Shown here: piece by piece, positions 1-64,000 of the stretch
Position numbering within the stretch: position 1 is the first letter of the stretch
Layout of the letters: every line of letters starts with the position of its first letter
Sequence record: OU509535.1
Length of the DNA stretch: 64,000 nucleotides
Reading direction: 5' to 3' (one strand)
Notes under the pieces: model-generated
Seen by the model: only the letters and a program-made list of their open reading frames with translations
The model's database searches: none
What the model was told of the DNA's origin: nothing
Made by a program: the position numbers and the translations under genes

Positions 1-43
1 AGAAATCGAAAAGGAAATCTTTGATAAGAGATATAACCCAGAC

Positions 44-370
44 GTGGAAGTAAAAACTTCAGATATTATCGAATATGTAAAAAACACCGATGAACAAAAT
101 GAAGTCCTGGATAATATTAAACAAGAACAACTTGAAGAAATTCCTGATGATGTAATTGTAATTAAACATACTGCTCCTAACAAAGAAGATTTGGATATCA
201 TCAAAGATGCCCTTCAACAAAAAGAACTCCGTACAATTGCAAAATATGTTAAACACCTGAAAGACACCGTTCCTTCTGCTATTATGTCTGCTGTTGATAG
301 TGTGACTATTAATGACCTAATTAATGCACGAATTGCAGAAGTAAAATCAGCAGAAGAAAAAACTAAATAA
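44..370 (+). CDS. hypothetical protein
   Basis: GTG-start ORF co-directional with the downstream genes; no recognisable motif. Confidence 0.6.
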   Translation: MEVKTSDIIEYVKNTDEQNEVLDNIKQEQLEEIPDDVIVIKHTAPNKEDLDIIKDALQQKELRTIAKYVKHLKDTVPSAIMSAVDSVTINDLINARIAEVKSAEEKTK

Positions 371-401
371 TCCTATAACGAACTTTGATTAAGGGTTTAA
401 T

Positions 402-977
402 ATGGCTCAACAACAAATCGCTTTACAACAAATCAGAACAGGTAAACAGCGTGATTTACCGGATGCGTTGGAAAAAGGACAACTAGGATTCAGTACTGAC
501 GTAGGTCGTATGTTCGTTGGTTTACCATCCTCATCTGATCCTGCAAGTTTAGTAGCAGGTCGTAATTGGGACAATGCACCAAATAGTGGGAAAGAAAATG
601 TAGAAATTATTACGGAGTTTACACCATGGCAGGTTGTTTCTAATATTGTAAACCGACCGTATGTATTCTCTGTACCGAAGGGTGGCAGTACGCAAATTTC
701 AATTCAAAGTGATAATAGAGTGTTTCTTGATTATATGGCATATAACGATACTTCCAGTATTCTGGAAAGTGGTAATGTACAAATGTTGTGTAATGATTCA
801 AAAACACTACTGGCACAATTTAATAATACAACTCAAGAAGAGGGTATCATTTCATTGACTTTCTCGGATGCAACATTCGATGAAAGTACTAAATTGATGG
901 TATTCACTATCACTAATAATGACACGGAAAGTGATTATAGTATAGAATTCGTATATAGAGGCTGGGATAAACCGTAA
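402..977 (+). CDS. putative virion structural protein
   Basis: N-terminal IRTGKQRDLP..LEKGQLGFSTDVGRMFVG resembles the 'IxxGxxxxLPxxLxxGELGxxxDxxxxxIG' motif of phage tail/fibre proteins; TAAATA at 365-370 upstream. Confidence 0.55.
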   Translation: MAQQQIALQQIRTGKQRDLPDALEKGQLGFSTDVGRMFVGLPSSSDPASLVAGRNWDNAPNSGKENVEIITEFTPWQVVSNIVNRPYVFSVPKGGSTQISIQSDNRVFLDYMAYNDTSSILESGNVQMLCNDSKTLLAQFNNTTQEEGIISLTFSDATFDESTKLMVFTITNNDTESDYSIEFVYRGWDKP

Positions 978-996
978 AAGGCTCCCAGCCTTTTTA
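977..996 (+). terminator. intrinsic terminator
   Basis: aaaggct-ccc-agccttt hairpin with T tract. Confidence 0.6.
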
Positions 997-1044
997 TCCC
1001 CTAAAATAATTAAAAACAATAAAAAAAACTTAAAAGGATGTAAA

Positions 1045-3360
1045 ATGATTAACGTTATTAAACGTGATGGATCAAAAGAACCACTCGACCTTGATAAAAT
1101 TCACCAGATTTTATTTTTTGCATGTGAAGGTATTTCTGGTGTGTCTGTGTCCGAAATTGAAATTCGTGCTAAATTGCAATTTCATGAAGGAATTAAAACT
1201 TCTGTAATTCATGATATCCTAATTAAAAGTTCATCAGAGCTTATTTCTGAAGATACTCCAAATTATCAATACGTAGCTGGTCGTCTTTTGAATTATAGTA
1301 TTCGTAAAGAAGTTTATGGTCAGTATGAACCAATTCCTTACGGAGAATATGTAAATAACATGGTTCAAAAAGGTATATACGATCCTATCATTCTGGAAAA
1401 ATATAATTCAGCAGAAATCGAAGAACTCGGGAAATGCATTAAACACAAACGTGATGATAAATTTACTTTTGTTGCAATGAGTCAATGGCAAGGTAAGTAT
1501 CTGTGTAAAAACCGTGTAACTAAAGAAATTTATGAAACACCACAAATGGCTTATATGACTATCGCTGCTACGATTTTCTCTGAATACAGTACTGAAATTC
1601 GTTTGTCATATGTTAAGAAGTTCTATGATGCTATTAGTACTTTTGATATTAGTTTACCAACTCCGATTATGTCCGGTCTTCGCACTAATACACGTCAGTT
1701 CTCAAGTTGTGTAGTACTGAATGTTGGCGATAGTCTTGATAGTATTGGTTCCAGTAATCATGCAATCCTGCGTTATATTTCACGTAAAGCAGGGCTTGGT
1801 GTTAATATGGGACGTATTCGTGCAATTGATTCTGCAATTCGTGATGGCGATGCAGTACATACTGGTGTAGTACCATTCTTATCTGCATTAGCAAAAACTG
1901 TCAAAAGCTGTTCCCAGGGAGGTGTAAGAGGCGGGGCAGCAACCGTACATTTTCCAATGTGGCATTTGGAATTTGAAAATATTGTAGTACTGAAAAATAA
2001 TAAAGGAACTGAATTTAACCGAGTAAGACAACTGGACTATTGCTTCCAAATCAATAAGACATTATATCAACGATTGATTGATGGAAAAGACATTACATTC
2101 TTTAGCCCACATGATGTTCCTGATCTATATGATGCATTTTGTGCTGATCAAGAAGAATTTGAACGTCTGTATATTAAGTATGAACTTGATGAAACTATTC
2201 GTAGGAAAACTATGCCAGCGATTGAAGCATTTAGTCATCTAATACAAGAGCGTGCAGAAACTGGCCGCGTTTATATTCAGAATATTGATAATGCCAATGA
2301 GCATGGTTCATTTATTCCAGAAATTGCACCAATTGAGCAAAGTAATTTGTGTCAGGAAATTGATTTACCATCTGTTCCATTTGAAGATATTAATAATGGT
2401 GAAGGTCTTATTAGCCTATGTACTTTGAGTGCTATTAACTGGGGTAATTTTGACAAACCCGAAGATATGGAAGAAGCGTGTGATTTGGCTGTCCGTGCCC
2501 TGGATGCTATTCTTGATTATCAGGATTATCCAGTACTACATGCTGAACGAGCTACAAAGCTCTACAGACCACTTGGTGTTGGTATTATGAGCCTAGCCTA
2601 TTTCCTGGCTAAACGTGGCTTAAAATACGATACAAACGCATTGAACACTATTAACGAATGGTCAGAAGCGTGGTCTTATTATTTGATTAAAGCATCCGTA
2701 AACCTTGCAAAAGAAAAAGGGCATTGTGATGGATTTAAGAATACTAAGTACTCACTGGGTTTATTCCCACATGACACTTATAAATCAGATTCATATATCA
2801 ATGAAATTGCACCATATGAATTAAAACAAGATTGGGATTCCCTACGTGAAGAAATGATGGTGTATGGTATTCGTAATGCTACATTACATGCAAATATGCC
2901 AGGAGAAACATCATCACAAATCAGTAATAGTACTGCTGGTATTGAAAAGATTCGTTCTCTTGTAACAGTAAAAACTTCTAAAGATGGTGTTCTTAAACAA
3001 GTTGTACCTGAAATTTCAAAATTAAAGAACAAATATGACCTACTATGGGAACAATCTGATAATATTGGTTATCTTCAGGTGTGCGGCGTTATGCAGAAAT
3101 ACATGGATCAAGGTATAAGTACTAATACGAGTTATAATCCTGAAAAGTTCCAAGATGGAAAAGTGCCAATGTCAGTACTGTTAACAGAACTTCTAATGGC
3201 TTATAAACTTAACACAAAACAACTATACTATCATAACGTGTTGGACAATGCTTCTGAAGTTGATATTGACAAATATATGGAAGAAAAAAATAAATTAACA
3301 AAAAATGATATTGTTTTGCCTGAGCTACCAGAAGATGATTGTGAGAGTTGTAAATTGTAA
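1045..3360 (+). CDS. nrdA: ribonucleotide reductase class Ia alpha subunit
   Basis: ATP-cone (VIKRDG), QFSSC, SNLCQEI, RNATLHANMPGETSSQI, LYY and C-terminal CxxC (CESCKL); uninterrupted. Confidence 0.98.
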   Translation: MINVIKRDGSKEPLDLDKIHQILFFACEGISGVSVSEIEIRAKLQFHEGIKTSVIHDILIKSSSELISEDTPNYQYVAGRLLNYSIRKEVYGQYEPIPYGEYVNNMVQKGIYDPIILEKYNSAEIEELGKCIKHKRDDKFTFVAMSQWQGKYLCKNRVTKEIYETPQMAYMTIAATIFSEYSTEIRLSYVKKFYDAISTFDISLPTPIMSGLRTNTRQFSSCVVLNVGDSLDSIGSSNHAILRYISRKAGLGVNMGRIRAIDSAIRDGDAVHTGVVPFLSALAKTVKSCSQGGVRGGAATVHFPMWHLEFENIVVLKNNKGTEFNRVRQLDYCFQINKTLYQRLIDGKDITFFSPHDVPDLYDAFCADQEEFERLYIKYELDETIRRKTMPAIEAFSHLIQERAETGRVYIQNIDNANEHGSFIPEIAPIEQSNLCQEIDLPSVPFEDINNGEGLISLCTLSAINWGNFDKPEDMEEACDLAVRALDAILDYQDYPVLHAERATKLYRPLGVGIMSLAYFLAKRGLKYDTNALNTINEWSEAWSYYLIKASVNLAKEKGHCDGFKNTKYSLGLFPHDTYKSDSYINEIAPYELKQDWDSLREEMMVYGIRNATLHANMPGETSSQISNSTAGIEKIRSLVTVKTSKDGVLKQVVPEISKLKNKYDLLWEQSDNIGYLQVCGVMQKYMDQGISTNTSYNPEKFQDGKVPMSVLLTELLMAYKLNTKQLYYHNVLDNASEVDIDKYMEEKNKLTKNDIVLPELPEDDCESCKL

Positions 3361-3510
3361 TATATTAATTACTAAAAACATCACAAATTAATATCAATAG
3401 TAAAAAGCTAAACACCATATAACGGTTTTTACTTTCGAATACAAATAATAATATAATAAATCCCACAATTAAGTGGGATTTTTATTCTATAAAACAAAGG
3501 AATGTAACAA

Positions 3511-4635
3511 ATGTCAGTGTTTCAAAAAAATACAAAATCACATTTAGAAAAGAATATGTTTTTTGATGAAGCGGTAGATATCCAACGCTTTGAAACTAAC
3601 AAGTATTCTACCATTGAGAAATTAACCGAACAACAAAAAGGATTTTTCTGGAGTCCCGGTGAAGTTGACGTAAATAAAGACAAAATTGATTTTACTAAAT
3701 TATCTGAAGCGGAAAAGCATATTTTCACTTCCAACCTCAAACGTCAGATACTACTTGATTCAGTACAGGGTCGTGGTCCAAACACGGTACTTCTACCACT
3801 GGCTTCGTTGCCGGAAGTAGAAAATTTTATTGAAACTTGGGCGTTCTTTGAAGGTGCAATTCATAGTAAATCATATACTCATATTATTCGTAACATCTAC
3901 ACCAATCCATCTGAAGTATTTGATACTATGCTTGATATTCCTGAAATTCTGGATTGTGCCGTTGACGTATCTAAGTACTATGATGATTTAGAAGAATACG
4001 GTACTTGGTATCGTATGCTTGGTGTTGGCACACATACTATCAATGGTAAAGAACTTGTTATTGACATGTATGAACTGAAAAAGAAACTGTGGTTGTGCTT
4101 AAATTCCATTAACGTATTGGAGGGTATACGATTTTATGTCTCATTCGCTGCATCCTTTGCATTTGGTGAAAATAAAATCATGGAAGGTAATGCCAAGATC
4201 ATTAGACTAATTGCGAGGGATGAGTCTCTCCATTTAGCAGCAACTCAAATGATTCTTCGTTTGTTGAAAAAAGAAGATCCAGACTTTGTTAAAATTTCTG
4301 AAGAATGCTATGATGAAGTCCAGAGTATGTTCCTGGATGCTATTAAGCAAGAAGAAGACTGGGCTGATTATCTATTTAAAGATGGTTCTATTATCGGTCT
4401 TAATGCTGAAATACTAAAACAGTATGTTCGCTGGATTGGATCTAAACGTATGGCAGCAGTTGGAATTAAGTGTCCATATGCTGTAACGAAAAATAGCCCA
4501 CTCCCATGGATGGAACATTGGATTAGTAGTGCGGGTGTGCAGGTTGCACCACAAGAAACTGAAATTAGTTCCTATGTAATTGGTGGTATCAAAGCCGATA
4601 TTACAGAAAACACGTTCAGTACATTTAAACTATAA
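3511..4635 (+). CDS. nrdB: ribonucleotide reductase class Ia beta subunit
   Basis: FFWSPGEVD, QILLDSVQGRGP, HSKSY, LEGIRFYVSFA, IARDESLH, VQVAPQETEISSY. Confidence 0.98.
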   Translation: MSVFQKNTKSHLEKNMFFDEAVDIQRFETNKYSTIEKLTEQQKGFFWSPGEVDVNKDKIDFTKLSEAEKHIFTSNLKRQILLDSVQGRGPNTVLLPLASLPEVENFIETWAFFEGAIHSKSYTHIIRNIYTNPSEVFDTMLDIPEILDCAVDVSKYYDDLEEYGTWYRMLGVGTHTINGKELVIDMYELKKKLWLCLNSINVLEGIRFYVSFAASFAFGENKIMEGNAKIIRLIARDESLHLAATQMILRLLKKEDPDFVKISEECYDEVQSMFLDAIKQEEDWADYLFKDGSIIGLNAEILKQYVRWIGSKRMAAVGIKCPYAVTKNSPLPWMEHWISSAGVQVAPQETEISSYVIGGIKADITENTFSTFKL

Positions 4636-4640
4636 AATAC

Positions 4641-4674
4641 AAAATTCAGTACTTAATCAGTACTGAATTTTTTT
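4641..4674 (+). terminator. intrinsic terminator after nrdB
   Basis: 13-bp hairpin aaaattcagtact/agtactgaatttt with T tract; both arms contain AGTACT. Confidence 0.75.
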
Positions 4675-4688
4675 ATAAGGTATAAATT

Positions 4689-4880
4689 ATGGATGAAATA
4701 AATCATATTACAAAAGATGTTTTTACTATTGATTACGGGGTTGAATACAAATTCGTAATGCAAGGTGGGTTTGAAATTTTAGGCACCGTTGTTGATGTGT
4801 TTGATAACGGGATTGAGCTATCAGATGGCACTCGACTGGTGCAGGAGCATATTCTTTTATTCAAAGCGATGAAACGATAA
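4689..4880 (+). CDS. hypothetical protein
   Basis: short ORF with upstream AAGG; no motif. Confidence 0.6.
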   Translation: MDEINHITKDVFTIDYGVEYKFVMQGGFEILGTVVDVFDNGIELSDGTRLVQEHILLFKAMKR

Positions 4881-4885
4881 AATTT

Positions 4886-4915
4886 TTGAACAGACACAAA
4901 TTCATGTGATATAAT
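4886..4915 (+). promoter_or_regulatory. sigma70-type early promoter
   Basis: TTGAAC-18-TATAAT with extended TGn. Confidence 0.7.
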
Positions 4916-4952
4916 AAACTTGATAAAACACCAACACTAAGGAAACAAACAA

Positions 4953-5195
4953 ATGAACGAACTAAACAAAGAAGCTCTAAATGAAATGGTAGAAAACAAC
5001 ATCGAAGCAGCACAAGAAGAAATTGGTTATGAATTGTCAGAAGAAGATCTGGCGAAATCTCGTGATATCATTGCTCAACTGACTAAGTACTACAACATCA
5101 AAGATCAGAAACAAGAACATAACAAAAAGATCAAAGCACAACGCCGAGCTAAAAATAAAGTACAACGTAATTCTCGTCGTATTAACCGAAAATAA
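4953..5195 (+). CDS. hypothetical protein, basic C-terminus
   Basis: ORF with AAGGA RBS. Confidence 0.75.
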   Translation: MNELNKEALNEMVENNIEAAQEEIGYELSEEDLAKSRDIIAQLTKYYNIKDQKQEHNKKIKAQRRAKNKVQRNSRRINRK

Positions 5196-5210
5196 AAAGA
5201 GGTACCCAAG

Positions 5211-6328
<1,118 letters not shown>

Positions 6329-6356
6329 TAAAAAAAGGAGGACTGTTGTCCTCCTT
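6329..6356. terminator. terminator between convergent genes
   Basis: aaggaggac-tgtt-gtcctcctt with an A tract on the left (T tract on - strand). Confidence 0.7.
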
Positions 6357-6999
6357 ATAGTTTATTTAATTCAGTACCAATAAACTGCATTTGATCTTTG
6401 ATTTTATTGACAAGTAATTCAACTTCGAATTTATTACAAGGTTTATCAACTGTAATCATTGTATATCCTACTATTTCATACCCTTTGGTGTCCAAAATAG
6501 GAATAGTGATAACAGTATCATATGTGACCCTTGTGCTTTTAACATAAGCACATGTGAAGTTTTTCGGATCATAATTTTGACTACATTCGTTGTTTGAAGT
6601 ATAGATATTTTCAAAATGTACTTTGTTTAAAAGTAATTCTTGAAAAGTATTATTTTTCTTGTCAATCAAATACATATAATTACTTATCTTTCTTTCTGGA
6701 TAACGGTTTTTAAATGCTATCCCTTCTTGTGATACTATTATTTTTGTATTTTTATCTTTGTTAAATTTATATACAACTATATATTGTACTGAATCATCAA
6801 GATTTATAATTTCTTGCATATTGGTATCAATCCTGTTGATATGATAACTATATGGAAAAGCATTCTCTTGAATATGCGGAACTATTTGATTAACCAAAAA
6901 ATCAGTTATTGTATCTTTATTGTAAATCATTAAAGAGAGTATAGTAACGAAAAACGCTATAATACAAAGCTTTGATAGACCATGTTTTGTGCTGAGCAT
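6355..6999 (-). CDS. T4 holin T-like membrane protein (N-terminal TM, GAF-like periplasmic domain)
   Basis: single N-terminal TM; YIVVYKF, VITIPILD..IVGYTMI pattern parallels the adjacent paralog and T4 gpT. Confidence 0.45.
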   Translation of the reverse strand: MLSTKHGLSKLCIIAFFVTILSLMIYNKDTITDFLVNQIVPHIQENAFPYSYHINRIDTNMQEIINLDDSVQYIVVYKFNKDKNTKIIVSQEGIAFKNRYPERKISNYMYLIDKKNNTFQELLLNKVHFENIYTSNNECSQNYDPKNFTCAYVKSTRVTYDTVITIPILDTKGYEIVGYTMITVDKPCNKFEVELLVNKIKDQMQFIGTELNKL

Positions 7000-7011
7000 A
7001 AGTTTACCTCC

Positions 7012-7734
7012 TTAATATTCCAAATAATAACCAACATCATTCGCAATATTTTGTGCTATGTTGTTGAATTGCTCAACTTCAGCTTCATCTTTAGGAACTC
7101 TTTTGAAATATACAGCAATATACCCAGTTATTGTTGCAAATTTAACAGGAGCAGAAACAAGATAAACATTTCCATCATTAACTAATGCAGGATAGTTAAT
7201 CTGAGATGTATATTCGTTTCGTGTCTCGTTACTATCTTTCAAATACTCTGTGTATATTTTTTTTATTTCAACATAATATATGTGATTATTCCATAATTTA
7301 TTAGTTTCTGCAAGAAATGAACTTAGTGGCAAGTTATCTAAATGGTAGACACTAATATCGTCTTTATTTGGTGGATTAACCTTATAGGTAACTAAAATAC
7401 GTCTTTCTGAAAATTGTGTATTTTCAGGAACATACTTATAAACTAATATCATAGATATATCATTTGGATAAGCATTGATTGCTTTAGTTAGCCCTTTATC
7501 AATAGTATCTTTATTTTCTTTCTTTATAGTATACTTCGTAGAATTTCCTAGTTCTTCATGTTTATTGGGATTGTTTAATGTATTATTGATATATAATGTC
7601 CAAGAATCTGCTGTACTATATATAATAAAACCAATAACCAAGCAAAAAAACACTGTAATTATTTTAGAAGTCTTCCATTTCGTGATCATATCAAGGAGTT
7701 TATTAATATTTTCACTATCAAAATTGATATTCAT
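7012..7734 (-). CDS. T4 holin T-like protein
   Basis: TM near N-terminus; MILVYKYVPEN ~ gpT FSAVYSFRPKN; YLVSAPV..ITGYIAVYF ~ YMYSCPY..YAGTITMYW (recalled alignment). Confidence 0.55.
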   Translation of the reverse strand: MNINFDSENINKLLDMITKWKTSKIITVFFCLVIGFIIYSTADSWTLYINNTLNNPNKHEELGNSTKYTIKKENKDTIDKGLTKAINAYPNDISMILVYKYVPENTQFSERRILVTYKVNPPNKDDISVYHLDNLPLSSFLAETNKLWNNHIYYVEIKKIYTEYLKDSNETRNEYTSQINYPALVNDGNVYLVSAPVKFATITGYIAVYFKRVPKDEAEVEQFNNIAQNIANDVGYYLEY

Positions 7735-7807
7735 ATCTCAATCCCCATGAGTAGACTATATAGAGTATTTACCCCAAAACTAATTTTACCATGAGATAAT
7801 TCTTAAT

Positions 7808-8164
7808 ATGATAATTTTATACTTTCTATGGATTAATATATTATTAGTACTGATAACTACAGGATTTAGTACTACTGCAATTGTTGTTTATATTTTAAGT
7901 TCAGTGTTTATTATTATGAGATCATTATCTATAATTTTCAGTACTGAATTAGCAAAAAAGAATAATGATTTTTATGTCTTTTTATCGGAACTTAAAGATG
8001 ATAATCCAAAATTAACTAAAAGTAACATCGTGTGTTCCAATTTAATACATTTGATACTAATATTTGTATTTTTGCATAGTTATATTGCATTGGGCTTTGT
8101 ATTATTTAATGTTATTATTAGACTTATCGAATCATATAAAATGGAGAAATTATTTAATGGCTAA
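7808..8164 (+). CDS. membrane protein
   Basis: several hydrophobic helices. Confidence 0.65.
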   Translation: MIILYFLWINILLVLITTGFSTTAIVVYILSSVFIIMRSLSIIFSTELAKKNNDFYVFLSELKDDNPKLTKSNIVCSNLIHLILIFVFLHSYIALGFVLFNVIIRLIESYKMEKLFNG

Positions 8165-8681
8165 AATTATTTTATGTACAGATAAAAATTACGGTATAGG
8201 ATATAAAAATACAATTCCGTGGCATAGCAGCGAAGATTTTAAACACTTCAAAGAAGAAACTTTGAATAAAACTGTTGTGATGGGATATAATACATGGAAA
8301 TCCCTACCAAATAAACCATTGTCAAAAAGACTTAATATTGTACTGGTTAATCGTGAATATGAAGACCGCGATATGTATGATCAAACAAACGTCTTATTTC
8401 TGGATGAAGATAATTTAGAAAGTATTATTCGTAATAATCCAGATTGCGTTATTATTGGTGGTGCATCAATTTATAAAATGAGTTTGCCTCATGTAGATGA
8501 AATCGTACATAGTATAATTCCCAAAGAATTTGTATGTGATTGCTTTTTTGACTTTACTATTGATAAACGTGTGATTATTGAACGCGAAAGTTGTAAAACA
8601 CTTGATGATGGTATTATGGTGGATTATTACAAATGTCAACCAAATCCAGATTATGATGATTATGTGGATTCATATCAATGA
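8157..8681 (+). CDS. frd: dihydrofolate reductase
   Basis: GIGYKNTIPWHSSEDFKHFK, VVMGYNTWKSLP, PLSKRLNIVL, IIGGASIY; ATG 8157 chosen. Confidence 0.95.
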   Translation: MAKIILCTDKNYGIGYKNTIPWHSSEDFKHFKEETLNKTVVMGYNTWKSLPNKPLSKRLNIVLVNREYEDRDMYDQTNVLFLDEDNLESIIRNNPDCVIIGGASIYKMSLPHVDEIVHSIIPKEFVCDCFFDFTIDKRVIIERESCKTLDDGIMVDYYKCQPNPDYDDYVDSYQ

Positions 8682-8824
8682 AGATAAAGTGAAGCTAAAA
8701 CCATTTGCACAAAGATTAAAAGATGCATAGACAGTGGTGATGCTTATTATAGACAAACTGCTGGAAAACATACTTACACTTACAAGTTAAGGAAAACTTA
8801 GTATCATATACTCAAGGAAGAATA

Positions 8825-10183
8825 ATGTCAATAAAAAAAGAAACTACAAAATTAAAACCCACCGCAGATCAGAAAGTTATACTTGATGATTTTTTGGATA
8901 GAGTTGATAATTATCCAGGTAGGACTGAAGCTGTTCTTTCTGCACCTGCTGGTACTGGTAAAACGTTCACCACTGCTGAAATTATTAAATTACTTTATAA
9001 AGATTATAATATTGCAGTAACTTCTCCTACACATAAAGCGAATTCTGTAATTCAAAATATGCTTATCAACCAAGCAGGGATTACAAAAGAAGATGCAAAG
9101 GTAAGTACTATTCATTCTTTTCTTGGGCTTAAATTGGTACAGGAAAAAAATCATCAAGTACTGAAGCACGATCCACATAGTAAATTATCAACAACCAATG
9201 TTGATGTTCTTATCGTGGACGAATGTTCTATGATTTCAGAAGAATTATATTTCCATATACAGAATCAATTACATCGTGTACGAAGGGCAGTGTTATACAT
9301 TGGCGATAAATGTCAGTTACCACCAGTAGAAGCTGAAGTTATTGGTAAAGAAAAATTATCCCCAACCTTTGATGTTTCAGTACAGTATACATTAACTGAA
9401 GTACTACGTCAGGCAATGGACAATCCAGTACTATCAGTCGCTACTGCTATCAGAGAATGCATCGGTACCAATAAAGATCCAATGCATATTATGGTCAATA
9501 ACACAAAAGGTCATGATACTATCACACCCATTGATGATGAAGATTTATTTCTGAATGTATATAAGGATTTTATTATTGAAAACAAAGGTAATAGTAATAA
9601 AATTTTTGATTTCGTGAATGAAAATAAAATCCTTGCATATACGAATATGAGAGTTAATATTGCAAACATGTATATCAGAAATCAATTATATGATGTACTT
9701 GATGAATTCGTAAAAGGGGAACCTATTGTATTTGAGAGTATTACCGAAAATAGTCCATATTCTGTTCAACAAATTATTCAGTGTCCAAGAGTGAGAAAAG
9801 AATCATTTATGGGTATTGATTGTTGGCAGTTTCAGTTACTTAATGGTAGTTTCATTTACGGAGTTGGTCCTTCATCACGTGCGGCAATGGAAGATCATTT
9901 ACAGGATATGGTAAGAAAGATTGAAAAGAAAGTTTTTAATCCATTGACAAAACGACCATATGTATGGCAGGATTATTATATCATTCGCAATAAAATGCAT
10001 ATCATTAATTACCCATACGCAACAACTGTCCACAAATCACAGGGTAGTACATTCGATAATATTTGGTTTGATACTGATTTCATTGAGAGAATCCCAAACA
10101 ATGATATGAAATGTCGAATTCTTTATACTGCAATGACACGTCCCAGATATAGTGTAATGTTAAGACAGAATGATTACTATTAA
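8825..10183 (+). CDS. dda: Dda-like SF1 DNA helicase
   Basis: APAGTGKT, TIHSFL, IVDECSM, IGDKCQLPPV, LTEVLRQ, YATTVHKSQGSTF, LYTAMTR. Confidence 0.9.
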   Translation: MSIKKETTKLKPTADQKVILDDFLDRVDNYPGRTEAVLSAPAGTGKTFTTAEIIKLLYKDYNIAVTSPTHKANSVIQNMLINQAGITKEDAKVSTIHSFLGLKLVQEKNHQVLKHDPHSKLSTTNVDVLIVDECSMISEELYFHIQNQLHRVRRAVLYIGDKCQLPPVEAEVIGKEKLSPTFDVSVQYTLTEVLRQAMDNPVLSVATAIRECIGTNKDPMHIMVNNTKGHDTITPIDDEDLFLNVYKDFIIENKGNSNKIFDFVNENKILAYTNMRVNIANMYIRNQLYDVLDEFVKGEPIVFESITENSPYSVQQIIQCPRVRKESFMGIDCWQFQLLNGSFIYGVGPSSRAAMEDHLQDMVRKIEKKVFNPLTKRPYVWQDYYIIRNKMHIINYPYATTVHKSQGSTFDNIWFDTDFIERIPNNDMKCRILYTAMTRPRYSVMLRQNDYY

Positions 10184-10222
10184 AATAAATAACAAAAAGA
10201 ACTCTATGTTTTGGAGAACAAG

Positions 10223-10783
10223 ATGAACAACCAAATGCATGTTTTTAAAATTACAGTACCAGGTAAAGTACTGGATGATAAACTATATTATCAATATACC
10301 GATTTCGAAGATGTAGTAGGTGATGCTACTAAACCACCAAGTGATGCACAAACTGTTGAGAAAAGTAAGGCGTATGTTCGTATGCGTTATTTCAATATTC
10401 AACTGGCATCTCTAATGATTCCTGTGTATGCTACATTTGAACCAACTACTGCTGGTACTTGTGCTGTTATTCCAGATACACCAGTACTGCACATTGGATA
10501 CGTAAGTTATGAACCGTTCCTTAGTACTCTAAGTGATGCCGCACGTGCAGCCTTGGATACTGAAGACAAACGCACCGCTGCCGCAGCAAGTGTTATTGAA
10601 CAACTTCTAATCGACGCCCTGGCTAAAGATCTGGTTGGTGAACAAGTACAAGTTCAAAAAACCACCAATCGCACTACAAGTCCACTAACAACCACTGAGG
10701 TTGATTATCGTGAAATCAGTATCGTGGAACTTGATGTTCCAGGAAGTGAAGTATTAGTTACTGTAGAATATGTAAAATTATAA
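10223..10783 (+). CDS. hypothetical protein, possibly virion
   Basis: GGAGA RBS before ATG 10223; TAAATA upstream. Confidence 0.7.
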   Translation: MNNQMHVFKITVPGKVLDDKLYYQYTDFEDVVGDATKPPSDAQTVEKSKAYVRMRYFNIQLASLMIPVYATFEPTTAGTCAVIPDTPVLHIGYVSYEPFLSTLSDAARAALDTEDKRTAAAASVIEQLLIDALAKDLVGEQVQVQKTTNRTTSPLTTTEVDYREISIVELDVPGSEVLVTVEYVKL

Positions 10784-10804
10784 TTTTTCAATTGGAGTCT
10801 TGAC

Positions 10805-10993
10805 ATGCAGGATAAAAAATTCTATGATCGCATTATTGAAGATGAACAATTCTTTGATAAAGTAATCTATGATATTGAGCATTTTATTGAAAATGCTCCA
10901 ACGGTGAAAGCACGTCAACTAGGCTATGCAGTAAAACAAGGCTTAGTTGAAATCAAAAAAATTGCATCATACTATTCTGATGCTAAAAAATAA
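10805..10993 (+). CDS. hypothetical protein
   Basis: GGAG RBS. Confidence 0.7.
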   Translation: MQDKKFYDRIIEDEQFFDKVIYDIEHFIENAPTVKARQLGYAVKQGLVEIKKIASYYSDAKK

Positions 10994-11061
10994 TGCTTTA
11001 CTAATGTTTTAAAATAACATATAATACAATCTTACCAATAAAAAACGGAGTAGTATAATAC

Positions 11062-11571
11062 ATGAAAGAAATTATTGCCAATGACAAAATTATTGCTAAA
11101 ACTGTTCGTTTAGTAATGGACGGTTCTAGTGAAGTAATGGCAATTGCTAAAGCACGTCAGGAAGCCGATAATTTGGGTCTTGATATTGTGGTTGTAAATA
11201 ATGGGGATGTACCTGTAGTTAAAATTGTAGACCTTAACAAATACAAATACGAACTCAAACAATCAGAAAAAGCATCTCTGAAAAAACAGCGTCAGAATGT
11301 TATCAGTACTAAGGAGATTCAATTCACTTTCGGTACTCAGGATAATGATTTGATCGTTAAGGCTAAATCTGCTACTAAGTTTTTATCAGAAGGTAAAAAT
11401 GTATTAATTGTTATGAAAACCGTTGGTCGTGGAAATACACCTCAATTAGTTAAACAAAATATTGATGCGATGAATGCTTTTGTGAAACGTCTTGGTGAAG
11501 TAGACTTTATCCAAAAAGTCGAATATCAGGGCAAAAAAGTAACATGCACTGTCAAAAGTACTGTAAAATAA
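11062..11571 (+). CDS. infC: translation initiation factor IF-3
   Basis: IANDKI..VRLV, GLDIVVV..PVVKIVDLNKYKYE, KEIQF, DLIVK..ATKFLSEGKNV; both IF3 domains present. Confidence 0.92.
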   Translation: MKEIIANDKIIAKTVRLVMDGSSEVMAIAKARQEADNLGLDIVVVNNGDVPVVKIVDLNKYKYELKQSEKASLKKQRQNVISTKEIQFTFGTQDNDLIVKAKSATKFLSEGKNVLIVMKTVGRGNTPQLVKQNIDAMNAFVKRLGEVDFIQKVEYQGKKVTCTVKSTVK

Positions 11572-12126
<555 letters not shown>

Positions 12127-12130
12127 TAAT

Positions 12131-12752
<622 letters not shown>

Positions 12753-12764
12753 GGAGTAAATCCA

Positions 12765-13682
12765 ATGCCTAGTAAGAGTCAATCACAAGCACGATTATTT
12801 GCAGCAATGGCACATGATCCAGAAATTGCAAAACAACATGGTGTTTCTATGAGTACAGCAAAAGAATGGAATAAATCAGATGTAGAAATGGGTAATCTAA
12901 ATAAGAGTTCTAAATTACCAAAGCATACAAAGAAAGAAAAGACTGAAGAAAGTTCTACTCGTGATATTCTGGATTATCTCAATAATCTGGAATTACAGGA
13001 CGAAATAGAACAAGAAGAGAAAGCGGTACAGTACAGTACAGAACGCTCTAGAATGCATCAAGAAGGCTGTCAGTGCGACGATTGTTCCAATAATGAGCAC
13101 CACTATTACCCTGATGTACAACACGCCCAGGATTGCTCCTGTGATGATTGTGCTTCACATGTTGAGTTACAGGAAATGCCACAGAGATTTGATGCATTTG
13201 CTGGACAAGACCGAGATGAATTCGTTGATAAAACCGCTGAAATGACAGGCAGACACAACATGGTTCCATTTGCTGAACATGCTGATTATACTGTGTATAA
13301 AAATAAAAACGGTTCAGGGTTTATTGCTTATGGTAAAGATGGTAAACAGCTTGCAGTACTTAGTGGGTATGTGAGTGATAATGCAGTACATGGAGTACCA
13401 AATGTATTTGTTGAAGAAGCAATTGCATCCAAGACTGGTACTAAGGGTGTAATTTATACTATTTTCACTGATCTGTTAAATGCAGGATATAAAATTTTAA
13501 GTGATGAATTACATTCAGATGATGCAATTGCTTTTTGGTCTAAATTGATTTCATCTCATCAAGTATATGTGGTTGGTGACGGCGAAGTACTGGCTCGTGC
13601 TAATACTCAAAAATTACACAAGTATTGGAGTTCAGATGAAACAAGTCCAAGTGCAGAATTACGTTTATTACTAGTAAAATAA
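12765..13682 (+). CDS. putative internal head protein with C-terminal GNAT-like region
   Basis: MPSKSQSQARLFAAMAHDP N-terminus, Glu-rich linker, duplicated CxCDDC, ILSDELHSDDAIAFWSKL. Confidence 0.45.
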   Translation: MPSKSQSQARLFAAMAHDPEIAKQHGVSMSTAKEWNKSDVEMGNLNKSSKLPKHTKKEKTEESSTRDILDYLNNLELQDEIEQEEKAVQYSTERSRMHQEGCQCDDCSNNEHHYYPDVQHAQDCSCDDCASHVELQEMPQRFDAFAGQDRDEFVDKTAEMTGRHNMVPFAEHADYTVYKNKNGSGFIAYGKDGKQLAVLSGYVSDNAVHGVPNVFVEEAIASKTGTKGVIYTIFTDLLNAGYKILSDELHSDDAIAFWSKLISSHQVYVVGDGEVLARANTQKLHKYWSSDETSPSAELRLLLVK

Positions 13683-13779
13683 AAAATGGGAGCTTATGCT
13701 CCCATAAATATTTTTGAACAAAAACATTAAAATCAACTATAATTTATACGTTATAACAAAGATACAAAAGGATTTAATA

Positions 13780-15747
13780 ATGGCTAAGAAACAAGAAAGT
13801 TCAGTACTTCAAGAACATGATGTACAACGCCTTAATGATTATCAACATGCTCGTCTACGCAGTGAAATGTACTTAGGTTCAAGAAGTATCCATGAAAGTC
13901 AAGTTCTCATTTTTGGGGAAAATTCATACCAAGTTACTAACATGGAATGGGTGCCTGCATTACTCACTGCATGTCGTGAATTATGGGATAATTCACTTGA
14001 TGAGTTTAAAAAAGCCGGTACTAAAGAACCGGTACTTAAAATTGAATTTGATGAAAATGAATTAACATTCAGTTGTATTGATAATGGACGCGGTATTCCG
14101 ATTGATTATGTTCCAGATTTCAATACTAATCTCTGTACTATGGTAATGACTGAAACAAAGACTGGCAGAAACTTTGATGATTCAAAGCGTGATGAAACTA
14201 TTGGTCAAAATGGTCTTGGTGGATCCGTGGCAATGCTTGTAAGTTCTAAAGCTGAAATGGAAATACATCGAAAAGGTCGTCCATATAAAACATCAGTGTC
14301 CAATGATTCATATGATGGATTTTATAAATTCAGTCAAAATTTTAAAGAAGGTACTGAATTTATTCCAGAAATTCAAATTTCTGAACCAGTAATTAGAAAA
14401 ATTAGTTCTGATAAAACAGGAACAAGTATTAGACTAACATTTAGTCCTTCTGTATTTCCTAACAGAAAATTACCAATTGAACTGTTGTATAGCATTCTTA
14501 AAGAAATGGCATCAGCAAATCCAACATATAAAATCTTTTTGAATAATAAACGAATTAATGTTAAACCAACTCCAGAAAAAACATTATTTAATGCATCTAA
14601 ACTAATGCAACTAAATGTTAACGATGAATCTTTTAACTTTAACAGTACTTTTTATATTATTCCAAATGCTGTTAATAATATGAATACTAATTTTCATATG
14701 CATGGTTTAGTTAATAATGCACCAGCGTTCGATGGTGGTACTCATCTAGATACATTCAAGAAACATTTTTCACTTGGTATTGCTAATGCTCTTGAAAAAG
14801 AAGCGAAGAAGCGTAAGATGAAGCCAAACCGTTCAGATATTGAAGAAGGGCTTCTGATTTATAATGTAACTACAATGAAAGCACCTTCATTCAATTCACA
14901 AATTAAATCCAAATTAACTAACGAAAATGTAGTTAAACCAATTCAACAAGCAATGAGTACTGAATGGTTCGAAGAATTAGTTAAAAAGAATAAAGATTGG
15001 GTTGATGAAATATTTGAACGTTGTGCTGCACGTACAAATAAAAAAGATGCAGAAGAAGATCGTCGTCTTGCTAAAAAACTTCTTAAAGGTAAAGTTGCCA
15101 AACTACTTGATTCAGTTGGTACTGATCGTTCCAAATGTATTCTAATGTTGGCAGAAGGTGATTCTGCTATTTCTAACATGGCTAGTGCTCGTGATCCTAA
15201 TATTCATGGTATCTTACCTTTACGTGGTAAAATTATGAATGTGAGTGGTGAAGAGAAAACAAAAGAATTAATGGATTCTGATGCATTGCATGATATCATG
15301 GCTAGTATTAACCTAGTTCCAGGTGTGAAGGCAAATCGTGATGAATTGAGTTTTGGTAAATTATACATAGCAACGGATGAAGATACTGACGGCCTTAATA
15401 TAGCCGCATTGATTTGTAATTTTCTTTATAAATTCTGGCCTGAACTATTTCAGGATGCCGATAATCCGTTTGTGTATGTATTCAAAACTCCATTTATTAT
15501 CCTGGAGAAAGGGAAAGAATCAAAATACTTCTATGGTTATAATGTTTCTGAATACAATCCTGAAGATTGGAAGGGTTGGAAAGCCACACGTGCAAAAGGA
15601 TTAGGAACATTGGAAAAGAGTAATTTCAGAGACGCATTCACCAATAGTGTAGCGGTTGCAATTACCGATGATGGTAATTTAGGTGAAACTCTGGATTTGA
15701 TATTCAATAAAAAGAGAGCAGATGATCGCAAAGCATGGATGGCTTAG
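13780..15747 (+). CDS. DNA topoisomerase II ATPase/TOPRIM subunit (gp39+60/GyrB-like)
   Basis: ELWDNSLDE, DNGRGIP, GQNGLGG, LAEGDSA, PLRGKIMN, TDEDTDG, KGLG. Confidence 0.95.
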   Translation: MAKKQESSVLQEHDVQRLNDYQHARLRSEMYLGSRSIHESQVLIFGENSYQVTNMEWVPALLTACRELWDNSLDEFKKAGTKEPVLKIEFDENELTFSCIDNGRGIPIDYVPDFNTNLCTMVMTETKTGRNFDDSKRDETIGQNGLGGSVAMLVSSKAEMEIHRKGRPYKTSVSNDSYDGFYKFSQNFKEGTEFIPEIQISEPVIRKISSDKTGTSIRLTFSPSVFPNRKLPIELLYSILKEMASANPTYKIFLNNKRINVKPTPEKTLFNASKLMQLNVNDESFNFNSTFYIIPNAVNNMNTNFHMHGLVNNAPAFDGGTHLDTFKKHFSLGIANALEKEAKKRKMKPNRSDIEEGLLIYNVTTMKAPSFNSQIKSKLTNENVVKPIQQAMSTEWFEELVKKNKDWVDEIFERCAARTNKKDAEEDRRLAKKLLKGKVAKLLDSVGTDRSKCILMLAEGDSAISNMASARDPNIHGILPLRGKIMNVSGEEKTKELMDSDALHDIMASINLVPGVKANRDELSFGKLYIATDEDTDGLNIAALICNFLYKFWPELFQDADNPFVYVFKTPFIILEKGKESKYFYGYNVSEYNPEDWKGWKATRAKGLGTLEKSNFRDAFTNSVAVAITDDGNLGETLDLIFNKKRADDRKAWMA

Positions 15748-15750
15748 GAT

Positions 15751-17461
15751 ATGAAACATGATGAAGTAGTTAGTATAATTAAAAAATTTGCCAATGAAGT
15801 CAAGTCCAATGGGGAATCAGTACTAAAGCAAATTAAAAAGATGGATAGATATGAAGAAGTTATTTCATATCTAAAAAGCTATTATGGTGACTATGATATT
15901 AAAGTTCTAATTGGTTCAGTACTAAATGATTTAGATACCATTCCCATTGCTGCTTGTGGGAATGTATGTAGATTTGATGGATTAAAATTGAGGTACGTAT
16001 GTACCTCATATAAAATGAACAAAGAAGAAACATGTCCTGAGTGTCATATTAAATTAAAAGAAATAATGAACAACAACAGAATGCAATCTGTGGAAATGAA
16101 GTACGGTACTCCATATATATCTAAAGTTCCAGAATTTAGAGAGAAAGCAAAAAATACAATGTTTAATGAGTATGGTGTATATAATATTTCTAATTTGGAT
16201 TCTGTGAAAAAGAAAAAAAGTGATAATTATCACAATAAAAGTTTAGAAGAAAAAGAACGTATTAAAGAAAAAAATAAGAAAAAAGTAATACAGACATATG
16301 GTGTTGATAACGTATCTAAATCTGAAATTGTAAAACAAAAGAAACTTGGTAATAAAAATCCATTCAATAATAGTACTTTTAAAATTAAAAATATCATTAA
16401 TACAACCAAACGAAGATATAATAGCATAACAGACTATTTAAAAACCAATGATAAACCATATACACTAACTTACATGCCATTTGCATATAAAGATGACCAT
16501 GTATTTCAATGTAAGTGTGGTGAAATTATAAGTTGTAAAATACAATCGTTTGATACAATACGTTGTTATAAATGTTTCCCATTGGAAGTAAGTTCTGGTG
16601 AACTTTGGTTGAGACAAGAAATTGAAAATATTATAAGTAATACATCAACAAGTACTGAAATGTTATTAAATCAAAGGTATGATTTTATTGATAACATAGA
16701 AATTGATATATACTTACCTGAATTGAAAATAGGTTTTGAATTCAATGGTTCGTACTGGCATAATGATGAACACAAAGATAAGTACTATCATCAGAAGAAA
16801 TCGATTTCTGCAAAAAACAATGGTATCAATTTAATACATATCCATGAATCTGATTATAATAAAATAAAAGATAAAATTGTAATGAGATTAAAACATGTAT
16901 TAAACAAAAATGATAAAACAATTTATGCAAGAAAATGTATTGTAAAAGAAGTATCATTTAAAGAAAGTGAAGTATTTTTGGATGAATATCATTTTCAACA
17001 ATCACGTGTATCAGGTATAAGAATTGGATTATATTATGATAATGAATTAGTAGCATTGGCTACGTATGGAAAATCCAGATATGACAAAAAATATGAATAT
17101 GAATTATTGAGATTCTGTACCAAGTATTCGGTACCGGGTGGATTTAGTAAAATAATGAAATACTTTGAGCAAACATACAACCCTAAATCATTGATGACAT
17201 ATGCCGATCTGGACTGGAGTAATGGTAATGTTTATGAAAAAAAATGGGTTTGAGTTTGTGAAATACACCGAACCAAGTTACTTTTACGTGGATAAATATC
17301 AAAATAAAATTTCAAGATATGATTGTCGTAAAACTGAATTATTAAAACTATATGATTGGGCTACCAATGATATGACGGAAACTGAAATCTGTAAAAAATT
17401 AAATTACAATAAAATATATTCATCTGGAAATATAGTTTATCGTAAAATATATAACAAATAA
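15751..17461 (+). pseudogene. freestanding homing-endonuclease-like gene (PD-(D/E)xK nuclease plus GNAT-like domain), split by a 1-nt frameshift
   Basis: repeated KYGxxxxS-type units, EIDIYLPELKIGFEFNGSYWH, ELLRFC..PGGFSK..TYADLDWS; A8 run at 17237-17244; A7 would join the frames as YEKNGFEF. Confidence 0.7.
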
Positions 17462-17476
17462 CAAAGAGGCAATGGA

Positions 17477-18883
17477 ATGGCTAAAAAAGAAAAAACTCAA
17501 GGTATTGATAATGCAACATTAACGCTATTAGATTACAACAGTTCTGAATATTTGAATAGCACTTCACTAGAATATTCAATGTATACATTAGATCGTGCTA
17601 TTCCCGGAATTGATGGTCTAAAGAGTTCACAACGAAAAGCAATTTTTACGCTAAGTAAAATATCAGGTGAAATTAAAACAGTATCATGTGCTGGTCGCAT
17701 GATTAGTGATGGTATCTATTTACATGGTGATTCATCTGCAAGTGGTACACTACAACAACTGGCATCACCTGTAGCAAACAATTATCCACTCATTGGTAAA
17801 CGTGGTGGTTTTGGTACACAGGTAAACAGTACACCAGCATCCCCGCGATACACATATGTGAAGAAGAACAAAAGTACCGAAGAATTAATTCTTCGTGATA
17901 TGGAAATTATTCCAATGCAAGAAAACTATGATGGTACCACTATGGAACCAACACATTTTCTTCCAATCATTCCATTATCGTTGTTTGGTAATGACAGTAT
18001 GTCGGTTGGTTATAAGAGTACAATTCTTCCTTATAAAATTAAAGATATTATTGATAACTGTATCCGTGTTATTGATAAAACTGAACTAAGAGAAATGATC
18101 CCATATTATGTATCAGTTGGTGCAAGCGAAACTGTAACTAAACTTGATGAAAACAAATATGAGTTCTATGGAACAGCAGAAGTTATTGATGCCAGTACCG
18201 TAAAAGTTACTGGATTGCCACCCAACTATAGCGTTGAAAAATTTGTTGAAAAATTAATTAAGATGGGTGATGATGGTGAAATTCGTGATTATGATAATGG
18301 TAGTACTGATACCATTGATATAACGATAAAATTACCACGTGGTACATCAAGCAAATGGACTGAAAAGGATGTGATTGATTATTTTGGTCTATCCAAGAAA
18401 ATTACACAAATTCTTACAGTACTCGATGCGAATGGTCGTGTTCGTGTATATGATAACACTTCTGACCTAATTAAAGATTTCGTCGAATTTCGTTTTGGCT
18501 ATTACATTAAACGTTATGAGAAAAAAGTTAAAGATTGTACTGAAGAAGTTATATATAAAATTCTAATTAAAGAATGCTTTGATAATGATATGATTGGTAA
18601 AGTTAAATCATTTAAGAATCGTGCTGAGTTAGTTGATTTTGTAACTAAACTCAATATTGATATTGGGGCAAGTGAAGATAATATTCAAAGCATAGTTAAT
18701 TATCCTTCTTATCGCTGGACACAAGAAAACTATAATGCAGTATTGAAAGATATTCAGGATAATATGGATTTAATTGATAAGTACAACGATTTACTTAATA
18801 ATAAAAATAAAATTTGGGATATCTACAAAGAAGAACTTAAAGAGCTTCGTAAGATTGATTTTACACCAAAACAAGAAAACTAA
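17477..18883 (+). CDS. DNA topoisomerase II breakage-reunion subunit (gp52/GyrA-like)
   Basis: RAIPGIDGLKSSQRK, YLHGDSS, FGT..PASPRYTY (catalytic Tyr), EP..FLPIIP. Confidence 0.95.
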   Translation: MAKKEKTQGIDNATLTLLDYNSSEYLNSTSLEYSMYTLDRAIPGIDGLKSSQRKAIFTLSKISGEIKTVSCAGRMISDGIYLHGDSSASGTLQQLASPVANNYPLIGKRGGFGTQVNSTPASPRYTYVKKNKSTEELILRDMEIIPMQENYDGTTMEPTHFLPIIPLSLFGNDSMSVGYKSTILPYKIKDIIDNCIRVIDKTELREMIPYYVSVGASETVTKLDENKYEFYGTAEVIDASTVKVTGLPPNYSVEKFVEKLIKMGDDGEIRDYDNGSTDTIDITIKLPRGTSSKWTEKDVIDYFGLSKKITQILTVLDANGRVRVYDNTSDLIKDFVEFRFGYYIKRYEKKVKDCTEEVIYKILIKECFDNDMIGKVKSFKNRAELVDFVTKLNIDIGASEDNIQSIVNYPSYRWTQENYNAVLKDIQDNMDLIDKYNDLLNNKNKIWDIYKEELKELRKIDFTPKQEN

Positions 18884-18892
18884 TAATAAAGA

Positions 18893-18929
18893 CTGGAGCA
18901 CATATAATAGTGCTCCTTTTTAGTAAATA
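18893..18929 (+). terminator. terminator followed by TAAATA (possible late promoter)
   Basis: ggagcac/gtgctcc plus T5; TAAATA 18924-18929 upstream of a virion-like gene. Confidence 0.6.
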
Positions 18930-18956
18930 CCCTATATAAAACGGGAGAAAAGAAGA

Positions 18957-21284
18957 ATGGAAAATTTTACTCCTTTATGGGATATAAAATCGGAATCTGA
19001 ATTTATTCAAGAGAGTGCTGACATATTAGTAACAACAAATATTAATAAAGATCCAGATGATAAAAACACTTCGTATGTTCTCAAGGACGGGGAATATATA
19101 CTAATTCAGTTTCTAATAGAAACAAAAAATAAAGATGATACCAGTTTTGTGGCAGAAGACCATTATACGTTGTATGCCGGTGAAGATGTTAATAATTTGA
19201 AAAACATAACCACTGGTATTACTAAAAATAAATCAATCGCAGGAAATCACTATGCTAAATTAACAAAAGAGCAATTTGATTTAATTGATGAAAATACATC
19301 ACCCATCTGGTATTTCAAATTACATTGTAAAAATAACGGAACATTTGATAGTATTGAAATTACTACATTTACAATAGTGAGTGTAACTCGCGTTTCTCCA
19401 TCTGATAGCATTACCATTGGTACAATTACAACCAGTTCACAATCTATCACTTATAACAGTACTGAATTTTGGGTAACTCCCGGTGTAGTTGTTGGTGATG
19501 ATAACAATAATTATTGTATAGGTGATATTAGTTTCGGTAATGATAGTACTCTGTTTGTACAGGCGTTTGGTCGTAAAGTACCAGGAACCACACCGAGAGT
19601 ATTTTATCCAATTTATCGTTTAATGTCTATTACAGAAGATGAATTACCACAAACTGATATTACTGGAAAGAGAGCAATTCTTTTTCCACAAAAAGAAGAA
19701 TTCCCAATTACTGGCAATAACAAAGAAGTGAAAGTGAACATTCTTGATGAAACAACAAAAACCTATGATACAGGTTTGGTGTTCAATCCAAATGGACAAT
19801 TCTTACAAGCATTTTTATATGATTCATCACCATATGATTTGTATTTTAAAGTTCAAATACAAGATATAGAAAGTTCGTATACTAATGATAGTGAGCGTTA
19901 TGCAATTTCACAAAGTTTTAAATCCGGTCAGATGTTTTTATGTCCAAGTGAATTTGATTTCATTTATTCAAACGATGTTCCAGTCGCTAATCATTTATAT
20001 CAGTTGAAATCTGGTGTTACTTACCCATATGTTGTTGACAGTGATACAGAAGACGGTTTGGAAAAACCCGTATTTAATAGTGATGACTGGGTTGATCTTG
20101 GTTTGTATGATAAAACACTGGGTACAGGGATTATTGGTGAAACAAAAATATTCAGAATGCTTGCAAACTCTGGTACTTCTGGTAAAATTAGTTTTATTAC
20201 TGATAGTGATTTGGGTACTATTCATGTAGGTGAATATTTTGGTCACAGTACTTATCCTGTTATTGAAACAGATTCTGAATTTAACGTATCTTTTAAAATA
20301 GTATCAGGTTCTGATATTACAAAATATGGACTTGAATTAAAACCAAATGGTTATTTATGTGGTACTGCGTATGCTAAAAGTACTGATTTCACTGCAAATG
20401 ATGATATCCCACTCGAATTTGAAGTTGAGGCTTATGATACTTCTGGTCTGAGAAATACAAAAACATTCCAATTAAGAATTATTCGTGGATTTGGAGAAAA
20501 CTATATAAGTTCACATTTAGTACCATCTGTACAATTCGAAAGAGAATGGTTTAAATGTATTAGTTCTACGATATTTGGTAATCAGCAATTATTCAGAATT
20601 TCTGACGAACGATATGGGTTACAAAAAGTTCCGCGTATTCTATTAAAAGAGAATTATGTTTCACAGGATTATAATTATAATACACTAAAAGAACTAAAAA
20701 GAGTACTAAGGAAAAATATTATTGATGAAAATAATATCCCACAAGGTACTTTCAATTTAGTAATGGGTAATTACAAAGTACTATCATGTCTTGACAATTT
20801 AGGAAATTTACAGTACGATTTATTATTCAGAGAAGTACACCCATCTGGTTCTATTATTTCAGTAAGTAATAATCCAAGAAGTTATTCGATTAAAAATTAT
20901 ACTTCTTTGACTGAAGTTTTTGGTTTAAGACAGAATTTGTTCAATGCTATTGGAGAAGACACTACCAATCTCATAACAGATCCAGATGATTTGAATAACA
21001 GGGGGTTATATGTAACGGGTTTGGACAGTTCACAAATGCTCGATACCGTTCCTCGTTTCATGAATCATCCATATGAAGGTGATGGTCTTAGTTCTGAATT
21101 CATGGTATTAATACCGGTTGCTTACTGTTTGCCGGGTAAAGGCGATGATTTGTTCTATAATCTCTATCAAAACAATGAGCACAAACTTATGGTAGGTACT
21201 GAATTTGAAGTTCCAGCAGTTGAATTTATTACTCATGTTGGCTATATGAAGGAAAAATTTCAAATTATTTTACAAAAATCTTAA
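18957..21284 (+). CDS. virion structural protein with Ig-like domain
   Basis: 775 aa, beta-rich; FKIVSGS...GLELKPNGYLCGT resembles putative Ig (He_PIG) repeats. Confidence 0.6.
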   Translation: MENFTPLWDIKSESEFIQESADILVTTNINKDPDDKNTSYVLKDGEYILIQFLIETKNKDDTSFVAEDHYTLYAGEDVNNLKNITTGITKNKSIAGNHYAKLTKEQFDLIDENTSPIWYFKLHCKNNGTFDSIEITTFTIVSVTRVSPSDSITIGTITTSSQSITYNSTEFWVTPGVVVGDDNNNYCIGDISFGNDSTLFVQAFGRKVPGTTPRVFYPIYRLMSITEDELPQTDITGKRAILFPQKEEFPITGNNKEVKVNILDETTKTYDTGLVFNPNGQFLQAFLYDSSPYDLYFKVQIQDIESSYTNDSERYAISQSFKSGQMFLCPSEFDFIYSNDVPVANHLYQLKSGVTYPYVVDSDTEDGLEKPVFNSDDWVDLGLYDKTLGTGIIGETKIFRMLANSGTSGKISFITDSDLGTIHVGEYFGHSTYPVIETDSEFNVSFKIVSGSDITKYGLELKPNGYLCGTAYAKSTDFTANDDIPLEFEVEAYDTSGLRNTKTFQLRIIRGFGENYISSHLVPSVQFEREWFKCISSTIFGNQQLFRISDERYGLQKVPRILLKENYVSQDYNYNTLKELKRVLRKNIIDENNIPQGTFNLVMGNYKVLSCLDNLGNLQYDLLFREVHPSGSIISVSNNPRSYSIKNYTSLTEVFGLRQNLFNAIGEDTTNLITDPDDLNNRGLYVTGLDSSQMLDTVPRFMNHPYEGDGLSSEFMVLIPVAYCLPGKGDDLFYNLYQNNEHKLMVGTEFEVPAVEFITHVGYMKEKFQIILQKS

Positions 21285-21297
21285 AAAGGAGTGTATA

Positions 21298-21606
21298 ATG
21301 TCTCATCCATTATTTGATGCCAGTGAATTTACAGATAAGGAATTATATGCTAAAATTAATGAGCAAATTTTACGTATAGCAAAAGCACGCTCGATTGGTA
21401 TGAGTGAATCAGTAATTAGTCAAATGCAGATGCTTTTGGATTCTTATTATACAGAAATTGAAAACAGATCAACCAAAAAGGTTATAAGTAAAATGGAAGA
21501 TTCAGATCCTTGTGTGTTTGATTTGAGTTCATATCTGGAAGACAACGACGGTGTGAAGAAGAAAAATGAAAGTACAGGGAAACAGATATATAAGTCCCAA
21601 TGGTGA
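21298..21606 (+). CDS. hypothetical protein
   Basis: AGGAG RBS. Confidence 0.8.
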   Translation: MSHPLFDASEFTDKELYAKINEQILRIAKARSIGMSESVISQMQMLLDSYYTEIENRSTKKVISKMEDSDPCVFDLSSYLEDNDGVKKKNESTGKQIYKSQW

Positions 21607-22084
21607 TGTTAAATGTAATCTAAATGCAGTAGTTTATGCCATTAATTGTGGTGCTGATATTCAGTACTTGCAATTAATGGATTTGGATGAAAGAGAAAGA
21701 TTACTTTTCAATGATAACTGTAAGAAGTTTGGTTTAGAACAACGTATGTTGGACTACACAATAGATCATGAACGTAATCATGAATTATGGTGCTATGATC
21801 CATTCTATGATAAAATCAACCTCAAAGAGTTCTTTTTGAGTAAATGTGAAACGCCAGAAGCAAGAGAGCGAGTTCTTTATGAACTGGAATTGTATGAATT
21901 TTACAATATGTCCAAATTACTTCGTTGTATGATTTGGTTGGTTGATTACTTTAAAGAAAATAATATCTTTTGGGGTTTGGGTCGTGGTAGTTCAGTATCA
22001 TCTTATTGTTTATTTTTGATTGGATTACATTTGGTGGATTCGTTGAAATACGATTTAGATGTTAATGAATTTTTGAAATATTGA
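21566..22084 (+). CDS. stand-alone DNA polymerase III alpha (DnaE)-like fragment
   Basis: RVLYELEL..YF..WGLGRGSSVSSYCLFLIGLHLVDSLKYDL matches the DnaE GxGRGS region; ends before the PDxDxD catalytic motif. Confidence 0.75.
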   Translation: MKVQGNRYISPNGDVKCNLNAVVYAINCGADIQYLQLMDLDERERLLFNDNCKKFGLEQRMLDYTIDHERNHELWCYDPFYDKINLKEFFLSKCETPEARERVLYELELYEFYNMSKLLRCMIWLVDYFKENNIFWGLGRGSSVSSYCLFLIGLHLVDSLKYDLDVNEFLKY

Positions 22085-22087
22085 TTT

Positions 22088-22116
22088 TTGAACAAAAATC
22101 ACAAAAATGATATAAT
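22088..22116 (+). promoter_or_regulatory. sigma70-type promoter
   Basis: TTGAAC-17-TATAAT with extended TGn. Confidence 0.75.
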
Positions 22117-22148
22117 AAAGAAAACAGTTAATAAAAAGGATTTTTAAA

Positions 22149-22508
22149 ATGGTAAAGCACGTATCTTATCGTGGTAAAGTTGTTGATATGGAATTACTTA
22201 AATCACAAAACCAATATAAAGCTGCAATTGGTAATGCACAACTAAATGCTCGCGGCGATAAAATTGGTCGAGGTGGTACGGTCATTAAAACGCGTGAACA
22301 ATTGATGCAAGAACGTGAAGCTGCACTACAGGTTCCTGATTTTATTCCAGTACAGAATTCTTCCAGTACTGAATATTCAACTGAATGGGATGATTCACAA
22401 TTTAATGCATTTCCTGACATTACGGAATCACCACAAGAAGCACCAGCAGAAGTTCAGACGAAAAAAGCTGCACCACGTAGGACAAAAAAGGGTTCAAGTA
22501 ATGAGTGA
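22149..22508 (+). CDS. hypothetical protein
   Basis: AAGGA RBS; downstream of promoter. Confidence 0.8.
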   Translation: MVKHVSYRGKVVDMELLKSQNQYKAAIGNAQLNARGDKIGRGGTVIKTREQLMQEREAALQVPDFIPVQNSSSTEYSTEWDDSQFNAFPDITESPQEAPAEVQTKKAAPRRTKKGSSNE

Positions 22509-22833
22509 TAAAGTATTGAAAGCATGTAGAGGTAAAGTACTCGTAACTGATTTGGAAGTAGGTGAGCGAGTAACAAATGGTGGTATTGTTTTAACTAATG
22601 ACAACGGTCGCAGTCGAGGTATTCGTTCCCGATGGGCTAAAGTTTATTCAATTGGTGAAGGTGTAACTGGTATTGAAGAAGGTCAATGGATTTTAATTGA
22701 TCATGGTCGATGGAGCCGCACTATTGAAGTTGACGGTATTAAACTAAATCTAGTTGATTATCCAGCTTCAGTGATGTTAGTGTCAGATGACGACCCACGC
22801 CAGCGTTGCACTTCATTTAGTTATTTTTCTTAA
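22501..22833 (+). CDS. groES: GroES-like co-chaperonin
   Basis: LKACRGKVLV..RVTNGGIVL..AKVYSIGEGV..GQWILI. Confidence 0.85.
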   Translation: MSDKVLKACRGKVLVTDLEVGERVTNGGIVLTNDNGRSRGIRSRWAKVYSIGEGVTGIEEGQWILIDHGRWSRTIEVDGIKLNLVDYPASVMLVSDDDPRQRCTSFSYFS

Positions 22834-22884
22834 TATTATTAAAAGTCCAGAATATTCTGGACTTTATTTTTTAATGAGGAAAAT

Positions 22885-23154
22885 ATGATAACACCAGAAG
22901 GACAATTCAGCTTCAAAGATATTATATTAGTGTCAAAGAATAATAGATTTATGCTGGAAGACAGAAAAAGAAAAAACAAAGTATATGAAGTACAACACGA
23001 TACTTTTAAAACTATGTTAGTACTTGCTGCACAAGCAAAGGGGAGAGGATTTACTAAAAAAGTAAATTCATTTGAGTTTTTATATAACCAATTAGAAGTT
23101 ACAGAAGATTTATTCACTGCATTAATGTATGATTTTACTGATTGGACTAATTAA
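22885..23154 (+). CDS. hypothetical protein
   Basis: GAGG RBS. Confidence 0.75.
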   Translation: MITPEGQFSFKDIILVSKNNRFMLEDRKRKNKVYEVQHDTFKTMLVLAAQAKGRGFTKKVNSFEFLYNQLEVTEDLFTALMYDFTDWTN

Positions 23155-23165
23155 AGGAAAAATAA

Positions 23166-24125
23166 ATGAGTAGTAGTACTTTATGGACAGAAAAATATCG
23201 CCCACTTACTATGGATGATTATGTTTCAAAAAATGACGCCCTTCGTCAAAAGATGGAAGAATGGATCCGTACTGGTGATATTCCCCATATTGGTTTTTTT
23301 GGTCCAGCAGGAACTGGTAAAACGAGTGCGATTGGTGTTTTACTCAATGGGTTGGAACAAAACGGTCACATTGATATGGGTGATGTGACTATTCTCAATA
23401 TGAGTTCAGAAGGTATGGACGCCATTCGTGAAAAAATCGAAAGCACAGCACAGTTATCATGTTATGGAAGATACAGGATTTTTGTTCTCGAAGAGTTTGA
23501 AACTACTTCACAGCGTTCACAAGGTTCAATGAAACGTATTATGGAAGATTATCATGAAACTTCTCGTTTCATCATTACCAGTAATGAACCACATAAAATC
23601 CAAAAACCTATCATCTCCAGATTACAAGTAATTAATATAGAAAAACACGATATTGATCAATTCATGACGCGAGTACTTGATATCCTTATTAAAGAAGGTG
23701 TTGAGCTTGATACAGAAGAAAGTATCAATACAGTACAGGAATACATCAAAGCATCATACCCAGATTTTCGTAAAACACTAAATGTATTGCAACAAAATGT
23801 CATTAATGGTAAACTTGTCCATATGGAAGATAGTATTGAATCTTCTGCAACGTACAGAACCGAGATAGTAGAAGCACTGAAAAACGGTACTATTCGTGTG
23901 ATGCGTGAAAAAATTGTACAAAGTATTCCAGAAGATGAGATGGATGCATTCTTTTCTTATCTGTACCGTAATGCTGAAATGTTCAGTACTGAGCCTGTTA
24001 CTTTGATGAAAATTAAAGTAAAAATTCGTGATGCGGTTGTTAAACAAGCCACAGTATCAGACCGAGAAATGAATCTAAGTGCTCTACTTTGTGAAATAGA
24101 TTTAATCTGTTCAGGAAATATGTAA
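23166..24125 (+). CDS. sliding-clamp loader AAA+ subunit (gp44/RFC-like)
   Basis: LWTEKYRP, GPAGTGKT, LEEFE, ISRLQ, PDFRK. Confidence 0.93.
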   Translation: MSSSTLWTEKYRPLTMDDYVSKNDALRQKMEEWIRTGDIPHIGFFGPAGTGKTSAIGVLLNGLEQNGHIDMGDVTILNMSSEGMDAIREKIESTAQLSCYGRYRIFVLEEFETTSQRSQGSMKRIMEDYHETSRFIITSNEPHKIQKPIISRLQVINIEKHDIDQFMTRVLDILIKEGVELDTEESINTVQEYIKASYPDFRKTLNVLQQNVINGKLVHMEDSIESSATYRTEIVEALKNGTIRVMREKIVQSIPEDEMDAFFSYLYRNAEMFSTEPVTLMKIKVKIRDAVVKQATVSDREMNLSALLCEIDLICSGNM

Positions 24126-24126
24126 A

Positions 24127-24750
24127 ATGAATAAGCAAGATTGTCTTGTATTTGATTGCGATGAAGTTCTTCTTAATCACTTAGGAGCTTTTCGCTCCTT
24201 TGTTTTTGAACATTACAATATCACACCAAATACTGAATACCCCGTTGAATATGATTTGGGATCGTGGTTTGATGTTTCTAACACTGAAATTAACGAAATG
24301 ATCAAACACTTCAATGAACGATCTTATCAATTCGGATTACTCGAACCACTACAGCACAATACTGTAGAAGTAATGCATGAATTGCGAAGAGAATTCCCTA
24401 ATAAAAAAATTGTAGTATTAACTAAATCAGGCACTGGCGGTCATGGTGAAGTACTTAGAAAAGTAAATTTAATTAATGCCTTCGGGTATATATTCGATGA
24501 CATTATTATAATTGAAATGTATGAATCCAAAAAAAGTGCACTATATCAATTACAACAAAAATATAATGTAAAATTTTTGGTTGATGATTATATTAAAAAT
24601 ATCAAGGATGCTATGCAATTGGAAATTCGTGGTATTATGCTTAAATCCACATATAATGAAATTTATAGTACCAGTACTGAATTTGATTATGTAAATAACT
24701 GGAGTGAGCTTAGATTAAAAATATACGAAATTTTGAACAGTAGTAAATAG
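24127..24750 (+). CDS. HAD-family 5'(3')-nucleotidase
   Basis: VFDCDEVL (DxD), LVDDYIKN, YVNNWSE. Confidence 0.75.
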   Translation: MNKQDCLVFDCDEVLLNHLGAFRSFVFEHYNITPNTEYPVEYDLGSWFDVSNTEINEMIKHFNERSYQFGLLEPLQHNTVEVMHELRREFPNKKIVVLTKSGTGGHGEVLRKVNLINAFGYIFDDIIIIEMYESKKSALYQLQQKYNVKFLVDDYIKNIKDAMQLEIRGIMLKSTYNEIYSTSTEFDYVNNWSELRLKIYEILNSSK

Positions 24751-24787
24751 TATATATGATTGTAGATTTATAAAGGAATATAAAATT

Positions 24788-25333
24788 ATGCAAAACCCAC
24801 AATCTACTATACAACAGTTATATGATAATCAGGGGATGTTGGATATTCTTATTGCTATTGAAAAATATTTTGAAGATAATGATTTATATGCATATAAAGA
24901 TATCCAAAGTGGTGAAATCGTTGAAGGCCCAAATATTGAAAAATACTGGGTGGAAATTGTACTTAAATATTATCGTGAAAATTTTCCAGATCCAGCCGCA
25001 TTTAAAATTCTGGAACGTCATGGTACTAAAGTTAAAGTTAAAGGTGATTATGAAATTCACCCAATTGAACACCCACGTTCCCGTAGAGATATGGAGCAAG
25101 TTCCTGCACAAAATGGTACTGTTTCTATGCCTAAAGAAGAACGAGTACCAGTACTTTTAGTTAGAGTTCAAATTCCACGAAGTGTTATTAATCCAGAAAG
25201 CTTTGATGAATACAAACTAAGTATTGCTGAATTAAATAAATCTCAAATTCAGGATGTATCAGAATTTGAATCTGATGTGGAACAAGATGCTCCGGTGTCA
25301 GATGATGAACAATCAAATGCCGGGGGTATGTAA
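24788..25333 (+). CDS. hypothetical protein
   Basis: AAGGA RBS; TAAATA upstream. Confidence 0.8.
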   Translation: MQNPQSTIQQLYDNQGMLDILIAIEKYFEDNDLYAYKDIQSGEIVEGPNIEKYWVEIVLKYYRENFPDPAAFKILERHGTKVKVKGDYEIHPIEHPRSRRDMEQVPAQNGTVSMPKEERVPVLLVRVQIPRSVINPESFDEYKLSIAELNKSQIQDVSEFESDVEQDAPVSDDEQSNAGGM

Positions 25334-26010
25334 TGAAAGAACAACTAAATGAACAAGGACTGCGACCAAATATTCTTCATGATTTGGTATATCCAATTAT
25401 TAGTATAGATGAATATGAACCTAAAATTAATCAAGATAATATCGTGGTTATGTTTCAGGTATTGAATAATTATGATGCAGCATATGATTTATCTTCTTTT
25501 ATTGAGAAGACAAGCAAAAATGCCATTGATACTGAAGCAGCGGAAACACCTAATCTTGATGGTCGTTATACTGTATTTGTCGAGATGCCGAGAAATGTTG
25601 AATTTCCAGAAGCATTGTATGATATGATCGTCAATATTCAAAATCTGTGTCCAGATCCGAGTTGGAAATTACAGTTATATGGGGTTAATGATCCAATTGA
25701 TTTGGATGTAAAGGAAATCACCAAACTGATTAATTTGAGTTCACCTGAGAGTATTAAAGAATTTTTAGATGTAGAAGACGTAAAAATACTAAATGAGGGT
25801 GTTTTACAAATTTCAGTACACAATAAGGATTTGTATTATAGTACTGCATCTGCATTTGGTTCGGAAGATTATGTAAAAAAACTTCTTTCCGAGAATGTTG
25901 ATATTGATAACACACCTTTATCTAATTATCTGAGTACTGATTTTACTGTTGTTAGAAGTAATGACAAGTACATTGTTGAAAAGAATGGGAAATATTTAAT
26001 ACTTAAATAG
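25333..26010 (+). CDS. hypothetical protein
   Basis: translationally coupled (TAATG). Confidence 0.8.
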   Translation: MKEQLNEQGLRPNILHDLVYPIISIDEYEPKINQDNIVVMFQVLNNYDAAYDLSSFIEKTSKNAIDTEAAETPNLDGRYTVFVEMPRNVEFPEALYDMIVNIQNLCPDPSWKLQLYGVNDPIDLDVKEITKLINLSSPESIKEFLDVEDVKILNEGVLQISVHNKDLYYSTASAFGSEDYVKKLLSENVDIDNTPLSNYLSTDFTVVRSNDKYIVEKNGKYLILK

Positions 26011-26021
26011 GGATTTATTGT

Positions 26022-26837
26022 ATGAGAGTATTGAAATATGTACAAGCATTACACCAGAATACTAAAATTGATGAATTCAAAAAAGAAAACGTCAAGAAAC
26101 ATGACAACAAAGATATAGCTATTAGGATGTATCTTCGTCGATTTGAGGTTAATAGAATTGGAAAAAACTGGAGTGGTGAAGTAAGAGAAGATTTAGATAC
26201 TGATGCAATACTAAAATCATATCTAGCCCGAAAAATTTACATCAACGAAAAGAGAATTTATATAGATCACTATCGTGAAATGGAAGAAAAGTTCACCGCT
26301 GGGTTATGGAAAATCTGGAGTATTGAACAATTTGGACACGAAGTACCTGAATTGAATGTACCAACTACATTCGAAGAATTACATAATATTTTAGTTAACA
26401 AAAATATTCATGATAAATTTTCTTTGAAAGATACTATAGATTTAGCATTGACACACAGTATGCTACATGGATACAATGGTTTCTTCGAAACGTTTGATGA
26501 ATTCGATTTACTATGTGCACTACCAGGAGAGAAAAGTTGGACTTTGAGTCAAACATTTTCACAAAAAAGCGATAACCGAAAACTGAGTCCACAACGCTGT
26601 ATTCAAGTTGCTATTGCTATGTATAAACTGGACTATCTGAATTGTTCAGAACCATATCCACACTTCTGGAAGCAAAAAGCAATGGAATGTATGAACTATG
26701 CTTTGTGTAATATGGAAAAAAGTTATGAAATAAAATTCAGGAACGCAACTGTATACGACAATCCTGAAATTTGTGAGAACCCAGACAGATACCCTCCACC
26801 AAAACCAATAGCTGAATACATCAAAAAAAGGACGTGA
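26022..26837 (+). CDS. hypothetical protein
   Basis: long co-directional ORF. Confidence 0.8.
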   Translation: MRVLKYVQALHQNTKIDEFKKENVKKHDNKDIAIRMYLRRFEVNRIGKNWSGEVREDLDTDAILKSYLARKIYINEKRIYIDHYREMEEKFTAGLWKIWSIEQFGHEVPELNVPTTFEELHNILVNKNIHDKFSLKDTIDLALTHSMLHGYNGFFETFDEFDLLCALPGEKSWTLSQTFSQKSDNRKLSPQRCIQVAIAMYKLDYLNCSEPYPHFWKQKAMECMNYALCNMEKSYEIKFRNATVYDNPEICENPDRYPPPKPIAEYIKKRT

Positions 26838-26920
26838 AAACGTCCTTTTTTATTTGACAAATCATTTCAAAAGAGTTATAGTACTGAAAATGTTTAATTG
26901 AATAGGACGGATAAACCCAA

Positions 26921-28036
26921 ATGAAAGGTAAATTTTTCTTCAAAGAAAAAGGTAAAGAAATCGAAATCCAGGAGTTTGATTTCGAATACGTTCTTAATTC
27001 TTTGTGTAAAGAATATAATCGCCATTCCAACAAAGAGTATTGCTATACTGTGATTGTTAGTAGAACTTATAATTCTATTGGGGAACCAGTTTTTGATGTT
27101 CGCACATTAAATTTAAAAGAAATTTATTACGACAATGTTCGTTTGTGTGTATACGATCTCATGATGGACAAAATTGCATTTCGCCGTCCAGAAATCAAAA
27201 ACTTACCAGTTCCTGCATTACAGAAAGAATACCAGGAATGGAAAGAAGGTAAAGTTAAAAAATCGAGTACGCCAGTTGTTGTCGATATTCCTTTTAAAGA
27301 ACTAAAACGTACTGAAATCTCCAGTAACGATCATCGTATTCCAGATATTATGTCACAATTTAATGTGGATAGTTCTAAAGCATTAAAAGTACTGGACTGG
27401 ATTGTTAATCTTCCAGTATGTACACAAGAAGTTACAATTAAAGTTCAAAACATCAGTACAAGACAACTGGAACTCAATGATGCATTACAACAACACAGTG
27501 AATATATTCATAAACTAATGAATAACTTAACATCTGCGTTAGAAACATTATTTCCATTAAAGCCAACATTTACTCAGAAGTTATTTGGTAAACAACCAGT
27601 TATTAAAATAGAACAATCTGATTTAAAAAATGTGATGGATACATTGAAGAAAGCAGTACAGTATGACACCACTAAGTTTAATGGTATTGATACTATGTTT
27701 TCTTCTTTAATTAGTGATATTCGTGCAATGCAGGACGAATTTGGTACAGCAGAAAATGCATGTGATTTTGCTATCAGTACATTAGAAGATAACTTTGAAT
27801 TTGAATTAATGAAAAATCGCATTCTGAAAATGTCGATTACTAATACATCATCAGAAGCTGCACTAATTGGGTTCAATAAGAAATACAGAATAGATGTGGA
27901 TCAAATGGTTGATATTCAAACAACAACGATTCCATGGATTATCATGCGTTTGCAGAATCAGGTAGGACAAACTGTTGATTCTGAAACAGTTGATATTCTT
28001 AAAAATTTGGCATACGGTAAAAAAGATGACAAATAA
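26921..28036 (+). CDS. TelA/KlaA-like coiled-coil protein with N-terminal extension
   Basis: C-terminal helical region (DIQTTTIPWII) parallels neighbouring TelA (DMKTIMIPSW); TTGACA-17-TATAGT upstream. Confidence 0.5.
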   Translation: MKGKFFFKEKGKEIEIQEFDFEYVLNSLCKEYNRHSNKEYCYTVIVSRTYNSIGEPVFDVRTLNLKEIYYDNVRLCVYDLMMDKIAFRRPEIKNLPVPALQKEYQEWKEGKVKKSSTPVVVDIPFKELKRTEISSNDHRIPDIMSQFNVDSSKALKVLDWIVNLPVCTQEVTIKVQNISTRQLELNDALQQHSEYIHKLMNNLTSALETLFPLKPTFTQKLFGKQPVIKIEQSDLKNVMDTLKKAVQYDTTKFNGIDTMFSSLISDIRAMQDEFGTAENACDFAISTLEDNFEFELMKNRILKMSITNTSSEAALIGFNKKYRIDVDQMVDIQTTTIPWIIMRLQNQVGQTVDSETVDILKNLAYGKKDDK

Positions 28037-28039
28037 CGG

Positions 28040-28067
28040 TTGACACAGTAACAGAGTGCTGTATAAT
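28040..28067 (+). promoter_or_regulatory. sigma70 promoter
   Basis: TTGACA-16-TATAAT. Confidence 0.7.
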
Positions 28068-28128
28068 CTTTTATATCGAAACAACATACAGCACTTAAAA
28101 CTTTTAATTCACCGAAGGAAACATTACA

Positions 28129-29256
28129 ATGTCCGAGAAAGAAATTAATCCCACTAAAGCAGCCAAGAAAACTAACACTAAAACACGTAAAGCTCTAGCT
28201 ATGGATGATTCTATCCTGGAAACTCCAAAAAAGAATCTACCGTCAAATGTTGCTTTGCGTGATACAAAAGGTACTCAACTCGCATTAACTATTGAAAACA
28301 TCAATAGCATTGGTACTGTAACTGGTACTAAAGTTGCTGCATTAAGCAATGACATTCTAACTAAAGTCAATGCAAGTGATACCAGTACTGAATTTGGTAA
28401 ATCAGTATCCACTATTCTGAATCTTACTCGTTCAGTTGATATTGAATCACTTGTACAGGATAAAAGCCTTATCGGTTGGTTGCGTTCTAAATTTGTTGAT
28501 GTTAAACAAAAAGTAGGCGACCAGTACAAAAATAGTAAAGAACAAATTGATGAAATTCTTGCAACTATGGAACGCGGTATTATCCGCCAACAAGGTGAGC
28601 AGACGTGGCTTGAAAATTCTTATAATGAAAGTAAGAACTATCTCTTTGAATTACGTGATTCACTTGATAATTTGCTTGAAGTAACTGCTGAACAACAATC
28701 TATTCTTACTGAATACCAGAAAGATGAAAATGTTGATGTATATGTTATCCAAGATCAAAAAGCAATCGTGGATGCATTGGAACGTCAGGTTGATACCGTT
28801 CGTCGACTGATTCTGATGGTGGAAATTAATATTCCACAGATCGCGGCGATGAAGAAAGTGAATCTCAGTACTATCTCAAAATTCCATGATATGAAAACTA
28901 TCATGATTCCGAGTTGGACTACTACTCTTAGTCAGAACTTGATCAGTGATCGCCAGAAAAAAGATCAAGAACTTACTGAATTGTTGGCTAATGAAACAAA
29001 CCGTATGTTGCGTGTGGGAAGTGAAATGGTTGGTAAGAATATGATCGCGGCGGCTAAAGCAGCAGGTCGAGGTGTAGTTGATGTTGAAACTCTTCGTATT
29101 GCACAGAAAAACATTGTCGATGGTATGACTCAAGTTATTCATGAAGAGAAGAAACTGAAAGAAGAACGTGCTAATGCTGCAATTGAAATGAGTAAAATGT
29201 CACTTGAGTTAAAAGAAACTCTTCGTGATATTGCAGAGAAATCCGGTAAAATCTAA
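28129..29256 (+). CDS. toxic anion resistance protein TelA/KlaB family
   Basis: I..IG..VAALSNDIL.KV, LIGWL..K..Y....QIDEI, IPQI..N, IPSW, VVDVETL. Confidence 0.8.
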   Translation: MSEKEINPTKAAKKTNTKTRKALAMDDSILETPKKNLPSNVALRDTKGTQLALTIENINSIGTVTGTKVAALSNDILTKVNASDTSTEFGKSVSTILNLTRSVDIESLVQDKSLIGWLRSKFVDVKQKVGDQYKNSKEQIDEILATMERGIIRQQGEQTWLENSYNESKNYLFELRDSLDNLLEVTAEQQSILTEYQKDENVDVYVIQDQKAIVDALERQVDTVRRLILMVEINIPQIAAMKKVNLSTISKFHDMKTIMIPSWTTTLSQNLISDRQKKDQELTELLANETNRMLRVGSEMVGKNMIAAAKAAGRGVVDVETLRIAQKNIVDGMTQVIHEEKKLKEERANAAIEMSKMSLELKETLRDIAEKSGKI

Positions 29257-29324
29257 TACACAATCATACTCACAGTTAAAAAGGTTCCACTTCTGGAACC
29301 TTTTTTTAATATTGGAGGTTATTA

Positions 29325-30005
29325 ATGACAAAGTTGTTATCACTTGATATTGAATCATTTGGTGTACCTGAACGTTCTGGGTATAATATCGTAGTACCAA
29401 ATTATGCGGTTGTGCTTATCCCAGATAATCCCATGCATTTAATTGAATCTTTTTCGTATGTAAAACTACCATTTCAACCACAAGTAGAAAATGGGTTAAA
29501 AGTTGATGCAGGTTCGATGGATTTTTGGTTCAATGAATGTAGGAAGTATTACCCAAATGCACTAAATGAAGTTACAAGTACGTTCAATTTAAAAGAACCT
29601 GAAGTTTATCAAGTAACAAAATCTTCTAGATTTAAATCCAATGATGTTATTTCTATGTGGAAAGACCTAAGATATAATATCTATGGTGAAGAAGAATCGT
29701 TGGAAATTTGGGGCAATGGTTGTAACTTTGATTGTAGTATTTTACAAGCAAATCATTTACTTCAATTCAATAAAGGTGACTTGTGGAATTATGCTTCACC
29801 ACAAAACGCCCGTTCTTTAAAACGATTGTTAAGTGCTGAAGAGCGTGAAGAAATGGATGAAATTGTTAAAAAACAGTTATTAAAATTCACTGACTTTGCA
29901 GCAGGGCATGGTTTTAACGCACTGGAACTGCATCACCCATTATATGATGCAGCACGAGAAGCCATTCAGATTTCTTATTGCTTGAATAAAAAATCATCAA
30001 AATAA
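29325..30005 (+). CDS. DEDDh 3'-5' exonuclease (DexA/Rv2179c-like)
   Basis: SLDIES, IWGNGCNFD, HHPLYDA. Confidence 0.85.
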   Translation: MTKLLSLDIESFGVPERSGYNIVVPNYAVVLIPDNPMHLIESFSYVKLPFQPQVENGLKVDAGSMDFWFNECRKYYPNALNEVTSTFNLKEPEVYQVTKSSRFKSNDVISMWKDLRYNIYGEEESLEIWGNGCNFDCSILQANHLLQFNKGDLWNYASPQNARSLKRLLSAEEREEMDEIVKKQLLKFTDFAAGHGFNALELHHPLYDAAREAIQISYCLNKKSSK

Positions 30006-30070
30006 AAGTTGAAAAAAATTTGAATACAGGATATACTAGTTATATCCTTTTTAATTTAAGAGATGATCAA

Positions 30071-31168
30071 ATGTTAAGTTATGTCATTTTGTTACTACCT
30101 GCACTTATTGTTATGTTTGTGATGAAATACATTTATAACAAAGAAATTAGTACTAAAGAATTTTTGATTCATGGGGCTATTTGTATTATTAGTGCAACTG
30201 TTGTATTGGCACTTTCTTATGCAATAAATTACGCTTCATTGACTGATACCCAGATTTTAAATGGTAAAGTACTAAGTAAGAACAAACACGTTGAGACTTG
30301 TACTCAATATAGCTCGTGTGAGCATTATTATGTAAAAGAAAAATGTCATTATTACACAGATAGTAAAGGAAAACGTCACAAAAGTTGTGAAACATATAAA
30401 GTGTTTGATTATCCGTATGAAGTTGACTGGTATGTCAATACCAGTGTGGGTGACTTCAAAATTAAACGAGTCAACCGACAAGGTACTACAACACCAAATA
30501 GATGGTCGGTTGTTAAAATAAATGATTATGCAAGTAATACTTCATATTATATAAATTATCTTCTTTCTGATAAAAATTCATTATTCAGTACTGAAAATGA
30601 TATCAAAAATTACAGCGAAAAATATTTGAATTCTCTACCAGAATATCCTGAAATTTTTGATTATTATCATACTGAACATGTAATCAATACAACAAAAGCA
30701 GATGTTTCTGGTTTTGATGAATACATTAAAGATGAACTGAAAGATTTGGGATCATCTAAACAAGTAAACATTGAAATATTAATTTATGATTACAAAGATG
30801 TTGACTTTGTTGATGCAGTATTGTTAAAATGGAAGGGTGGTAAGAAAAATGATGTTATCATGTTCTTTGGTATTGATGAAAATTCAATTGTAAAATCTTT
30901 CGTAAGTACATCTTTCGCCAAAGGAGTTGGTAATGAAGAATTACATTCCAAAATGAGAATTGATGCATTACAAGAGAAATTAAATCTTGACTTAATCAAA
31001 AAGGAAGTACATAATATCAGTACAAAGTTCGTAAGACAACCAAATGAAAACTTTTCTTATCTAGCAACAAAACTGGAACCAAGAAAAGATGTGATGATTT
31101 TGGTGTCTATTCTACTGTTAATTCTGTCCTATTTCGTTGGACTATATATGAGAGATAATGAAGTATGA
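30071..31168 (+). CDS. membrane protein with large extracytoplasmic domain
   Basis: N- and C-terminal TMs; WKGGKKNDVIMFFG. Confidence 0.7.
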   Translation: MLSYVILLLPALIVMFVMKYIYNKEISTKEFLIHGAICIISATVVLALSYAINYASLTDTQILNGKVLSKNKHVETCTQYSSCEHYYVKEKCHYYTDSKGKRHKSCETYKVFDYPYEVDWYVNTSVGDFKIKRVNRQGTTTPNRWSVVKINDYASNTSYYINYLLSDKNSLFSTENDIKNYSEKYLNSLPEYPEIFDYYHTEHVINTTKADVSGFDEYIKDELKDLGSSKQVNIEILIYDYKDVDFVDAVLLKWKGGKKNDVIMFFGIDENSIVKSFVSTSFAKGVGNEELHSKMRIDALQEKLNLDLIKKEVHNISTKFVRQPNENFSYLATKLEPRKDVMILVSILLLILSYFVGLYMRDNEV

Positions 31169-31719
31169 ATAAAAATCTAATTGCTGTTTGTGCTGGACTG
31201 GTTTTAATCTTTTTGTGTGCAGTAGGTTATGTATCGATGTATAGTTCTGCTCATGATACTGCTGTGTCATTTGAAGAGAATATTAAAAAGTACTACGATG
31301 CTAGTGAATCGCAATTGAGTACATATACACTGACTATTCAGGAAAAAGTGCAAATTTCCGACAAATATAAAGATGGCCTGAAAGAAGTAATTGAATCATA
31401 TTTCAAAGGTCGTGAAGGTGCAGATCAAAATTTTGTAATGTCCTATGTTCAACAGCATGTACCAAATCTTGATCCTAAAATGTATCAAGAACTAATGGTG
31501 ACGATTGATTCAGGGCGAGAGAAGTTTAACAATCTTCAGAAAATGAAAATTGAACAATGTACTGAATATGGTAAATTCAGAAAAGGATTCTGGAATTCCA
31601 AAATTCTGGATAAGGATGTATTCCCAGGTAAAGATATTGAACATTACTGTGCAGTGGTATCCGATACACGTACTAAGAATGCAATGAAAACTGGAGTACA
31701 AGAAGTTATTAAATTATAA
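31165..31719 (+). CDS. LemA-like membrane-anchored protein
   Basis: N-terminal TM then helical bundle (PNLD..MYQEL..I.SGR.KF..LQ); coupled to the upstream membrane gene. Confidence 0.5.
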   Translation: MNKNLIAVCAGLVLIFLCAVGYVSMYSSAHDTAVSFEENIKKYYDASESQLSTYTLTIQEKVQISDKYKDGLKEVIESYFKGREGADQNFVMSYVQQHVPNLDPKMYQELMVTIDSGREKFNNLQKMKIEQCTEYGKFRKGFWNSKILDKDVFPGKDIEHYCAVVSDTRTKNAMKTGVQEVIKL

Positions 31720-31765
31720 TTTGAAGGGGAGACGAAAGTCTTCCCTTTTCTTGTTAGGTGAATAT

Positions 31766-32356
31766 ATGTATCACAATGAAACAATAGAGTTATTTGAAAT
31801 AATAAATTCATTTGAACCGGAGATGTTAAAAATACTACCCAGTTATGATGTACAACACAACGGACGTTCTTTCAGCTATATTTCAACATATGCAGAATCA
31901 GAACATCCAATGAAATACAACGAATTTACGGTTAAATGGGTAACAGAAAGGGAAGATGAAGTTGTACCAACTATTTCAGTTGGTTCTTCAACTTTAACAT
32001 CATTGACTCGTACTTACAATAATGTCAGTACTGATTTATTGAATACTTGTACAGTACTTGTATCAAGTGATTTATCCAGATTGATTTCAGTACAATGGGA
32101 AATGGGCTTGAATAGCAATATGATTTACCCACAGGCTATGATTAGTTCTACAATTATTAAAAAAACAACATCTGAAATGAAATTGATGAATGCGTTGTAT
32201 TTGCGAAATGAAAGTGTATTAATTAATGGTGTACTTTATGATTTAAATGCAAATGCAAATGCATTCACTGAAGATATTAGTGATGATAAATCACATTTTT
32301 CTATACTAAACGTCATTAATTTAAGGAACATTTTTAATGAATTACGATTGGCTTGA
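31766..32356 (+). CDS. hypothetical protein
   Basis: AGGTG RBS. Confidence 0.75.
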   Translation: MYHNETIELFEIINSFEPEMLKILPSYDVQHNGRSFSYISTYAESEHPMKYNEFTVKWVTEREDEVVPTISVGSSTLTSLTRTYNNVSTDLLNTCTVLVSSDLSRLISVQWEMGLNSNMIYPQAMISSTIIKKTTSEMKLMNALYLRNESVLINGVLYDLNANANAFTEDISDDKSHFSILNVINLRNIFNELRLA

Positions 32357-32882
32357 AACCCTTATTAACGAATCATGTAATGCACTAAAAGAATATGATA
32401 TTTCAGTGTTTTTCAATCCACTATTCAATGATCACAAATTTGAATCATTTGATATAGAAAAAAGAGATAATTTTATTATCTTAAAAAATGGTATTAGTCA
32501 GAAAGAAGTCGTGACATATAAAAAGAATTCAAGTCCTTATAATATTAGTACTGCGATAGTTGGTAATACTAATGTTTATAACAAAAATCCATTTCATGAT
32601 GAATTACCTGATTATCACAGCATTGATTATGTAAATTACACTTATTCATTTGTTTTCAGGCAAGATGGTTTTATCGGGTTTGATGTAAAGAGAAAAAACG
32701 AAACTTTATTGAATATTATTGTTGGAAATAGCGATATTTTGATATACAATGAAAATGGTTATAACTGGTACAACAAAGAAACATTTGAAGAATTTTCATT
32801 TCAAAATTCATTAATTGAACCAAGAAAAAATTTTGATTTATTTTATATTAATTCTGTACTTAAAAATTTTAAATTAGTTTAA
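32337..32882 (+). CDS. FQxS-motif paralog family protein
   Basis: C-terminal EEFSFQNSLIE. Confidence 0.7.
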   Translation: MNYDWLETLINESCNALKEYDISVFFNPLFNDHKFESFDIEKRDNFIILKNGISQKEVVTYKKNSSPYNISTAIVGNTNVYNKNPFHDELPDYHSIDYVNYTYSFVFRQDGFIGFDVKRKNETLLNIIVGNSDILIYNENGYNWYNKETFEEFSFQNSLIEPRKNFDLFYINSVLKNFKLV

Positions 32883-32892
32883 GGATAATAAA

Positions 32893-33255
32893 ATGTGGTA
32901 TATTATTAGTGTAGTAGTACTTTCTGTTTTGGTTGGTATTGTATTACTGAAAGGTGTAACGTATACAATGTCTAAAATAGACAAGTACCAGGAAAATTCA
33001 GTAATCGATTTGTTTATTGATTACCCAAAAAGCATCATTACTTTTCTGTTTGTTATGGTACTGATTGGTTTTTATATGGTATCTCATCAAATTGGAGAAA
33101 TGTACACTTGTGCCATCCGAAGTAGTTCACAGAATGTAGAAACCGAATATAGTTGGTATTTTGATAAATGTCGCTTCAAAAATAAAGATGGTGCATGGGT
33201 AGATATTGATCGTTTATTGGGTATGCCTGATGGCAAAGAACATGAACAACAATGA
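32893..33255 (+). CDS. membrane protein
   Basis: two TM helices. Confidence 0.75.
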   Translation: MWYIISVVVLSVLVGIVLLKGVTYTMSKIDKYQENSVIDLFIDYPKSIITFLFVMVLIGFYMVSHQIGEMYTCAIRSSSQNVETEYSWYFDKCRFKNKDGAWVDIDRLLGMPDGKEHEQQ

Positions 33256-33766
33256 ACATAAATTCTTCATAGAGCCAGAAGATGAAATAGACTATTTTGA
33301 TGCAATAGACAGTACTGAAGATGGATATACACATATCAATATATATAGTAAAGGTAAAACTAAATTAGGACGCGATTTATCTAATTTTAGTCCCTATAGT
33401 TTTACGCTTGAACCATATGGATGGTTTCCATCAGTAGAGTCATTTTATTTCTGGTTTTTAACTGGACAAAAACACCATGAGCTACGTAAGCTCTCTGGGG
33501 CGGCAGCTAAGGCTGCTGCGGAAAAGTATACCCATGATAGGCTTGAGATGACCGATGAGCGTCTTGGTGTGATACAGGCCGCTATTTGTGCCAAGATAGC
33601 ACAGAACCCCGACTTAGCAGAGCGTTTAAAGAAAAGTACATTAGCTTTTAAGCATTATTATTGCTATGGTACTAAAGTAATAAACGTGGAAGATGAGCAT
33701 GGGTGGTTTGTTCAAACAATCGAAGATATAAGGACTGCATTAAAAGAAGGAGATGAACATGAATAA
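33230..33766 (+). CDS. NADAR-family protein (T4 gp30.3-like)
   Basis: LSNFSPYSF, FPSVESF, LSGAAAK, KIAQNPDL, FKHY parallel gp30.3 LSNFAQWPF, FGGLEGF, LSGLAAQ, LKHS (recalled). Confidence 0.65.
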   Translation: MAKNMNNNEHKFFIEPEDEIDYFDAIDSTEDGYTHINIYSKGKTKLGRDLSNFSPYSFTLEPYGWFPSVESFYFWFLTGQKHHELRKLSGAAAKAAAEKYTHDRLEMTDERLGVIQAAICAKIAQNPDLAERLKKSTLAFKHYYCYGTKVINVEDEHGWFVQTIEDIRTALKEGDEHE

Positions 33767-33992
33767 TACACAGTTTGAATCATTTGATATAGAGAGTATA
33801 TTAAAACCAACTGATAACTGTACTGTACTTATGAATATGTACTGGATAGTCAAAGATGAAAAAGTCTTTAGATCATTACGAACTAAAGTATGGCAATGCA
33901 ATAAATTTGAGAGTGTAGTTAAACATGTAATCGAATCTTATCCTGGTTGTGAGGTTCGTTTTCTTGAATATGCTTATGTAAAGAAGGATTGA
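33753..33992 (+). CDS. hypothetical protein
   Basis: packed ORF with RBS. Confidence 0.7.
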   Translation: MNMNNTQFESFDIESILKPTDNCTVLMNMYWIVKDEKVFRSLRTKVWQCNKFESVVKHVIESYPGCEVRFLEYAYVKKD

Positions 33993-34435
33993 TTATGAAA
34001 TATTATATGGTAACGGAAGGTGATTCGAGTGGTATTCATTTTTTATGGTCTTATTATGAATTGCTTGACTGTTGCACCGTAGAAGATGCAGAAGATTTAT
34101 ACAGAGAAGAAAATGGATATTCACTGGATGCACCTTATGGATTGAGAATTTATAGTAAAGAAATTACAGAAAAAGAATATCATGATGGATTGCATTTTAA
34201 CGATTATTATGGTGTTAGAACGCTAATTACCGAATTGATGTTTAAAAATAACATTTTCCCACTAAAAAGTTGGGCTTTAATGTTTGCAAATCCAAAAAAA
34301 CCTGTTAGAATAGGGTTTCCTGGTTCACATCTAGTCTATCGTATGAATGATAAACGAGAGCTTAGCTACCAGTATGATTATGATTCACATAAGTTTGGTC
34401 TTCTACCAGCATTTAAAGGTTTGACAAATGAGTAA
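33989..34435 (+). CDS. hypothetical protein
   Basis: packed ORF. Confidence 0.7.
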   Translation: MIMKYYMVTEGDSSGIHFLWSYYELLDCCTVEDAEDLYREENGYSLDAPYGLRIYSKEITEKEYHDGLHFNDYYGVRTLITELMFKNNIFPLKSWALMFANPKKPVRIGFPGSHLVYRMNDKRELSYQYDYDSHKFGLLPAFKGLTNE

Positions 34436-34763
34436 AGATTCATTAGAATTTATTTTACGTTGTGATTGTGGTGAAAAATCAGATCATGTAATTCACATTG
34501 CACAGTACGATCTAGACGAAGAGTACGGTGATAATAAACTTGGCACTTGTTTAATCAGTGCTCGTTTAGAACCATGTAAAACATGGTATGAACGTATTTG
34601 GATTGGTATCAAATACATCTTTGGTCACAATAGTTATCAGTATATGGATACAATGGTTGATGTTGATATCCTACGTGAAGTAGTACAGCAGTTAAAAGAT
34701 GAACGTTCAGAAGAAGATAAAAAGGCTTCACGTGAAAAACGCTCAGAGGTTAAGGTTCTATGA
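34428..34763 (+). CDS. hypothetical protein
   Basis: packed ORF, CDC and WYERIWIGIKYIFG. Confidence 0.75.
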   Translation: MSKDSLEFILRCDCGEKSDHVIHIAQYDLDEEYGDNKLGTCLISARLEPCKTWYERIWIGIKYIFGHNSYQYMDTMVDVDILREVVQQLKDERSEEDKKASREKRSEVKVL

Positions 34764-34954
34764 GTGTGTTATTTGAAAAGAAATATTGTACTAAATGCTT
34801 GACAGCTTATACAATTCAGGGTATGATTTGTTGCTCAAACTGTCAAAGCACAGATGCTCAAACGTTTTTGGTTGATGATCGTTACACCGATTTAATTCAA
34901 TTCAAAGCGAATCGAAATTTAAAACATTTTAGTGCTTTACACGACAAAGATTGA
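34760..34954 (+). CDS. small Zn-ribbon protein
   Basis: CxxC...CxxC. Confidence 0.65.
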   Translation: MSVLFEKKYCTKCLTAYTIQGMICCSNCQSTDAQTFLVDDRYTDLIQFKANRNLKHFSALHDKD

Positions 34955-34999
34955 ATGCTATAATCATCTTAACTTAAACAAAAACAGGAATTACTTTAT

Positions 35000-35491
35000 A
35001 TGACTAACGTTAATACCAATTTAGTAACTGATATCAAAAAAGTTATTACTTCTCATCATTTCTTTGCACCAGAAAAACAACGAGTCATCTCTGATATCAA
35101 AGAAGATGAACTTAGTATTATTATTCGTTTTAAAGAACCTGGTGATGAAATTTCATCACAGTTCACTGTACTTCGTGGTAAATTCCGCGAAGAAGGCGTT
35201 GACAAGATCCCAGCTTACATTCTTTTTATTACACTTGGTAGTGTAATTAAGCTGGAAATTGATGAAAATCTGGAGCGTTCATATAAATTTATGCTTGCAC
35301 CAGTTACAGATGATGATAACGTTGAACTGGATTTCAAGAATGATTTCACTGAAGAAGAATTCTTTCAGCAAAGTACAATCCATGATTTCCGTTCAGTAAC
35401 TTATGAACACGTCGAACTTATCAAAGATATGATTGAACCAGTTACCAGTTACGAGAAATACCTCGATGGTCAAGCTGAAGGCAACGAATAA
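35000..35491 (+). CDS. FQxS-motif paralog family protein
   Basis: FTEEEFFQQSTIHDF. Confidence 0.8.
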   Translation: MTNVNTNLVTDIKKVITSHHFFAPEKQRVISDIKEDELSIIIRFKEPGDEISSQFTVLRGKFREEGVDKIPAYILFITLGSVIKLEIDENLERSYKFMLAPVTDDDNVELDFKNDFTEEEFFQQSTIHDFRSVTYEHVELIKDMIEPVTSYEKYLDGQAEGNE

Positions 35492-35541
35492 AAATAAATA
35501 ACCCACTTCGGTGGGTTATTTTCTATATAAGGATATAAATT

Positions 35542-36087
35542 ATGTTAAAAGAAATTCAAAAATTAACTAATTCAATTGTAGATTTTCTTAAAGATAAAAA
35601 TGGGTTTAGTACTGAAGTATCAAAACAGGGTGTTCAGCTAATAGTTAAAAATCCTAATGGTACTGAAACTTTGTATGATGTTTATGAATTGCTTTTATAT
35701 AAACTTAGTGCTAATAAACTAGGCGGTGATATTCAGTTAAATATTAATGATAGTACTGAGGGTAAGATTTTTGCAATTAACACGAATGTAAATTTTGATA
35801 TTCATTCTAAAATCCTCGAAATTAATAATTCATTTGATGATTTCAAACACGACACCATTCGTGGTGTTTTTGTTAGTACTCAATTGTCTGAAAGTACAAA
35901 TCCGTTTTCGGTACTAACCATGTATAAAAATGGTACATGGGTTCGTTACGATTTAACACTGTCGGAATTACTGTACGCTTGTGTAAATGGGTATAAATTA
36001 CAATTGAACGATTCAGGTTTTGTATACAATGAATTACGTGAATTGTGTGAACATGTAAAAAAAGAAATGAAACAAGAAGAAAAATAA
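35542..36087 (+). CDS. hypothetical protein
   Basis: AAGGA RBS. Confidence 0.75.
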   Translation: MLKEIQKLTNSIVDFLKDKNGFSTEVSKQGVQLIVKNPNGTETLYDVYELLLYKLSANKLGGDIQLNINDSTEGKIFAINTNVNFDIHSKILEINNSFDDFKHDTIRGVFVSTQLSESTNPFSVLTMYKNGTWVRYDLTLSELLYACVNGYKLQLNDSGFVYNELRELCEHVKKEMKQEEK

Positions 36088-36118
36088 AATATCCAAATAA
36101 TGAGAGGTAGTTCTCTGT

Positions 36119-36541
36119 ATGACATTACATGAAGTACTGAATAGTTTCTTTGAATTGAATATTTCAGAAATGAAAACCAAACAAAATAGACACCAACATA
36201 GTGTTTGGTATGATGCCCAACCACAACCGTTTTTAATCAATTTTAAAGAAACAGAAACATACACAATAATGAGATTTCATCATTTTGATGGTGAAAATAA
36301 TTACAGGGTATCATATGATGAAGGAACTGATCGACTGATTTACACAGTAATGGGTACAATTTCAACAACAATCACTATTAAGAACTTCTCTTCCTATAAA
36401 TCAGAAGATAATTTTTTTCAGGATTCACTGATTAACGATTACAATGATTTATCATTCGAAGATATTGACAAAATGATGAATATGTTCTATAATGTAAAAA
36501 ATACAAGTTTATCCCTATTTGGTGAAGATGATGAAATTTGA
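36119..36541 (+). CDS. FQxS-motif paralog family protein
   Basis: SEDNFFQDSLINDY. Confidence 0.8.
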   Translation: MTLHEVLNSFFELNISEMKTKQNRHQHSVWYDAQPQPFLINFKETETYTIMRFHHFDGENNYRVSYDEGTDRLIYTVMGTISTTITIKNFSSYKSEDNFFQDSLINDYNDLSFEDIDKMMNMFYNVKNTSLSLFGEDDEI

Positions 36542-36968
36542 TTTAGAAAAATTTCTGGATTTGGATTTAGATTCATTTTATATCAGAAAGTTTATTTTTA
36601 AACCACACACAAATGTGGTTGATTATGCTGTGATTGAACTACATGAATCAGACTATACAATTTGGTACGATGTTGATGATTGTATTCAACTAAAGGAATG
36701 TGATGAATGTAAAGGTTATGTTCTGTTGTATGACCTCAATACAAATGAAATTACATTAAAAACTTCACATTATGATGAATACGGTATTATAACAAGACGT
36801 GAATGTGTTGCATTTTCACATGATGATTACACAGAAGAATCATTTTTTATGATTAGTACCTTACATGATGTTGGGGAATTTACATTTGAAACTTTCGATA
36901 AATTTAATAAAATTTTGAAAAAGATTAAATCAATGATCAAGGAAATTGAAAATGAACAGTCCAAGTAA
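36519..36968 (+). CDS. FQxS-motif paralog family protein
   Basis: TEESFFMISTLHDV. Confidence 0.8.
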   Translation: MVKMMKFDLEKFLDLDLDSFYIRKFIFKPHTNVVDYAVIELHESDYTIWYDVDDCIQLKECDECKGYVLLYDLNTNEITLKTSHYDEYGIITRRECVAFSHDDYTEESFFMISTLHDVGEFTFETFDKFNKILKKIKSMIKEIENEQSK

Positions 36969-37365
36969 ATGTTATATTGTTATTCGTAATGATTTGGATA
37001 TGCCAGAAGGTAAATTTGGTGCACAAATCGGTCATGGCATCGACGCAGTATGGAAAGAGGTTTTGGTAGCCGGTACAATGGTGCGTGCTGCAAATATAGC
37101 CAATGAACAACCAAAAGAGCGTGATATCAAAATACAGGATGAAATTTCTAAATGGGTGAGTGACGGTAGTAGAAAGATTATTCTAAAAACAAAATCAGAA
37201 GACGAATTACTGAAAATTTATAAAAAGGTATTGTCTGAAGGTTGTATTTGTACTAAAATTTATGATTATGGATTTAATTTTTTTGATGGTTTAACTTTAA
37301 CTGGTATTGTTGTACATCCATGTTCAGAAGAAATTAAAACATTAAAACGAGTACGCTTATGGTAA
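36946..37365 (+). CDS. peptidyl-tRNA hydrolase, PTH2 family
   Basis: YIVIRNDLDMPEGKFGAQIGHG, KIILK..SEDELL, DYG, LKRVRLW. Confidence 0.8.
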   Translation: MKMNSPSKCYIVIRNDLDMPEGKFGAQIGHGIDAVWKEVLVAGTMVRAANIANEQPKERDIKIQDEISKWVSDGSRKIILKTKSEDELLKIYKKVLSEGCICTKIYDYGFNFFDGLTLTGIVVHPCSEEIKTLKRVRLW

Positions 37366-37733
37366 ATGAACATTTAAAAGAATTATGTTCTTTATGGAAA
37401 TCATCTGATGTAAGATTTGAACCTGTACCCAAAAATAAAGATAACTGGCATAATTCTATTGTTATGGGGACTGGTGGTTTTTTTCTTTTACCTATGGTAC
37501 TAAAAGATAAAAAAATAGGTATTGTTGTTTTATACAATGATCTTATATATTATTTTTTGTACGAAGATGAAATTCAGTACGTACATAATAATATGACACA
37601 TACATACAAAAGAGATACCACACATGAAGAACTATTCCAACTAAGTACTTTATACGATGGAGTAATTCAGTACGAAAACTTAATAGAAGTTTTTAACTTA
37701 TATGATTCCGTAATGGAGGTAATTGAAAGATGA
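37359..37733 (+). CDS. FQxS-motif paralog family protein
   Basis: THEELFQLSTLYDG. Confidence 0.8.
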   Translation: MVNEHLKELCSLWKSSDVRFEPVPKNKDNWHNSIVMGTGGFFLLPMVLKDKKIGIVVLYNDLIYYFLYEDEIQYVHNNMTHTYKRDTTHEELFQLSTLYDGVIQYENLIEVFNLYDSVMEVIER

Positions 37734-38071
37734 TGAGTCATTGTAAATTCTGGCTTCCTGTTATGGTTGTTCTGTTTATTATTTTTACAGTAGTAAACTA
37801 TAAAATCCACAATTCTATCCCAAGACAGCCTACAGCAGAAGAATTAGCTATTCATCAAAATAGTGGTTTATATGCTGAAGTACTCAATAAAATCAAAAAC
37901 AAATGTACTGGTATCAGTGATAATGAAAAGAATACATTTTATACATGTGAAGATGGTTCTAAAGTATCAGTGATTTACTGGAAACGTCAAGAAAGAACTG
38001 GGTATGTCACTCGTGATTTTGATAAAAATGGTAAATTAATTTCGATTTATGGACACCCAGATGATATCTAA
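37730..38071 (+). CDS. membrane-anchored hypothetical protein
   Basis: N-terminal TM. Confidence 0.7.
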   Translation: MMSHCKFWLPVMVVLFIIFTVVNYKIHNSIPRQPTAEELAIHQNSGLYAEVLNKIKNKCTGISDNEKNTFYTCEDGSKVSVIYWKRQERTGYVTRDFDKNGKLISIYGHPDDI

Positions 38072-38513
38072 AGAACAACATAAATTTTTATTCAAAATAT
38101 TGAATTCTTATAAAGTTAATAAGTTCAGTACTAAACACGTTCACAATCCAAAAATTGTTATTAGCACAAGGCGATATATAGGAAATAACAATTTTGAAAT
38201 ATACTTATATAAAGGAACTATTTCATTAGAAATTCAAAGATATGGTATTATTTTATTATTAATTGAGTATAATCCAATTTCTGACAACATGACGTTATTA
38301 TTCAATGATAATGAACATTGTTCTGAAATCGTTTATCGTATAAACGATGTGTCGGAAATTCTTGAAGAAGATGGTTATTTTCAACAAAGTCTTGTACAAA
38401 ATCTTCCATTGGAATATAATGATTTTTGCAAAATGATGGATGATATCACAACCATCAAAAATTCAATGCTGGAACGTTTTGAGTTAACTGAACAAGAGCA
38501 CGACAATGACTAA
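38049..38513 (+). CDS. FQxS-motif paralog family protein
   Basis: LEEDGYFQQSLVQN. Confidence 0.75.
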   Translation: MDTQMISKEQHKFLFKILNSYKVNKFSTKHVHNPKIVISTRRYIGNNNFEIYLYKGTISLEIQRYGIILLLIEYNPISDNMTLLFNDNEHCSEIVYRINDVSEILEEDGYFQQSLVQNLPLEYNDFCKMMDDITTIKNSMLERFELTEQEHDND

Positions 38514-38760
38514 AGTAGTTCGAAAGCGTAGAGTACTTGATAATGATGAATTCAAATCATTAGAGATTCATCGTCAATTGTTTCACCGTCTTTGTGCTGG
38601 TGAGAAACAAATTGTAGTTACTGAAACATATGAAGAACCAGAAAATATTTTCGGTAACTATTTCCCTGTATTCAATTTGTATATTAAACGCGGTCTATTG
38701 GAAGTAATTACAATAGATCAGTTACCGGAAGATGAACATGAATTTACTGTTATCAAATAA
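38506..38760 (+). CDS. hypothetical protein
   Basis: packed ORF. Confidence 0.7.
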   Translation: MTKVVRKRRVLDNDEFKSLEIHRQLFHRLCAGEKQIVVTETYEEPENIFGNYFPVFNLYIKRGLLEVITIDQLPEDEHEFTVIK

Positions 38761-38821
38761 AGAACCATTAGATCGTGATGATGATTTTTATGATGAACGT
38801 TATGGTGAATCGGAGGAATAA

Positions 38822-39376
38822 ATGGGATTAGATATCTATAAATGTAAAATTAGTTCTACTAAACAAGAACATGGTTTTATTACATGTTCACAAGAAGAGA
38901 TTGATTCAAATAAATCAATTAAAGAACTATTCCAGAAATATAAAAATTATATCAATATCGGCACTGAAGAATACATTGATATTGAACAAAGTTTAATCAA
39001 ATTTAATCTTTCTGATGAATGGTTTTTATCTGGATATGAGTTCAATGAAGATGAGGATTCATATTATGCAGTATTTGATTGTACTCTACCATTGTTCGAT
39101 TCCGTAAAAGTATTATATAATGAACTCATCACAAAAGATGAAAAAGTTTATACATTATATTACACAGAAATTGGCTATCAACGTAGAGATTATAAACCTG
39201 GAATCTATGCTGATCTTTGGGGATGTGACCAGGACGATCATGACGGATATTACAGCTTAAATGTAGTAACAGATAATTCAGTACTTGAACTTGTTAAAAT
39301 GTATGCGAATGAAAATTCTCCACTTAGTCAATGGGTACTAAACGATAATGATGAATTTATTATCTTCGATTATTGA
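38822..39376 (+). CDS. hypothetical protein
   Basis: GGAGG RBS; MGLDIY start. Confidence 0.8.
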   Translation: MGLDIYKCKISSTKQEHGFITCSQEEIDSNKSIKELFQKYKNYINIGTEEYIDIEQSLIKFNLSDEWFLSGYEFNEDEDSYYAVFDCTLPLFDSVKVLYNELITKDEKVYTLYYTEIGYQRRDYKPGIYADLWGCDQDDHDGYYSLNVVTDNSVLELVKMYANENSPLSQWVLNDNDEFIIFDY

Positions 39377-39406
39377 GATTTCTAAATAAAATAAAACATA
39401 ACAAGG

Positions 39407-40300
39407 ATGTTTATGAAACCTATTACAGTACTGTCATTATTCAATGGGATGAGTGTTGGGTATATGGCACTAAAGAATGCTGGAATTCCAGTACAGAAAT
39501 ATTACTCATCAGAAATTGATAAATTTGCTATTGCTGAATCACAAGCCAACTACCCTGATATTATTCAGTTAGGTGATATAACTAAATGGGAAGATTGGGA
39601 TATCGACTGGGGTAGTATTGACCTACTTATTGGTGGAAGTCCTTGTACTGATGTAAGTTTTGCGGGAAAACAAGAGGGGTTAGTGAAACCAGATGAAAAC
39701 GGTGATGGTGGAACACGAAGTGGTTTATTTTATATAATGATTGACATATTCAATCATATTAAATCGATAAATCCAGATTTAAATTTTTTATTTGAAAATG
39801 TCAAGATGAAAAAAGAACATCTTGAAGAATTTAATAATAATATAGGGGTTGATCCTGTTCTAATCAATTCTGAATTATATACTGCTCATTACAGACAGAG
39901 ATATTACTGGATTAGCTCAAATAAGCTAATTCTCAATCCCACCTACAAAGCCCCCGTACTTCAAGATATTATTGTTAATGCATATACTGACAGGAATAAA
40001 TCATATTGCATTGATGCCAATTACTGGAAAAAGGGGAACATTAAACAGTACTTACACAAATCAAGAAGACAGATTGTTTATCTAAGAGACGATCATGATT
40101 TATTCAGTACTGAAGAAAAAATTAACACATTTAAACTTAATGTTGATTATCGACATTTAACAGTAGATGAAGTATGTTTATTACAGGGTGTACCTGTTGG
40201 ATTTTTTAAAGTAAGTAGTACAACACAAGCATACAAAATGCTAGGTAATGGATGGACATGTCCAGTTATTGAACATCTATTAAAGGAAATTTTCTTTTAA
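39407..40300 (+). CDS. DNA (cytosine-5) methyltransferase, orphan
   Basis: motif I LFNG, IV GGSPC, VI FENV, VIII RQRYYW, X LGNGW. Confidence 0.92.
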   Translation: MFMKPITVLSLFNGMSVGYMALKNAGIPVQKYYSSEIDKFAIAESQANYPDIIQLGDITKWEDWDIDWGSIDLLIGGSPCTDVSFAGKQEGLVKPDENGDGGTRSGLFYIMIDIFNHIKSINPDLNFLFENVKMKKEHLEEFNNNIGVDPVLINSELYTAHYRQRYYWISSNKLILNPTYKAPVLQDIIVNAYTDRNKSYCIDANYWKKGNIKQYLHKSRRQIVYLRDDHDLFSTEEKINTFKLNVDYRHLTVDEVCLLQGVPVGFFKVSSTTQAYKMLGNGWTCPVIEHLLKEIFF

Positions 40301-40329
40301 TTAATAATTTAAAATGGAAAATAATATCA

Positions 40330-40539
40330 ATGATTAGTAAAGTATACCTTGATGAAAATATTTCTAACGAAAAGACACAATATGCAGTTTATGATTCCTT
40401 GACTGATAAAGTACTAACAGAGAGTATTCATTCTTATAAAGCAGATGTTGAAGATTTTATGACACACAAATATGGTGCTGACTGGCGTACAACACATGCA
40501 TTATATAGTATTCGTGAAATTAAAATCGTAGTGTTATAA
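40330..40539 (+). CDS. hypothetical protein
   Basis: short co-directional ORF. Confidence 0.65.
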   Translation: MISKVYLDENISNEKTQYAVYDSLTDKVLTESIHSYKADVEDFMTHKYGADWRTTHALYSIREIKIVVL

Positions 40540-40558
40540 ACAAAAAAATCCACCACAT

Positions 40559-41029
40559 GTGGATTTTTTTCTATTTGAGATTAAATTAAACATGCATAAT
40601 GAAGAAATAATTCATTTTCTTAAATTTTATTTAAAATGTATGAATGCTGTTCAAAAATTAATGGAATGTGAAATGATTAATGATTTCAATGATCATTTTG
40701 GATATATAAGTACAGATTTATATCCCGTCCCTGTTCGTGCAAAATGGAATTATGATCAAGATGCATATGCAATGCAACTGGATTTTGATTTATTCGGACT
40801 TCCATCTAAATTTAATATAGGAACTATTTGTTTTGATAAAAATGATGGTTTGATTTTAATTTGTTATAACAATAAAACAGAAGTTGATTTAAAATACAGA
40901 GAATGGTTAACCGAAGAATCGTTTTTTCAGTCCTCGTTAATATATGATTTTGGTAGTACTGATTTACAGTACTGGAAAAAATGCATTGATTTATTTGAAA
41001 AGATTGAAGGAGTAATGACAGGTGTTTAA
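40559..41029 (+). CDS. FQxS-motif paralog family protein
   Basis: WLTEESFFQSSLIYDF; true start uncertain. Confidence 0.8.
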   Translation: MDFFLFEIKLNMHNEEIIHFLKFYLKCMNAVQKLMECEMINDFNDHFGYISTDLYPVPVRAKWNYDQDAYAMQLDFDLFGLPSKFNIGTICFDKNDGLILICYNNKTEVDLKYREWLTEESFFQSSLIYDFGSTDLQYWKKCIDLFEKIEGVMTGV

Positions 41030-41417
41030 AATAAAACTAATTTATACCACTGGTAATACATTCGAAACATGTGAAGTAGAAAGATTTATTAATTGCGAAT
41101 GGGATACAGAAGAGAAAGCTATTCATGAAATGAATAAAATCCGAGAGCACTGGATTTTCAATAAAAAAATTAGTTCTACTCGTGATAAAGACACAAAGAA
41201 GAAATTGGTATCACAAGCTATTATGCAATCATGGTATAAACCTGGTAATTCTGAATATACTATGTTGCTAGTTGATAATGATGGAAATTCTTTTGAAATG
41301 TATGCTGCATGGTTAGGGTATTTTGAAATTCTTCACAGTACTGAAGTAGTCAATGCAAACCAATTAGACAACTATATTGATTTCGATGAATTAAGATCAA
41401 ATATGGGATTGTGGTAA
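41022..41417 (+). CDS. hypothetical protein
   Basis: packed ORF. Confidence 0.7.
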   Translation: MFKIKLIYTTGNTFETCEVERFINCEWDTEEKAIHEMNKIREHWIFNKKISSTRDKDTKKKLVSQAIMQSWYKPGNSEYTMLLVDNDGNSFEMYAAWLGYFEILHSTEVVNANQLDNYIDFDELRSNMGLW

Positions 41418-41851
41418 TGGATGGTCCAACTGTACTAAAAATCCTTCGTAAATTTAAACACCCAATGTTGTTCGGACGTTGGAAATCGTTAAAAGAAAAT
41501 AAAAATACCGACGATCAAAAAAATATCAATTATAGATGGTATTGGGATTATTCAAAAGATTATGGTGATTCACTTTGTATAAAAATTAAATTCAATAATT
41601 ATAATAAATGGTCTAGAGATAAAAAATATATATATTCATATGATATTCACTTATCAAAGGAACATGTATTTATTTTTCATAGAAGTTACAACAAATTTTC
41701 ATTGAAACATGATGTACTATTTTCTATAAATGAATTATATGAAGATTTAGAAAGTGTATTATTTCAGCAATCATTATTGACTTCTACTGGTATGGTGAGT
41801 ACTCAAGAAATTGAAGTACTTAAAGAATTAAAAGATATGTATTTTCCATAA
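41411..41851 (+). CDS. FQxS-motif paralog family protein
   Basis: LESVLFQQSLLTS. Confidence 0.7.
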   Translation: MVMDGPTVLKILRKFKHPMLFGRWKSLKENKNTDDQKNINYRWYWDYSKDYGDSLCIKIKFNNYNKWSRDKKYIYSYDIHLSKEHVFIFHRSYNKFSLKHDVLFSINELYEDLESVLFQQSLLTSTGMVSTQEIEVLKELKDMYFP

Positions 41852-41872
41852 TACAAATTGAGGATATAATAA

Positions 41873-42400
41873 ATGTTTGGTATATTATATAAATGTAATG
41901 ATGGTAGAGACTATTATTGTACTTCTTCGAGATTTGCACATTTCTCAGAAGATATTGAATCGATTGCTGAATTTGCACAACAAAAAACTGCTGAAAAAAT
42001 TGCAAACCATTTTACCAAAACAAATGATTTTGAAGAATTATATGGTACTGGTAAATTGTTAGTGATTAAAGTAGTTAAAGTTCCTTTAAGTCTAAAGGAA
42101 ATTCCATTGATTAAACTAAAATCTGGATACCGAATTTATTCAGAAGAAAATGATGAATATTATAGTGGTAATAAAAATCCAAAAAGTTTCAATCATTTAA
42201 ATCTTGATGATTTACATTGTAGTACTGTTTATAAGTCAGAAAAAGAAGCACAAAAAACGATTGATGCTATGATTAAAGAATTTTATGATTATGCATTCAA
42301 CACTTATGAACCAGGTCATAATCGTTATGAATATCATGTAAAGATGTATGAAACAGATTACATCATTGCTTCTAAATTAAAAATTGTTTATATTGAATAA
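41873..42400 (+). CDS. hypothetical protein
   Basis: GAGG RBS. Confidence 0.75.
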   Translation: MFGILYKCNDGRDYYCTSSRFAHFSEDIESIAEFAQQKTAEKIANHFTKTNDFEELYGTGKLLVIKVVKVPLSLKEIPLIKLKSGYRIYSEENDEYYSGNKNPKSFNHLNLDDLHCSTVYKSEKEAQKTIDAMIKEFYDYAFNTYEPGHNRYEYHVKMYETDYIIASKLKIVYIE

Positions 42401-42466
42401 AAAAAAGCTTGACATATAAATTGACAATGATATAATAATTGCAAATAAACCAAAGAGTAAATTTGT

Positions 42467-42706
42467 ATGAAATATTATAATGGCTTTAGTGATATTGGTG
42501 TAAAGTTTGAAAATGGTAAAGGATACTATTTCCATGGTATGTCACCGTGGATTGAAACCAATGTATCTGAGGGATTGATTAAGTCTCTTACATACTACAA
42601 AAAACTCAATGAATATGATATTCCTATGCGTGAAAAATTATTATTCAGTACTTCAATCGTTGATAACAAAGATCTTCTTATGGAGAAATTTAATGCCTTA
42701 TCGTAA
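42467..42706 (+). CDS. hypothetical protein
   Basis: follows a TTGACA..TGATATAAT promoter. Confidence 0.7.
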   Translation: MKYYNGFSDIGVKFENGKGYYFHGMSPWIETNVSEGLIKSLTYYKKLNEYDIPMREKLLFSTSIVDNKDLLMEKFNALS

Positions 42707-42851
42707 AAGTCGCGGTAAAATGAATCCTGAAACAAAAGCTGCATTAATTAATACGATGCTGATCGGAACAAATTATCATTGCATTGTTGTTAATGGTGAA
42801 GTACATAAAATTAATGTCAAAGAAATCCTTGACGAGCGTCCTGATCTTTGA
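42693..42851 (+). CDS. small hypothetical protein
   Basis: GGAG RBS before MPYRKSRGK. Confidence 0.55.
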   Translation: MPYRKSRGKMNPETKAALINTMLIGTNYHCIVVNGEVHKINVKEILDERPDL

Positions 42852-42898
42852 TATAATCGTTTACACCATATACTGATACTATTAATAAAGGAAATACC

Positions 42899-43330
42899 AT
42901 GAAATCTAAAATTCAGATGCGTCGTGCCAAACATATGATTGCTATTTGGTTAAAACCAGGTGATAAAGAATCATTAAAAGATGCATTTGATACTGCTAAA
43001 CGTTGCTGGAATCGTTCTTCACAGCGTGTATTGAAAACATGGGCTAAGGAACTCTATAAGAATCCCGAACGTTATGAATTCACTGGTATGGCACATAAAG
43101 AGTTGAAATTGGAAGATTTCTTCACTGAAGATGATTGTCAATATGTACTTGATACGGTACAAGAACACGTATCAAGTAGTGACAAACATTATGCTATTCG
43201 TAGTATTATCCAGCACAAATGGGTTTATGGACTAAGCACTGATTACGCTATCCAATATGGATTAGAAGCATACTTTGGTAAAGGTTTGAAATTTCGTCCT
43301 AAACGTCCAGTACTGAAAGGTATCAAATAA
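42899..43330 (+). CDS. hypothetical protein
   Basis: AAGGA RBS. Confidence 0.8.
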   Translation: MKSKIQMRRAKHMIAIWLKPGDKESLKDAFDTAKRCWNRSSQRVLKTWAKELYKNPERYEFTGMAHKELKLEDFFTEDDCQYVLDTVQEHVSSSDKHYAIRSIIQHKWVYGLSTDYAIQYGLEAYFGKGLKFRPKRPVLKGIK

Positions 43331-43686
43331 TGAAACAATATGCTATCAAATATAAACCCAATGGAAAAATCATTTCTTTGTATAATACAAAAGAAGCTGC
43401 ATTGGATCGTTGTAAGTTTATTGGTGGTGATTCTAATGTATTTGGTGTATTTGAAGTATTTGTATATTTCGACCGTTATGATTCATCGTATGAATGGATT
43501 GGTGTAGTACTGAAATCTAATAATACTGTATTGAATATCTTTGCTGATACTGGTGAAATTTCTAATAGTTGCCAATACTTAATTAAAAACAAGCATTGCT
43601 ATACCAAAAAAGTACAGATCCGTACTAATGGAAAAGAAATCAAAGCACCAAAAGTCAAAAAAGATGAGTTTTCATTTGAGGATTAA
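43330..43686 (+). CDS. hypothetical protein
   Basis: coupled TAATG. Confidence 0.75.
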   Translation: MKQYAIKYKPNGKIISLYNTKEAALDRCKFIGGDSNVFGVFEVFVYFDRYDSSYEWIGVVLKSNNTVLNIFADTGEISNSCQYLIKNKHCYTKKVQIRTNGKEIKAPKVKKDEFSFED

Positions 43687-43689
43687 ATA

Positions 43690-44232
43690 ATGGCTGGTAT
43701 TGAAAAAGTTTGTGAATATAGTGGTGAATATCCGGGCGGTTTAATGTATGGATATAAGCGTAATCATATTCAGGTTATTCCAAAATATCGCAAAGAATTT
43801 CGTGGTAAGAAAGCAACACTGCATGTATTTAAAAATGGTTTAAAAGAAGTATATAAATGTGGTGCAAAAAGTGATGCAGAACTCCAATGCATTAATCCTA
43901 ATCCATCTGAAGAGAATTGGGATAATCATGAGTACTATCGAATGGGTAAACGTACTCCCTGGGGAAAACCAGAAGTTTATGGTGTGTTTTTTGAAAATAT
44001 CAAAGAATATAAAAATGCATTGAAGCAATATCATCAACGCCTTCTAATGGAATATGCTTATATTCTTGAAGTTCCAGAAGTTCAAGGCGAAGTCAATGGT
44101 TTGTACAGTAATTACAGCACAGATCTGACTTCGGTAAAACGCCGTATGCGTCGTTTGGTTGGACGAAAAAACTTGACAATCATTTATCATGATTGTACAA
44201 TGTACGAATTCTATGAATCATTGGGGTATTAA
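43690..44232 (+). CDS. hypothetical protein
   Basis: GAGG RBS. Confidence 0.8.
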   Translation: MAGIEKVCEYSGEYPGGLMYGYKRNHIQVIPKYRKEFRGKKATLHVFKNGLKEVYKCGAKSDAELQCINPNPSEENWDNHEYYRMGKRTPWGKPEVYGVFFENIKEYKNALKQYHQRLLMEYAYILEVPEVQGEVNGLYSNYSTDLTSVKRRMRRLVGRKNLTIIYHDCTMYEFYESLGY

Positions 44233-44233
44233 T

Positions 44234-44500
44234 ATGAAAAAGATTATCATTGCAGCATTGCTCTGTACTATAACTGGAGTAGTATCCAGTACAGCAAATG
44301 CTTCTCTTCTTGGTAATAACAACAATAAAGAAGAACAAAAAGGAAAATACCATATTACATGTTGGCATCCAAATGGTAGTGAATACGTCAATCGTGATAT
44401 TAAAGACTTTTATTCTTATAATTCTTTACTATTGAAGATTATCAATTTAAATGATAGTGTTGACTATGTTAATAGTGAATGTTATATTGAAAAATATTAA
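44234..44500 (+). CDS. exported protein
   Basis: signal peptide MKKIIIAALL..ANA. Confidence 0.7.
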   Translation: MKKIIIAALLCTITGVVSSTANASLLGNNNNKEEQKGKYHITCWHPNGSEYVNRDIKDFYSYNSLLLKIINLNDSVDYVNSECYIEKY

Positions 44501-44691
44501 TTCTATTTCGAGAAATATGGTTTGGTTAATACAATCGATATTTCTTACTATATTGACATTGTTGATTTTATTTACGCCATCCATGATATATGTATATTTT
44601 GGTGGTAGTGATCCAAATATTGAATTTTCATGCAGAGTATTGGGATTTATTATTTGGTTGACCATTCTTTTATATATAATGAGAAAATAAT

Positions 44692-45521
<830 letters not shown>

Positions 45522-45525
<4 letters not shown>

Positions 45526-45794
45526 AAATTTTAAAACTTCGTGTATCTGATTTTAGTTCAGAAATTTATGTTGGTAACGATTTTAGCCCAGATCCTCTCG
45601 AAATGCTTGAAAAGATTCGCACTGCTGGTGCTATTGGGACTGAAACAGATCGTACAATGCATTTTCTTACTGAATCTAAAGATAAATTCGAAAAAGCACA
45701 AGAAGATGTAAAAAAGCTCTTGACAAAGAATGGTTATGTACTATATAATCCATGTACTGTCCTGATTGATTGTAAGACTGAGAAGAGAAAATAA
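45522..45794 (+). CDS. hypothetical protein
   Basis: coupled ATGA. Confidence 0.7.
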
Positions 45795-45795
45795 T

Positions 45796-46092
45796 ATGTC
45801 AGAATTGCAAGAAAAATATATCTCTCTTAAAAAAGAACTCAACACTACTAAAGAGCAGAAAGAAAAATTACTACCGCGTTATAAAGAACTCAATGAACTA
45901 GATAACAACGGGTATAGTGTTGCACTAAATGACTTAGTAAATAAACGTACCAAAGCAGAAGAACGTGAGTTCAATAACCTAAGCAAAAATATTAGTGCAT
46001 TAAATAGTAAAATCACTGGATTGCAGAAAACGATCATCAAACTCGGTTCTGAAATCCTTGAAGAAATCGCTAAAAAAGCTGAACAAAATTAA
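45796..46092 (+). CDS. coiled-coil hypothetical protein
   Basis: heptad pattern. Confidence 0.7.
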   Translation: MSELQEKYISLKKELNTTKEQKEKLLPRYKELNELDNNGYSVALNDLVNKRTKAEEREFNNLSKNISALNSKITGLQKTIIKLGSEILEEIAKKAEQN

Positions 46093-46191
46093 TTTTTAGT
46101 GATATAATATAAACATCAGTAAAAAGCTGATAAACATGGCGTCTCAATGAAGAGACATTCTATAAAAGAAACAAAAAAGGGTTATACAACA

Positions 46192-46392
46192 ATGGCTAAT
46201 GAAGTAAACAACAACGAACTAATCGATATCACCGATGTTGAACGTACTGAAAACTACATTCAGTTCCAAATCTCTCAAGCAGAATCGATGTTGGAAGAAC
46301 ATCATCGCGTTGGTTCCAGGCCATTTATTTTCCACCACATTGTGACGTGGAAGAAAAATCTTCAATCTGAGCTTGATGCTCTTCGTAAGTAA
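46192..46392 (+). CDS. hypothetical protein
   Basis: ORF followed by a hairpin. Confidence 0.65.
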   Translation: MANEVNNNELIDITDVERTENYIQFQISQAESMLEEHHRVGSRPFIFHHIVTWKKNLQSELDALRK

Positions 46393-46471
46393 TATCAAAT
46401 CCAGCCACTACATATATGTAGTGGCTATTATTTTAAGTACATGTTTAAGTACATTACAAAGGTGAATTATC

Positions 46472-46975
<504 letters not shown>

Positions 46976-47200
46976 CTGGAGTTTATATTGACGGATAAAT
47001 TCGTAAAACTAAATTCATTACTGAATGAAATTAATGCATTGAGTGCAGATATGGATGAAAAACATCGTGAAATTGTTGATGAATTGTGTTCTTCAATTTT
47101 CACAGTCTTCACCGATTCAGTCTATGTTCCAATGCACGAAACTAAAATTGACAACGAATAAAAATACAAAAGGAGACTAATATTATCGTCTCCTTTATTT

Positions 47201-48099
<899 letters not shown>

Positions 48100-48101
48100 A
48101 T

Positions 48102-48311
48102 ATGCATGTAAAAATTAACCCAGAAAAGAACTTTTATAATGAAGTATTCGGTGCTGAAGATTTAGTACGTCATTTTCCTGAATTAGAAACAACTGGCGTC
48201 GAAGTTTATTATGATGGTGACTTGTATCATATCATTAAAGATGGTAAACTTTTAGGTGATTGCTGTTTCTTCAGTTCTGACGAATTTGAACATTTGATGA
48301 TTGTTAAATAA
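48102..48311 (+). CDS. hypothetical protein
   Basis: AGGA RBS. Confidence 0.7.
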   Translation: MHVKINPEKNFYNEVFGAEDLVRHFPELETTGVEVYYDGDLYHIIKDGKLLGDCCFFSSDEFEHLMIVK

Positions 48312-48728
48312 AAAAAAAAGAGATGGATGTATTCAGTACTGAATCAATTGATCGTTGCGTAATCAGATTCAGTTAGCGTAGTATTAGCTGTCACATATAC
48401 TTGTGAGCCGCAACCACTAAGTATTTAAAACCCAACGCGTGGGATGTAAGCATTCTGTACTGAATAGCAGAAGGGCTACAAAAACTTATACTTCAAAAAG
48501 GTTCGGTAAGTATTCGTAATAAACCGTTTAATCGTCTTATCAGTACTATGAACAACCAATATATTTGTGGTGGATATTATTGGACTCAAGTAGATGATGT
48601 TATCTTTGTACGCTTTCTAACCAAAAGGTCAGATAATAAAAATGTAAGAAAATTTCAGTACTGATAGCTGGAACCTTACTATAGTAAAAGACCTGATATG
48701 ACTCGCTTAGGTCTTTAAATTATATAAT

Positions 48729-48804
48729 GCGAGGGACGCTACGCCTTAGTTTAGGGCTAAAATCGTAAGGATTGCGTACTAAACCGCCTTGAGAGTCCCA
48801 AGGC
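48729..48804 (+). ncRNA. candidate pseudoknotted small RNA
   Basis: gggac/gtccc, tacgc/gcgta, gcctt/aaggc, gtttag/ctaaac; GC-rich with no ORF. Confidence 0.45.
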
Positions 48805-48920
48805 AACTTTTAATTTAAATAAATTTGTACAAAACACAAAAAGGTGATATAATGATTCTATCTGAAGAAGATTGGGGTGTTTATCCCAAAGACGAATTTG
48901 ATGGATTTTAATAAAAAATC

Positions 48921-48950
48921 TTGAACAAAAACAAAATAATGTGATATAAT
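48921..48950 (+). promoter_or_regulatory. sigma70-type promoter
   Basis: TTGAAC-18-TATAAT, TGn. Confidence 0.7.
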
Positions 48951-49103
48951 ATTAGTACTGAATGAGGATAGGTGCAGTTGGTGAGATACCGCATGAGAAA
49001 TCATAGACACCGTAGAAAGCGAAGGGCTTGGTGAGCGACGGCAATAGACAAGCATAGTAGAGGCTTGAAGAACTCATTTAGTACATTTTAATTTAAGAAT
49101 TAA

Positions 49104-49191
49104 GGCCGTATGTCCAAATTGGTAAAGGAGACAGACTTAAAATCTGTTGGTGATATTCACCTTCTCGATTCGAGTTCGAGTGCGGCTACCA
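49104..49191 (+). tRNA. tRNA-Leu(UAA)
   Basis: cloverleaf, long variable arm, acaga-CT-TAA-AA-tctgt, encoded CCA. Confidence 0.95.
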
Positions 49192-49220
49192 AATTTATAG
49201 TACTTCATTAGGTAAACAAT

Positions 49221-49544
49221 ATGTGTACTGAAGCAAGAAGATATGTTTATATTTTGGTTCGCAAAGATTTAGAACTAAAGGATATTATTGTTCAAACTGC
49301 TCATGCTTCATATGAAAGTGCAAAAGAATTCAAAAATAATGCTGATAGAACATCTATTATAGTTTTAGAAGTCAAGGACTTATACAAACTAAATGATGCT
49401 AAAAGTTATTTAAATTCTAATGGTATTAATTGGACTGTGTATACTGAAAAATCTTTAGGATTTGGAGAAACTGCTATCAGTACTGAAGCACTCAATAACG
49501 AACAACGAAAAATTATGCGTAAGTTCCAATTATTGAAAATATAA
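49221..49544 (+). CDS. second PTH2-fold protein
   Basis: YILVRKDL..VQTAHA, IIVLEV, TAIST, FQLL. Confidence 0.7.
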   Translation: MCTEARRYVYILVRKDLELKDIIVQTAHASYESAKEFKNNADRTSIIVLEVKDLYKLNDAKSYLNSNGINWTVYTEKSLGFGETAISTEALNNEQRKIMRKFQLLKI

Positions 49545-49557
49545 ATATAATAACAAA

Positions 49558-49633
<76 letters not shown>

Positions 49634-49638
49634 AATTC

Positions 49639-49734
49639 AACAGGTAGTAACGCTCTTAGGTGTACATTAATATAGGAATAAGGGTTAACAGTACTGTACA
49701 CAAACGAGTAACCCCGAAAGACCCGAAACCTGTT
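49639..49734 (+). ncRNA. candidate pseudoknotted RNA
   Basis: aacaggt/acctgtt, gtgtaca/tgtacac, gggtta/taaccc. Confidence 0.5.
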
Positions 49735-49744
49735 AAAGTTTTAC

Positions 49745-49794
49745 GGATGATTATAAATCTGAATTGACAGAAACAGCTAAAACTGTTATTATCC
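49745..49794 (+). ncRNA. 50-nt tRNA-like repeat, copy 1
   Basis: 7-bp closing stem plus two hairpins; covaries with copies 2 and 3. Confidence 0.7.
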
Positions 49795-49802
49795 TATTTT
49801 AT

Positions 49803-49990
49803 TCCACAATCAGACGTATATGGTGTAAGTTACGTCGATGAAATCCAGAACAAGATCTCTGGTACTCTAGGAAGTGGTGAATGTTAACCTAGACGGGTTT
49901 GTTAATTGGACGATAAGCAATTAATACTTGACTAGCAGGTTTAAACTAGAGGTGACTGTCCTTCACTATACTGGAAAACCGGATGGATTT
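49803..49990 (+). ncRNA. candidate multi-hairpin RNA
   Basis: gacgta/tacgtc, ctagg/cctag, ttaattg/caattaa, aaatcca/tggattt; no ORF. Confidence 0.4.
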
Positions 49991-50005
49991 TTAATTAAAA
50001 AAGTG

Positions 50006-50034
50006 TTGAACAAAATGTTCAATAATGATATAAT
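50006..50034 (+). promoter_or_regulatory. promoter with TTGAAC-N5-GTTCAA inverted repeat
   Basis: TTGAAC-17-TATAAT. Confidence 0.8.
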
Positions 50035-50125
50035 AATTATCAATGTAAGGCGTGGAACAATGTTTACAGAAGTTACTTAGTAGCCTGTACGCCCCACGTC
50101 AAGGTAGCCGAAAGGCAAGTTTAAT

Positions 50126-50175
50126 GGGTGGTTATAAATCTGAATTGACAGAGACTATTAAAACAGTCACCATCC
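50126..50175 (+). ncRNA. 50-nt tRNA-like repeat, copy 2
   Basis: gggtggt/accatcc closing stem; same layout as copy 1. Confidence 0.7.
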
Positions 50176-50363
50176 AAATTTTAATTTAATAGTTTAGTAT
50201 GAATAAAAAACAAATACATAAACATTATGATGAAATTGCAGTGAAGGTTTTTCGTGGTGAATTAGGTTATAAACCATCTGTTAAATCTAAATATTCAAAA
50301 TCTTCTTCAATAAAGTTCAATCATAAAATAGAGTTTAAATAATACTGGACAAGAATACATAAA

Positions 50364-50873
50364 ATGAATATCACTAATGTAAAAGATTTTTTAGAATATT
50401 TTATTAAGAATACTCGTGCCCGTGATGAATTAGAAAAAAATGGATTCGTTGATGGTTACGATTGCACTAATTTCTTTTATACTATTGATAAACATGAATA
50501 TTATGTCGATGCAACTTTAAGTGATGATCCATATTATATAAAAGATGGGTATTGCATTGGATTTACGTTCGAAGATAAATCACTAGATGCACCAATAAAC
50601 TTTTATACATTATATTATAATAAAAAAGATAATATTTTGAAATTAGGATTTACTTGGGATGATGAAGAAGATGTTGTATTCAATTGTAATACATGGTTAG
50701 AACATGATTCATTCTTTCAAAGTACATTAATTCATGACTTTATGACAACAGATTTAGAGTACTGGAAAAACTGCATAGAATTACTTAATGTAATTTATAA
50801 TGAACAAGTTAAAAAATTTGACAATAGTTTACACAATGATGACATTTATAATAAAAACTTTATGGGACGATAA
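50364..50873 (+). CDS. FQxS-motif paralog family protein
   Basis: WLEHDSFFQSTLIHDF. Confidence 0.8.
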   Translation: MNITNVKDFLEYFIKNTRARDELEKNGFVDGYDCTNFFYTIDKHEYYVDATLSDDPYYIKDGYCIGFTFEDKSLDAPINFYTLYYNKKDNILKLGFTWDDEEDVVFNCNTWLEHDSFFQSTLIHDFMTTDLEYWKNCIELLNVIYNEQVKKFDNSLHNDDIYNKNFMGR

Positions 50874-50951
50874 TCGTAGGACGGGTCAGCATTTGGTAGT
50901 ATGTTCGGCTGAATAAAGTATAAACGTCATCACCAAATTTAAAAAAAAGTG

Positions 50952-50980
50952 TTGAACAAAATCATCAATACTGATATAAT
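50952..50980 (+). promoter_or_regulatory. sigma70-type promoter
   Basis: TTGAAC-17-TATAAT, TGn. Confidence 0.75.
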
Positions 50981-51007
50981 AAAAGAAATTTTTTAAGGTC
51001 AAATGAT

Positions 51008-51217
51008 ATGTTGACAGATACTAATAAAAAGATGTTTATTCAAATAGGTTTTTTTACTCTTCAAGATATCATTGATAAGGCACATGAAAAATGGCCTAAT
51101 GTAAAACTTGAAGATATTCATATTGAAATAGAATGTATAGAAGAAAATAATACTTCATATCATGGTTTGAAAAACGTAAAAGTTTGCACTGAATATTACG
51201 TATTAAGTATTGAATAA
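51008..51217 (+). CDS. hypothetical protein
   Basis: AAGGT RBS, follows promoter. Confidence 0.65.
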   Translation: MLTDTNKKMFIQIGFFTLQDIIDKAHEKWPNVKLEDIHIEIECIEENNTSYHGLKNVKVCTEYYVLSIE

Positions 51218-51244
51218 TTCAGTACTATATAATTGACTTACTAC

Positions 51245-51318
51245 GTCCCCTTAGTTCAGTTGGATAGAACAACTGCCTTCTAAGCAGTAGGTCACTGGTT
51301 CGAGTCCAGTAGGGGATA
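51245..51318 (+). tRNA. tRNA-Arg(UCU)
   Basis: cloverleaf, actgc-CT-TCT-AA-gcagt; CCA not directly encoded. Confidence 0.93.
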
Positions 51319-51373
51319 TACCATACAATATGGGAATAGTTAGAAGATATTCCCAATTTTAATTTAAAAAGTG

Positions 51374-51402
51374 TTGAACAAAAAGTTCAATAATGATATA
51401 AT
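51374..51402 (+). promoter_or_regulatory. promoter with TTGAAC-N5-GTTCAA inverted repeat
   Basis: TTGAAC-17-TATAAT. Confidence 0.8.
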
Positions 51403-51465
51403 GGTATTATAAAAGGTTGTAATACTTAATATTAACTTTTAAGAAGATAATTAGTATCATACACA

Positions 51466-51557
<92 letters not shown>

Positions 51558-51578
51558 TAAAATTCAATTAAAAAAGTG

Positions 51579-51607
51579 TTGAACAAAAAGTTCAATGCTG
51601 ATATAAT
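51579..51607 (+). promoter_or_regulatory. promoter with TTGAAC-N5-GTTCAA inverted repeat
   Basis: TTGAAC-17-TATAAT. Confidence 0.8.
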
Positions 51608-51615
51608 AAAAGAAT

Positions 51616-51706
<91 letters not shown>

Positions 51707-51714
51707 GATTTTAT

Positions 51715-51764
51715 GGATAGTTATAAAGTTGAATTAACAGCGACACTTAAAATTGTCACTATCC
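51715..51764 (+). ncRNA. 50-nt tRNA-like repeat, copy 3
   Basis: ggatagt/actatcc closing stem; same layout as copies 1 and 2. Confidence 0.7.
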
Positions 51765-51785
51765 AAATTTTAATTTAAATAGTAC

Positions 51786-51814
51786 TTGACAAAAATGTTC
51801 AGTACTTATATAAT
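51786..51814 (+). promoter_or_regulatory. sigma70 promoter for the intron-containing tRNA
   Basis: TTGACA-17-TATAAT with AGTACT at 51781 and 51801. Confidence 0.8.
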
Positions 51815-51829
51815 GTAGAAAAGAACATC

Positions 51830-52130
51830 GGGACTGTAGCTCAGGGGTGAGAGCAACCGACTCATGGTTATCGTGACTTTCACAAGCAATTGTGATTGAA
51901 AAACTGGATGAATTCAGGGAAACCTTAACACGTAATGGTGATGGCAATCCTGAGCCAAGCCCAATAAGCGTATTGGGAAGGTGCAGAGACTAGGTGGTTC
52001 AGCACGATCTTGCTGTGTAATACACCAATAGCGTCCGGCATCCTTATGGGATGATGATATAGTCCGTGCCTTTACGAAAGTATTGGATAAACGAATCGGC
52101 AGGTCGTTGGTTCAAAACCAACCAGTCCCA
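51830..52130 (+). tRNA. tRNA-CAU (probably Ile2, possibly elongator Met) split by a group I intron; exons 51830-51865 and 52094-52130
   Basis: joined exons give a cloverleaf with loop CT-CAT-AA; lacks initiator features. Confidence 0.88.
51866..52093 (+). mobile_element. group I intron (IC3, tRNA-intron type), 228 nt, no internal ORF
   Basis: P AATTCAGGGAAAC, Q AATCCTGAGCC, R GGTGCAGAGACT, S GATATAGTCC; U-G at the 5' splice site (tcat/gtga), P10 ggtt/aatc, terminal G. Confidence 0.92.
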
Positions 52131-52148
52131 CTTATTAAAGAAAATACA

Positions 52149-52574
52149 ATGGAATGGCGTAAATTATATCTAAAGGAATTAGATATCTATATAAATGTAT
52201 CAGATGAAGGTAATCTTCAAACATTCGATAGATATGTAACACAAACATCAATAAAAGGCAATGAATATACTAGACTAGTTGAAGGAAAAGAACTTTGTCC
52301 ATACATTAATGGTAAAGCTGGATATAGTCAAATTGGTATTCATTCTGGTGGTATACAGAAAAAATACTATGTTCATCGTCTTGTGTGGATAGCTTTCAAT
52401 GGTGAAATACCAGAAGGTTATGAAATTGATCATGATGATAATGATAAAAGTAATAATGCATTGAGCAATTTAAATCTTAAAACAAGAAAAGAAAATATGG
52501 ATAAAATGCTCATACATAGACCGTATATAAAAGAAAATTTCATTAAGAACTTTGCTCAAAAGAAAAACAAATAA
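52149..52574 (+). CDS. freestanding HNH homing endonuclease (NUMOD4-like + HNH)
   Basis: VSDEGN, VHRLVWIAFNGEIPEGYEIDHDDNDKSNNALSNL. Confidence 0.92.
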   Translation: MEWRKLYLKELDIYINVSDEGNLQTFDRYVTQTSIKGNEYTRLVEGKELCPYINGKAGYSQIGIHSGGIQKKYYVHRLVWIAFNGEIPEGYEIDHDDNDKSNNALSNLNLKTRKENMDKMLIHRPYIKENFIKNFAQKKNK

Positions 52575-52575
52575 T

Positions 52576-52648
52576 GACTCTGTAGCACAATCGGTGGTGC
52601 GATTGACTGTTAATCAATTGGTTGGGGATTCGAGTTCCTCCAGAGTCG
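52576..52648 (+). tRNA. tRNA-Asn(GUU)
   Basis: cloverleaf, attga-CT-GTT-AA-tcaat; no encoded CCA. Confidence 0.9.
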
Positions 52649-52667
52649 CTTAACAAACCAAAGAATT

Positions 52668-52814
52668 GTACCTAAATAACGAGTATATGGATTCTCTATG
52701 ATTGTCCCTGTATGAGTTAGAGAGATTATTCATAAGAAGTCGAGTGTATAGATTCTCAAAGAAATGATTGTTTATACATGAGTTATCTTAAAACGAATAT
52801 CTCAAGGTACACCA
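52668..52814 (+). ncRNA. candidate ~147-nt ACCA-ended stable RNA
   Basis: gtacct/aggtac closing stem followed by ACCA; no ORF. Confidence 0.4.
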
Positions 52815-52821
52815 AACAATT

Positions 52822-52870
52822 GACTCTGTAGTTCAGTTGGTAGATCTTATATAGTTACCAACCAGAGTCG
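52822..52870 (+). pseudogene. internally deleted tRNA-Asn-like element (mini-tRNA)
   Basis: acceptor gactctg/cagagtc+G identical to tRNA-Asn; no anticodon arm; gttggta/taccaac hairpin. Confidence 0.7.
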
Positions 52871-52878
52871 CTTACAAT

Positions 52879-52943
52879 GGAAGGTGGTAATACATCAGTA
52901 TTACCTTTTAAGACCGAAGATATGAGTATCTTCCCTTCCACCA
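52879..52943 (+). ncRNA. 65-nt three-way-junction RNA ending in ACCA
   Basis: ggaagg/ccttcc+ACCA, ggtaatac/gtattacc, gaagata/tatcttc. Confidence 0.6.
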
Positions 52944-53034
52944 CACATTGTACTCTTCTCCCGTAAGGAGAATGACAAAAAAACTATCCGAAAGATAGAA
53001 AGCCTGAAATAACAGGGTGCAATTAAATTACAAT

Positions 53035-53099
53035 GGGACATGTAGACGATAACACCAATATACTTCCAAAGGGTTGTGAGGTGCGTAATATTCCCACCA
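53035..53099 (+). pseudogene. degenerate tRNA-like element ending in ACCA
   Basis: ggga/tccc+ACCA; internal arms poorly paired. Confidence 0.35.
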
Positions 53100-53101
53100 A
53101 T

Positions 53102-53231
53102 TTTGGACAAATCGTACTGAATTAGTACTGTAATAATAGACACTTATTGCTGTAAACTGGAATGCGGTATACATTCCTTCAGATACAGAGTGTGACAATA
53201 CGATGTTAAAGGTATCCTTTGACTGTCCAAA
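53102..53231 (+). ncRNA. candidate 130-nt multibranch RNA
   Basis: tttggaca/tgtccaaa closing; nested acact/agtgt, ctgta/tacag, ggaatg/cattcc. Confidence 0.5.
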
Positions 53232-53255
53232 TTAATTTAAATGGAGTACTGAATA

Positions 53256-53456
53256 ATGTCCAAATATGTTAATCGTCAAAAACGAAAAGCACGTACTAAG
53301 GACGAAATTCTACAGTTGATACAAAAAAATCAAAAAGATGTAGTTATTGAAGAATATATTTTTCAGTACGGTAATCAACAATCAATGGTACAAGAAAGTA
53401 ATGGTAAGTATCATTCTGAGCATTACGATCTCATTAAACGAATTCTTTTGAAATAA
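53256..53456 (+). CDS. hypothetical protein
   Basis: GGAG RBS. Confidence 0.65.
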   Translation: MSKYVNRQKRKARTKDEILQLIQKNQKDVVIEEYIFQYGNQQSMVQESNGKYHSEHYDLIKRILLK

Positions 53457-53611
53457 ACAATAATACTCATCATCTAATATCAGTACTGATGCGTATCAGC
53501 AGGTGGCTTGATGGGCAGTACTGACAGGATACATCGTTCTCCGGTGGCGGGTTCGGTGGATATACGTAAAGTCGTATTGGGTATACCAAATATAATAATA
53601 AAAATATGTAA

Positions 53612-53687
53612 TAATGTGATAGCTCAAATAGGTAGAGCGGGAGGCCAAAGTGCTGACTGGTTTGTGAGTTCGATTCTCACCCATTAT
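53612..53687 (+). pseudogene. tRNA pseudogene
   Basis: intact D arm (gctc/gagc) and T arm (gtgag-TTCGATT-ctcac); decayed acceptor and anticodon arms. Confidence 0.7.
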
Positions 53688-53752
53688 TAATAAAATTGTA
53701 AGCTACCCTGTTATTTGGGTAGCTTTTTCTTTTTATATAACAAGAGATTATT

Positions 53753-54169
53753 ATGAGTAAATTAACTTTACTGAATATTTTACAAGAATGCTATGAAAAA
53801 CTTGAAAATTCCAATCCAAGTGTCATATTCAACTCATCATTTGATAATTATTCTACTATAAATTATAGAGTAAAAATTTTAGTATATAATCACTTTGATT
53901 TATCATCATTGAATGAATGTAGTAACATTTACTTGCACATTAGTGATTATGATGATGTGGGTGAATATACTATGTCGATTGATATTTACAAAGGATATTT
54001 TTATTATAAAAATAAAAAATTTGACAATTTTGAAAATTTATTCCCATTGACTGAAGATACAATGTTTCAGTACTCAACACTTTATGACACATCATCCTTG
54101 ACAATGGATGAGTTAAATTTTATAATGTCTATTAGTTTGGATATTCCAATTTATGAAGCAGCATTATAA
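53753..54169 (+). CDS. FQxS-motif paralog family protein
   Basis: LTEDTMFQYSTLYDT. Confidence 0.8.
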   Translation: MSKLTLLNILQECYEKLENSNPSVIFNSSFDNYSTINYRVKILVYNHFDLSSLNECSNIYLHISDYDDVGEYTMSIDIYKGYFYYKNKKFDNFENLFPLTEDTMFQYSTLYDTSSLTMDELNFIMSISLDIPIYEAAL

Positions 54170-54186
54170 AATCTAGGAGCATTTTT

Positions 54187-54345
54187 ATGAAAATTAAGTG
54201 TTGTGTATGTGATTGTGAAATTGATGAAAAGCATGTATATGGCGAATGGGATGATTACTGCTCTGATTGCTGGGAATCTGAAGGACGTGATGCAGAACGA
54301 TGGGAAGATGAGAGCGAGTGGGAGTGGGATGAGGATGAAGAATAA
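54187..54345 (+). CDS. 52-aa acidic Cys-rich microprotein (not in ORF track)
   Basis: GGAG RBS; MKIKCCVCDCEIDEKHVYGEWDDYCSDCWESEGRDAERWEDESEWEWDEDEE. Confidence 0.7.
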   Translation: MKIKCCVCDCEIDEKHVYGEWDDYCSDCWESEGRDAERWEDESEWEWDEDEE

Positions 54346-54441
54346 ACGTATGTTTAAAGTACTGTTTCTTCATGCGTTTTAATTTATAGAGGCTGATTCA
54401 TTGAATCGGCCATTTTCTTTGTTAAAAAAAGAGATAAAAAT

Positions 54442-54849
54442 ATGAAAAAATTTCTTTCAAAAGAACACGAAGAAAATATTCTTAATGCATTGAGTGTATT
54501 TCCAGAGAGTGTTATAAGTAATAATAAGAATTCTACATATTATTATGGTAAAGGTAATTGGTTTTATTTTAGCGACAGTTCATATATGTGTGTATTAAAT
54601 CTATGTACTGAAGAATATTCTTATTGTTTAAGGATCGATCCTCGTTATAAATTAATCCTACTATGCGAAAAGAATGATGAATTTTATGAAAGTGAGATAG
54701 ATGATACCGATTCATATATTAGTAATTTTTATCTCGAAGAAGATGTTTATTTTATGGATAGTACTGTGAATGAAATTACCATTCCTTTTAGTATAATGAA
54801 ACGTTCATATGAATTTCTAAAATACAGCAGAGAAAAATTTCATGACTGA
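54442..54849 (+). CDS. FQxS-motif paralog family protein
   Basis: LEEDVYFMDSTVNE. Confidence 0.75.
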   Translation: MKKFLSKEHEENILNALSVFPESVISNNKNSTYYYGKGNWFYFSDSSYMCVLNLCTEEYSYCLRIDPRYKLILLCEKNDEFYESEIDDTDSYISNFYLEEDVYFMDSTVNEITIPFSIMKRSYEFLKYSREKFHD

Positions 54850-55213
54850 TATAAATGAAGTTATAGAGCATTTTTATAATTGGGTACTAACGGATCCAAT
54901 AAAAACTGGATTAATTGAAAAATATAACTGCTCTATGTATTCTTATTGTTCAAATAAAGCTACGATGTATAGTAAGGATGTTGATAATTATTTACTAATC
55001 ACTGACGATGTAGTTTATGATGTATTTGACAATGAAATTGTCATTGATGGCAGTGATGTTGATATTGTAAAATTACATGATATGGATTTCTCATGTACTG
55101 AATCATCGGCGTTTCAATTAAGCACATTATATGATTTCCGATGCAGTACTGAAAGTATTGTATTATTATTGAAAATAGTACAAATTTTAAGAAAAAAGAG
55201 AATGGTATTATAA
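54842..55213 (+). CDS. FQxS-motif paralog family protein
   Basis: TESSAFQLSTLYDF. Confidence 0.8.
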   Translation: MTDINEVIEHFYNWVLTDPIKTGLIEKYNCSMYSYCSNKATMYSKDVDNYLLITDDVVYDVFDNEIVIDGSDVDIVKLHDMDFSCTESSAFQLSTLYDFRCSTESIVLLLKIVQILRKKRMVL

Positions 55214-55629
55214 TGGTGGAATTTAATGTTCAAGATTTTTATGATTTTGTAATGAAAGCCGAAAAGAATAATCGTACATATATTAAAACAATTGGGGATA
55301 ATATACATGAACACTTCTGTTATTCTTTAACGGAGGGAATGTCTGCATTTACAAATTCAACTATGGATAATGTATTATATAATTTATTAATGCATAATTG
55401 TCAGTATGTATTTGATATTTACAGTGATCAAATAATTTATAAAATTATATTTTTTGATAAAAAACAAATTGAAAATACAATTAATTTGGATTGTTATGAT
55501 TCTGAATCAAAAGAAGGATTTGCTTTTCAGTTATCAGTTTCATATGATTTCCCATTTAGTACTGAAGATTATATTTTAATGTTAAAGATTGTTGATAAAT
55601 TAAGACTAAACGAAAGGAATTTCAAATGA
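55213..55629 (+). CDS. FQxS-motif paralog family protein
   Basis: KEGFAFQLSVSYDF. Confidence 0.8.
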   Translation: MVEFNVQDFYDFVMKAEKNNRTYIKTIGDNIHEHFCYSLTEGMSAFTNSTMDNVLYNLLMHNCQYVFDIYSDQIIYKIIFFDKKQIENTINLDCYDSESKEGFAFQLSVSYDFPFSTEDYILMLKIVDKLRLNERNFK

Positions 55630-56072
55630 ACATTACTAGTGTTAAACTAATTTTTGAAAACTGTGAAGCAATAGACATTCCTTTTAATGATATATTGTTT
55701 TTGCATATAGGGAAAGAATACAAAAAAACACATAGAACTTTTAATTCTTTGTCTATAGAAACAGTTTTAAAAGAATTTGCTATTGCACTGAATAAGGATA
55801 TTGAATGTAATTTCTGGAATAACCAGAGCATCGAAGAAAGACTTGCTATGCGTGATATAACATGGGTAGAACTGTGCAATAATAATGAGAAAGTATCATA
55901 TTATATTGAATGGCCTGAATACGATGAACATTATAGTACTGCACAACGTTTGCAGTACACACCAGATGGTAATTTAATTTTTACCAGTTCCACACAATCA
56001 TTCATCAAAATCGAAACTGATGATATTGATCATATGGCTAAATCAATTGGGATATACGGACATGAAAAATGA
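55626..56072 (+). CDS. hypothetical protein
   Basis: coupled ATGA. Confidence 0.75.
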   Translation: MNITSVKLIFENCEAIDIPFNDILFLHIGKEYKKTHRTFNSLSIETVLKEFAIALNKDIECNFWNNQSIEERLAMRDITWVELCNNNEKVSYYIEWPEYDEHYSTAQRLQYTPDGNLIFTSSTQSFIKIETDDIDHMAKSIGIYGHEK

Positions 56073-56505
56073 TAACGATGGGGATTTTATAAAAATTCAT
56101 TTAAAAAGAACCTGGACAGATGTTGAATCAGGTGATATAATGAACGTAGAATATAGCACAGAAAAGATTTTAGTTAAAAACCAACTTAATGCAAATGATG
56201 AAGCAAATGATTTCATTGAAAAAAATGTCGGCGTTTATGTTCTTGATGGAATAGAATATAAAACTGAACTCATCGAGAAGGATGTTATGAAAGATAAACA
56301 GGTATTTTTAACTAAAGAACAAATGTTCGATTTTATTCTCAATAATATTGTGACAATCATTCCAGATAACACCATCTGGACTGATGAAAATGGTAATAAA
56401 GTCAAAAAGAAATATACGGTATCGATTAATTCAACATCAATGTGTGGGTTTGACTTAGAAGATGCTATTAATTACTACGTAAACAATAGGAGTTCAATGA
56501 AATGA
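56062..56505 (+). CDS. hypothetical protein
   Basis: packed ORF. Confidence 0.7.
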   Translation: MKNDNDGDFIKIHLKRTWTDVESGDIMNVEYSTEKILVKNQLNANDEANDFIEKNVGVYVLDGIEYKTELIEKDVMKDKQVFLTKEQMFDFILNNIVTIIPDNTIWTDENGNKVKKKYTVSINSTSMCGFDLEDAINYYVNNRSSMK

Positions 56506-56831
56506 TATTCATCATTGTAGCAGTTATTTGTTGTGTTACGGTTATTATCTGTAAATCAATTCAGGTAAAAAGTTATCATAAAGCACTGGAGATGGAAAAG
56601 AATTTATATAGTACTGAAATTCTTTGTGAAGACCCTAATGCGAAAAAATCACCATATTCACTAACAAGAGAACTCCATGTAGAATCAGAAACATGGGGAT
56701 GGACTGTAAACAGAAATGGTGAAAAAGTCAAAAGTTCAAATGGTTATTATCAAATTCTCAACTTAGATAAAGCACAAGAACTGATGAATACTATGGAAAA
56801 AATTGATGGATACAAAATAACCAAATTTTAA
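56502..56831 (+). CDS. membrane-anchored hypothetical protein
   Basis: N-terminal TM. Confidence 0.75.
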   Translation: MIFIIVAVICCVTVIICKSIQVKSYHKALEMEKNLYSTEILCEDPNAKKSPYSLTRELHVESETWGWTVNRNGEKVKSSNGYYQILNLDKAQELMNTMEKIDGYKITKF

Positions 56832-56847
56832 TCCAGGAGAAACATAT

Positions 56848-57186
56848 ATGGATATTAGTAGTACTATAAAATTCTTGGCAGAGAATTTTGAAAAGATTAT
56901 CACAAGGGGTGGTTTAATAGTTCACCCCAATACGAATATTATGTATCAAATTAGGTTTGACACTCAGTCTTACGATCAAGTACTTGTATTTTCCAAGTTC
57001 AATGATTATAAAGAAGTAGTGATGTTTTGTTGTACAGAATTTGGTGTATATATCAAAGATACTGAAACTCAAACAATTTCCCATTACTTTTACCATACAT
57101 TAATGGGCACTGATTTATTTGGTCTTAAATTTAATGATTTGGCTAATTTGCATTACATGTTCAAACACTATCCACACACTAACTAA
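56848..57186 (+). CDS. hypothetical protein
   Basis: AGGAG RBS. Confidence 0.75.
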   Translation: MDISSTIKFLAENFEKIITRGGLIVHPNTNIMYQIRFDTQSYDQVLVFSKFNDYKEVVMFCCTEFGVYIKDTETQTISHYFYHTLMGTDLFGLKFNDLANLHYMFKHYPHTN

Positions 57187-57195
57187 GGAAGTACA

Positions 57196-58023
57196 ATGAA
57201 AAATATTATTTTTAAAAACGTTGCGTTTGTAAAAGATCTATACACTGGTGCATATGTATCTGGTAATAAACTAATTATCTCTGCTGGTAATGAATATGAA
57301 GTGCAATTTGAGTCCAGTGATAAGGCATTTGAAGGTTTAACTGAACTAGATAGTCTGTTGAATGCAGAAGAACATACCAAATCACCAAAAGCAAGTACTG
57401 TTTCTGATGAAATTACTTCTCTTTTGAACGGTATTAAAAACGGTTCAGTACTGAATACTATTAACGGCATTAATGATAAACTTCGTAATAAAGTAAGTTC
57501 ATTTAAAAACGATGCACAAGAAAAAGCAATGGAAATCGCATTTGAAAAACTATTTAAAGAAGGTTCACTTGCTATCGATAAAGCTATTTCTGATCTGGAC
57601 AACGCTTTCAACGTTCTGTTCCCTGAAGATGAAACAGAAACACCAAAACAACCAAATACAACTAGCACAAAAACCACTGAAAGCACAGAAAATGTTAAAT
57701 CCAAAAAATTTAACATTGATGATATTTTTAGTACTCTAAATGTTGGTCAGGATCAAAGTGTACTAACTTTTGATAAAATCATGGCTTCTGATAAGATCAT
57801 TGATGATATGACAAGTACTGAACTTCGTCGTATTATTGAGATTTTCATTGATGAAATTGTGAATTCCGAAAAAGGTAAAGAGATGATTGATTCAATCAAA
57901 ACCAATTTTGGTACAGCAGAAGTTGATGCCGCGATCCAGAAAATCAAAGATACTGCATATCAGGTTTGTATTGAAAATTCAAAACTAACATTTGCTGATG
58001 TGATGCAAAAATATTTCTTTTAA
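57196..58023 (+). CDS. hypothetical protein
   Basis: AAGGA RBS; followed by a terminator. Confidence 0.8.
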   Translation: MKNIIFKNVAFVKDLYTGAYVSGNKLIISAGNEYEVQFESSDKAFEGLTELDSLLNAEEHTKSPKASTVSDEITSLLNGIKNGSVLNTINGINDKLRNKVSSFKNDAQEKAMEIAFEKLFKEGSLAIDKAISDLDNAFNVLFPEDETETPKQPNTTSTKTTESTENVKSKKFNIDDIFSTLNVGQDQSVLTFDKIMASDKIIDDMTSTELRRIIEIFIDEIVNSEKGKEMIDSIKTNFGTAEVDAAIQKIKDTAYQVCIENSKLTFADVMQKYFF

Positions 58024-58161
58024 TGTATAAAATTTGATATAATAAAAGCCTCCCTTCGTGGAGGCTTTTTTCGTTCTTTTTTAATTTAAATTGAGTCTTG
58101 ACAAATAATACATTTTTATGTATAATAATCCTAATAATTAGAAAAGTATCAGGTGTGATTT

Positions 58162-58746
58162 ATGTTAAGTACTTTTAAGCGAGTTTATTTAAGAAACAAC
58201 AAAATGCAAGTTCGTTTACACAAAGACGAAGCTGATTCGTTTATGGCTAAAGCTATTGTTAAATCTGAATTGTACAAACGCCTTTCACCAAAAGAAAGCT
58301 CGCCATATGGATTTAATCACCCGCACAGCCATTATGTTGGATTGGTGTGTGAACACGCTGCTTATGTGTTGTTCACGGAACTGGAAGAAATGACTGGCAT
58401 CAAATACGATATCGATCCAGCATTCCAGAATAGTAAAAGAGATGGTGAATGTGATTTAATTGTTAACAACCTACGTATAGAAGTGAAGGGTATTAAGTAC
58501 AAATCATGGACTAATTATGGTCCGTGTATCAGTACAAGACAATTGAAGAATATTGAGAAAAAAGCAGATATCATTCTGTGGGTTTTGTATAATGAAAAAC
58601 GTCATGAATTTTCGTTTGAAGGTTTTAATTATGTAAAAGATGTACATACTGTACCAGTTAAAATTACTGGTGCTAAAGGTAAACCACAAATTAAAAATCA
58701 TCCAGTTATTGATATTATTAAACCATTACAGGAATTACCAATATGA
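58162..58746 (+). CDS. putative PD-(D/E)xK nuclease-fold protein
   Basis: GLVCE...DGECDLIVNNLRIEVKG (E..D..ExK). Confidence 0.55.
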   Translation: MLSTFKRVYLRNNKMQVRLHKDEADSFMAKAIVKSELYKRLSPKESSPYGFNHPHSHYVGLVCEHAAYVLFTELEEMTGIKYDIDPAFQNSKRDGECDLIVNNLRIEVKGIKYKSWTNYGPCISTRQLKNIEKKADIILWVLYNEKRHEFSFEGFNYVKDVHTVPVKITGAKGKPQIKNHPVIDIIKPLQELPI

Positions 58747-59000
58747 TCAAATGTAATATCGTAGTGTATAATTATGAGATTAATTCACGCGATGGAAGTG
58801 AAGAATTAGTGAATTCATATTTAGAATATGTAGTTAATTTTCCAGTACTGCCAGCGATTGGTTCTGAATTGAAAATTTATACATACAATGAAAAAGTATA
58901 TGTAGTACTGGATATTGAATACAGAACACGTATTATGGACTGTCATAATGTTGACAATCCAAGTACTATGGAAATTAATATCATTGTTAAGGAAGTATAA
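58743..59000 (+). CDS. hypothetical protein (paralog of next gene)
   Basis: LPAIGSEL..YVVLDIEY. Confidence 0.7.
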   Translation: MIKCNIVVYNYEINSRDGSEELVNSYLEYVVNFPVLPAIGSELKIYTYNEKVYVVLDIEYRTRIMDCHNVDNPSTMEINIIVKEV

Positions 59001-59242
59001 TGAACCAACAATACATGATTAAAGTGGTTTTGTACAAAAATGATAGTCAGAGAACTAAAATCTGTTCTTCTTATGTTCAGTCATTACCAAGAACCGGAGA
59101 ACTTATTACAGTACTTAATGATAAATTCATTGTTGAACAGATTGAACACACACTGTATCCAATTAGTACAACCGATACTGTTTCGTGGAATATGAATCAA
59201 CATTCTGAATCTGGTATTGCTATTATTTGTACAAAAACATAA
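59000..59242 (+). CDS. hypothetical protein (paralog of previous gene)
   Basis: LPRTGELI..FIVEQIEH. Confidence 0.7.
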   Translation: MNQQYMIKVVLYKNDSQRTKICSSYVQSLPRTGELITVLNDKFIVEQIEHTLYPISTTDTVSWNMNQHSESGIAIICTKT

Positions 59243-59702
59243 GGTACCACAATATATGATGTATTTTATATTTCTGTACTTAATATGTCACCTTGTTATT
59301 GTTACTATTATGGACAGACATTCACACTTTGGATATAGTTATAAAGTTGCTAAGATTTATGGTTTTAAATCTTATTTTGTTGCACTATTTTATAGTTATA
59401 TACTCGATCCAAAGTATATGATATTGTCTCTTATACTACAAAAAGAAGCAAACATTGATACTATTTCTAAAATAGAATTCGTATGTAGGCGATTTCTTAA
59501 TTCGGATGATAAATGTTCAGTTGAATTTCATTCGGATAAAGTTATTTTTGTATATAACAACGTATTCACTTGTGGTATTGAATTAAATCAGGTATTAGGC
59601 ATAGTTGATATTTCATGGAATCATAACGTCATTATGCATCCAAGAACTATCAAGCTAATAGAAGCATGTAAAATAAAAGTTGACAGCGACACAAAGAGAT
59701 GA
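59217..59702 (+). CDS. membrane protein
   Basis: hydrophobic N-terminal half; start uncertain. Confidence 0.6.
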   Translation: MLLFVQKHKVPQYMMYFIFLYLICHLVIVTIMDRHSHFGYSYKVAKIYGFKSYFVALFYSYILDPKYMILSLILQKEANIDTISKIEFVCRRFLNSDDKCSVEFHSDKVIFVYNNVFTCGIELNQVLGIVDISWNHNVIMHPRTIKLIEACKIKVDSDTKR

Positions 59703-59730
59703 TATTATATAGAATAAACATATTAAAGAG

Positions 59731-60204
59731 GTGTATATGGATGCTTTAGCTACTCTATTCAAACTGAATACTTCAGAAAAAGAAGGTTATTTGAGTATCA
59801 GTGATCTTGAAAATACAAGTGAATATATTTTCAAAAATACAATCAAAATTAAAGCGAATAAGGATAAAAGCAATACACATTTCACAAAATGGATTGCTTA
59901 TTGGGAGGGTGTTAATTTCGCAGTTGAAATGACAGTTCTACCAAAAGTATTAAGTACCGGATTTGTTAAAGTTGTTATTATTGATAAAAATCTTCGACCA
60001 ATTTCAGAAATTGGTGAATACCCGGTTAAGGGTACTAAAGTTTTTGGTACCATGATCAATAATAAGTTCATGATCGAAAAAACAAAAACTCAATACATCA
60101 ATCAGGTTATTTCTGAATTCGAGAACAAACCTAAACCAAAAACTAAAACTGAAACCAATGAAGAATATGTTAATAAAATTAAAGAAGCATGGGGATTGAA
60201 ATAA
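59731..60204 (+). CDS. hypothetical protein
   Basis: GAGG RBS, promoter upstream. Confidence 0.75.
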   Translation: MYMDALATLFKLNTSEKEGYLSISDLENTSEYIFKNTIKIKANKDKSNTHFTKWIAYWEGVNFAVEMTVLPKVLSTGFVKVVIIDKNLRPISEIGEYPVKGTKVFGTMINNKFMIEKTKTQYINQVISEFENKPKPKTKTETNEEYVNKIKEAWGLK

Positions 60205-60653
60205 TGTTAACTTTAAAAAATCTAAAGCACTTAATTATGATTAGTATTATCCTATTCATCTCCAATGTACCTATGGATATTTTTAAATTTGGTGACACAC
60301 GATTGGGTGCATTCATTGGTGTATATAGTTTAATATTCTGCATCATAACATTTGTGGTTGCGTTTGTTATGTTCATTGAAGATATGTATGATGATAAAGA
60401 CTTTTATTTCGAATTTCTCGGAAAAGATAGTTATTCATTTATCTGGACATTCTCTATTTTACCAGCATTAATTTATGCATTCTTTATCGCAGAGGGTGGT
60501 ATCGCCTATGGAGTTATGGGTATCTTCTTATTTCTTTTCTGGGAAAGAATCAGAACTATTCAAAACCGATATGCTCAAGAATATCGTGATGAAGAACTAA
60601 AAAATGAAGCAATGCGTAAGAATTATCCACCAGAAGAGGTAGAAATTAAATGA
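60189..60653 (+). CDS. multi-TM membrane protein
   Basis: about 4 hydrophobic helices. Confidence 0.75.
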   Translation: MGIEIMLTLKNLKHLIMISIILFISNVPMDIFKFGDTRLGAFIGVYSLIFCIITFVVAFVMFIEDMYDDKDFYFEFLGKDSYSFIWTFSILPALIYAFFIAEGGIAYGVMGIFLFLFWERIRTIQNRYAQEYRDEELKNEAMRKNYPPEEVEIK

Positions 60654-61078
60654 GTACTTATTTGAAAATAACACTATTTGCTTTTATTGTATTTCTTATT
60701 CAGTTATATGGTATTCTTGTACATAACTACAATTTACCTTCATTTCTGAATGAATCTTGGTATATTGGTTCTTTTTGGGTTACTGGAGCATTGGGTGTAC
60801 TTGGGGTAATTCTGTCAATTGCAATAATCATTATTACAGCCGACGATGCAGACAAAGAAACTACTATTAAAATGTTTGGATTTGATGAACTTAGTCCGTG
60901 GATTTATAGTAGACCATTCCTTTTATTGGCTATTGTATTTGTACAACTAGGTTCTCTATGGGTTGCTGCTTTCTGTTTTAGTGTGTGGTCTTACCAAACT
61001 CTTCAGATTAGTGAACACCGTGACTATTTGATTGAAAAGCTAACAAAAGAGGCAGAAAAAGGCACCAAAAATCATTAA
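60650..61078 (+). CDS. multi-TM membrane protein (probable paralog of previous)
   Basis: same TM layout, FLGKDSYSFIW ~ MFGFDELSPWIY. Confidence 0.75.
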   Translation: MSTYLKITLFAFIVFLIQLYGILVHNYNLPSFLNESWYIGSFWVTGALGVLGVILSIAIIIITADDADKETTIKMFGFDELSPWIYSRPFLLLAIVFVQLGSLWVAAFCFSVWSYQTLQISEHRDYLIEKLTKEAEKGTKNH

Positions 61079-61148
61079 TCATTGACAAATGTTCTTCACA
61101 TGAGGTAATATCATTACCTCATTTTAATTCAAAAGAAGGAATGCAACC

Positions 61149-61451
61149 ATGAAAGATATTCTCATTGCAGTTGATGGTAGTGCTAAAACAATATCAAAAG
61201 GTATGCGTCTCTCCGTAGCCAAAACCCTTAGTAATGTATGCCCTGATTCTAAAATTTTATTTTGTCAAATTACAGACAAAAATATTATAGAATTAGATAT
61301 TGATTTATTCTTTAAGTATGATCATCTTTTGTGTGGCACAAAAGCAAATATTGATCTGATATATTTAATTGATGATTTTGATCATAAATTCCTTATCACA
61401 GATAACAGTAATATTGAAAGTTCTGAAAACTTCAATGTAGTACTTTACTAA
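61149..61451 (+). CDS. hypothetical protein
   Basis: AAGGA RBS. Confidence 0.7.
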   Translation: MKDILIAVDGSAKTISKGMRLSVAKTLSNVCPDSKILFCQITDKNIIELDIDLFFKYDHLLCGTKANIDLIYLIDDFDHKFLITDNSNIESSENFNVVLY

Positions 61452-61471
61452 CCAACTGGAGATGTATTATA

Positions 61472-61927
61472 ATGCAAAAACTCAATGCATGGGTAGAGAA
61501 TACCAGAATTTATCCACCTTCTGAAATGTTTTATCAGGCTGACTCAAAACAAGCAAAGGCCGAGAAACGCATTGTAAGCATCTGTGAAGAGCTTTATGTT
61601 TTTACCTGTACTACCCTAAGCGATATGAGAGCGGCCTACACAGAGCTTTCTATGGCGGTTAGAATGGGTATTTCGGATATGCGTCAGGTTTATGTAGAAG
61701 AAATTTGTGGAAAGACTGCATTTCATATTGATAATGCAGTAAAAGCATTAGACACTATGCATAAGCGAGATCCACTTCTACAGGCTTATTATAAAGAATG
61801 GTCATGTAAATCAAAGGATTTAAAAGATGAAATTAAATCTACACTGATCAATGCTTTTCCGGGTGTTGATAAATCCGTACTTTTATCAAACCTACAGTAC
61901 TGGTACGATAAAGAGAGTGAAAAATGA
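61472..61927 (+). CDS. hypothetical protein
   Basis: GGAG RBS. Confidence 0.75.
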   Translation: MQKLNAWVENTRIYPPSEMFYQADSKQAKAEKRIVSICEELYVFTCTTLSDMRAAYTELSMAVRMGISDMRQVYVEEICGKTAFHIDNAVKALDTMHKRDPLLQAYYKEWSCKSKDLKDEIKSTLINAFPGVDKSVLLSNLQYWYDKESEK

Positions 61928-62436
61928 CAACTGTTTACATCGATAAACGTTGTGGATTGGCAATGACTGATTCGAGAGTTACATCTACAATAGAACGTGC
62001 TTTTCTTGGTATCTTTCCATTGCAATCAAAAAATCAATACAGTAAAGTACTACAAAAATCAATGTACATCCACGACCGATTATTTCTAAGTTGTGGTACT
62101 GTATCTGAGATTAACAAGGTACTAAGGTATTTGGTTGAACAAAAACCAATAGTACCAAGTAGAAAAGATGGATGCCACTGTCTTTTACTTGATAAAGAGT
62201 ATTGTATTAATTTTGTAATTCACAATGGTGTACTGAAAAAGTTTGTGCAATTCATTGATAAAAATTATGTATTCAGTATGGGTAGTGGTTCTTCTCATAT
62301 GAAAAATGCTTTTCATGGCGTTGGTTCATTGATATTAGATAATACGTCATTATCAGAATACGTTATTTCTGAATTCAGTAAAGTATCAGAAAAAGATATA
62401 TATACTGATAATAATATTAATTTATACAAAATTTGA
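61924..62436 (+). CDS. HslV/proteasome-beta-like Ntn peptidase
   Basis: M-T-T start, AMTDSRVT, SMGSGS. Confidence 0.7.
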   Translation: MTTVYIDKRCGLAMTDSRVTSTIERAFLGIFPLQSKNQYSKVLQKSMYIHDRLFLSCGTVSEINKVLRYLVEQKPIVPSRKDGCHCLLLDKEYCINFVIHNGVLKKFVQFIDKNYVFSMGSGSSHMKNAFHGVGSLILDNTSLSEYVISEFSKVSEKDIYTDNNINLYKI

Positions 62437-62499
62437 TTAATTTAAAGACCAAATTGAATTTGGTCTTTTTTGTTTTATTACATATAAAAAGGATGAATA

Positions 62500-63396
62500 A
62501 TGAAAGAAGTTGATCTAAATGAACTAAGTACTGAAATCATGGAAACATTATTTGATGAATCTGATGTTGAGCAATCAAAAAATATTAAGAGTATAAAAGA
62601 TAATATTAGTCTCAAACATCCAACTGGTGTTACAAATGAAATGCTGTTAAATGAAATACATAATGGTATTAATGTAAAACAAAATCGTGAATTACTTATC
62701 CGTTATAATTATCCACTAGCAGTCAGTATTGCTAAACGTTGTAAATGTTATATTCCAGAAGAAGATAAAATTTCTTATGCAGTAGAGGGTCTTTTGAATT
62801 CAATTCATAATTTTGATGTTACAAAAGGTGTATTATTCAGTACTTATGCCAGTGCTTCCATTTACATGACAGTGATGAACATGAGTAATGAACATAATAA
62901 TTTAGTTTATATCCCCCGCCATGTAAGTGTACATAATGTTAATATTCGTAAATTTGCAAATGACTACGAAAAGAAACACGGCAAAAAATGCAAACCTGAA
63001 CTTATTTCAAAAGAACTCGGAATTAATGTTGATACTGTTGAGTTGTGTTTGTCTTTCCAGGAAACCACATCTCTTGATACTCCAACTTCTGATGATAGTA
63101 CTGCATTAATTGATACCATTGCCAGTGATTGTAATGTAGAACAAAATGACGTTGATAGTATTGTTCTGGAATTGATGAATGAACTAGAACCAAAAGAAAA
63201 GGAAATCCTTTCCAGAATTTATGGTTTAAATGGATATGCACCTGAAACCTATGATAGCTTGATCAGTACTGGATTTTATGATAAAAAGGGTAAACGTATT
63301 ACTGTTCGCGGAACTTTACACTACAAATTTAGTACTGCACTTGAGAAACTAAAGCGTTTGGTTCGTCTAAAAGGATTAACTGCCAAAGATGTTTAA
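62500..63396 (+). CDS. sigma70-family RNA polymerase sigma factor
   Basis: region 2 (NYPLAVSIAK, EGLL..FDVTKG.LFSTYA, VYIP), region 3 (SLDTP), region 4 (LEPKEKEIL..YGL). Confidence 0.9.
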   Translation: MKEVDLNELSTEIMETLFDESDVEQSKNIKSIKDNISLKHPTGVTNEMLLNEIHNGINVKQNRELLIRYNYPLAVSIAKRCKCYIPEEDKISYAVEGLLNSIHNFDVTKGVLFSTYASASIYMTVMNMSNEHNNLVYIPRHVSVHNVNIRKFANDYEKKHGKKCKPELISKELGINVDTVELCLSFQETTSLDTPTSDDSTALIDTIASDCNVEQNDVDSIVLELMNELEPKEKEILSRIYGLNGYAPETYDSLISTGFYDKKGKRITVRGTLHYKFSTALEKLKRLVRLKGLTAKDV

Positions 63397-63422
63397 ATTG
63401 ATATTTTTTCTTTATTAAATAC

Positions 63423-63451
63423 TTGAACAAAATTTTTTACAGTGATATAAT
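63423..63451 (+). promoter_or_regulatory. sigma70-type promoter
   Basis: TTGAAC-17-TATAAT, TGn. Confidence 0.8.
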
Positions 63452-63456
63452 GTTTG

Positions 63457-64000
63457 TAATACATGGATGTTGGACATTCTTTTTGAAAAGAACGTATGGA
63501 TAAAAACCCGATTAGCCGAAAATGTAACGCTACGGATGAGTATAACCAACATATACGAGATGCAGAGGATACCCGAAAGGCGAGACGGCATCTAAAAGGA
63601 TAGGAAATAGCACTGCCTATCCCAAGCTTACATTAGGCTTGATAGATCGCAAATCTGGTTGAGTCCAGACAAATAAAGAGTGTAAGGGAGATTATTTTCT
63701 TTTAGATATTTTGGAAATAATCACGGTACTGAATTGCTTGAATAGTTCGGTACTGAAGTGCAAGTATGTTTAAACTTGTGACCGTTGCATGTGACTGCGA
63801 TAGGACGAAACAGGGCAACCCGCGTTCGTGTACCGAAAGGTATAATTCGCAATTCAAGGAATTTCGACAGCTACGAGCTTCAAGGCTTAGCTTTTTATTT
63901 CTCTTCCCCTCCCTGTGGGGGGATGAAAATATCTCGTGCAAACGCCTTCAAGTATTGAAATTCACGAAGTGAATTGAAATTACTTGTTCTGTAGTCGAAC
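63457..64000 (+). ncRNA. candidate large structured ncRNA (runs off window)
   Basis: no credible CDS; GC-richer than flanks; many helices (agatgc/gcatct, ggatagg/cctatcc, gaattgc/gcaattc, aattcac/gtgaatt). Confidence 0.6.

Follow-up and report, generated by a model that had tools for sequence, protein, structure and literature searches.

AGTACT, an over-represented palindrome in the genomes of Rak2-like jumbo phages and of an unrelated temperate phage family of Enterobacteriaceae

Introduction

The closest described counterpart of the palindrome reported here, AGTACT, is HIP1 (GCGATCGC), a word that co-occurs with methyltransferases in cyanobacteria. Both are short palindromes with 8-mer excesses of tens to hundreds of fold in coding and intergenic DNA alike, both have propagated by point substitution rather than transposition, and neither has a known function. 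They differ in that HIP1 belongs to the chromosomes of cells and contains methyltransferase targets, whereas AGTACT is phage-specific, is depleted in the hosts, and is tracked by no methyltransferase. Chi (GCTGGTGG), DUS/USS, and KOPS share with AGTACT a weak force per site and a taxon-specific action through density in which single copies are dispensable, but these are asymmetric, orientation-biased words of host genomes with known readers, whereas AGTACT and its flanks are two-fold symmetric and the word is rare in the host.

Phage genomes can also carry many protein-binding copies of one word, as in the mycobacteriophage L5 stoperators and the P1 C1 and SPO1 TF1 operators, which like AGTACT include copies at early promoters. 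Stoperators, however, are asymmetric, follow the direction of transcription, come in tens of copies, and are bound by a phage repressor specific to the immunity group, whereas AGTACT forms about 900 symmetric sites per genome that are conserved across genera and two families, with no phage-encoded repressor found among the genes scanned. To our knowledge, the only host protein with an AGTACT core in its site is SlmA, and this site (GTGAGTACTCAC) resembles the phage word in core, in 12-bp palindromic form, and in enterobacterial setting while differing at flank positions 1 and 3. AGTACT is, finally, the recognition site of ScaI/Eco255I-type restriction enzymes. Loss of palindromes is the expected course in phages, and others are avoided here in textbook fashion, whereas this hexamer departs with the opposite sign, being enriched 7-14× instead of under-represented. 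The literature library searched contained no report found on AGTACT enrichment in these phages, and nothing known explains the excess in these two phage families.

Results and discussion

Abundance of AGTACT and null models

The window, by which we mean the whole 64,000-nt stretch of DNA that was analysed, comes from a Klebsiella jumbo phage of the RaK2/K64-1 type, whose final 64 kb it covers. It contains 146 exact AGTACT sites (2.3/kb), close to the roughly 140 that a sequence-only reading had tallied by hand, and this exceeds every null tried. Base composition predicts 21 sites, 3-mers 29, and a 4-mer Markov model 62, while dinucleotide-preserving shuffles (n = 100) give 13.7±3.9 with a maximum of 27. 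Shuffling synonymous codons gene by gene, with codon usage and protein sequence preserved, yields 53.7±5.3 sites (maximum 65; z = 17.5 for the observed 146), and in the RaK2 genome the codon shuffle yields 396±14 against 937 observed. The sequence-only reading had named a codon-shuffle null and 4-mer bias as the two explanations that could undo its claim; because both are well exceeded, the iterated palindrome stands. AGTACT is the sole strongly enriched palindrome in the window, whose top three over-represented hexamers include it and its sub-words GTACTG and CAGTAC. As with HIP1, the palindrome is thus in genome-wide excess, far above composition and codon nulls.

Sites occur in all three reading frames, as had been noticed, with 67 read as AGT-ACT, 53 as xxA-GTA-CTx, and 12 as xAG-TAC-Txx, and 14 of the 146 are not wholly within ORFs. 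Their spacing is Poisson with exponential gaps (CV 1.0-1.2), which rules out an even-spacing requirement. Density is about 2.4/kb overall and, outside the early region, 2.3-2.4 sites/kb in coding versus 2.4-3.0 in non-coding DNA; the early-gene zone is denser, with intergenic densities of up to 13.8/kb. A palindrome spread genome-wide by substitution without a mobile unit, through every frame and through intergenic DNA, fits the likeness to cyanobacterial HIP1 drawn earlier. Some copies lie close together:

40955..40973, no strand assigned: close intragenic pair with 13-bp spacing, counted in the window
7846/7868, 9400/9427, 32027/32053, and 41798/41815, no strand assigned: other close pairs in the window

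The trait-bearing genomes have companion peculiarities. GCGC is at zero, as are 16-28 six-mer palindromes, and GC-rich palindromes are purged in the same genomes that carry the AGTACT excess, a restriction-site purge that is the most extreme we know of so far. E. coli Chi is enriched about 15-20× in exactly these genomes, and the related Pseudomonas phage PA5oct has neither palindrome purge, Chi gain, nor AGTACT excess. If the excess simply followed from composition, codon usage, or the avoidance of restriction sites, GCGC to GTAC transitions could be a source, since GTAC is the double-transition product of the absent GCGC, and the codon-shuffle null (54) does already lie above the composition null (14-21). 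We consider this reading extremely improbable and, to the extent that sequence statistics can do so, refuted by the nulls. A large excess is left by the codon shuffle, by Markov orders 0-3, and in intergenic sites, and the 215-390 GCGC expected per genome fall far short of the excesses of GTAC (about 1300-2000) and AGTACT (about 740-1100). The flanking bases and promoter positions described below would also go unexplained.

A symmetric 12-mer

AGTACT is the core of a longer symmetric 12-mer, approximately TTCAGTACTGAA (roughly TTC-AGTACT-GAA). In the window, CAGTACTG has 35 copies against 0.5 expected and TCAGTACTGA has 12 against 0.06, and the full word is also present:

7937..7948, no strand assigned: full 12-mer TTCAGTACTGAA, one of 5 copies in the window, the others starting at 30584, 40103, 48332, and 57444

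The RaK2 genome has 34 copies of TTCAGTACTGAA against 0.04 expected, and CAGTACTG is in 85× excess there and in about 155× excess in G003, a temperate phage unrelated to RaK2. The flanks are strand-symmetric: 46-56% of sites have C at -1 and G at +1, followed outward by T at -2 and -3 on one side and A at +2 and +3 on the other; G is the rarest base at -1 (only 2-14% of sites). The pattern is identical whether a site is intergenic or lies in any of the reading frames, which rejects codon usage as its source, and beyond about 12 bp no conserved sequence surrounds the sites. The half-sites are positively coupled (OR 1.8-3.1, p < 1e-13), although this coupling is of modest size, with outer flanks that vary almost independently (OR 1.0-1.5). 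Symmetric flanks with coupled halves are what recognition by a dimer on duplex DNA predicts.

Terminators and promoters

The sequence-only reading had placed AGTACT in both arms of a terminator and in promoters, and both placements were borne out:

4641..4678, + strand: intrinsic terminator, with a 13-bp stem made of two motif copies (4648 and 4659) followed by a T-run
51781..51815, + strand: sigma-70-type promoter, TTGACA-N17-TATAAT, with site 51781 abutting the -35 and site 51801 adjoining the -10 hexamer

The two copies at the terminator form their 13-bp hairpin directly before the U-run, with a folding energy of -13.6 kcal/mol (z = -4.8) that none of 200 shuffles equals. At the promoter, the 20-bp spacing of the two sites is that of an early-promoter class, in which a 20-bp pair, AGTACTTGACA-N9-yCAGTACTG-TATAAT, clusters within the early-gene zone. 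Relative to the -10 hexamer, the sites start at -7 and at -27 to -30; each of the five Rak2-like genomes shows these promoter positions, and PA5oct never does. Across the five genera, 25-30% of sigma-70-like promoters carry AGTACT in these fixed positions, and the majority of the window's sigma-70-like promoters are free of AGTACT. G003 carries operator-like AGTACT arrays upstream of two leftward genes.

Gain, loss, and conservation of sites

Single-step gains, counted among genomes 98-99% identical, run at 1.45× the mutation-spectrum expectation (control hexamers: median 0.60, maximum 1.47), a creation of sites about 2.3× faster than in control hexamers. Losses, at 0.70 versus 0.84 for controls, are within the control range. 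Between the window and RaK2, 18 SNPs fall inside sites versus 11.5 expected; individual sites are almost neutral and under hardly any purifying selection. Between genera, 31% of site positions are conserved versus 15-17% for control hexamers, and about 70% turn over while the density stays constant. Orthologous states with one mismatch are in deficit. None of the near-cognate words is individually drained, and the transition neighbours stand at 1.1-3.3× expectation.

Drive without function could produce much of this. If context-biased repair or gene conversion, a kind of drive that has been proposed for HIP1 and VSP-type repair, turned near-cognate words into AGTACT at a rate above their decay, then accelerated gains beside losses near the control rate, a lack of SNP depletion, Poisson spacing, high positional turnover at constant density, and the deficit of one-mismatch states would all be expected, and such function-free creation would look alike in these data. 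We think it possible but on balance unlikely. None of the near-cognate words is drained, no Vsr was found in RaK2, 121Q, or SE_PL, and neither a methyltransferase nor any other gene tracks the trait. A G003 prophage is enriched while the host DNA flanking it, which is served by the same replication and repair enzymes, is not, and two unrelated families would need equal bias without a shared enzyme. The fixed promoter positions and the denser early region, moreover, suggest use.

Distribution among phages and hosts

All five enterobacterial Rak2-like genera carry AGTACT at 7–10× expectation. It reaches 14× in an unrelated family of approximately 33-kb temperate phages (the G003 family, from Leclercia, Enterobacter, and Phytobacter), with the same word and the same flanks, although the two groups share only an endolysin, an HNH module, and a tail-fibre fragment. 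The trait is missing in PA5oct, DCP80, RL2RES, CM1, and SCTP-2 and is confined to phages of one host family; PA5oct is in fact depleted (0.2× of composition expectation), as is DCP80 (10 sites versus 50 for the mirror word). The earlier suggestion of a phage factor, taken as one passed down in this clade, is weakened by the finding of the same flanked word in a temperate family with so little gene sharing.

In contrast to HIP1, the word is not at home in a cellular chromosome. E. coli K-12 has 400 copies in 4.64 Mb, 0.35× of the uniform expectation and about 30-fold sparser than in the phages, and the prophage border is sharp, with 0 AGTACT in 6 kb of the host flank of the G003 prophage. Because host chromosomes are so much poorer in it, the word sets phage DNA apart from that of the host.

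One reading of this distribution is a Chi-like attenuator or an evasion of defence, in which the word would modulate a nuclease or defence system of Enterobacteriaceae and word-rich DNA would survive. A palindrome would work whichever way round it lies on a linear genome, the trait co-occurs with Chi enrichment and the restriction-site purge in phages of a single host family, and the behaviour is of a density type with weak selection per site. Even so, we judge this reading improbable, since a protective word should be shared by the host chromosome, which is depleted in it, and since the promoter and operator-like placements would be left unexplained. We also know of no enterobacterial nuclease or defence system that reads AGTACT.

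Methyltransferases and candidate readers

A link to methylation had been proposed in the sequence-only reading, and the window does encode one DNA methyltransferase:

39407..40300, + strand: Dnmt3-like C5 cytosine DNA methyltransferase (PF00145, E 1e-30; DNMT3B, E 2e-22)

This gene is present in RaK2, 121Q, GAP32, and CBB and absent in SE_PL, G003, and PA5oct. With SE_PL and the G003 family both enriched, it is rejected as the driver, and the proposed link is weakened further, as Pfam scans of RaK2, 121Q, and SE_PL found no PF01555 (N4/N6), PF02086 (D12), or PF03852 (Vsr) gene. Among the families scanned, then, no methyltransferase with a target in the word co-occurs with it. A strictly HIP1-like scheme, with the word as target of a phage-encoded methyltransferase and the excess driven by repair or protection that depends on methylation, could appeal to the encoded C5 enzyme and to the association of HIP1 with methyltransferases in cyanobacteria. 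Short of a methyltransferase from an unrecognised family, it seems very improbable given the phyletic pattern of the enzyme and the scans, and given that m5C deamination would destroy sites rather than create them. A Vsr-fold 'Hef-like' homing endonuclease (15751-17253) is absent in 121Q and so is not a clade trait.

Comparison of Rak2-like phages with G003 by tblastn and 242 family HMMs gave only lysozyme, HNH, and tail-fibre as common matches, and a pair of small proteins with a marginal match between the families failed pairwise comparison. Small DNA-binding proteins can diverge past detection, so a shared phage reader may exist. The conserved early-zone genes and the G003 regulatory-region genes scanned include no repressor or HTH gene; conserved early-zone proteins of 216, 89, and 73 aa were set aside as readers, having no DNA-binding domain (one is ParE-like). 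Phyletic profiling leaves 118 RaK2 ORFs that the five rich genomes all have and PA5oct lacks, too many to single out a reader.

The TrpR operator has a CTAG-containing core and a GTACT-N8-AGTAC geometry (a definition also found in PMC2811016). In RaK2, CTAG reaches 0.29× and ACTAGT 0.26×, and the 14-bp spacing peak is absent, as is the 18-bp peak that a LexA-type geometry would need; the 12-mer itself appears in PMC2811016 only as a mispredicted motif (TrpR). SlmA requires G1, T2, R3 (a purine), A4, and G5 per half-site (PMC3020112). The phage flanks read T-T-C, with G at position 3 in 7% of sites, and among about 900 sites per genome 11-17 fit a half-site and 0-1 are full SBS-type sites; the phage word thus conforms to neither the SlmA site nor the TrpR operator. 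Titration or activation of this nucleoid-occlusion factor could be imagined from the common core and from a phage host range made up of SlmA-bearing bacteria. With mismatched flanks, G disfavoured at -1, hardly a full site per genome, and no TetR-type gene found when one was sought in the phages, we rate it a highly improbable explanation.

A proposed binding word acting through density

Our preferred reading, held tentatively, is that the AGTACT 12-mer may be a density-acting binding word for a dimeric factor, possibly host-encoded. AGTACT would be a positively maintained genomic signature word, bound on double-stranded DNA by a two-fold symmetric, presumably dimeric, protein, and the quantity under selection would be the density of the word, not any one copy. 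A weak directional force per site, of effective strength near S = 1, could hold about 2.4 sites/kb everywhere. At the early sigma-70 promoter subclass, a dimer sitting on the word should then influence the access of RNA polymerase. Paired copies also double as hairpin arms of terminators. Because two unrelated families with related hosts carry the same word and flanks without a common candidate reader gene, the reader is more likely a conserved Enterobacteriaceae host protein or a common infection process than a protein of the phage lineage. A host reader that aids two phage families, in a host whose own genome stays poor in the word, would be unusual, and we can cite no precedent for it.

A bolder extension, which we regard as doubtful, is that phages of Enterobacteriaceae, virulent and temperate and unrelated to each other, converged on AGTACT as a sequence-encoded mark of phage DNA, read by a host factor or common infection process and coupled with GCGC loss and Chi gain. 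If true, this would amount to modification-free, sequence-only discrimination of self from non-self together with capture of a host factor. These phages purge palindromes to an extreme, yet they retain about 900 copies of this one in each genome despite a measurable protein cost, and two families with only the host family in common point to an unknown interaction of phage DNA with an enteric protein or process. Rak2-like jumbo phages of Klebsiella and E. coli are therapy candidates, so the reader may bear on early gene control, host range, and engineering, and recoding or synthesis blind to the word could change phage fitness. With isolates and many close genomes available, selection is testable here against biased repair, making this a tractable case for how HIP1-like iterated words persist.

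Effect on proteins and codons

Whatever force maintains the word, it would have to be able to shift codon choice and amino acid sequence, and the AGTACT excess is strong enough to alter phage protein sequences. AGT-ACT encodes 49-62% of all Ser-Thr dipeptides versus 12-16% expected, and Ser-Thr is over-represented 1.4-1.7× while the mirror Thr-Ser stands at about 1.0; Val-Leu and Gln-Tyr are inflated likewise and their mirrors are not. With proteins bent toward the motif, flanks independent of frame, and intergenic density the same or higher, the earlier view that protein sequence is not the driver is upheld. The window also encodes a tRNA that reads the first codon of the Ser-Thr form, which may offset the over-use of AGT:

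51470..51558, + strand: tRNA-Ser(GCU), decoding AGU, the first codon of AGT-ACT

AGTACT is enriched in Rak2-like jumbo phages

The window is the final 64 kb of OU509535.1, an Alcyoneusvirus of the RaK2/K64-1 group of Klebsiella jumbo phages (99.1-99.6% identity to RaK2, K64-1, Muenster and others with an 8-kb stretch as query). It carries a tRNA cluster and genes for a C5 DNA methyltransferase and for topoisomerase II subunits, the latter with a homing endonuclease between them. The palindromic hexamer AGTACT occurs 146 times in these 64 kb, close to the roughly 140 sites claimed by the sequence-only reading and above all five nulls: 13.7±3.9 by dinucleotide-preserving shuffles, 21 by base composition, 29 and 62 by 3-mer and 4-mer Markov models, and 53.7±5.3 (maximum 65) by synonymous-codon shuffle within genes. 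That reading had named two ways in which the excess might dissolve, a count within the codon-shuffle null or one explained by GTAC/4-mer bias, and neither is what we found. In the RaK2 record (345,809 bp), our whole-genome proxy for the window, 937 sites compare with 396±14 by codon shuffle. Codon shuffling alone already gives 2.5-4 times the count expected by composition, so codon usage and protein sequence are themselves biased towards AGTACT.

The enrichment extends to all five Rak2-like genera examined and is absent from the related Pseudomonas phage PA5oct, as well as from RL2RES, CM1 and SCTP-2, remoter phages with topoisomerase II.

AGTACT counts in jumbo phage genomes, with ratio to composition
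RaK2: 937, 8.0×
121Q: 903, 7.6×
SE_PL: 853, 7.3×
GAP32: 1011, 8.4×
CBB: 1235, 9.7×
PA5oct: 15, 0.2×

A 524,565-bp viral contig (L186/G005, IMGVR_UViG_3300027749_002876) has 173 AGTACT, with the mirror word at 26 copies; no enrichment is seen over its first 200 kb (62 vs 67 expected by composition), and its sites may be concentrated beyond them.

A symmetric word with a cost to proteins

The hexamer is the core of a longer word, with T-T-C favored 5' and G-A-A 3'. RaK2 holds 247 copies of CAGTACTG (2.9 expected), 73 of TCAGTACTGA (0.34 expected) and 34 of TTCAGTACTGAA (0.04 expected), and G is the rarest base at position -1 (2-14%). These preferences are mirror-symmetric and the same in intergenic sites and every reading frame, which makes them a property of duplex DNA rather than of codons. 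The half-sites are coupled positively but modestly, with odds ratios of 1.8-3.1 for A...T around GTAC and 1.0-1.5 for the outer C...G pair.

Protein sequence bends to the word. In motif-rich genomes the dipeptides it encodes exceed expectation, with observed/expected ratios of 1.37-1.72 for Ser-Thr (mirror Thr-Ser 0.83-1.02), 1.31-1.56 for Val-Leu (Leu-Val 0.93-0.98) and 1.26-1.65 for Gln-Tyr (Tyr-Gln 0.92-1.32); in PA5oct Ser-Thr is at 0.99. Ser-Thr is written AGT-ACT in 49-62% of cases, against 12-16% expected by codon usage and 2% in PA5oct, and the over-use of AGT codons follows from AGTACT being read in frame 0. Where 121Q lacks a RaK2 site at the orthologous position, the encoded residues mostly differ as well (frame 0, 93 different vs 10 same). 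The window encodes a tRNA-Ser(GCU), which reads AGU/AGC, at 51470-51558 (+).

Placement along the genome

Outside one zone, AGTACT density is the same in coding (2.3-2.4/kb) and intergenic DNA (2.4-3.0/kb), and gaps between sites are exponential, so the sites are not evenly spaced. The exception is a field of ~25 kb with ~40 small hypothetical genes, presumed to be the early region, where density reaches 4.8/kb in coding and 13.8/kb in intergenic DNA; every Rak2-like genome has a comparable zone. Only three of its genes are kept in all five genera, among them one with a ParE-like toxin domain (RaK2 240708-240929, L013:708-929; E 2e-10).

A 20-bp spacing peak in the dense zone traces to one promoter class, AGTACTTGACA-N9-yCAGTACTG-TATAAT. 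When sigma-70-like -35/-10 matches were taken first and AGTACT ignored, 25-30% of the promoters so defined in all five genera, and none in PA5oct, carried the word at fixed offsets: its start lies at -7, counted from the -10 hexamer, and at -27 to -30. The window's other sigma-70-like promoters mostly lack it, so that it marks a promoter subclass. Pairs 10-11 bp apart form terminator stems. The promoter and terminator placements proposed from sequence alone both held:

Window 51781-51815: promoter of this class, AGTACT in the fixed slots
Window 4641-4678: terminator with AGTACT-pair stem, -13.6 kcal/mol, z = -4.8

Window positions 51778-52574 hold a group I intron (Rfam RF00028, 89.9 bits, conserved core ~51898-52086) and, after it, an HNH endonuclease ORF (52083-52574); RaK2 lacks segment 51811-52569. 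Since ~51831-51868 resembles the 5' half of a tRNA and has a CAT anticodon-like loop, the locus may represent a tRNA gene interrupted by the intron; Rfam placed the intron's P1 helix on the hairpin made by the two AGTACT copies. At 15751-17253 (+), a 'Hef-like' homing endonuclease separates the genes for the large and medium subunits of topoisomerase II. The Muenster annotation links it by HHpred to the Vsr fold (1VSR); in 121Q these subunit genes are adjacent, without it.

Turnover of sites

Of the AGTACT sites of RaK2, 31% are kept in 121Q (~72% identity), compared with 17% of hexamers overall and 15% of those matched in composition; the remaining sites have turned over while the total stayed constant. 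Orthologous states are bimodal, with exact matches and states of at least three mismatches in excess and single mismatches in deficit (14% vs 31% background). We then polarised changes on the terminal branches of four genomes 98-99% identical, with the empirical mutation spectrum as the basis and 179 hexamers of matched composition as controls. Losses were 90 of 129 expected (0.70; controls pooled 0.84, interquartile range 0.65-1.02), and single-step gains 34 against 23.4 (1.45; control median 0.60, 97.5th percentile 1.27, maximum 1.47). On a smaller scale the window and RaK2 agree: 136 sites are common, 9 window-only and 7 RaK2-only, and SNPs inside sites are not depleted.

A single site is therefore nearly neutral (effective strength near 1), and density is kept by a weak directional force. 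The turnover numbers expected under weak selection and under biased gene conversion are almost equal, so these data fit either. A functionless repair or conversion drive is a serious rival to the recognition function proposed below.

A second, unrelated phage family

We scanned the viral collection with a 14-mer and paired 8-mers, screening fetched loci by site density, and recovered ~33-kb temperate phages rich in AGTACT. The complete genome G003 (33,770 bp, GC 41.5%) holds 147 sites against 10.4 expected and 61±5 by codon shuffle, 62 copies of CAGTACTG against 0.4, and no GCGC against 62. Density is 9.1/kb in intergenic and 3.8/kb in coding DNA, and frame usage and flanks match the jumbo phages. 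Its genes include a lambda-type terminase and portal, an HK97-type capsid-protease and a large serine recombinase; tblastn and 242 family HMMs found only an endolysin, an HNH module and a tail-fibre fragment in common with RaK2-type phages.

Near-identical prophages (terminase 79-95% identical) reside in Leclercia, Phytobacter and Enterobacter chromosomes. At the Enterobacter prophage border AGTACT drops to 0, and GCGC, at 0 inside, reaches 7-37 per 2 kb; this sharp border rules out a host-wide mutational bias. Relatives of G003 at 26-48% protein identity and GC 36-45% share the AGTACT/GCGC syndrome. Escherichia phage DCP80, the isolate nearest by terminase, is depleted (10 vs 50 mirror word), as is E. 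coli K-12 (4.64 Mb; 400 vs 1147), in which CAGTACTG alone is not avoided (78 copies).

Within G003, ORFs at ~5.2-9.3 kb have 0-1 AGTACT each, unlike the remaining genome; this segment either entered the genome recently or is a regulatory/lysogeny module. Upstream of two leftward genes, at 6200-6250 and 7040-7085, lie near-identical copies of an array, ttcAGTACTggt-N11-accAGTACTnAGTACTacc.

What might read the word

Methylation, one of the roles first suggested, was considered through the window's own enzyme:

Window 39407-40300 (+): C5 DNA methyltransferase, Dnmt3-like by sequence match

The enzyme is nearest to eukaryotic DNMT3A/B catalytic domains (E 2e-22), with weaker matches to bacterial M.HhaI/M.HaeIII (E ~1e-6 to 1e-8). 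It is present in RaK2, 121Q, GAP32 and CBB and absent from SE_PL and G003, which are AGTACT-rich without it, and we reject it as the driver. Scans of RaK2, 121Q and SE_PL turned up no PF01555, PF02086 or Vsr genes. SlmA, whose site requires G1, T2, purine 3, A4 and G5 (PMC3020112), was rejected as reader with only 0-1 SlmA-type sites per genome, and TrpR or LexA geometry was likewise rejected.

Fitting better than the alternatives tested is a bulk-acting recognition word for a putative dimeric DNA-binding factor. This reading draws on the two-fold symmetry of word and flanks, the uniform coding and non-coding density, the fixed slots in one promoter class, the measurable protein-sequence cost, the weak force per site and an occurrence limited to the DNA of phages from a single host family. 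Since two unrelated families carry the same word and share no reader gene, we lean towards a reader that is host-encoded, or an infection process common to both. We found no report of the enrichment in the searchable literature.

In view of a co-enrichment of Chi and an extreme purge of restriction sites, a plausible special case is that the word acts against a host nuclease in the manner of Chi. In the five jumbo genomes and G003, E. coli Chi (GCTGGTGG) stands at ~15-20× expectation and is orientation-biased (RaK2 15 forward/3 reverse vs 0.8/0.5 expected; G003 3:0). The purge of restriction sites is extreme in the same genomes, with 16-28 six-mer palindromes at zero (26 in G003) and no GCGC in the jumbo genomes against 215-388 expected; the window too is free of GCGC. 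PA5oct lacks the GCGC purge, zero-copy palindromes and Chi itself. GCGC decay was discarded as the source of AGTACT, the expected GCGC count being several-fold below the excess. That GCGC is avoided so completely in genera whose hosts differ suggests a constant agent specific for GCGC, encoded by host or phage.

Follow-up and report, generated by a model that had tools for sequence, protein, structure and literature searches.

Lineage-specific expansions of one small fold with host-interaction roles are found in large DNA viruses, as for the poxvirus Bcl-2-like and the herpesvirus US22/SUKH proteins. In phage phiKZ, the head/inner-body paralogs gp92-97, 153, 162 and 163 (PF12699) have a common C-terminal region and several of them are individually dispensable. 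p32 begins with a helix, continues with seven antiparallel strands in succession and ends with two helices (PMC8924301). The DNA analysed here (the window, 64,000 nt) comes from a RaK2/K64-1-type Klebsiella jumbo phage (OU509535.1), of which it makes up the final 64 kb. It encodes 15 members of a single, previously undescribed and massively expanded paralogous family that accounts for ~9% of the genes of the source genome.

The first-pass annotation had listed 15 dispersed paralogs with a C-terminal E-E-x-F-F-Q-x-S-T-x-x-D motif. All of them, motif included, were borne out by an ORF check and by a leave-one-out HMM, and the peptides given as examples had been read correctly. The 15 ORFs, named below by the first nucleotide of the start assigned to them, are 123-181 aa long and their reading frames are intact. 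Five of the starts (36519, 40559, 41411, 47201 and 47608) are GTG or TTG codons of the longest ORF; the annotated K64-1/RaK2 orthologues of these five begin at an ATG 2-11 codons downstream. Motif positions are nucleotides of the window and E-values are those of the leave-one-out HMM.

32337..32882, plus strand: member 32337, 181 aa; motif 32784-32822; RaK2 ORF177
35000..35491, plus strand: member 35000, 163 aa; motif 35348-35386; E 4e-12; RaK2 ORF184
36119..36541, plus strand: member 36119, 140 aa; motif 36401-36439; AF2-modelled; RaK2 ORF186
36519..36968, plus strand: member 36519, 149 aa from TTG (ATG at 36528); motif 36831-36869
37359..37733, plus strand: member 37359, 124 aa; motif 37620-37658; E 4e-8; RaK2 ORF189
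38049..38513, plus strand: member 38049, 154 aa; motif 38364-38402; E 3e-6; RaK2 ORF191
40559..41029, plus strand: member 40559, 156 aa from GTG (ATG at 40592); motif 40910-40948; E 1e-10; RaK2 ORF196
41411..41851, plus strand: member 41411, 146 aa from GTG (ATG at 41417); motif 41747-41785; E 2e-3; RaK2 ORF198
47201..47611, plus strand: member 47201, 136 aa from TTG (ATG at 47213); degenerate motif 47477-47515; RaK2 ORF213
47608..48099, plus strand: member 47608, 163 aa from GTG (ATG at 47620); motif 47908-47946
50364..50873, plus strand: member 50364, 169 aa; motif 50700-50738 (one-residue register variant); E 2e-9
53753..54169, plus strand: member 53753, 138 aa; motif 54050-54088; E 4e-5; RaK2 ORF223
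54442..54849, plus strand: member 54442, 135 aa; motif 54736-54774; E 3e-5; RaK2 ORF226
54842..55213, plus strand: member 54842, 123 aa (the shortest); motif 55097-55135; AF2-modelled
55213..55629, plus strand: member 55213, 138 aa; motif 55510-55548; E 2e-8

The encoded proteins are small and soluble, consist of a single domain and are for the most part acidic: 13 have a pI of 4.2-5.1, the basic ones being 41411 (pI 9.0) and 47608 (pI 9.6), and a hydrophobic segment, looked for in all of them, was found in none. Gene 50364 sits within a tRNA cluster.

A loose pattern of the motif core is present in 14 of the 15 members and in one unrelated ORF among the 225 ORFs with 50 aa or more; the member missed is 50364, owing to its register variant. 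The motif exceeds chance expectation, with 15 ORFs observed against 3.6 ± 1.9 in residue-shuffled proteins (maximum of 10 in 500 shuffles). A stronger test of motif specificity than shuffling is the leave-one-out HMM of the C-terminal part, which, in competition with ~190 ORFs, ranked the left-out member first for 14 of the 15 (E 4e-12 to 0.014). The upper limit belongs to 47201 (E 1.3e-9 with the iterated HMM), while 32337, the most divergent member, ranked second (E 0.16; 1.3e-8 with the iterated HMM). The N-terminal parts behave differently: leave-one-out HMMs did not recover the left-out member (ranks 6-210), phmmer divides those of 70 family proteins into 34 unlinked groups, and their subfamily profiles align in hhalign with at most 35% probability. 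The earlier claim that only the C-terminal module is common is therefore correct at the level of sequence. A single pair of subfamilies, which includes 36519, is aligned full-length by hhalign (96%).

Across the source genome an iterated HMM identified 48 members, 15 in the window, where no additional one was found, and 33 elsewhere, 27 of which form a second block at 51-81 kb of the record; the family is thus confirmed and larger than the ~15 paralogs first noted. In the 48 copies the motif columns hold F in 48, Q in 45, S in 43 and T or L in 47, with an acidic residue four and three positions before the F in 44 and 43 copies, respectively; two residues ahead of the first acidic position there is no conservation. 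The distance from the invariant F to the C-terminus is 27-58 residues. The conserved Ser is encoded by both TCN and AGY and the Gln by both its codons, which indicates selection on the protein and not on the DNA. Thr/Ser followed by two acidic residues resembles a helix N-cap, and the invariant Phe with the later hydrophobic positions looks like the anchor of a helical layer on a sheet. A simple core would not call for conserved polar residues such as the Gln, Ser and Asp/Asn seen here, which leaves room for a common functional site.

The family is restricted to enterobacterial jumbo phages of 345-380 kb. It corresponds to 53 representative clusters among 1.84 billion proteins searched; tblastn matches come solely from jumbo phages of Klebsiella, Escherichia, Salmonella and Erwinia, and DNA patterns of the motif were found solely in viral contigs of 345-378 kb, with no true match in 185,579 prokaryote genomes. 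None of 20 members matched any Pfam entry at E up to 1, and the family profile gave nothing below E 2 against PDB sequences. In PHROGs the same proteins are divided into at least 19 groups (phrog_17453, 23322, 21500, 24510, 27549 and 14 others), all of “unknown function”; each window member has a strong match to its own PHROG and matches to others via its C-terminal 40 residues, and the unity of the family is not recorded there. The genes arose by tandem duplication. Members 54842 and 55213 are tandem duplicates (phmmer E 3e-8), and the nearest paralog of 40559 is 50364 (phmmer E 6e-16).

AF2 models were obtained for 36119 (m6605d19bbe61; pLDDT 92.8, pTM 0.85) and 54842 (m0ebcb20a07ec; pLDDT 82.2, pTM 0.82). 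The predicted fold consists of a helix A, 6-7 antiparallel strands, a short helix B and a long helix C. In 36119 these elements are a helix at residues 3-11, seven strands between 19 and 88, a helix at 96-103 that carries the motif and a helix at 113-138; in 54842 they are helices at 4-16, 86-96 (motif) and 103-122, with six to seven strands. Residues 30-50 of the 54842 model have moderate confidence and its superposition on the 36119 model is modest (TM ~0.4). Full-length structural matches between paralogs reach TM 0.67-0.80 at 15-23% identity. Against the 36119 model, the RaK2 orthologues of 36519 (146 aa) and 47608 (159 aa) give TM 0.74 over 146 columns and TM 0.77 over 136 columns, both at 15-18% identity; for 47608, hhalign detects merely the C-terminal 35 columns despite this structural match. 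Within a retained fold the strands have become too divergent for recognition by sequence, and the motif is placed by the models in helix B, which follows the last strand and precedes helix C, and in the loop after it. A helix following the motif had been predicted from the letters, and a long one is found there in both models. The proposal of a variable head joined to a constant tail, on the logic of F-box or BTB adaptors, fared less well: the models contain no separable parts, each being a single rigid domain, paralogs superpose over their full length (TM 0.74-0.80), and a separable docking domain is absent. One conserved fold with the motif simply as buried core had been named beforehand as the outcome that would speak against the proposal; the first half of this, one conserved fold, is what the models and the paralog superposition indicate.

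The family genes lie in co-oriented arrays behind predicted near-consensus host sigma-70 promoters, three of which are given here:

34936..34964, plus strand: sigma-70-like promoter, 11/12 matches with an extended -10 TG; 36 nt upstream of 35000
36465..36493, plus strand: sigma-70-like promoter, 12/12 matches with a 17-nt spacer; 26 nt upstream of 36519
54098..54126, plus strand: sigma-70-like promoter, 12/12 matches; upstream of the 54442-55629 array

Twelve matches of at least 11/12 are found on the coding strand against one on the other strand and 1.6 ± 1.4 in shuffled sequence; five of them lie 17-42 nt ahead of a gene start. These promoter-rich small-gene regions are far from the RaK2 structural clusters, and the equivalent region was proposed in the CBB paper to hold early genes. 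The family is absent from the annotated virion proteome: no RaK2, K64-1 or 121Q orthologue is labelled “virion structural protein”, a label carried by neighbouring and interspersed genes and derived from gel-slice LC-MS/MS, which low-copy proteins may escape.

Positional orthologues are kept across phage genera, individual paralogs being syntenic between Alcyoneusvirus and Asteriusvirus, under purifying selection ~2.5 times weaker than on neighbouring genes (pooled dN/dS of 0.30-0.33 against 0.12-0.13 for 26 neighbours). Within members, dN/dS is lower in the C-terminal module (0.23-0.26) than in the N-terminal part (0.32-0.37). Positional orthologues in 121Q have a median identity of ~28%, or no match, compared with ~46% for non-family genes of the same stretch; that of 35000 has 48%. 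Relative to K64-1 and RaK2, 55213 shows no synonymous and 8-11 nonsynonymous differences, while 50364 is the most variable member (90-93.5% nucleotide identity, with indels).

That the family interacts with host proteins, as first suggested, remains the most plausible reading. By analogy with other viral expansions, we estimate at about 0.5 the probability that it is an early-expressed library of diversified binders built on one scaffold. Its members would act in the cytoplasm, early in infection, in host takeover or counter-defence; the diversified sheet surface of each paralog would bind a target of its own, with the helices keeping the scaffold in one piece. Basic, nucleic-acid-binding proteins are suggested as targets by the acidic, p32-like architecture. 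An “acidic decoy” role cannot apply to every member, since two of them are basic.

The proteins might instead act on the phage itself and serve components such as its many tail-fibre and spike proteins as dedicated chaperones, regulators or assembly factors. The stable retention of positional orthologues across genera fits fixed phage-internal clients, purifying selection points the same way, and descriptions of p32-type proteins present them as chaperone-like and as binders of multiple ligands. We nevertheless regard this role as unlikely: the genes are remote from the structural clusters, they diverge faster than neighbouring phage genes, and 48 copies far exceed the number of known fibre and spike genes.

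Similarly improbable is that the proteins are adaptors whose helix B-loop docks on a single partner shared by all of them, from phage or host (for example a protease, chaperone or polymerase), while the variable sheet delivers different targets. Extreme conservation of one short segment, polar Gln, Ser and Asp/Asn included, amid a hypervariable remainder argues for it, as does the lower dN/dS of the C-terminal module. Three candidate hubs had been proposed in the window. The ClpS-like ORF is present (11587-12126; PF02617, E 2.5e-5) and counts in favour of a common hub. For GroES there is a Cpn10-like ORF at 22501-22833 (E 4e-4), which falls just under the Pfam cut-off, and no HslV-like peptidase was found among the window ORFs scanned. 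No result ties the ClpS-like or Cpn10-like ORF, or any other candidate hub, to the family, and ClpS is a reader of N-terminal residues rather than of internal helices. In the models, moreover, the motif is a helix built into a single rigid domain, and a structural helix needs just such features: Thr/Ser with an acidic pair, a Phe and hydrophobic positions. As a lead only, yeast Mam33, whose elements follow the same order, is reported alongside a Lon-protease specificity factor (PMC12802967).

A single-domain adaptor or decoy library is a rather remote prospect. Its helix B-loop would be a common docking or oligomerisation site, the partner of which could be one phage or host machine or, in mixed p32-like rings, other paralogs, and the sheets would capture different host proteins. 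If true, the phage would encode a combinatorial means to neutralise or reroute many host factors at once.

Very unlikely, in our view, is that the proteins are packaged inside the particle and injected, with the conserved segment as a signal for capsid targeting or processing, on the model of the phiKZ head-protein paralogs or the T4 internal proteins. In having many paralogs and one constant segment, this jumbo phage recalls phiKZ with its PF12699 head proteins and, as a lead only, the two acidic residues ahead of the Phe bear a superficial resemblance to Glu-directed prohead-protease sites. The missing virion labels on RaK2, K64-1 and 121Q orthologues, with labelled genes interspersed, speak against packaging, as do the lack of a Pfam match (PF12699 included), the variable residue two places before the acidic pair and the modelled position of the segment as a helix within a folded domain. 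Redundant or decaying duplicates, genomic padding without individual function, would account for the very high copy number, the dN/dS raised over neighbours and the members missing or unrecognisable in 121Q, but are scarcely credible given a dN/dS of 0.3, well under 1, 15 intact frames, a motif and fold retained at 15-25% identity and paralog synteny kept between the two genera.

The preferred reading, a library of host-binding proteins on one scaffold, can be set against the known systems. The order of elements in the 36119 model is identical to that of p32/gC1qR/C1QBP/Mam33 (6-7 strands in the 54842 model), and p32 is likewise small and acidic (as are 13 of the 15 window members) and binds multiple ligands. 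The likeness is one of topology only and the family is not a MAM33 member. Membership was rejected by the lack of sequence or profile matches to Pfam MAM33 or PDB p32 entries, Foldseek comparisons with 1p32, 3rpx, 6szw and 1yqf were not significant (E 0.46-1.5, TM 0.24-0.35) and, as far as the searches show, p32 has no counterpart of the motif. The phiKZ PF12699 paralogs are packaged in the virion and processed by protease, whereas the present family lacks virion annotation and a PF12699 match, shows no conserved protease site beside the constant segment (positions before the acidic pair vary in the 48 copies) and has about five times their copy number. F-box and BTB libraries also combine many paralogs, one constant element and a diversified remainder, but their docking and target-binding domains are separable and their hub is known, whereas the present proteins are single domains. 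The poxvirus Bcl-2-like and herpesvirus US22/SUKH expansions involve other folds and other hosts (no SUKH/SMI1_KNR4 Pfam match was found in the family), and a role is assigned from them by analogy; like the present family, they have kept a fold, lost sequence similarity and form tandem arrays.

The window forms the final 64 kb of OU509535.1, a 347,546-bp circular assembly deposited as "Klebsiella pneumoniae phage", to which it is 100% identical; its identity to the Klebsiella phages K64-1 and RaK2 of the genus Alcyoneusvirus is 97.6%. The window is AT-rich, with a G+C content of about 31%, and nearly all of its coding sequence lies on the + strand. Replication and nucleotide-metabolism genes are found upstream of the stretch carrying the family, which consists of small ORFs broken by six tRNA genes. 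Member 50364 (family genes are designated by their start in the window) and ORF 52083-52574 lie inside the tRNA cluster; an HNH endonuclease is annotated near this position in K64-1 and RaK2. Neighbouring members have overlaps of a few bases. The other genes considered here are the following:

11062-11571, + strand, IF3-like translation initiation factor with both IF3 domains, adjoining the ClpS-like gene
11587-12126, + strand, ClpS-like protease adaptor domain (PF02617, E 2.5e-5)
15751-17253, + strand, 500-aa ORF between two topoisomerase II subunit genes, annotated in K64-1 as a hef-like homing endonuclease
22501-22833, + strand, Cpn10/GroES-like co-chaperonin (E 4e-4, just under the Pfam cut-off)
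32893-33255, + strand, ORF whose K64-1 orthologue is annotated "WWE domain-containing protein"
36946-37365, + strand, PTH2-type peptidyl-tRNA hydrolase of the archaeal/eukaryotic type (E 9e-16), amid family genes
44692-45525, + strand, 277-aa non-family ORF, the gene that diverges most from K64-1 and RaK2 within the region
49104-52649, + strand, cluster of six tRNA genes (Leu-taa, Gly-tcc, Arg-tct, Ser-gct, Ser-tga, Asn-gtt)

The ClpS-like gene is named "ATP-dependent protease" in K64-1, and the co-chaperonin gene is called "head morphogenesis" or chaperonin in the relatives. The protein encoded by 32893-33255 in the window gave no Pfam match at E up to 0.01. In Escherichia phage 121Q the syntenic locus lacks the PTH2-type gene, and the 500-aa ORF is missing at the matching site. 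The 277-aa ORF has about 93% nucleotide identity to K64-1 and RaK2, with 26-27 nonsynonymous and 29-33 synonymous differences, and is 29% identical to its 121Q counterpart.

The first-pass annotation had described 15 ORFs joined by a C-terminal module behind unrelated-looking N-termini. All 15 are present, and at the sequence level the description is correct. Of 225 ORFs, 15 matched a loose pattern of the motif core, namely 14 members and one unrelated ORF, and the motif was more frequent than expected by chance (15 occurrences against 3.6 +/- 1.9 in shuffled proteins). When a C-terminal HMM was built from 14 members, the fifteenth was the top-ranked of about 190 ORFs in all but one of the 15 cases (best E 4e-12), while the same leave-one-out design failed completely for the N-terminal parts. 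An HMM from a global N-terminal alignment carried no signal either; addition of 55 further relatives left the N-terminal parts in 34 unlinked groups, and profile-profile comparison of the N-terminal subfamilies reached at most 35% probability. Full-length profiles of most subfamily pairs aligned over the final 35-70 columns alone, the groups of 36119 and 36519 being the exception. No further member was found within the window.

The conserved segment is centered on a Phe found in all 48 copies of the source genome. It is followed directly by Gln (45/48) and, two positions past the Gln, by Ser (43/48), after which come Thr or Leu (47/48), then Val, Leu or Ile (44/48). Acidic residues precede the Phe by four and three positions (44/48 and 43/48, respectively); Thr or Ser five positions before it (28/48) and Asp or Asn seven positions after it (31/48) are less constant. 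The Ser is encoded by both of its codon families and the Gln by both of its codons. Conservation thus acts on the protein and not on the DNA, which rules out a recombination or regulatory site. A helix start with Thr/Ser and acidic residues, together with the Phe and the hydrophobic positions, would meet the needs of a capped helix packed on a sheet. The polar residues that are conserved, Gln, Ser and Asp, could form a functional surface. The variability of the residue next to the Gln, and the position of the motif in a folded domain, argue against its being a short recognition consensus such as a plant-virus protease site, a peptide that binds the bacterial sliding clamp or a degradation tag.

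The AlphaFold2 model of 36119 (140 aa), computed from a family alignment of 69 sequences, reached a pLDDT of 92.8 and a pTM of 0.85. It begins with a helix at residues 3-11, continues with seven strands in succession between residues 19 and 88, and ends in two further helices, one short (96-103) and one long (113-138). The motif is the short helix, which has the Ser/Thr at its N-terminus, contains the Gln and the aromatic pair, and leads into a loop with the hydrophobic residues and the Asp. The same order of elements was obtained for 54842 (123 aa), which belongs to another N-terminal group (pLDDT 82.2, pTM 0.82; motif helix 86-96, C-terminal helix 103-122, low confidence at residues 38-45). 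Among predicted viral structures the 36119 model matched paralogs along their entire length, with 15-23% identity and TM 0.67-0.80, namely RaK2 proteins of 146 and 159 aa, one Yersinia phage protein and one Cronobacter phage protein. Length and consecutive accession numbers identify the two RaK2 proteins as the orthologues of 36519 and 47608; for 47608 the fold match spans 136 columns, against 35 C-terminal columns in the profile comparison. Matches of the 54842 model were weaker (TM 0.4-0.6) and were likewise paralogs from this phage group. From these models we conclude that the family probably has one fold, so that the variable "head" proposed as a separate module would be the diverged sheet of the same domain. 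Thirteen of the 15 members are acidic and two basic. None has a hydrophobic segment, which rules out membrane or secreted proteins.

The rest of the source genome was scanned in pieces with the C-terminal HMM, which was iterated. The 48 members comprise the 15 of the window, six scattered ones and a dense block of 27 (record 51-81 kb):

OU509535.1 record 51,000-81,500 (loci L003 and L004), outside the window, second block of 27 members, mostly larger (130-212 aa), with a Tyr-rich variant of the motif

A few extra candidates were seen by pattern alone. The family represents about 9% of the genes (534-561 are reported for these phages). At the nucleotide level the second block has matches in Klebsiella phages only, and its orthologues are all annotated as hypothetical. 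When 1.84 billion representative proteins were searched exhaustively with a profile, just 53 clusters were returned at E up to 1e-3; their proteins have 81-222 aa, and in all clusters except one the motif lies about 35 residues before the C-terminus. Orthologues found by tblastn are confined to jumbo phages of Klebsiella, Escherichia, Salmonella and Erwinia, a range extended by structural matches to relatives infecting Yersinia, Cronobacter and Pectobacterium. Two degenerate DNA patterns of the motif, searched in viral contigs and prokaryote genomes, occurred only in viral contigs of 345-378 kb and gave no true match in 185,579 prokaryotic species (one genome each). Two matches in prokaryote MAGs were due to chance: they had the wrong residues, lay outside any family-like ORF and were not recognised by the HMM. 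The family had no match in Pfam, NCBIfam or the PDB sequences, and PHROGs spreads the 15 members over at least 19 groups of unknown function that are cross-linked via their C-terminal 40 residues.

The presence of the neighbours 54842 and 55213 among the closest paralogs indicates that the genes arose by tandem duplication. In 121Q the syntenic locus of 40 kb has 14 members, in corresponding relative positions. Positional orthologues of eight window members are found in it at 25-33% identity (48% for one), and six window members have no match; median identity is near 46% for the non-family genes of the stretch and 50-83% for the upstream replication genes. Pooled dN/dS relative to K64-1 and RaK2 is 0.30-0.33 for the family against 0.12-0.13 for 26 neighbours, and within the family 0.32-0.37 for the N-terminal part against 0.23-0.26 for the C-terminal module. 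Gene 55213 has no synonymous and 8-11 nonsynonymous differences, which by itself is not significant as a sign of positive selection. The positional orthologues of low identity and the dN/dS figures indicate that the family genes are functional, individually retained and evolving faster than their surroundings.

Between 31 and 57 kb, 12 matches to the sigma-70 consensus at 11/12 positions or better, five of them perfect, are found on the coding strand and one on the other (1.6 +/- 1.4 in shuffles); over the whole window the numbers are 18 and 2, with 3.8 expected. Five matches lie 17-42 nt before a gene start, including those of 35000 (match at 34936) and 36519 (match at 36465). The seven perfect sites are:

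28040, 36465, 42409, 45720, 51786, 54098 and 58098, + strand, putative sigma-70 promoters matching the consensus at 12 of 12 positions

Such a pattern is a signature of early transcription by the host polymerase in T4-type phages. Early transcription was likewise proposed in the CBB paper for the small-gene region described there. Terminator-like hairpins are about three times commoner than in shuffles at 31000-50900 (15 versus 5.4 +/- 2.2), and a palindromic hairpin at 46402-46427 can be read on both strands.

The family may thus be an early-expressed, cytoplasmic and clade-specific library of proteins in which one scaffold presents diversified surfaces, most likely for interaction with the host (takeover or counter-defence). 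The host role is proposed by comparison with other large viruses, in which lineage-specific expansions occur, and with p32 and its acidic, multi-ligand architecture; we give the reading as a whole a probability of about 0.5. The earlier proposal of an adaptor library, with variable heads and a constant tail docking on one hub, loses its separate head and tail to the single modelled fold but survives in a weakened form, a docking surface shared on one domain, which we regard as unlikely. Action of the family on phage components is equally doubtful. Packaging of the proteins into the particle is improbable: none of the orthologues in RaK2, K64-1 and 121Q is labelled a virion protein, whereas interspersed genes are, the labels coming from LC-MS/MS of purified RaK2 particles. 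Functionless duplicates, at odds with the apparent retention of the individual genes, are the least credible explanation.

RaK2-type jumbo phages are used and studied as therapeutic candidates against Klebsiella and E. coli, and about one gene in eleven of theirs belongs to this unrecognised family. It provides a defined candidate set for early host-takeover or counter-defence factors. Uniting at least 19 "unknown" PHROGs under one fold and a diagnostic motif would simplify the annotation of several hundred hypothetical proteins. The near-invariant 13-residue segment, set against a sheet diverged beyond recognition, offers a clean case of a kept scaffold with diversifying binding surfaces.

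Paralog families of jumbo phages are known in general. The RaK2 paper states that nearly 10% of the products are paralogues, with nothing further, and the CBB paper lists 22 paralogous ORFs; a description of the family, its size, or its unifying motif or fold was not found in the libraries and literature searched. Foldseek gave no significant match in the PDB (best E 0.31); with no solved structure significantly related to the fold, an experimentally determined one would be new. Among the PDB matches, chains of p32/C1QBP and of its Leishmania homologue turn up repeatedly at E 0.46-1.5 and TM 0.24-0.35. These matches are not significant, and membership in that family is not supported. The resemblance is topological: the order of elements in p32, as described in PMC8924301, is that of the 36119 model.

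Follow-up and report, generated by a model that had tools for sequence, protein, structure and literature searches.

A structurally intact group I intron of apparent IA-type lineage splits a jumbo-phage tRNA(CAU) gene, most likely tRNA-Ile2

Group I introns that occupy tRNA anticodon loops are familiar from cellular genomes. Those of cyanobacterial and plastid tRNA-Leu(UAA) genes and of cyanobacterial tRNA-fMet genes are ORF-less or endonuclease-bearing and belong to class IC3. A self-splicing group I intron likewise interrupts the anticodon loop of a CAU tRNA-Ile gene in Azoarcus, at an insertion point that is presumably, as in the locus described here, directly 3' of the anticodon. The intron of this bacterium and the Synechococcus pre-tRNA intron are both classed as IC3 among the examples named in a 2014 review (PMC3984707). 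According to the same review, every phage group I intron then observed lay in a protein-coding gene, despite the many tRNA genes that phages carry (PMC3984707), which bears out what a first-pass annotation of the present DNA had said of phage group I introns in general. A 2018 preprint presents tRNA introns in Lak megaphages as the first of their kind in phages (10.1101/356790); these conserved intervening sequences, which also have intron-less variants, are called 'enigmatic' and left unclassified in the passages that describe them. The Lak introns are given no ribozyme class there and lie in other tRNAs, whereas the intron described below is a group I intron in a tRNA(CAU) gene. Our full-text literature searches, together with jumbo-phage reviews, brought up no phage tRNA gene reported to contain a group I intron, and we found no published account of this locus in the searchable phage literature.

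Partnerships between introns and separate endonucleases have also been described in phages. In collaborative homing, the intron guards the genome that carries it against the enzyme, which in turn mobilises the intron. The ORF-less psbA intron of cyanophage S-PM2 is paired in this way with the free-standing endonuclease F-CphI (PMC6083498), and a second case is that of T4 mobE with the nrdB intron (PMC2790892). T4 also carries the gene for a homing endonuclease, SegB, among its tRNA genes, and this enzyme drives preferential inheritance of the tRNA region (PMC2330249).

The window analysed here is a 64,000-nucleotide stretch of DNA with a G+C content of 31.6%. Positions 51700-52700 show 100% identity to the record from which it comes, OU509535.1, an unannotated entry of 347.5 kb described as 'Klebsiella pneumoniae phage', and the flanks of this segment match phages RaK2 and K64-1 (genus Alcyoneusvirus) at 99%. 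On the plus strand, as for all features below, the window contains a tRNA(CAU) gene, 73 nt after joining, that is split between tRNA positions 36 and 37 by a 228-nt group I intron. The 5' exon (51830-51865; ARAGORN in intron mode and alignment with intron-less alleles) comprises the 5' strand of the acceptor stem, the D arm, the 5' strand of the anticodon stem and loop bases C32, U33, C34, A35 and U36. The intron (51866-52093; Rfam, ARAGORN and covariation) contains no ORF and ends with its omega-G at 52093. The 3' exon (52094-52130; ARAGORN in intron mode and allele comparison) supplies A37 and A38, the 3' strand of the anticodon stem, the variable loop, the T arm, the 3' strand of the acceptor stem and the discriminator A; CCA is not encoded by the gene. 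When joined, the exons form an acceptor stem of 7 bp, a D stem of 4 bp, a T stem of 5 bp and the loop CUCAUAA, followed by the discriminator A, while the anticodon stem of the window allele has five positions (ACCGA/UCGGC) with a single A-C at 27:43.

The gene is readily overlooked. In its default mode ARAGORN called six tRNAs in the window (Leu-UAA, Gly-UCC, Arg-UCU, Ser-GCU, Ser-UGA and Asn-GUU) and none between 51706 and 52576, thereby missing the intron-split gene; in intron mode it reported a tRNA(cat) of 74 nt at 51830-52131 with a 228-nt intron at 36-37, written as 'ctcat-Intron-aatcg'. The annotated phage records that we examined in GenBank carry no feature at the split tRNA either, so the suggestion of the first-pass annotation that the gene tends to be missed was well founded. 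Its neighbours in the tRNA cluster, tRNA-Ser(UGA) at 51619-51706 and tRNA-Asn(GUU) at 52576-52649, are both recognized by ARAGORN and Rfam. Upstream lies a putative sigma-70 promoter (TTGACA-17 nt-TATAAT; 51786-51814) that agrees with the consensus at 12/12 positions, is the best site of the region and ends ~15 nt before the 5' end of the tRNA. Its -35 element is conserved in RaK2 and in Klebsiella phage KP13-7, and an inverted repeat overlaps it. We saw no terminator-like site between tRNA(CAU) and the next ORF.

Natural alleles that lack the intron reveal the splice junction. The corresponding slot of RaK2 and K64-1, flanked by tRNA-Ser(UGA) and an HNH gene, is occupied by an uninterrupted tRNA(CAT) that reads ...CCGACTCAT AATCGG... 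across the predicted junction, while the uninterrupted tRNA of phage WPEC5 reads ...GACTCAT AATCGTT..., exactly as if the exons of the intron-bearing phage Turkey5 had been joined. Because two independent alleles (RaK2 and WPEC5) are thus continuous at this point, the exact junction CTCAT/AATCG is fixed. Together with Rfam and the intron mode of ARAGORN, these alleles show that the exon and intron coordinates, the intron length and the junction had all been given correctly at first pass. The same evidence, with the covariation described below, confirms the main statement of the first-pass annotation, namely that a group I intron interrupts a phage tRNA(CAU) gene in its anticodon loop, immediately after the anticodon. 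Across five intron-containing alleles, the pairs of the acceptor, D, anticodon and T stems are all kept, through many compensatory changes and with the A-C at 27:43 of the window allele as the exception. That a complete cloverleaf has been preserved through such changes speaks for a tRNA in use and, by extension, for splicing of the intron.

The intron scores 89.9 bits against Rfam family RF00028 (gathering score 50; E = 1e-21), and its relatives score 95-104 bits. The 5' end of the Rfam alignment (51778-51815) was rejected as a misalignment of the model's P1/P2 onto the promoter inverted repeat; the real P1 and P2 are found at 51862-51895, after the splice site except for the exon strand of P1. 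To define the fold we used an alignment of nine sequences, comprising three tRNA-borne copies, five introns from Vibrio phage genes (four splitting terL and one in another ORF) and one from a cyanophage psbA gene. Unconstrained RNAalifold analysis of this alignment recovered P1, P2, P3, P4, P5, P6, P6a, P7.1 and P8, with double compensatory changes at 29 of 52 pairs. In a scripted count on the same nine sequences, 97.2% of pair cells were canonical and 30 of the 52 pairs were compensated, versus 28-46% and 4-9, respectively, in controls in which the 3' partners were slid by one to three columns.

P1 (51862-51876) is formed by exon bases UCAU and intron nt 1-2 (51862-51867) with an internal guide at 51871-51876, and places the wobble pair U51865.G51873 at the 5' splice site. 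This U.G wobble is present in 8 of the 9 aligned members, the ninth having an alignment gap there. The guide co-varies with the exon of each host gene (UCAU/GUGA in the tRNA, CGAU/GUCG in terL, GCAU/GUGC in psbA), with the U.G pair retained. P2 (51880-51895) is a hairpin of 6 bp with compensatory changes at 5 of 6 pairs and a GNRA loop (GCAA), a loop type found in all 9 members. The 5' strand of P3 (51904-51910) pairs with 52032-52038, a partner assigned by RNAalifold and the pair count, and shows a C-G to U-A change in 4 sequences. The P4-P5 domain (51914-51953) consists of P4 (51914-51919/51948-51953) and P5 (51923-51924/51943-51944), and is followed at 51954-51982 by P6 (51954-51956/51980-51982) and P6a (51960-51966/51971-51977), the latter with compensatory changes at 5 of 7 pairs. 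P8 (52039-52053; strands 52039-52043 and 52049-52053) has such changes at 3 of 5 pairs.

The 5' strand of P7, GACUA (51988-51992), lies in the R element GCAGAGACUA and has UAGUC (52060-52064) as its partner. The latter belongs to the J8/7 and P7 3'-strand segment (52054-52065) that makes up the S element, GAUGAUAUAGUCC. P7 and both elements are invariant in 9/9 members, and P7 matches the Rfam consensus; being invariant, P7 fits the structure and is uninformative on covariation. By analogy with the intron family, P7 would be the guanosine-binding helix. Between P7 and the 3' strand of P3 is a 34-nt extension of P7.1/P7.2 type (51993-52026), an IA-type feature, with an outer stem (51993-51996/52023-52026) and an inner stem within 51997-52018, both of which show compensatory changes. 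P9 (52069-52086), read directly from the sequence, carries a GAAA loop at 52076-52079; its stem in the window contains two U-U mismatches, whereas relatives have perfect 7-bp stems with the same loop. L9 is GAAA in 8 of 9 members, and the final intron base is G in all 9.

The pairing that guides the 3' exon is less uniform. Candidates for P10 are 3-4 bp long and shift register between alleles: in the window, intron nt 1-4 (GGUU) could pair with exon positions +1 to +4 (AAUC), the candidates of KP13-7 (CGA/UCG) and of a metagenome contig, L166 (CAA/UUG), differ by one compensatory change, and the allele designated L167 has no obvious pairing. The initial description, of an intron with all core elements and correct guides at both splice sites, therefore stands for the core helices and the P1 guide, which covariation supports, and is weaker for P10, which is short and variable between alleles. 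Exon pairing within the anticodon stem is required for the Anabaena pre-tRNA intron, according to a study listed in PMC3984707 (Zaug et al. 1993). Pairing of this kind may align the splice sites here and offset a weak P10.

The two mismatches in P9 and the weak P10 could also be taken as signs that the intron has lost the ability to splice and that the tRNA gene is a dead remnant. No spliced joint appeared in the assembler contigs that public sequencing runs provided for the locus, material that carries no information on splicing either way. We consider a loss of splicing very unlikely, because the core is intact and invariant where this is expected (P7, J8/7, omega-G and the U.G pair), its helices are held by compensatory change, the exons of five diverged alleles keep the cloverleaf apart from the one A-C at 27:43 in the window, and a perfect promoter is retained. 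The structure is instead that of an intron predicted to splice.

Comparison with other introns indicates where this one may have come from. Klebsiella phages Muenster, KP13-7, RCIP0023 and phiKp_21 share its core at 98% identity, and in two E. coli phages, TH47 and Turkey5, the figure is 92-93%. Ranked next are introns that fragment terL in Vibrio phages (R16F, VnaP, 1.187.O and 1.193.O), at 78-83% over intron positions 30-228, followed by the annotated psbA group I intron of cyanophage S-CBWM1 (74%) and then by Staphylococcus Kayvirus introns. The terL and psbA introns, the closest that we found outside jumbo phages, have 74-83% identity to ours over ~85% of the intron and share its helices and its R and S elements, and differ in that they interrupt protein-coding genes, to whose exons their P1 and guide are fitted. 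Pattern searches gave a similarly narrow picture. A tight core motif matched four loci in metagenome contigs, each of them tRNA(CAU)-borne, and none in IMG/VR. Loose scans of viral and genome collections returned at least ~150 loci, nearly all by chance, of which a profile filter left three, none in a tRNA. An exon-guide-core pattern scan of bacterial genomes yielded no true match among the 120 matches listed.

P2, P7.1 and P7.2 are named among the features that separate group I intron classes in PMC3984707. The P7.1-type extension and the relatives above place our intron with the IA-type phage introns, an assignment that these two lines of evidence would carry as far as 'IA-type'. A different origin is conceivable, in which the intron arrived with a bacterial tRNA gene and descends from the IC3 lineage of Azoarcus and the cyanobacteria; the gene type (a CAU tRNA) is the same, the insertion point is the same, and the phage tRNA resembles host tRNA-Ile2. 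However, the intron is matched best by those of phage terL and psbA genes, the extension co-varies as a P7.1 insert and P7.1/P7.2 elements are not known from IC3 tRNA introns, and the existence of intron-less alleles shows that tRNA and intron have separate histories. We therefore regard an IC3 origin as highly improbable. Since the nearest relatives lie in phage protein genes and the intron carries the P7.1-type insert, its sharing of a site with Azoarcus looks convergent, and the common tRNA type and insertion point are best read as convergence in a comparison that treats Azoarcus by description only. The parallel with the Azoarcus intron that had been drawn at first pass does not, then, appear to extend to kinship: Azoarcus is a bacterial host with an IC3 intron, while here the host is a phage and the relatives are phage protein-gene introns. 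The tRNA-Leu and tRNA-fMet introns differ as well, in that they interrupt other tRNAs in cellular genomes and, for tRNA-Leu, at a different loop position.

The distribution of the intron is patchy. We find it in 7 jumbo-phage genomes, whereas 10 or more close relatives lack it, namely RaK2, K64-1 and no fewer than 8 jumbo phages of E. coli. These 8 or more carry an uninterrupted tRNA and are close relatives of Turkey5 and TH47, two intron-bearing E. coli jumbo phages. In the two best-matching intron-less phages, WPEC5 and EJP2, similarity to Turkey5 stops at the last base of the 5' exon. Because the tRNA occurs uninterrupted in close relatives, the intron is dispensable, and its presence in 7 genomes against its absence from 10 or more close relatives indicates that it behaves as a dispensable mobile element and not as a required regulatory gate.

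This pattern bears directly on two functions that the first-pass annotation had offered for the intron, in which splicing gates the supply of the AUA-decoding tRNA or the unspliced precursor forms a reserve that is safe from anticodon nucleases. A co-opted intron would be compatible with the strong, early-type promoter on the gene, with the high conservation of the intron core across hosts (98% and 93%), and with the selection that tRNA-targeting defences are known from the literature to exert on phage tRNAs. On the other hand, the intron-less state in close relatives and the mobile-element-like distribution speak against it, we saw only standard ribozyme helices and no sensor domain or ligand-binding insert, and splicing would leave the tRNA no less exposed than others. 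We found no evidence for either function, and judge co-option to be quite unlikely. The mobile-element reading is the one that we follow below.

Sequence comparison of individual alleles shows that the locus is a mosaic. Between the window and KP13-7, identity is 100% in the upstream spacer, 70% in the 5' exon, 64% over intron nt 1-12, 98% over intron nt 13-200, 55% in P9 and 54% in the 3' exon, and a wastewater contig has yet another exon variant preceding the same intron. We read this structure as that of a recombination hot spot, bordered by endonuclease genes, where exchange has occurred repeatedly.

The identity of the interrupted tRNA was assessed by comparison with E. coli, with the CAT-anticodon gene listed in RefSeq as tRNA-Ile serving as the tRNA-Ile2 reference. 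Identity of the spliced window tRNA to tRNA-Ile2 is 77%, compared with 61% for the elongator genes metT/metU and 57% for the initiator metZ. Its anticodon arm, CGACUCAUAAUCG, is identical to that of Ile2, while the Met arm is AUCACUCAUAAUGAU. Features of initiator tRNAs are absent, as G1-C72 is paired and the base of the anticodon stem is without a run of three G-C pairs. The RaK2 allele finds its best E. coli match in a gene annotated as tRNA-Ile and is ~80% identical to the ileZ gene of Stx phages, and the Ile2 acceptor stem GGCCCCU/AGGGGCC is common to the KP13-7, L166 and L167 alleles. Codon use is in line with this. In 70 long ORFs of the window, AUA occurs at 14.1 per 1000 codons and makes up 17% of Ile codons, and the codons read by the remaining cluster tRNAs are UUA, GGA, AGA, AGU, UCA and AAU, all of which end in A or U and are favoured by the phage. 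The latter codons are rare in enterobacteria; an AUA decoder fits this set, and an extra AUG decoder does not. Ile2-like exons together with the heavy AUA use of an AT-rich phage make a decoder of AUA, a rare isoleucine codon, likely, and the tRNA of the window is probably tRNA-Ile2.

In E. coli, the recognition elements for TilS include C4-G69, C5-G68 and G27.U43, all three of which occur in the KP13-7, L166 and L167 alleles. The window allele has A4-U69, C5-G68 and A27-C43, and its recognition by TilS is uncertain because A4-U69 and A27-C43 depart from E. coli Ile2. The first of these departures is one of two points in favour of an elongator tRNA-Met, in which C34 would remain unmodified and read AUG. 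The other is nomenclature, as ARAGORN and several GenBank records call the homologs, including the uninterrupted ones in the records examined, tRNA-Met, a name derived from the anticodon alone. We think a tRNA-Met unlikely, given that all alleles, the window's included, are nearer to E. coli Ile2 and the anticodon arm is that of Ile2, that sister alleles combine the GGCCCCU acceptor strand with C4-G69 and C5-G68, that a phage of this base composition needs AUA decoding rather than more AUG decoding, and that curated relatives in Stx phages bear the name ileZ. Overall, the AUA-decoding Ile2 that had been proposed at first pass is the better-supported reading, on the strength of the tRNA identities, the anticodon arm, the RaK2 match and codon use.

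Immediately beyond the split tRNA is a free-standing gene for a homing endonuclease of the HNH_3 family (52149-52574; 141 aa; Pfam PF13392, E = 4e-19), which starts 18 nt downstream of tRNA(CAU) and ends 1 nt before tRNA-Asn. We found no close relative of this HNH_3 protein in the sister jumbo phages. Its best matches, at 52-56%, come from Klebsiella phage KP13-26 and T5-like phages, where the homologous genes likewise lie no more than ~20 nt from a tRNA gene's 3' end. The 349-kb contig L166 has an intron-bearing tRNA(CAU) followed after ~28 nt by an HNH_3/NUMOD4 protein with 52% identity to that of the window; the sole similarity between that locus and the window is one collinear block of ~700 nt (70% identical) that takes in the tRNA, the intron and the greater part of the HNH gene, in otherwise unrelated surroundings. 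The recurrence of this block in unrelated surroundings suggests endonuclease-assisted homing. The partnership of intron and HNH gene is not exclusive or constant across phages, however. Phages of the KP13-7 type and L167 have the intron and lack the HNH gene in this slot, intron-less RaK2 and intron-bearing Turkey5 have a different HNH gene there (69% identical to each other), and the HNH family of the window also adjoins unrelated tRNA genes. We considered and rejected import of the exons with the HNH gene from a T5-like phage, as the tRNA-CAT beside the homologous HNH gene in Kenya-K20 is only 50% identical. The stretch from 52600 to 53300 contains no remnant of the HNH gene that follows tRNA-Asn in KP13-7, and is RaK2-like (98%).

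The arrangement resembles collaborative homing in that an ORF-less intron lies beside a free-standing endonuclease gene, and differs from the S-PM2 and T4 cases in that the candidate partner is an HNH_3 protein, the putative target is a tRNA gene and the pairing is not constant. It shares with SegB a location within a phage tRNA cluster; SegB is a GIY-YIG enzyme with no intron involved, whereas here an HNH_3 gene and an intron occur together. By analogy, homing endonucleases possibly help the intron to spread between jumbo phages. A stronger version, which we advance tentatively and hold to be possible rather than probable, is that tRNA-Ile2, intron and HNH gene form one mobile cassette, in which the HNH enzyme would cut the uninterrupted tRNA-Ile2 gene of co-infecting phages while the intron immunises the phage's own copy. 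If so, the fast, compensated divergence of the exons around a near-unchanged core would reflect an arms race in which targets evade recognition by the endonuclease, and a translation gene would be a battleground of phage-phage competition. An intron endonuclease was recently shown to act in phage competition in other jumbo phages (Birkholz et al. 2024, as cited in PMC13282480).

Taken together, these observations lead us to propose, with good though not complete confidence, that the locus encodes a phage CAU tRNA, most likely Ile2, that carries a self-splicing, ORF-less intron as a selfish mobile element. Host RNA polymerase would transcribe the gene from the consensus sigma-70 promoter, and the intron would fold into P1-P9 with the P7.1 extension. 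Exogenous guanosine would attack after U36, at the U.G pair of P1; the omega-G (52093) would then occupy the G site and the exons would be ligated to give CUCAU-AAUCGG, so that the anticodon loop regains its seven bases and the tRNA its canonical cloverleaf. Maturation would be completed by RNase P, 3' trimming and addition of CCA, and host TilS would turn C34 into lysidine so that tRNA-Ile2 reads AUA. The intron, from a lineage otherwise found in phage protein genes, would be tolerated because it splices. Its spread between jumbo phages would probably proceed via recombination started by free-standing HNH endonucleases adjacent to tRNA genes, with the intron breaking up the presumed endonuclease target in its own genome.

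The group I intron of this phage tRNA gene is real and structurally intact; it is predicted to splice, and its sequence points to an IA-type lineage. As such, it is a clear counter-example to the puzzling confinement of phage group I introns to protein genes (PMC3984707), and indicates that a phage protein-gene intron lineage could re-target to a tRNA anticodon loop. The use of the same site by the apparently unrelated Azoarcus intron suggests that this site is intrinsically favourable. Because, in the records examined, the split gene goes unannotated and its uninterrupted form is called tRNA-Met, phage tRNA inventories and analyses of codon supply are biased. Finally, the natural intron-plus and intron-minus phages that infect Klebsiella and E. 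coli hosts make splicing, homing and fitness directly testable.

The tRNA(CAU) exons diverge far faster than either the intron core or the upstream spacer. When the window allele (51830-52130) was compared with those of L002, phage Turkey5 (L003), a metagenome contig (L166) and L167, identity between tRNA exons was 54-79%, while the intron core was 93-98% identical and the upstream spacer 100% identical. In every one of these diverged exon sets the cloverleaf is kept by compensatory changes. The 3' CCA is not encoded in the window (52128-52135), L166 and Turkey5 alleles; it is encoded in L167, in the intron-bearing phage KP13-7 and in the sister phages RaK2 and WPEC5. Additionally, a wastewater metatranscriptome contig (run X6), aligned to window positions 51850-52043, carries the same intron, with first nucleotides of the window type, preceded by an additional variant of the 5' exon (GGCCCCTTAACTCAGTGGT...). 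More alleles are in circulation than the databases contain. In intron mode, ARAGORN mis-called the CAU alleles of L165 and L166 as tRNA-Arg, with a shifted intron; tRNA finders cannot be relied on here even when they allow for introns.

Upstream of the gene, an inverted repeat (AGTACTTGAC...GTTCAGTACT, 51781-51806) overlaps a perfect sigma-70 promoter at its -35 element and spacer. This repeat, which the Rfam model wrongly took for P1/P2, is conserved in phages KP13-7 and RaK2; it may act as an operator or be simply a hairpin. Elsewhere in the tRNA cluster, a 107-aa ORF (49221-49544, + strand) lies between tRNA-Leu and tRNA-Gly; its Pfam match to PTH2 (peptidyl-tRNA hydrolase, E = 5e-6) predicts a translation-rescue enzyme inside the phage tRNA cluster.

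Introns of the same family as the tRNA intron occur in Vibrio phage vB_VpaM_R16F, where the large-terminase gene (L006:700-3199) is annotated as 5 separate CDS fragments. At least 3 such introns lie between these fragments, with the core motif at L006 positions 1659, 2114 and 2764.

The tRNA(CAU) locus itself is highly plastic, as shown by E. coli phage ph0011 (L170:1049-1880), where a NUMOD4 HNH endonuclease gene fills the tRNA(CAU) slot and a different CAT-anticodon tRNA, annotated as tRNA-Ile, is found ~700 nt downstream. Homologs of the window's HNH_3 gene are present in unrelated phages, Salmonella phage Kenya-K20 (L164:1418-1908) and Klebsiella phage KP13-26 (L163:1459-1948), and in each case a tRNA gene has its 3' end ~20 nt or less away. 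This shared position suggests that the HNH_3 homologs constitute an endonuclease family specialising in tRNA clusters.

Follow-up and report, generated by a model that had tools for sequence, protein, structure and literature searches.

A group I intron in a tRNA(CAU) gene of a Klebsiella jumbo phage and its free-standing HNH endonuclease neighbour: a candidate for intron mobilisation in trans

Record OU509535.1 holds an unannotated Klebsiella jumbo phage, close kin of RaK2 and K64-1 (Alcyoneusvirus); the 64,000-nucleotide stretch analysed here, called the window in the following, is 100% identical to it. In the window, a cluster of tRNA genes (Leu, Gly, Arg, Ser, Ser, Asn) surrounds a short HNH gene. 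With introns allowed, ARAGORN called a single tRNA(CAU) gene at 51830–52130 on the plus strand, with a 228-nt intron immediately past the anticodon. The 36-nt 5′ exon (51830–51865) has the anticodon CAT at its 3′ end, as confirmed by inspection, and the 37-nt 3′ exon (52094–52130) does not encode the CCA end; when joined, both exons form a cloverleaf with the anticodon CAU. The intron between them (51866–52093) terminates in G52093 (omega-G) and, being too short for an endonuclease gene, is ORF-less. A spacer of 18 nt (52131–52148, by inspection) follows, and then, again on the plus strand, a free-standing gene for a 141-aa HNH_3 homing endonuclease (52149–52574) with an ATG start and its stop codon at 52572–52574. 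Its conserved right-hand neighbour, tRNA-Asn(GUU), occupies 52576–52649 and begins 1 nt past the end of the HNH gene. An earlier sequence-only reading of this DNA had described the gene as wedged before tRNA-Asn, which is correct, and as beginning 19 nt past the 3′ exon, where the adjacency stands but the distance does not. A longer gene model, a TTG-started ORF of 163 aa (52083–52574), was rejected: it overlaps the intron and the 3′ exon, and the N-termini of homologues line up with the ATG at 52149.

Upstream of the split tRNA, a consensus sigma-70 promoter is found on the plus strand (51786–51814; TTGACA, 17 nt, TATAAT, with 12 of 12 matches). Between this promoter and tRNA-Asn, promoter-like or terminator-like sites are absent from the plus strand. 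As no such site splits the tRNA from the ORF, the HNH gene most likely depends on the tRNA promoter. Further to the right, the plus strand carries a truncated tRNA-Asn copy (52822–52871), in which the 5′ acceptor and D arm are fused to the 3′ acceptor strand and which is not called as a tRNA, and a degenerate tRNA-Ser-like remnant (52879–52943) that marks the right end of a variable block of about 1.2 kb. The remnant terminates in CCTTCCACCA, as does the tRNA-Ser(UGA) at 51697–51706. When the conserved non-coding sequence at 52640–53270 was compared with Rfam at a low threshold, no match came up. The arrangement of the window was also found in the metagenome contigs L010 and L154 and in a 1.5%-diverged contig of sequencing run X6, and hence is not an assembly accident.

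The intron matched the Rfam covariance model RF00028 over its full length (model positions 1–253) and scored 89.9 bits (E = 1.1e-21), where the gathering score is 50. On inspection, the exon sequence TCAT (51862–51865) is able to pair with the intron sequence GTGA (51873–51876) as a P1 candidate, in which T51865 lies opposite G51873 as the splice-site U·G wobble. Across seven tRNA-hosted introns compared, compensatory changes on both sides preserve 21 of the 38 consensus pairs. The intron core is 98% identical to the intron found at the same position in Klebsiella phages Muenster, KP13-7, RCIP0023 and phiKp_21, and 92–93% identical to that of E. coli phages TH47 and Turkey5. Identities of 83% to the terL (terminase gene) introns of Vibrio phages and of 74.5% to one cyanophage psbA intron were also found. 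The window intron hence groups with introns hosted by phage protein genes. We infer that it self-splices and gives a working tRNA(CAU). A contig of 182 nt in one metatranscriptome corresponds to the intron core; the spliced junction was looked for, and did not occur, in the contigs of four sequencing runs, including the RNA-labelled X15 (probably DNA) and X17. In the public records of all of the at least seven sequenced intron-bearing jumbo phages of Klebsiella and E. coli the split tRNA is left unannotated, so that the tRNA counts of these phages are too low.

The 141-aa ORF matched Pfam HNH_3 with 68.3 bits (E = 4.2e-19; cut-off 24.8 bits) and several PHROG families of HNH endonucleases. Among solved structures, the only significant sequence match was I-HmuI, a nicking endonuclease encoded in an intron of Bacillus phage SPO1 (E = 1.1e-10, over residues 18–101 of 174). 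In agreement with this, an AlphaFold model of the protein (pLDDT 88.6) retrieved 1U3E alone at E ≤ 0.001 from the PDB with Foldseek (E = 3.5e-6, probability 1.00, 33% identity). The residues H95 and N116, which align with the HNH motif of I-HmuI, are invariant in alignments of 16 and of 19 sequences. The predicted architecture comprises an N-terminal NUMOD4-like sheet, the HNH_3 core and two helices at the C terminus; as the protein stops at residue 141, it is without the C-terminal helix-turn-helix of I-HmuI. On sequence and model, the ORF is an intact free-standing homing endonuclease gene of I-HmuI type, and its product a putative nickase. Since this DNA-binding domain of I-HmuI is missing, its target specificity and even its activity must be called putative. 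The copy of the gene in L154 differs from that in the window by one synonymous codon, and the copy in L010 by four synonymous and two non-synonymous codons. Codon 10 would become a stop in the run X6 contig, for which a G-to-T change at 52176 is listed, and the gene may hence be decaying in places. Taken together, it is established what the tRNA exons, the intron and the nuclease gene are and that they are intact, and the HNH_3 and RF00028 scores given above and the ARAGORN call bear out the sequence-only reading of a free-standing HNH gene next to an ORF-less intron in tRNA(CAU).

Among cultured relatives of the phage, all four combinations of intron and nuclease are present at this slot. PBECO4 and BF17 carry neither, but an intronless tRNA(CAU), four bases and then tRNA-Asn; when the two are compared, the anticodon stem is swapped in a compensatory manner. 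The intron alone is found in RCIP0023 and phiKp_21, as read from their sequences, and in Muenster and KP13-7, which have the same BLAST breakpoints. In RaK2 and K64-1, it is the nuclease alone: an intronless tRNA, which in its RaK2 allele is 81% identical to E. coli tRNA-Ile, is followed by an unrelated HNH of 235 aa. Both elements occur together in Turkey5 and TH47, with an RaK2-type HNH of 234 aa, and in the window, with the 141-aa HNH. RaK2, K64-1, the RCIP0023 group, PBECO4 and BF17 all lack the latter. Six sequenced phages have the intron without the 141-aa HNH, and in four of these the slot is free of any HNH. The HNH gene is an optional insert between conserved genes and has sharp breakpoints. 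Only OU509535.1, the window’s own genome, covered the full query. Homology to RaK2 and K64-1, at 97–99% identity, extends up to 51865 and resumes from 52570, five bases short of the ORF end, which puts the right junction at the border of HNH gene and tRNA-Asn. Homology to RCIP0023 runs through the intron to 52098 and starts again from 52938.

From these breakpoints it follows that the window phage has an RaK2-like backbone, in which one tRNA-plus-HNH cassette was swapped for another. As judged from the alignments, the outgoing cassette would have been the intronless tRNA-Ile2-type gene with the unrelated 235-aa HNH, and the incoming one a different tRNA(CAU) allele together with the group I intron and the 141-aa HNH. 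The tRNA 3′ ends coincide with recombination junctions at the locus. A CCACCA|CACATTG junction is found in RCIP0023 and also after the tRNA-Ser remnant at 52879–52943; in run X15, joints connect 51706 and 52065 to about 52939, and one abundant contig passes directly from the tRNA-Ser end (51706) to about 52939. Between window and RCIP0023, the two exons are divergent, and so are the intron's initial dozen bases and its final 28. The 3′ end of the window intron resembles that of contig L155, described below, and of Vibrio phage introns, and its core is RCIP0023-like. The simplest reading is that two diverged intron-bearing alleles recombined inside the intron core. That a T5-like or Kuttervirus cassette brought in the window tRNA exons along with the HNH was considered and rejected, as the tRNAs of those phages are 53–72% identical and no closer than others.

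The combination of split tRNA and small HNH is not confined to these phages. In L155, a metagenomic phage contig of 349 kb, the flanks of the locus are without a match among phage records. The contig contains an Ile2-like tRNA(CAU) with exon 1 ending at 892 and exon 2 ending at 1166, a group I intron at 893–1129 (76.6 bits) and, at 1195–1599, a gene for an HNH of 134 aa that is 52% identical to the window HNH. Positions 863–1554 of L155 align to the window phage as a single block with 70% identity, and the three-part module is thus present in two very different genomes. On the basis of this alignment, it may move, or persist, as a block.

In a search for further split tRNAs, IMG/VR was scanned for a motif and the candidates were passed to ARAGORN and Rfam. 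In L149, tRNA-Asn(GUU) proved to be interrupted by an intron of 218 nt (90.1 bits), and in L094 and L109, two loci that are identical here, tRNA-Leu(UAA) by one of 256 nt (80.8 bits); one further split tRNA was found in L142 (79.8 bits). In L109 and L142, classical HNH genes of other families begin immediately past the split tRNA. An HNH lies directly downstream in three of the five tRNA-hosted intron loci from IMG/VR, of which four are distinct, L094 being the same as L109. In the tRNA-Leu of L146, a putative intron of 656 nt holds an ORF of 180 aa that is 34% identical to the RaK2-type HNH; it falls below the Rfam threshold and was not accepted as a confirmed intron, and an intron-embedded HNH is only possible there. 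An exact-pattern scan of IMG/VR for the exon–intron junction returned eight loci, all intronless chance matches, and scans for the window 3′ exon and, in viral and genome collections, for the P9 type that window and L155 share gave no match.

Homologues of the window HNH with 44–62% identity occur in unrelated phages, nearly always touching a tRNA gene, which in most cases is a tRNA(CAU). Of about 13 unrelated phage lineages, 10 have the HNH of this clade no more than about 30 nt from a tRNA(CAU) gene. The tRNA(CAU) precedes the HNH by 11–28 nt in the window, L155, L011, L012, L013/L014, L021/L022 and the T5-like Kenya-K20/L157, and follows it, with an overlap or at a distance of up to 10 nt, in Cba120-like Kuttervirus phages (37–38% identical), L158 and L167. 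In KP13-26/L015/L156 and in L023, the HNH is found between a non-canonical tRNA-like element upstream and tRNA-Leu downstream, and a lambdoid-prophage subclade is the sole part of the clade that has no nearby tRNA. When 80 metagenomic HNH_3 relatives were surveyed, 7 had any tRNA within 1.2 kb; 6 of these 7 fall among the 14 best-scoring of the 80, and all are full-length or nearly so. The proximity to tRNAs is thus a property of the clade and not general to HNH_3 proteins. The adjoining tRNA(CAU) genes are diverse, with 45–72% identity to the window tRNA, and have chiefly the loop CTCATAA in common. The specific tie of the clade to tRNA(CAU) genes fits a tRNA(CAU) target. In the T5 genome, no match to the 141-aa HNH was found at E ≤ 1e-5; at that threshold, none of the characterised T5 enzymes is hence its orthologue.

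In about 11 lineages of the clade, the HNH gene has an intronless tRNA as its neighbour. In the HNH tree, the window protein is nearest to P0002 and the L155 protein pairs with P0003 (support 93/90), and both P0002 and P0003 sit after intronless tRNA(CAU) genes; window and L155 HNHs as sisters are contradicted by this tree. The tRNA of L012 is 86% identical to the joined exons of L155. As each intron-linked HNH is nearest to an HNH from an intronless locus, the intron was gained or lost beside a resident HNH more than once. In the pair Kenya-K20, which has the HNH, and Kenya-K44, which lacks it, the tRNA-Met genes differ by 1 nt. Together with the intronless tRNA(CAU) genes beside the nearest relatives, this suggests that the carrier would not need the intron for its self-protection. 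Next to the HNH homologues of L011–L013 and L034–L037, no intron was found. The divergence of tRNA and HNH is weakly and not significantly correlated (rho 0.38, p 0.09); with a co-phylogeny this weak, co-inheritance as a cassette is not established.

A free-standing nuclease combined with an ORF-less intron is a known arrangement; new here are the phage tRNA as host gene and the very small I-HmuI-like nuclease. According to accounts of work by Zeng, Bonocora and Shub in 2009, F-CphI of cyanophage S-PM2 cuts intronless psbA, and the psbA intron protects its carrier (PMC6083498, PMC3984707). As in this system, a conserved gene of the window is interrupted by an intron that holds no ORF, and a free-standing endonuclease gene lies next to it; the intron is also related in sequence to a cyanophage psbA intron (74.5%). 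However, the host gene is protein-coding there and a tRNA here, F-CphI is Endo VII-like whereas the window nuclease is an HNH_3 protein and putative nickase, and relatives of the window nuclease live beside intronless targets. In phage T4, the nrdB gene is nicked by MobE, a promoterless free-standing HNH, which thereby sets the adjacent nrdB intron in motion in trans (PMC2790892). Here too, a promoterless free-standing HNH lies beside an intron that is unable to move alone, but the T4 intron contains a defunct endonuclease gene (I-TevIII) and the window intron no ORF, and the target gene would be a tRNA. SegB of T4 is a homing endonuclease of a tRNA cluster that recognises a 27-bp site with the tRNA T-psi-C motif and spreads itself together with neighbouring tRNA genes (PMC2330249). 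Like SegB and the T5 endonucleases F-TflI/II/IV, the window nuclease is encoded by a free-standing gene in a phage tRNA cluster and presumably co-transcribed with tRNAs (PMC2330249); SegB, in contrast, belongs to another nuclease family (GIY-YIG), and no intron is involved. With I-HmuI of SPO1 (1U3E), the window protein has the catalytic His and Asn in common, yet I-HmuI is intron-encoded, 174 aa long and carries its C-terminal helix-turn-helix, whereas the window protein is free-standing and with 141 aa ends soon after the HNH core. In bacteria, the Azoarcus tRNA-Ile(CAU) intron is located in the anticodon loop, directly past the anticodon. The same location of a group I intron in a CAU anticodon loop is seen in the window, although this one is phage-borne and has its nearest matches in terL, psbA and Staphylococcus phage genes. 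Group I introns of bacterial tRNAs are cited for Azoarcus tRNA-Ile(CAU) and for cyanobacterial tRNA-fMet and tRNA-Leu (PMC3984707).

By analogy to MobE, our preferred explanation, which we hold with about evenly divided confidence, is that the HNH acts as a free-standing homing nickase with tRNA(CAU) loci as its target and that the intron is carried along by co-conversion, i.e., by trans-homing. The split tRNA(CAU), the HNH gene and tRNA-Asn would be transcribed as one precursor, from which tRNA processing would release a poorly translated HNH message. In a mixed infection, the nuclease might then nick the tRNA(CAU) locus of HNH-less relatives, and recombinational repair would copy the HNH gene and, along with it, the exon next to it and the intron, which is only 55 nt away. 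The ORF-less intron would thereby be mobilised in trans, as the nrdB intron is by T4 MobE, and the intron core could serve as the stretch of homology where divergent alleles recombine. The CAU tRNAs beside the clade share little outside the anticodon loop, and hence the anticodon region itself could be the target, which would favour an alternative in which the intron protects its carrier.

In this alternative, strict collaborative homing, the HNH would recognise the anticodon stem-loop of intronless tRNA(CAU), the intron after CAT would split the recognition site and thus protect the carrier, and both would invade jointly. The anatomy is exactly that of psbA and F-CphI (PMC6083498), the intron position coincides with the CAU anticodon loop, and it is chiefly the loop CTCATAA that tRNAs beside the clade, only 45–72% alike to that of the window, have in common. 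The module recurs in L155, and within Asteriusvirus the intron goes along with the 234-aa HNH: Turkey5 and TH47 carry the two, PBECO4 and BF17 neither. The anticodon-stem swap between BF17 and PBECO4 would be expected if that DNA was under attack, and an endonuclease with specificity for a tRNA-fMet anticodon region is on record, as cited in a review (PMC3984707). However, most HNHs of the clade, including the nearest relatives of the intron-linked ones, are found beside uninterrupted tRNA(CAU) genes that keep CTCATAA; moreover, RaK2 and K64-1 keep an HNH beside an intronless tRNA, and the RCIP0023 group keeps the intron in a slot without HNH. Nickases of I-HmuI type are also reported to cut intron-containing alleles, which we count against this explanation as well. 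The sequence-only reading had proposed collaborative homing and a survey of related phages for co-occurrence of intron and HNH. The required anatomy and its recurrence in L155 hold up, and two divergent modules contain both elements, but intron and HNH assort independently, in all four combinations and with about 11 intronless HNH lineages. Independent occurrence, which that reading itself had named as speaking against it, is largely what was found: six intron phages are without the 141-aa HNH, and the nearest HNH relatives lie beside intronless tRNA(CAU) genes. Overall, the collaborative-homing interpretation is plausible, and in its strict form it is a live alternative that we regard as rather unlikely. 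That the HNH nicks tRNA genes of the host is pure speculation.

Intron and HNH could also be independent selfish elements, both with a preference for tRNA clusters, that met by chance in a recombination hot spot, with the HNH target located elsewhere or the HNH inactive or decaying, so that the intron would gain nothing from it. That all four presence/absence combinations exist, that two unrelated HNH genes have occupied the slot, that tRNA fragments and CCACCA junctions testify to repeated rearrangement, and the possible nonsense codon in run X6 would all agree with such a coincidence. Nevertheless, the same three-part block is found in two divergent instances, an HNH follows in three of the five IMG/VR tRNA-intron loci (four distinct) and a fourth may hold one inside the intron, and the copies in L010 and L154 have remained intact, most of their changes being synonymous. 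We consider coincidence quite unlikely. A domesticated nuclease, finally, might amplify or exchange tRNA genes in a SegB-like manner and so help against tRNA-targeting host defences. SegB of phage T6, located in a tRNA cluster, amplifies tRNA-Tyr and thereby escapes Septu (PMC13096335), and duplicated tRNA remnants are present at our locus. Yet the gene is missing from nearly all sequenced relatives, amplification is not seen in the window and the HNH family has no known tie to defence; we consider a domesticated role very improbable.

For the biology of these phages, the locus matters in several respects. In 2014, Hausner, Hafez and Edgell stated that, although phages carry many tRNA genes, all phage introns known at the time interrupt protein-coding genes (PMC3984707). 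It is thus the presence of a group I intron in a tRNA gene of a phage that is unusual, and the view of the sequence-only reading that a tRNA target would be unusual was overstated. In the open-access literature, no later report of such a case was found, which by itself does not prove priority. Such an intron is present in at least seven sequenced jumbo phages of Klebsiella and E. coli, and related introns exist in tRNA-Asn, tRNA-Leu and one further tRNA of uncultivated phages. Furthermore, the results delimit an HNH clade whose members are very small and associate with tRNA(CAU) genes, and whose target should be easily mappable. The four slot combinations in culturable phages provide natural donors and recipients for a comparison of collaborative homing and trans-homing, and this set also bears on the proposed merging of free-standing nucleases and ORF-less introns into mobile introns. 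It is unlikely, but would be of consequence, that a phage-type intron colonised tRNA(CAU) and forms a true collaborative-homing module with a minimal nickase, intronless tRNA(CAU) genes, including those of competitors, being targeted and the intron acting as immunity determinant. If this were true, the free-standing HNHs beside the split tRNAs of L109 and L142 and the putative intron-embedded HNH of L146 would represent successive stages in the birth of a mobile intron.

The slot beside the split tRNA(CAU), which in the window holds the gene for the 141-aa HNH protein, is filled in RaK2, K64-1, Turkey5 and TH47 by a second HNH gene that is unrelated to the first and encodes ~235 aa (locus L002, 2207-2914, in RaK2; locus L005, 3073-3777, in Turkey5). 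Its product matches HNH_3 and a helix-turn-helix domain, both weakly. An ORF with 34% identity to this protein (IMG/VR locus L146, 943-1485) sits in a tRNA-Leu gene, within a putative intron of 656 nt that Rfam does not confirm. The window's intron also has group I counterparts of its class in uncultivated phage contigs of IMG/VR, where they split a tRNA-Asn(GUU), a tRNA-Leu(UAA) and another tRNA (loci L149, L094/L109 and L142). The split tRNA is directly followed by the start of a classical HNH gene in two of these loci, L109 and L142.

To the right of the slot lies a non-coding stretch of ~310 nt with several hairpins (52944-53255) that is conserved in relatives; RaK2/K64-1 keep it at ~98% and the RCIP0023 group, which carries the intron and no HNH gene in the slot, keeps part of it. 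It is covered at high depth in sequencing run X15 and had no match in Rfam, even at E<=1. The stretch may represent an undescribed structured RNA or leader. Its counterpart in RCIP0023 is broken by a different tRNA-Asn followed by a gene for a 181-aa HNH protein with a NUMOD3 motif (locus L004, 4029-4717), and the same insertion is found in phiKp_21 (locus L003, 2509-3202), both carriers being intron-only phages. The 181-aa protein is a third endonuclease family located less than 1 kb from the split-tRNA(CAU) locus.

Traces of rearrangement at tRNA genes are found in the window as well. A variable block of ~1.2 kb is bracketed by a truncated tRNA-Asn copy (52822-52871) and a degenerate tRNA-Ser-like remnant (52879-52943), the latter ending in the CCTTCCACCA that tRNA-Ser(UGA) has at 51697-51706. 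In relatives, the junctions of this block lie at tRNA 3' ends. Each of the three tRNA genes after tRNA-Arg is preceded by a promoter-like repeat, and the three repeats are near-identical: 51374-51402 before Ser(GCU), 51579-51607 before Ser(UGA) and 51786-51814 before the split tRNA(CAU). The third repeat matches the consensus perfectly; in RaK2 and RCIP0023, the -10 at this position is weaker. In run X6, a single contig covers the whole locus in a version diverged by 1.5%; among the differences listed for it, a G-to-T change at 52176 would turn HNH codon 10 into a stop. The contig has 11 more differences beyond those listed.

Homologues of the 141-aa HNH also neighbor a tRNA-like gene or a tRNA fragment elsewhere. 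KP13-26 (locus L007, ~1840-1942) and loci L015 and L023 have a tRNA-like gene of ~100 nt immediately 5' of the homologue. It is non-canonical, its acceptor and T arms are good, and it ends in CCA; ARAGORN called it under relaxed settings only, with inconsistent anticodons. In Kenya-K20, the homologue is followed by a 3' fragment (locus L008, 2409-2446) of a tRNA-Leu that other T5-like phages (HMD-P5) keep whole, and Kenya-K44, with the same tRNA-Met, lacks both HNH and fragment. Finally, the intronless tRNA(CAU) genes of PBECO4 (locus L024, ~2598-2675) and BF17 (locus L025, 2750-2828) are nearly identical outside the anticodon stem. The stem is swapped as a whole and in a compensatory way, AACGA/TCGTT versus CCCCC/GGGGT, the type of change expected if that DNA or RNA were attacked.
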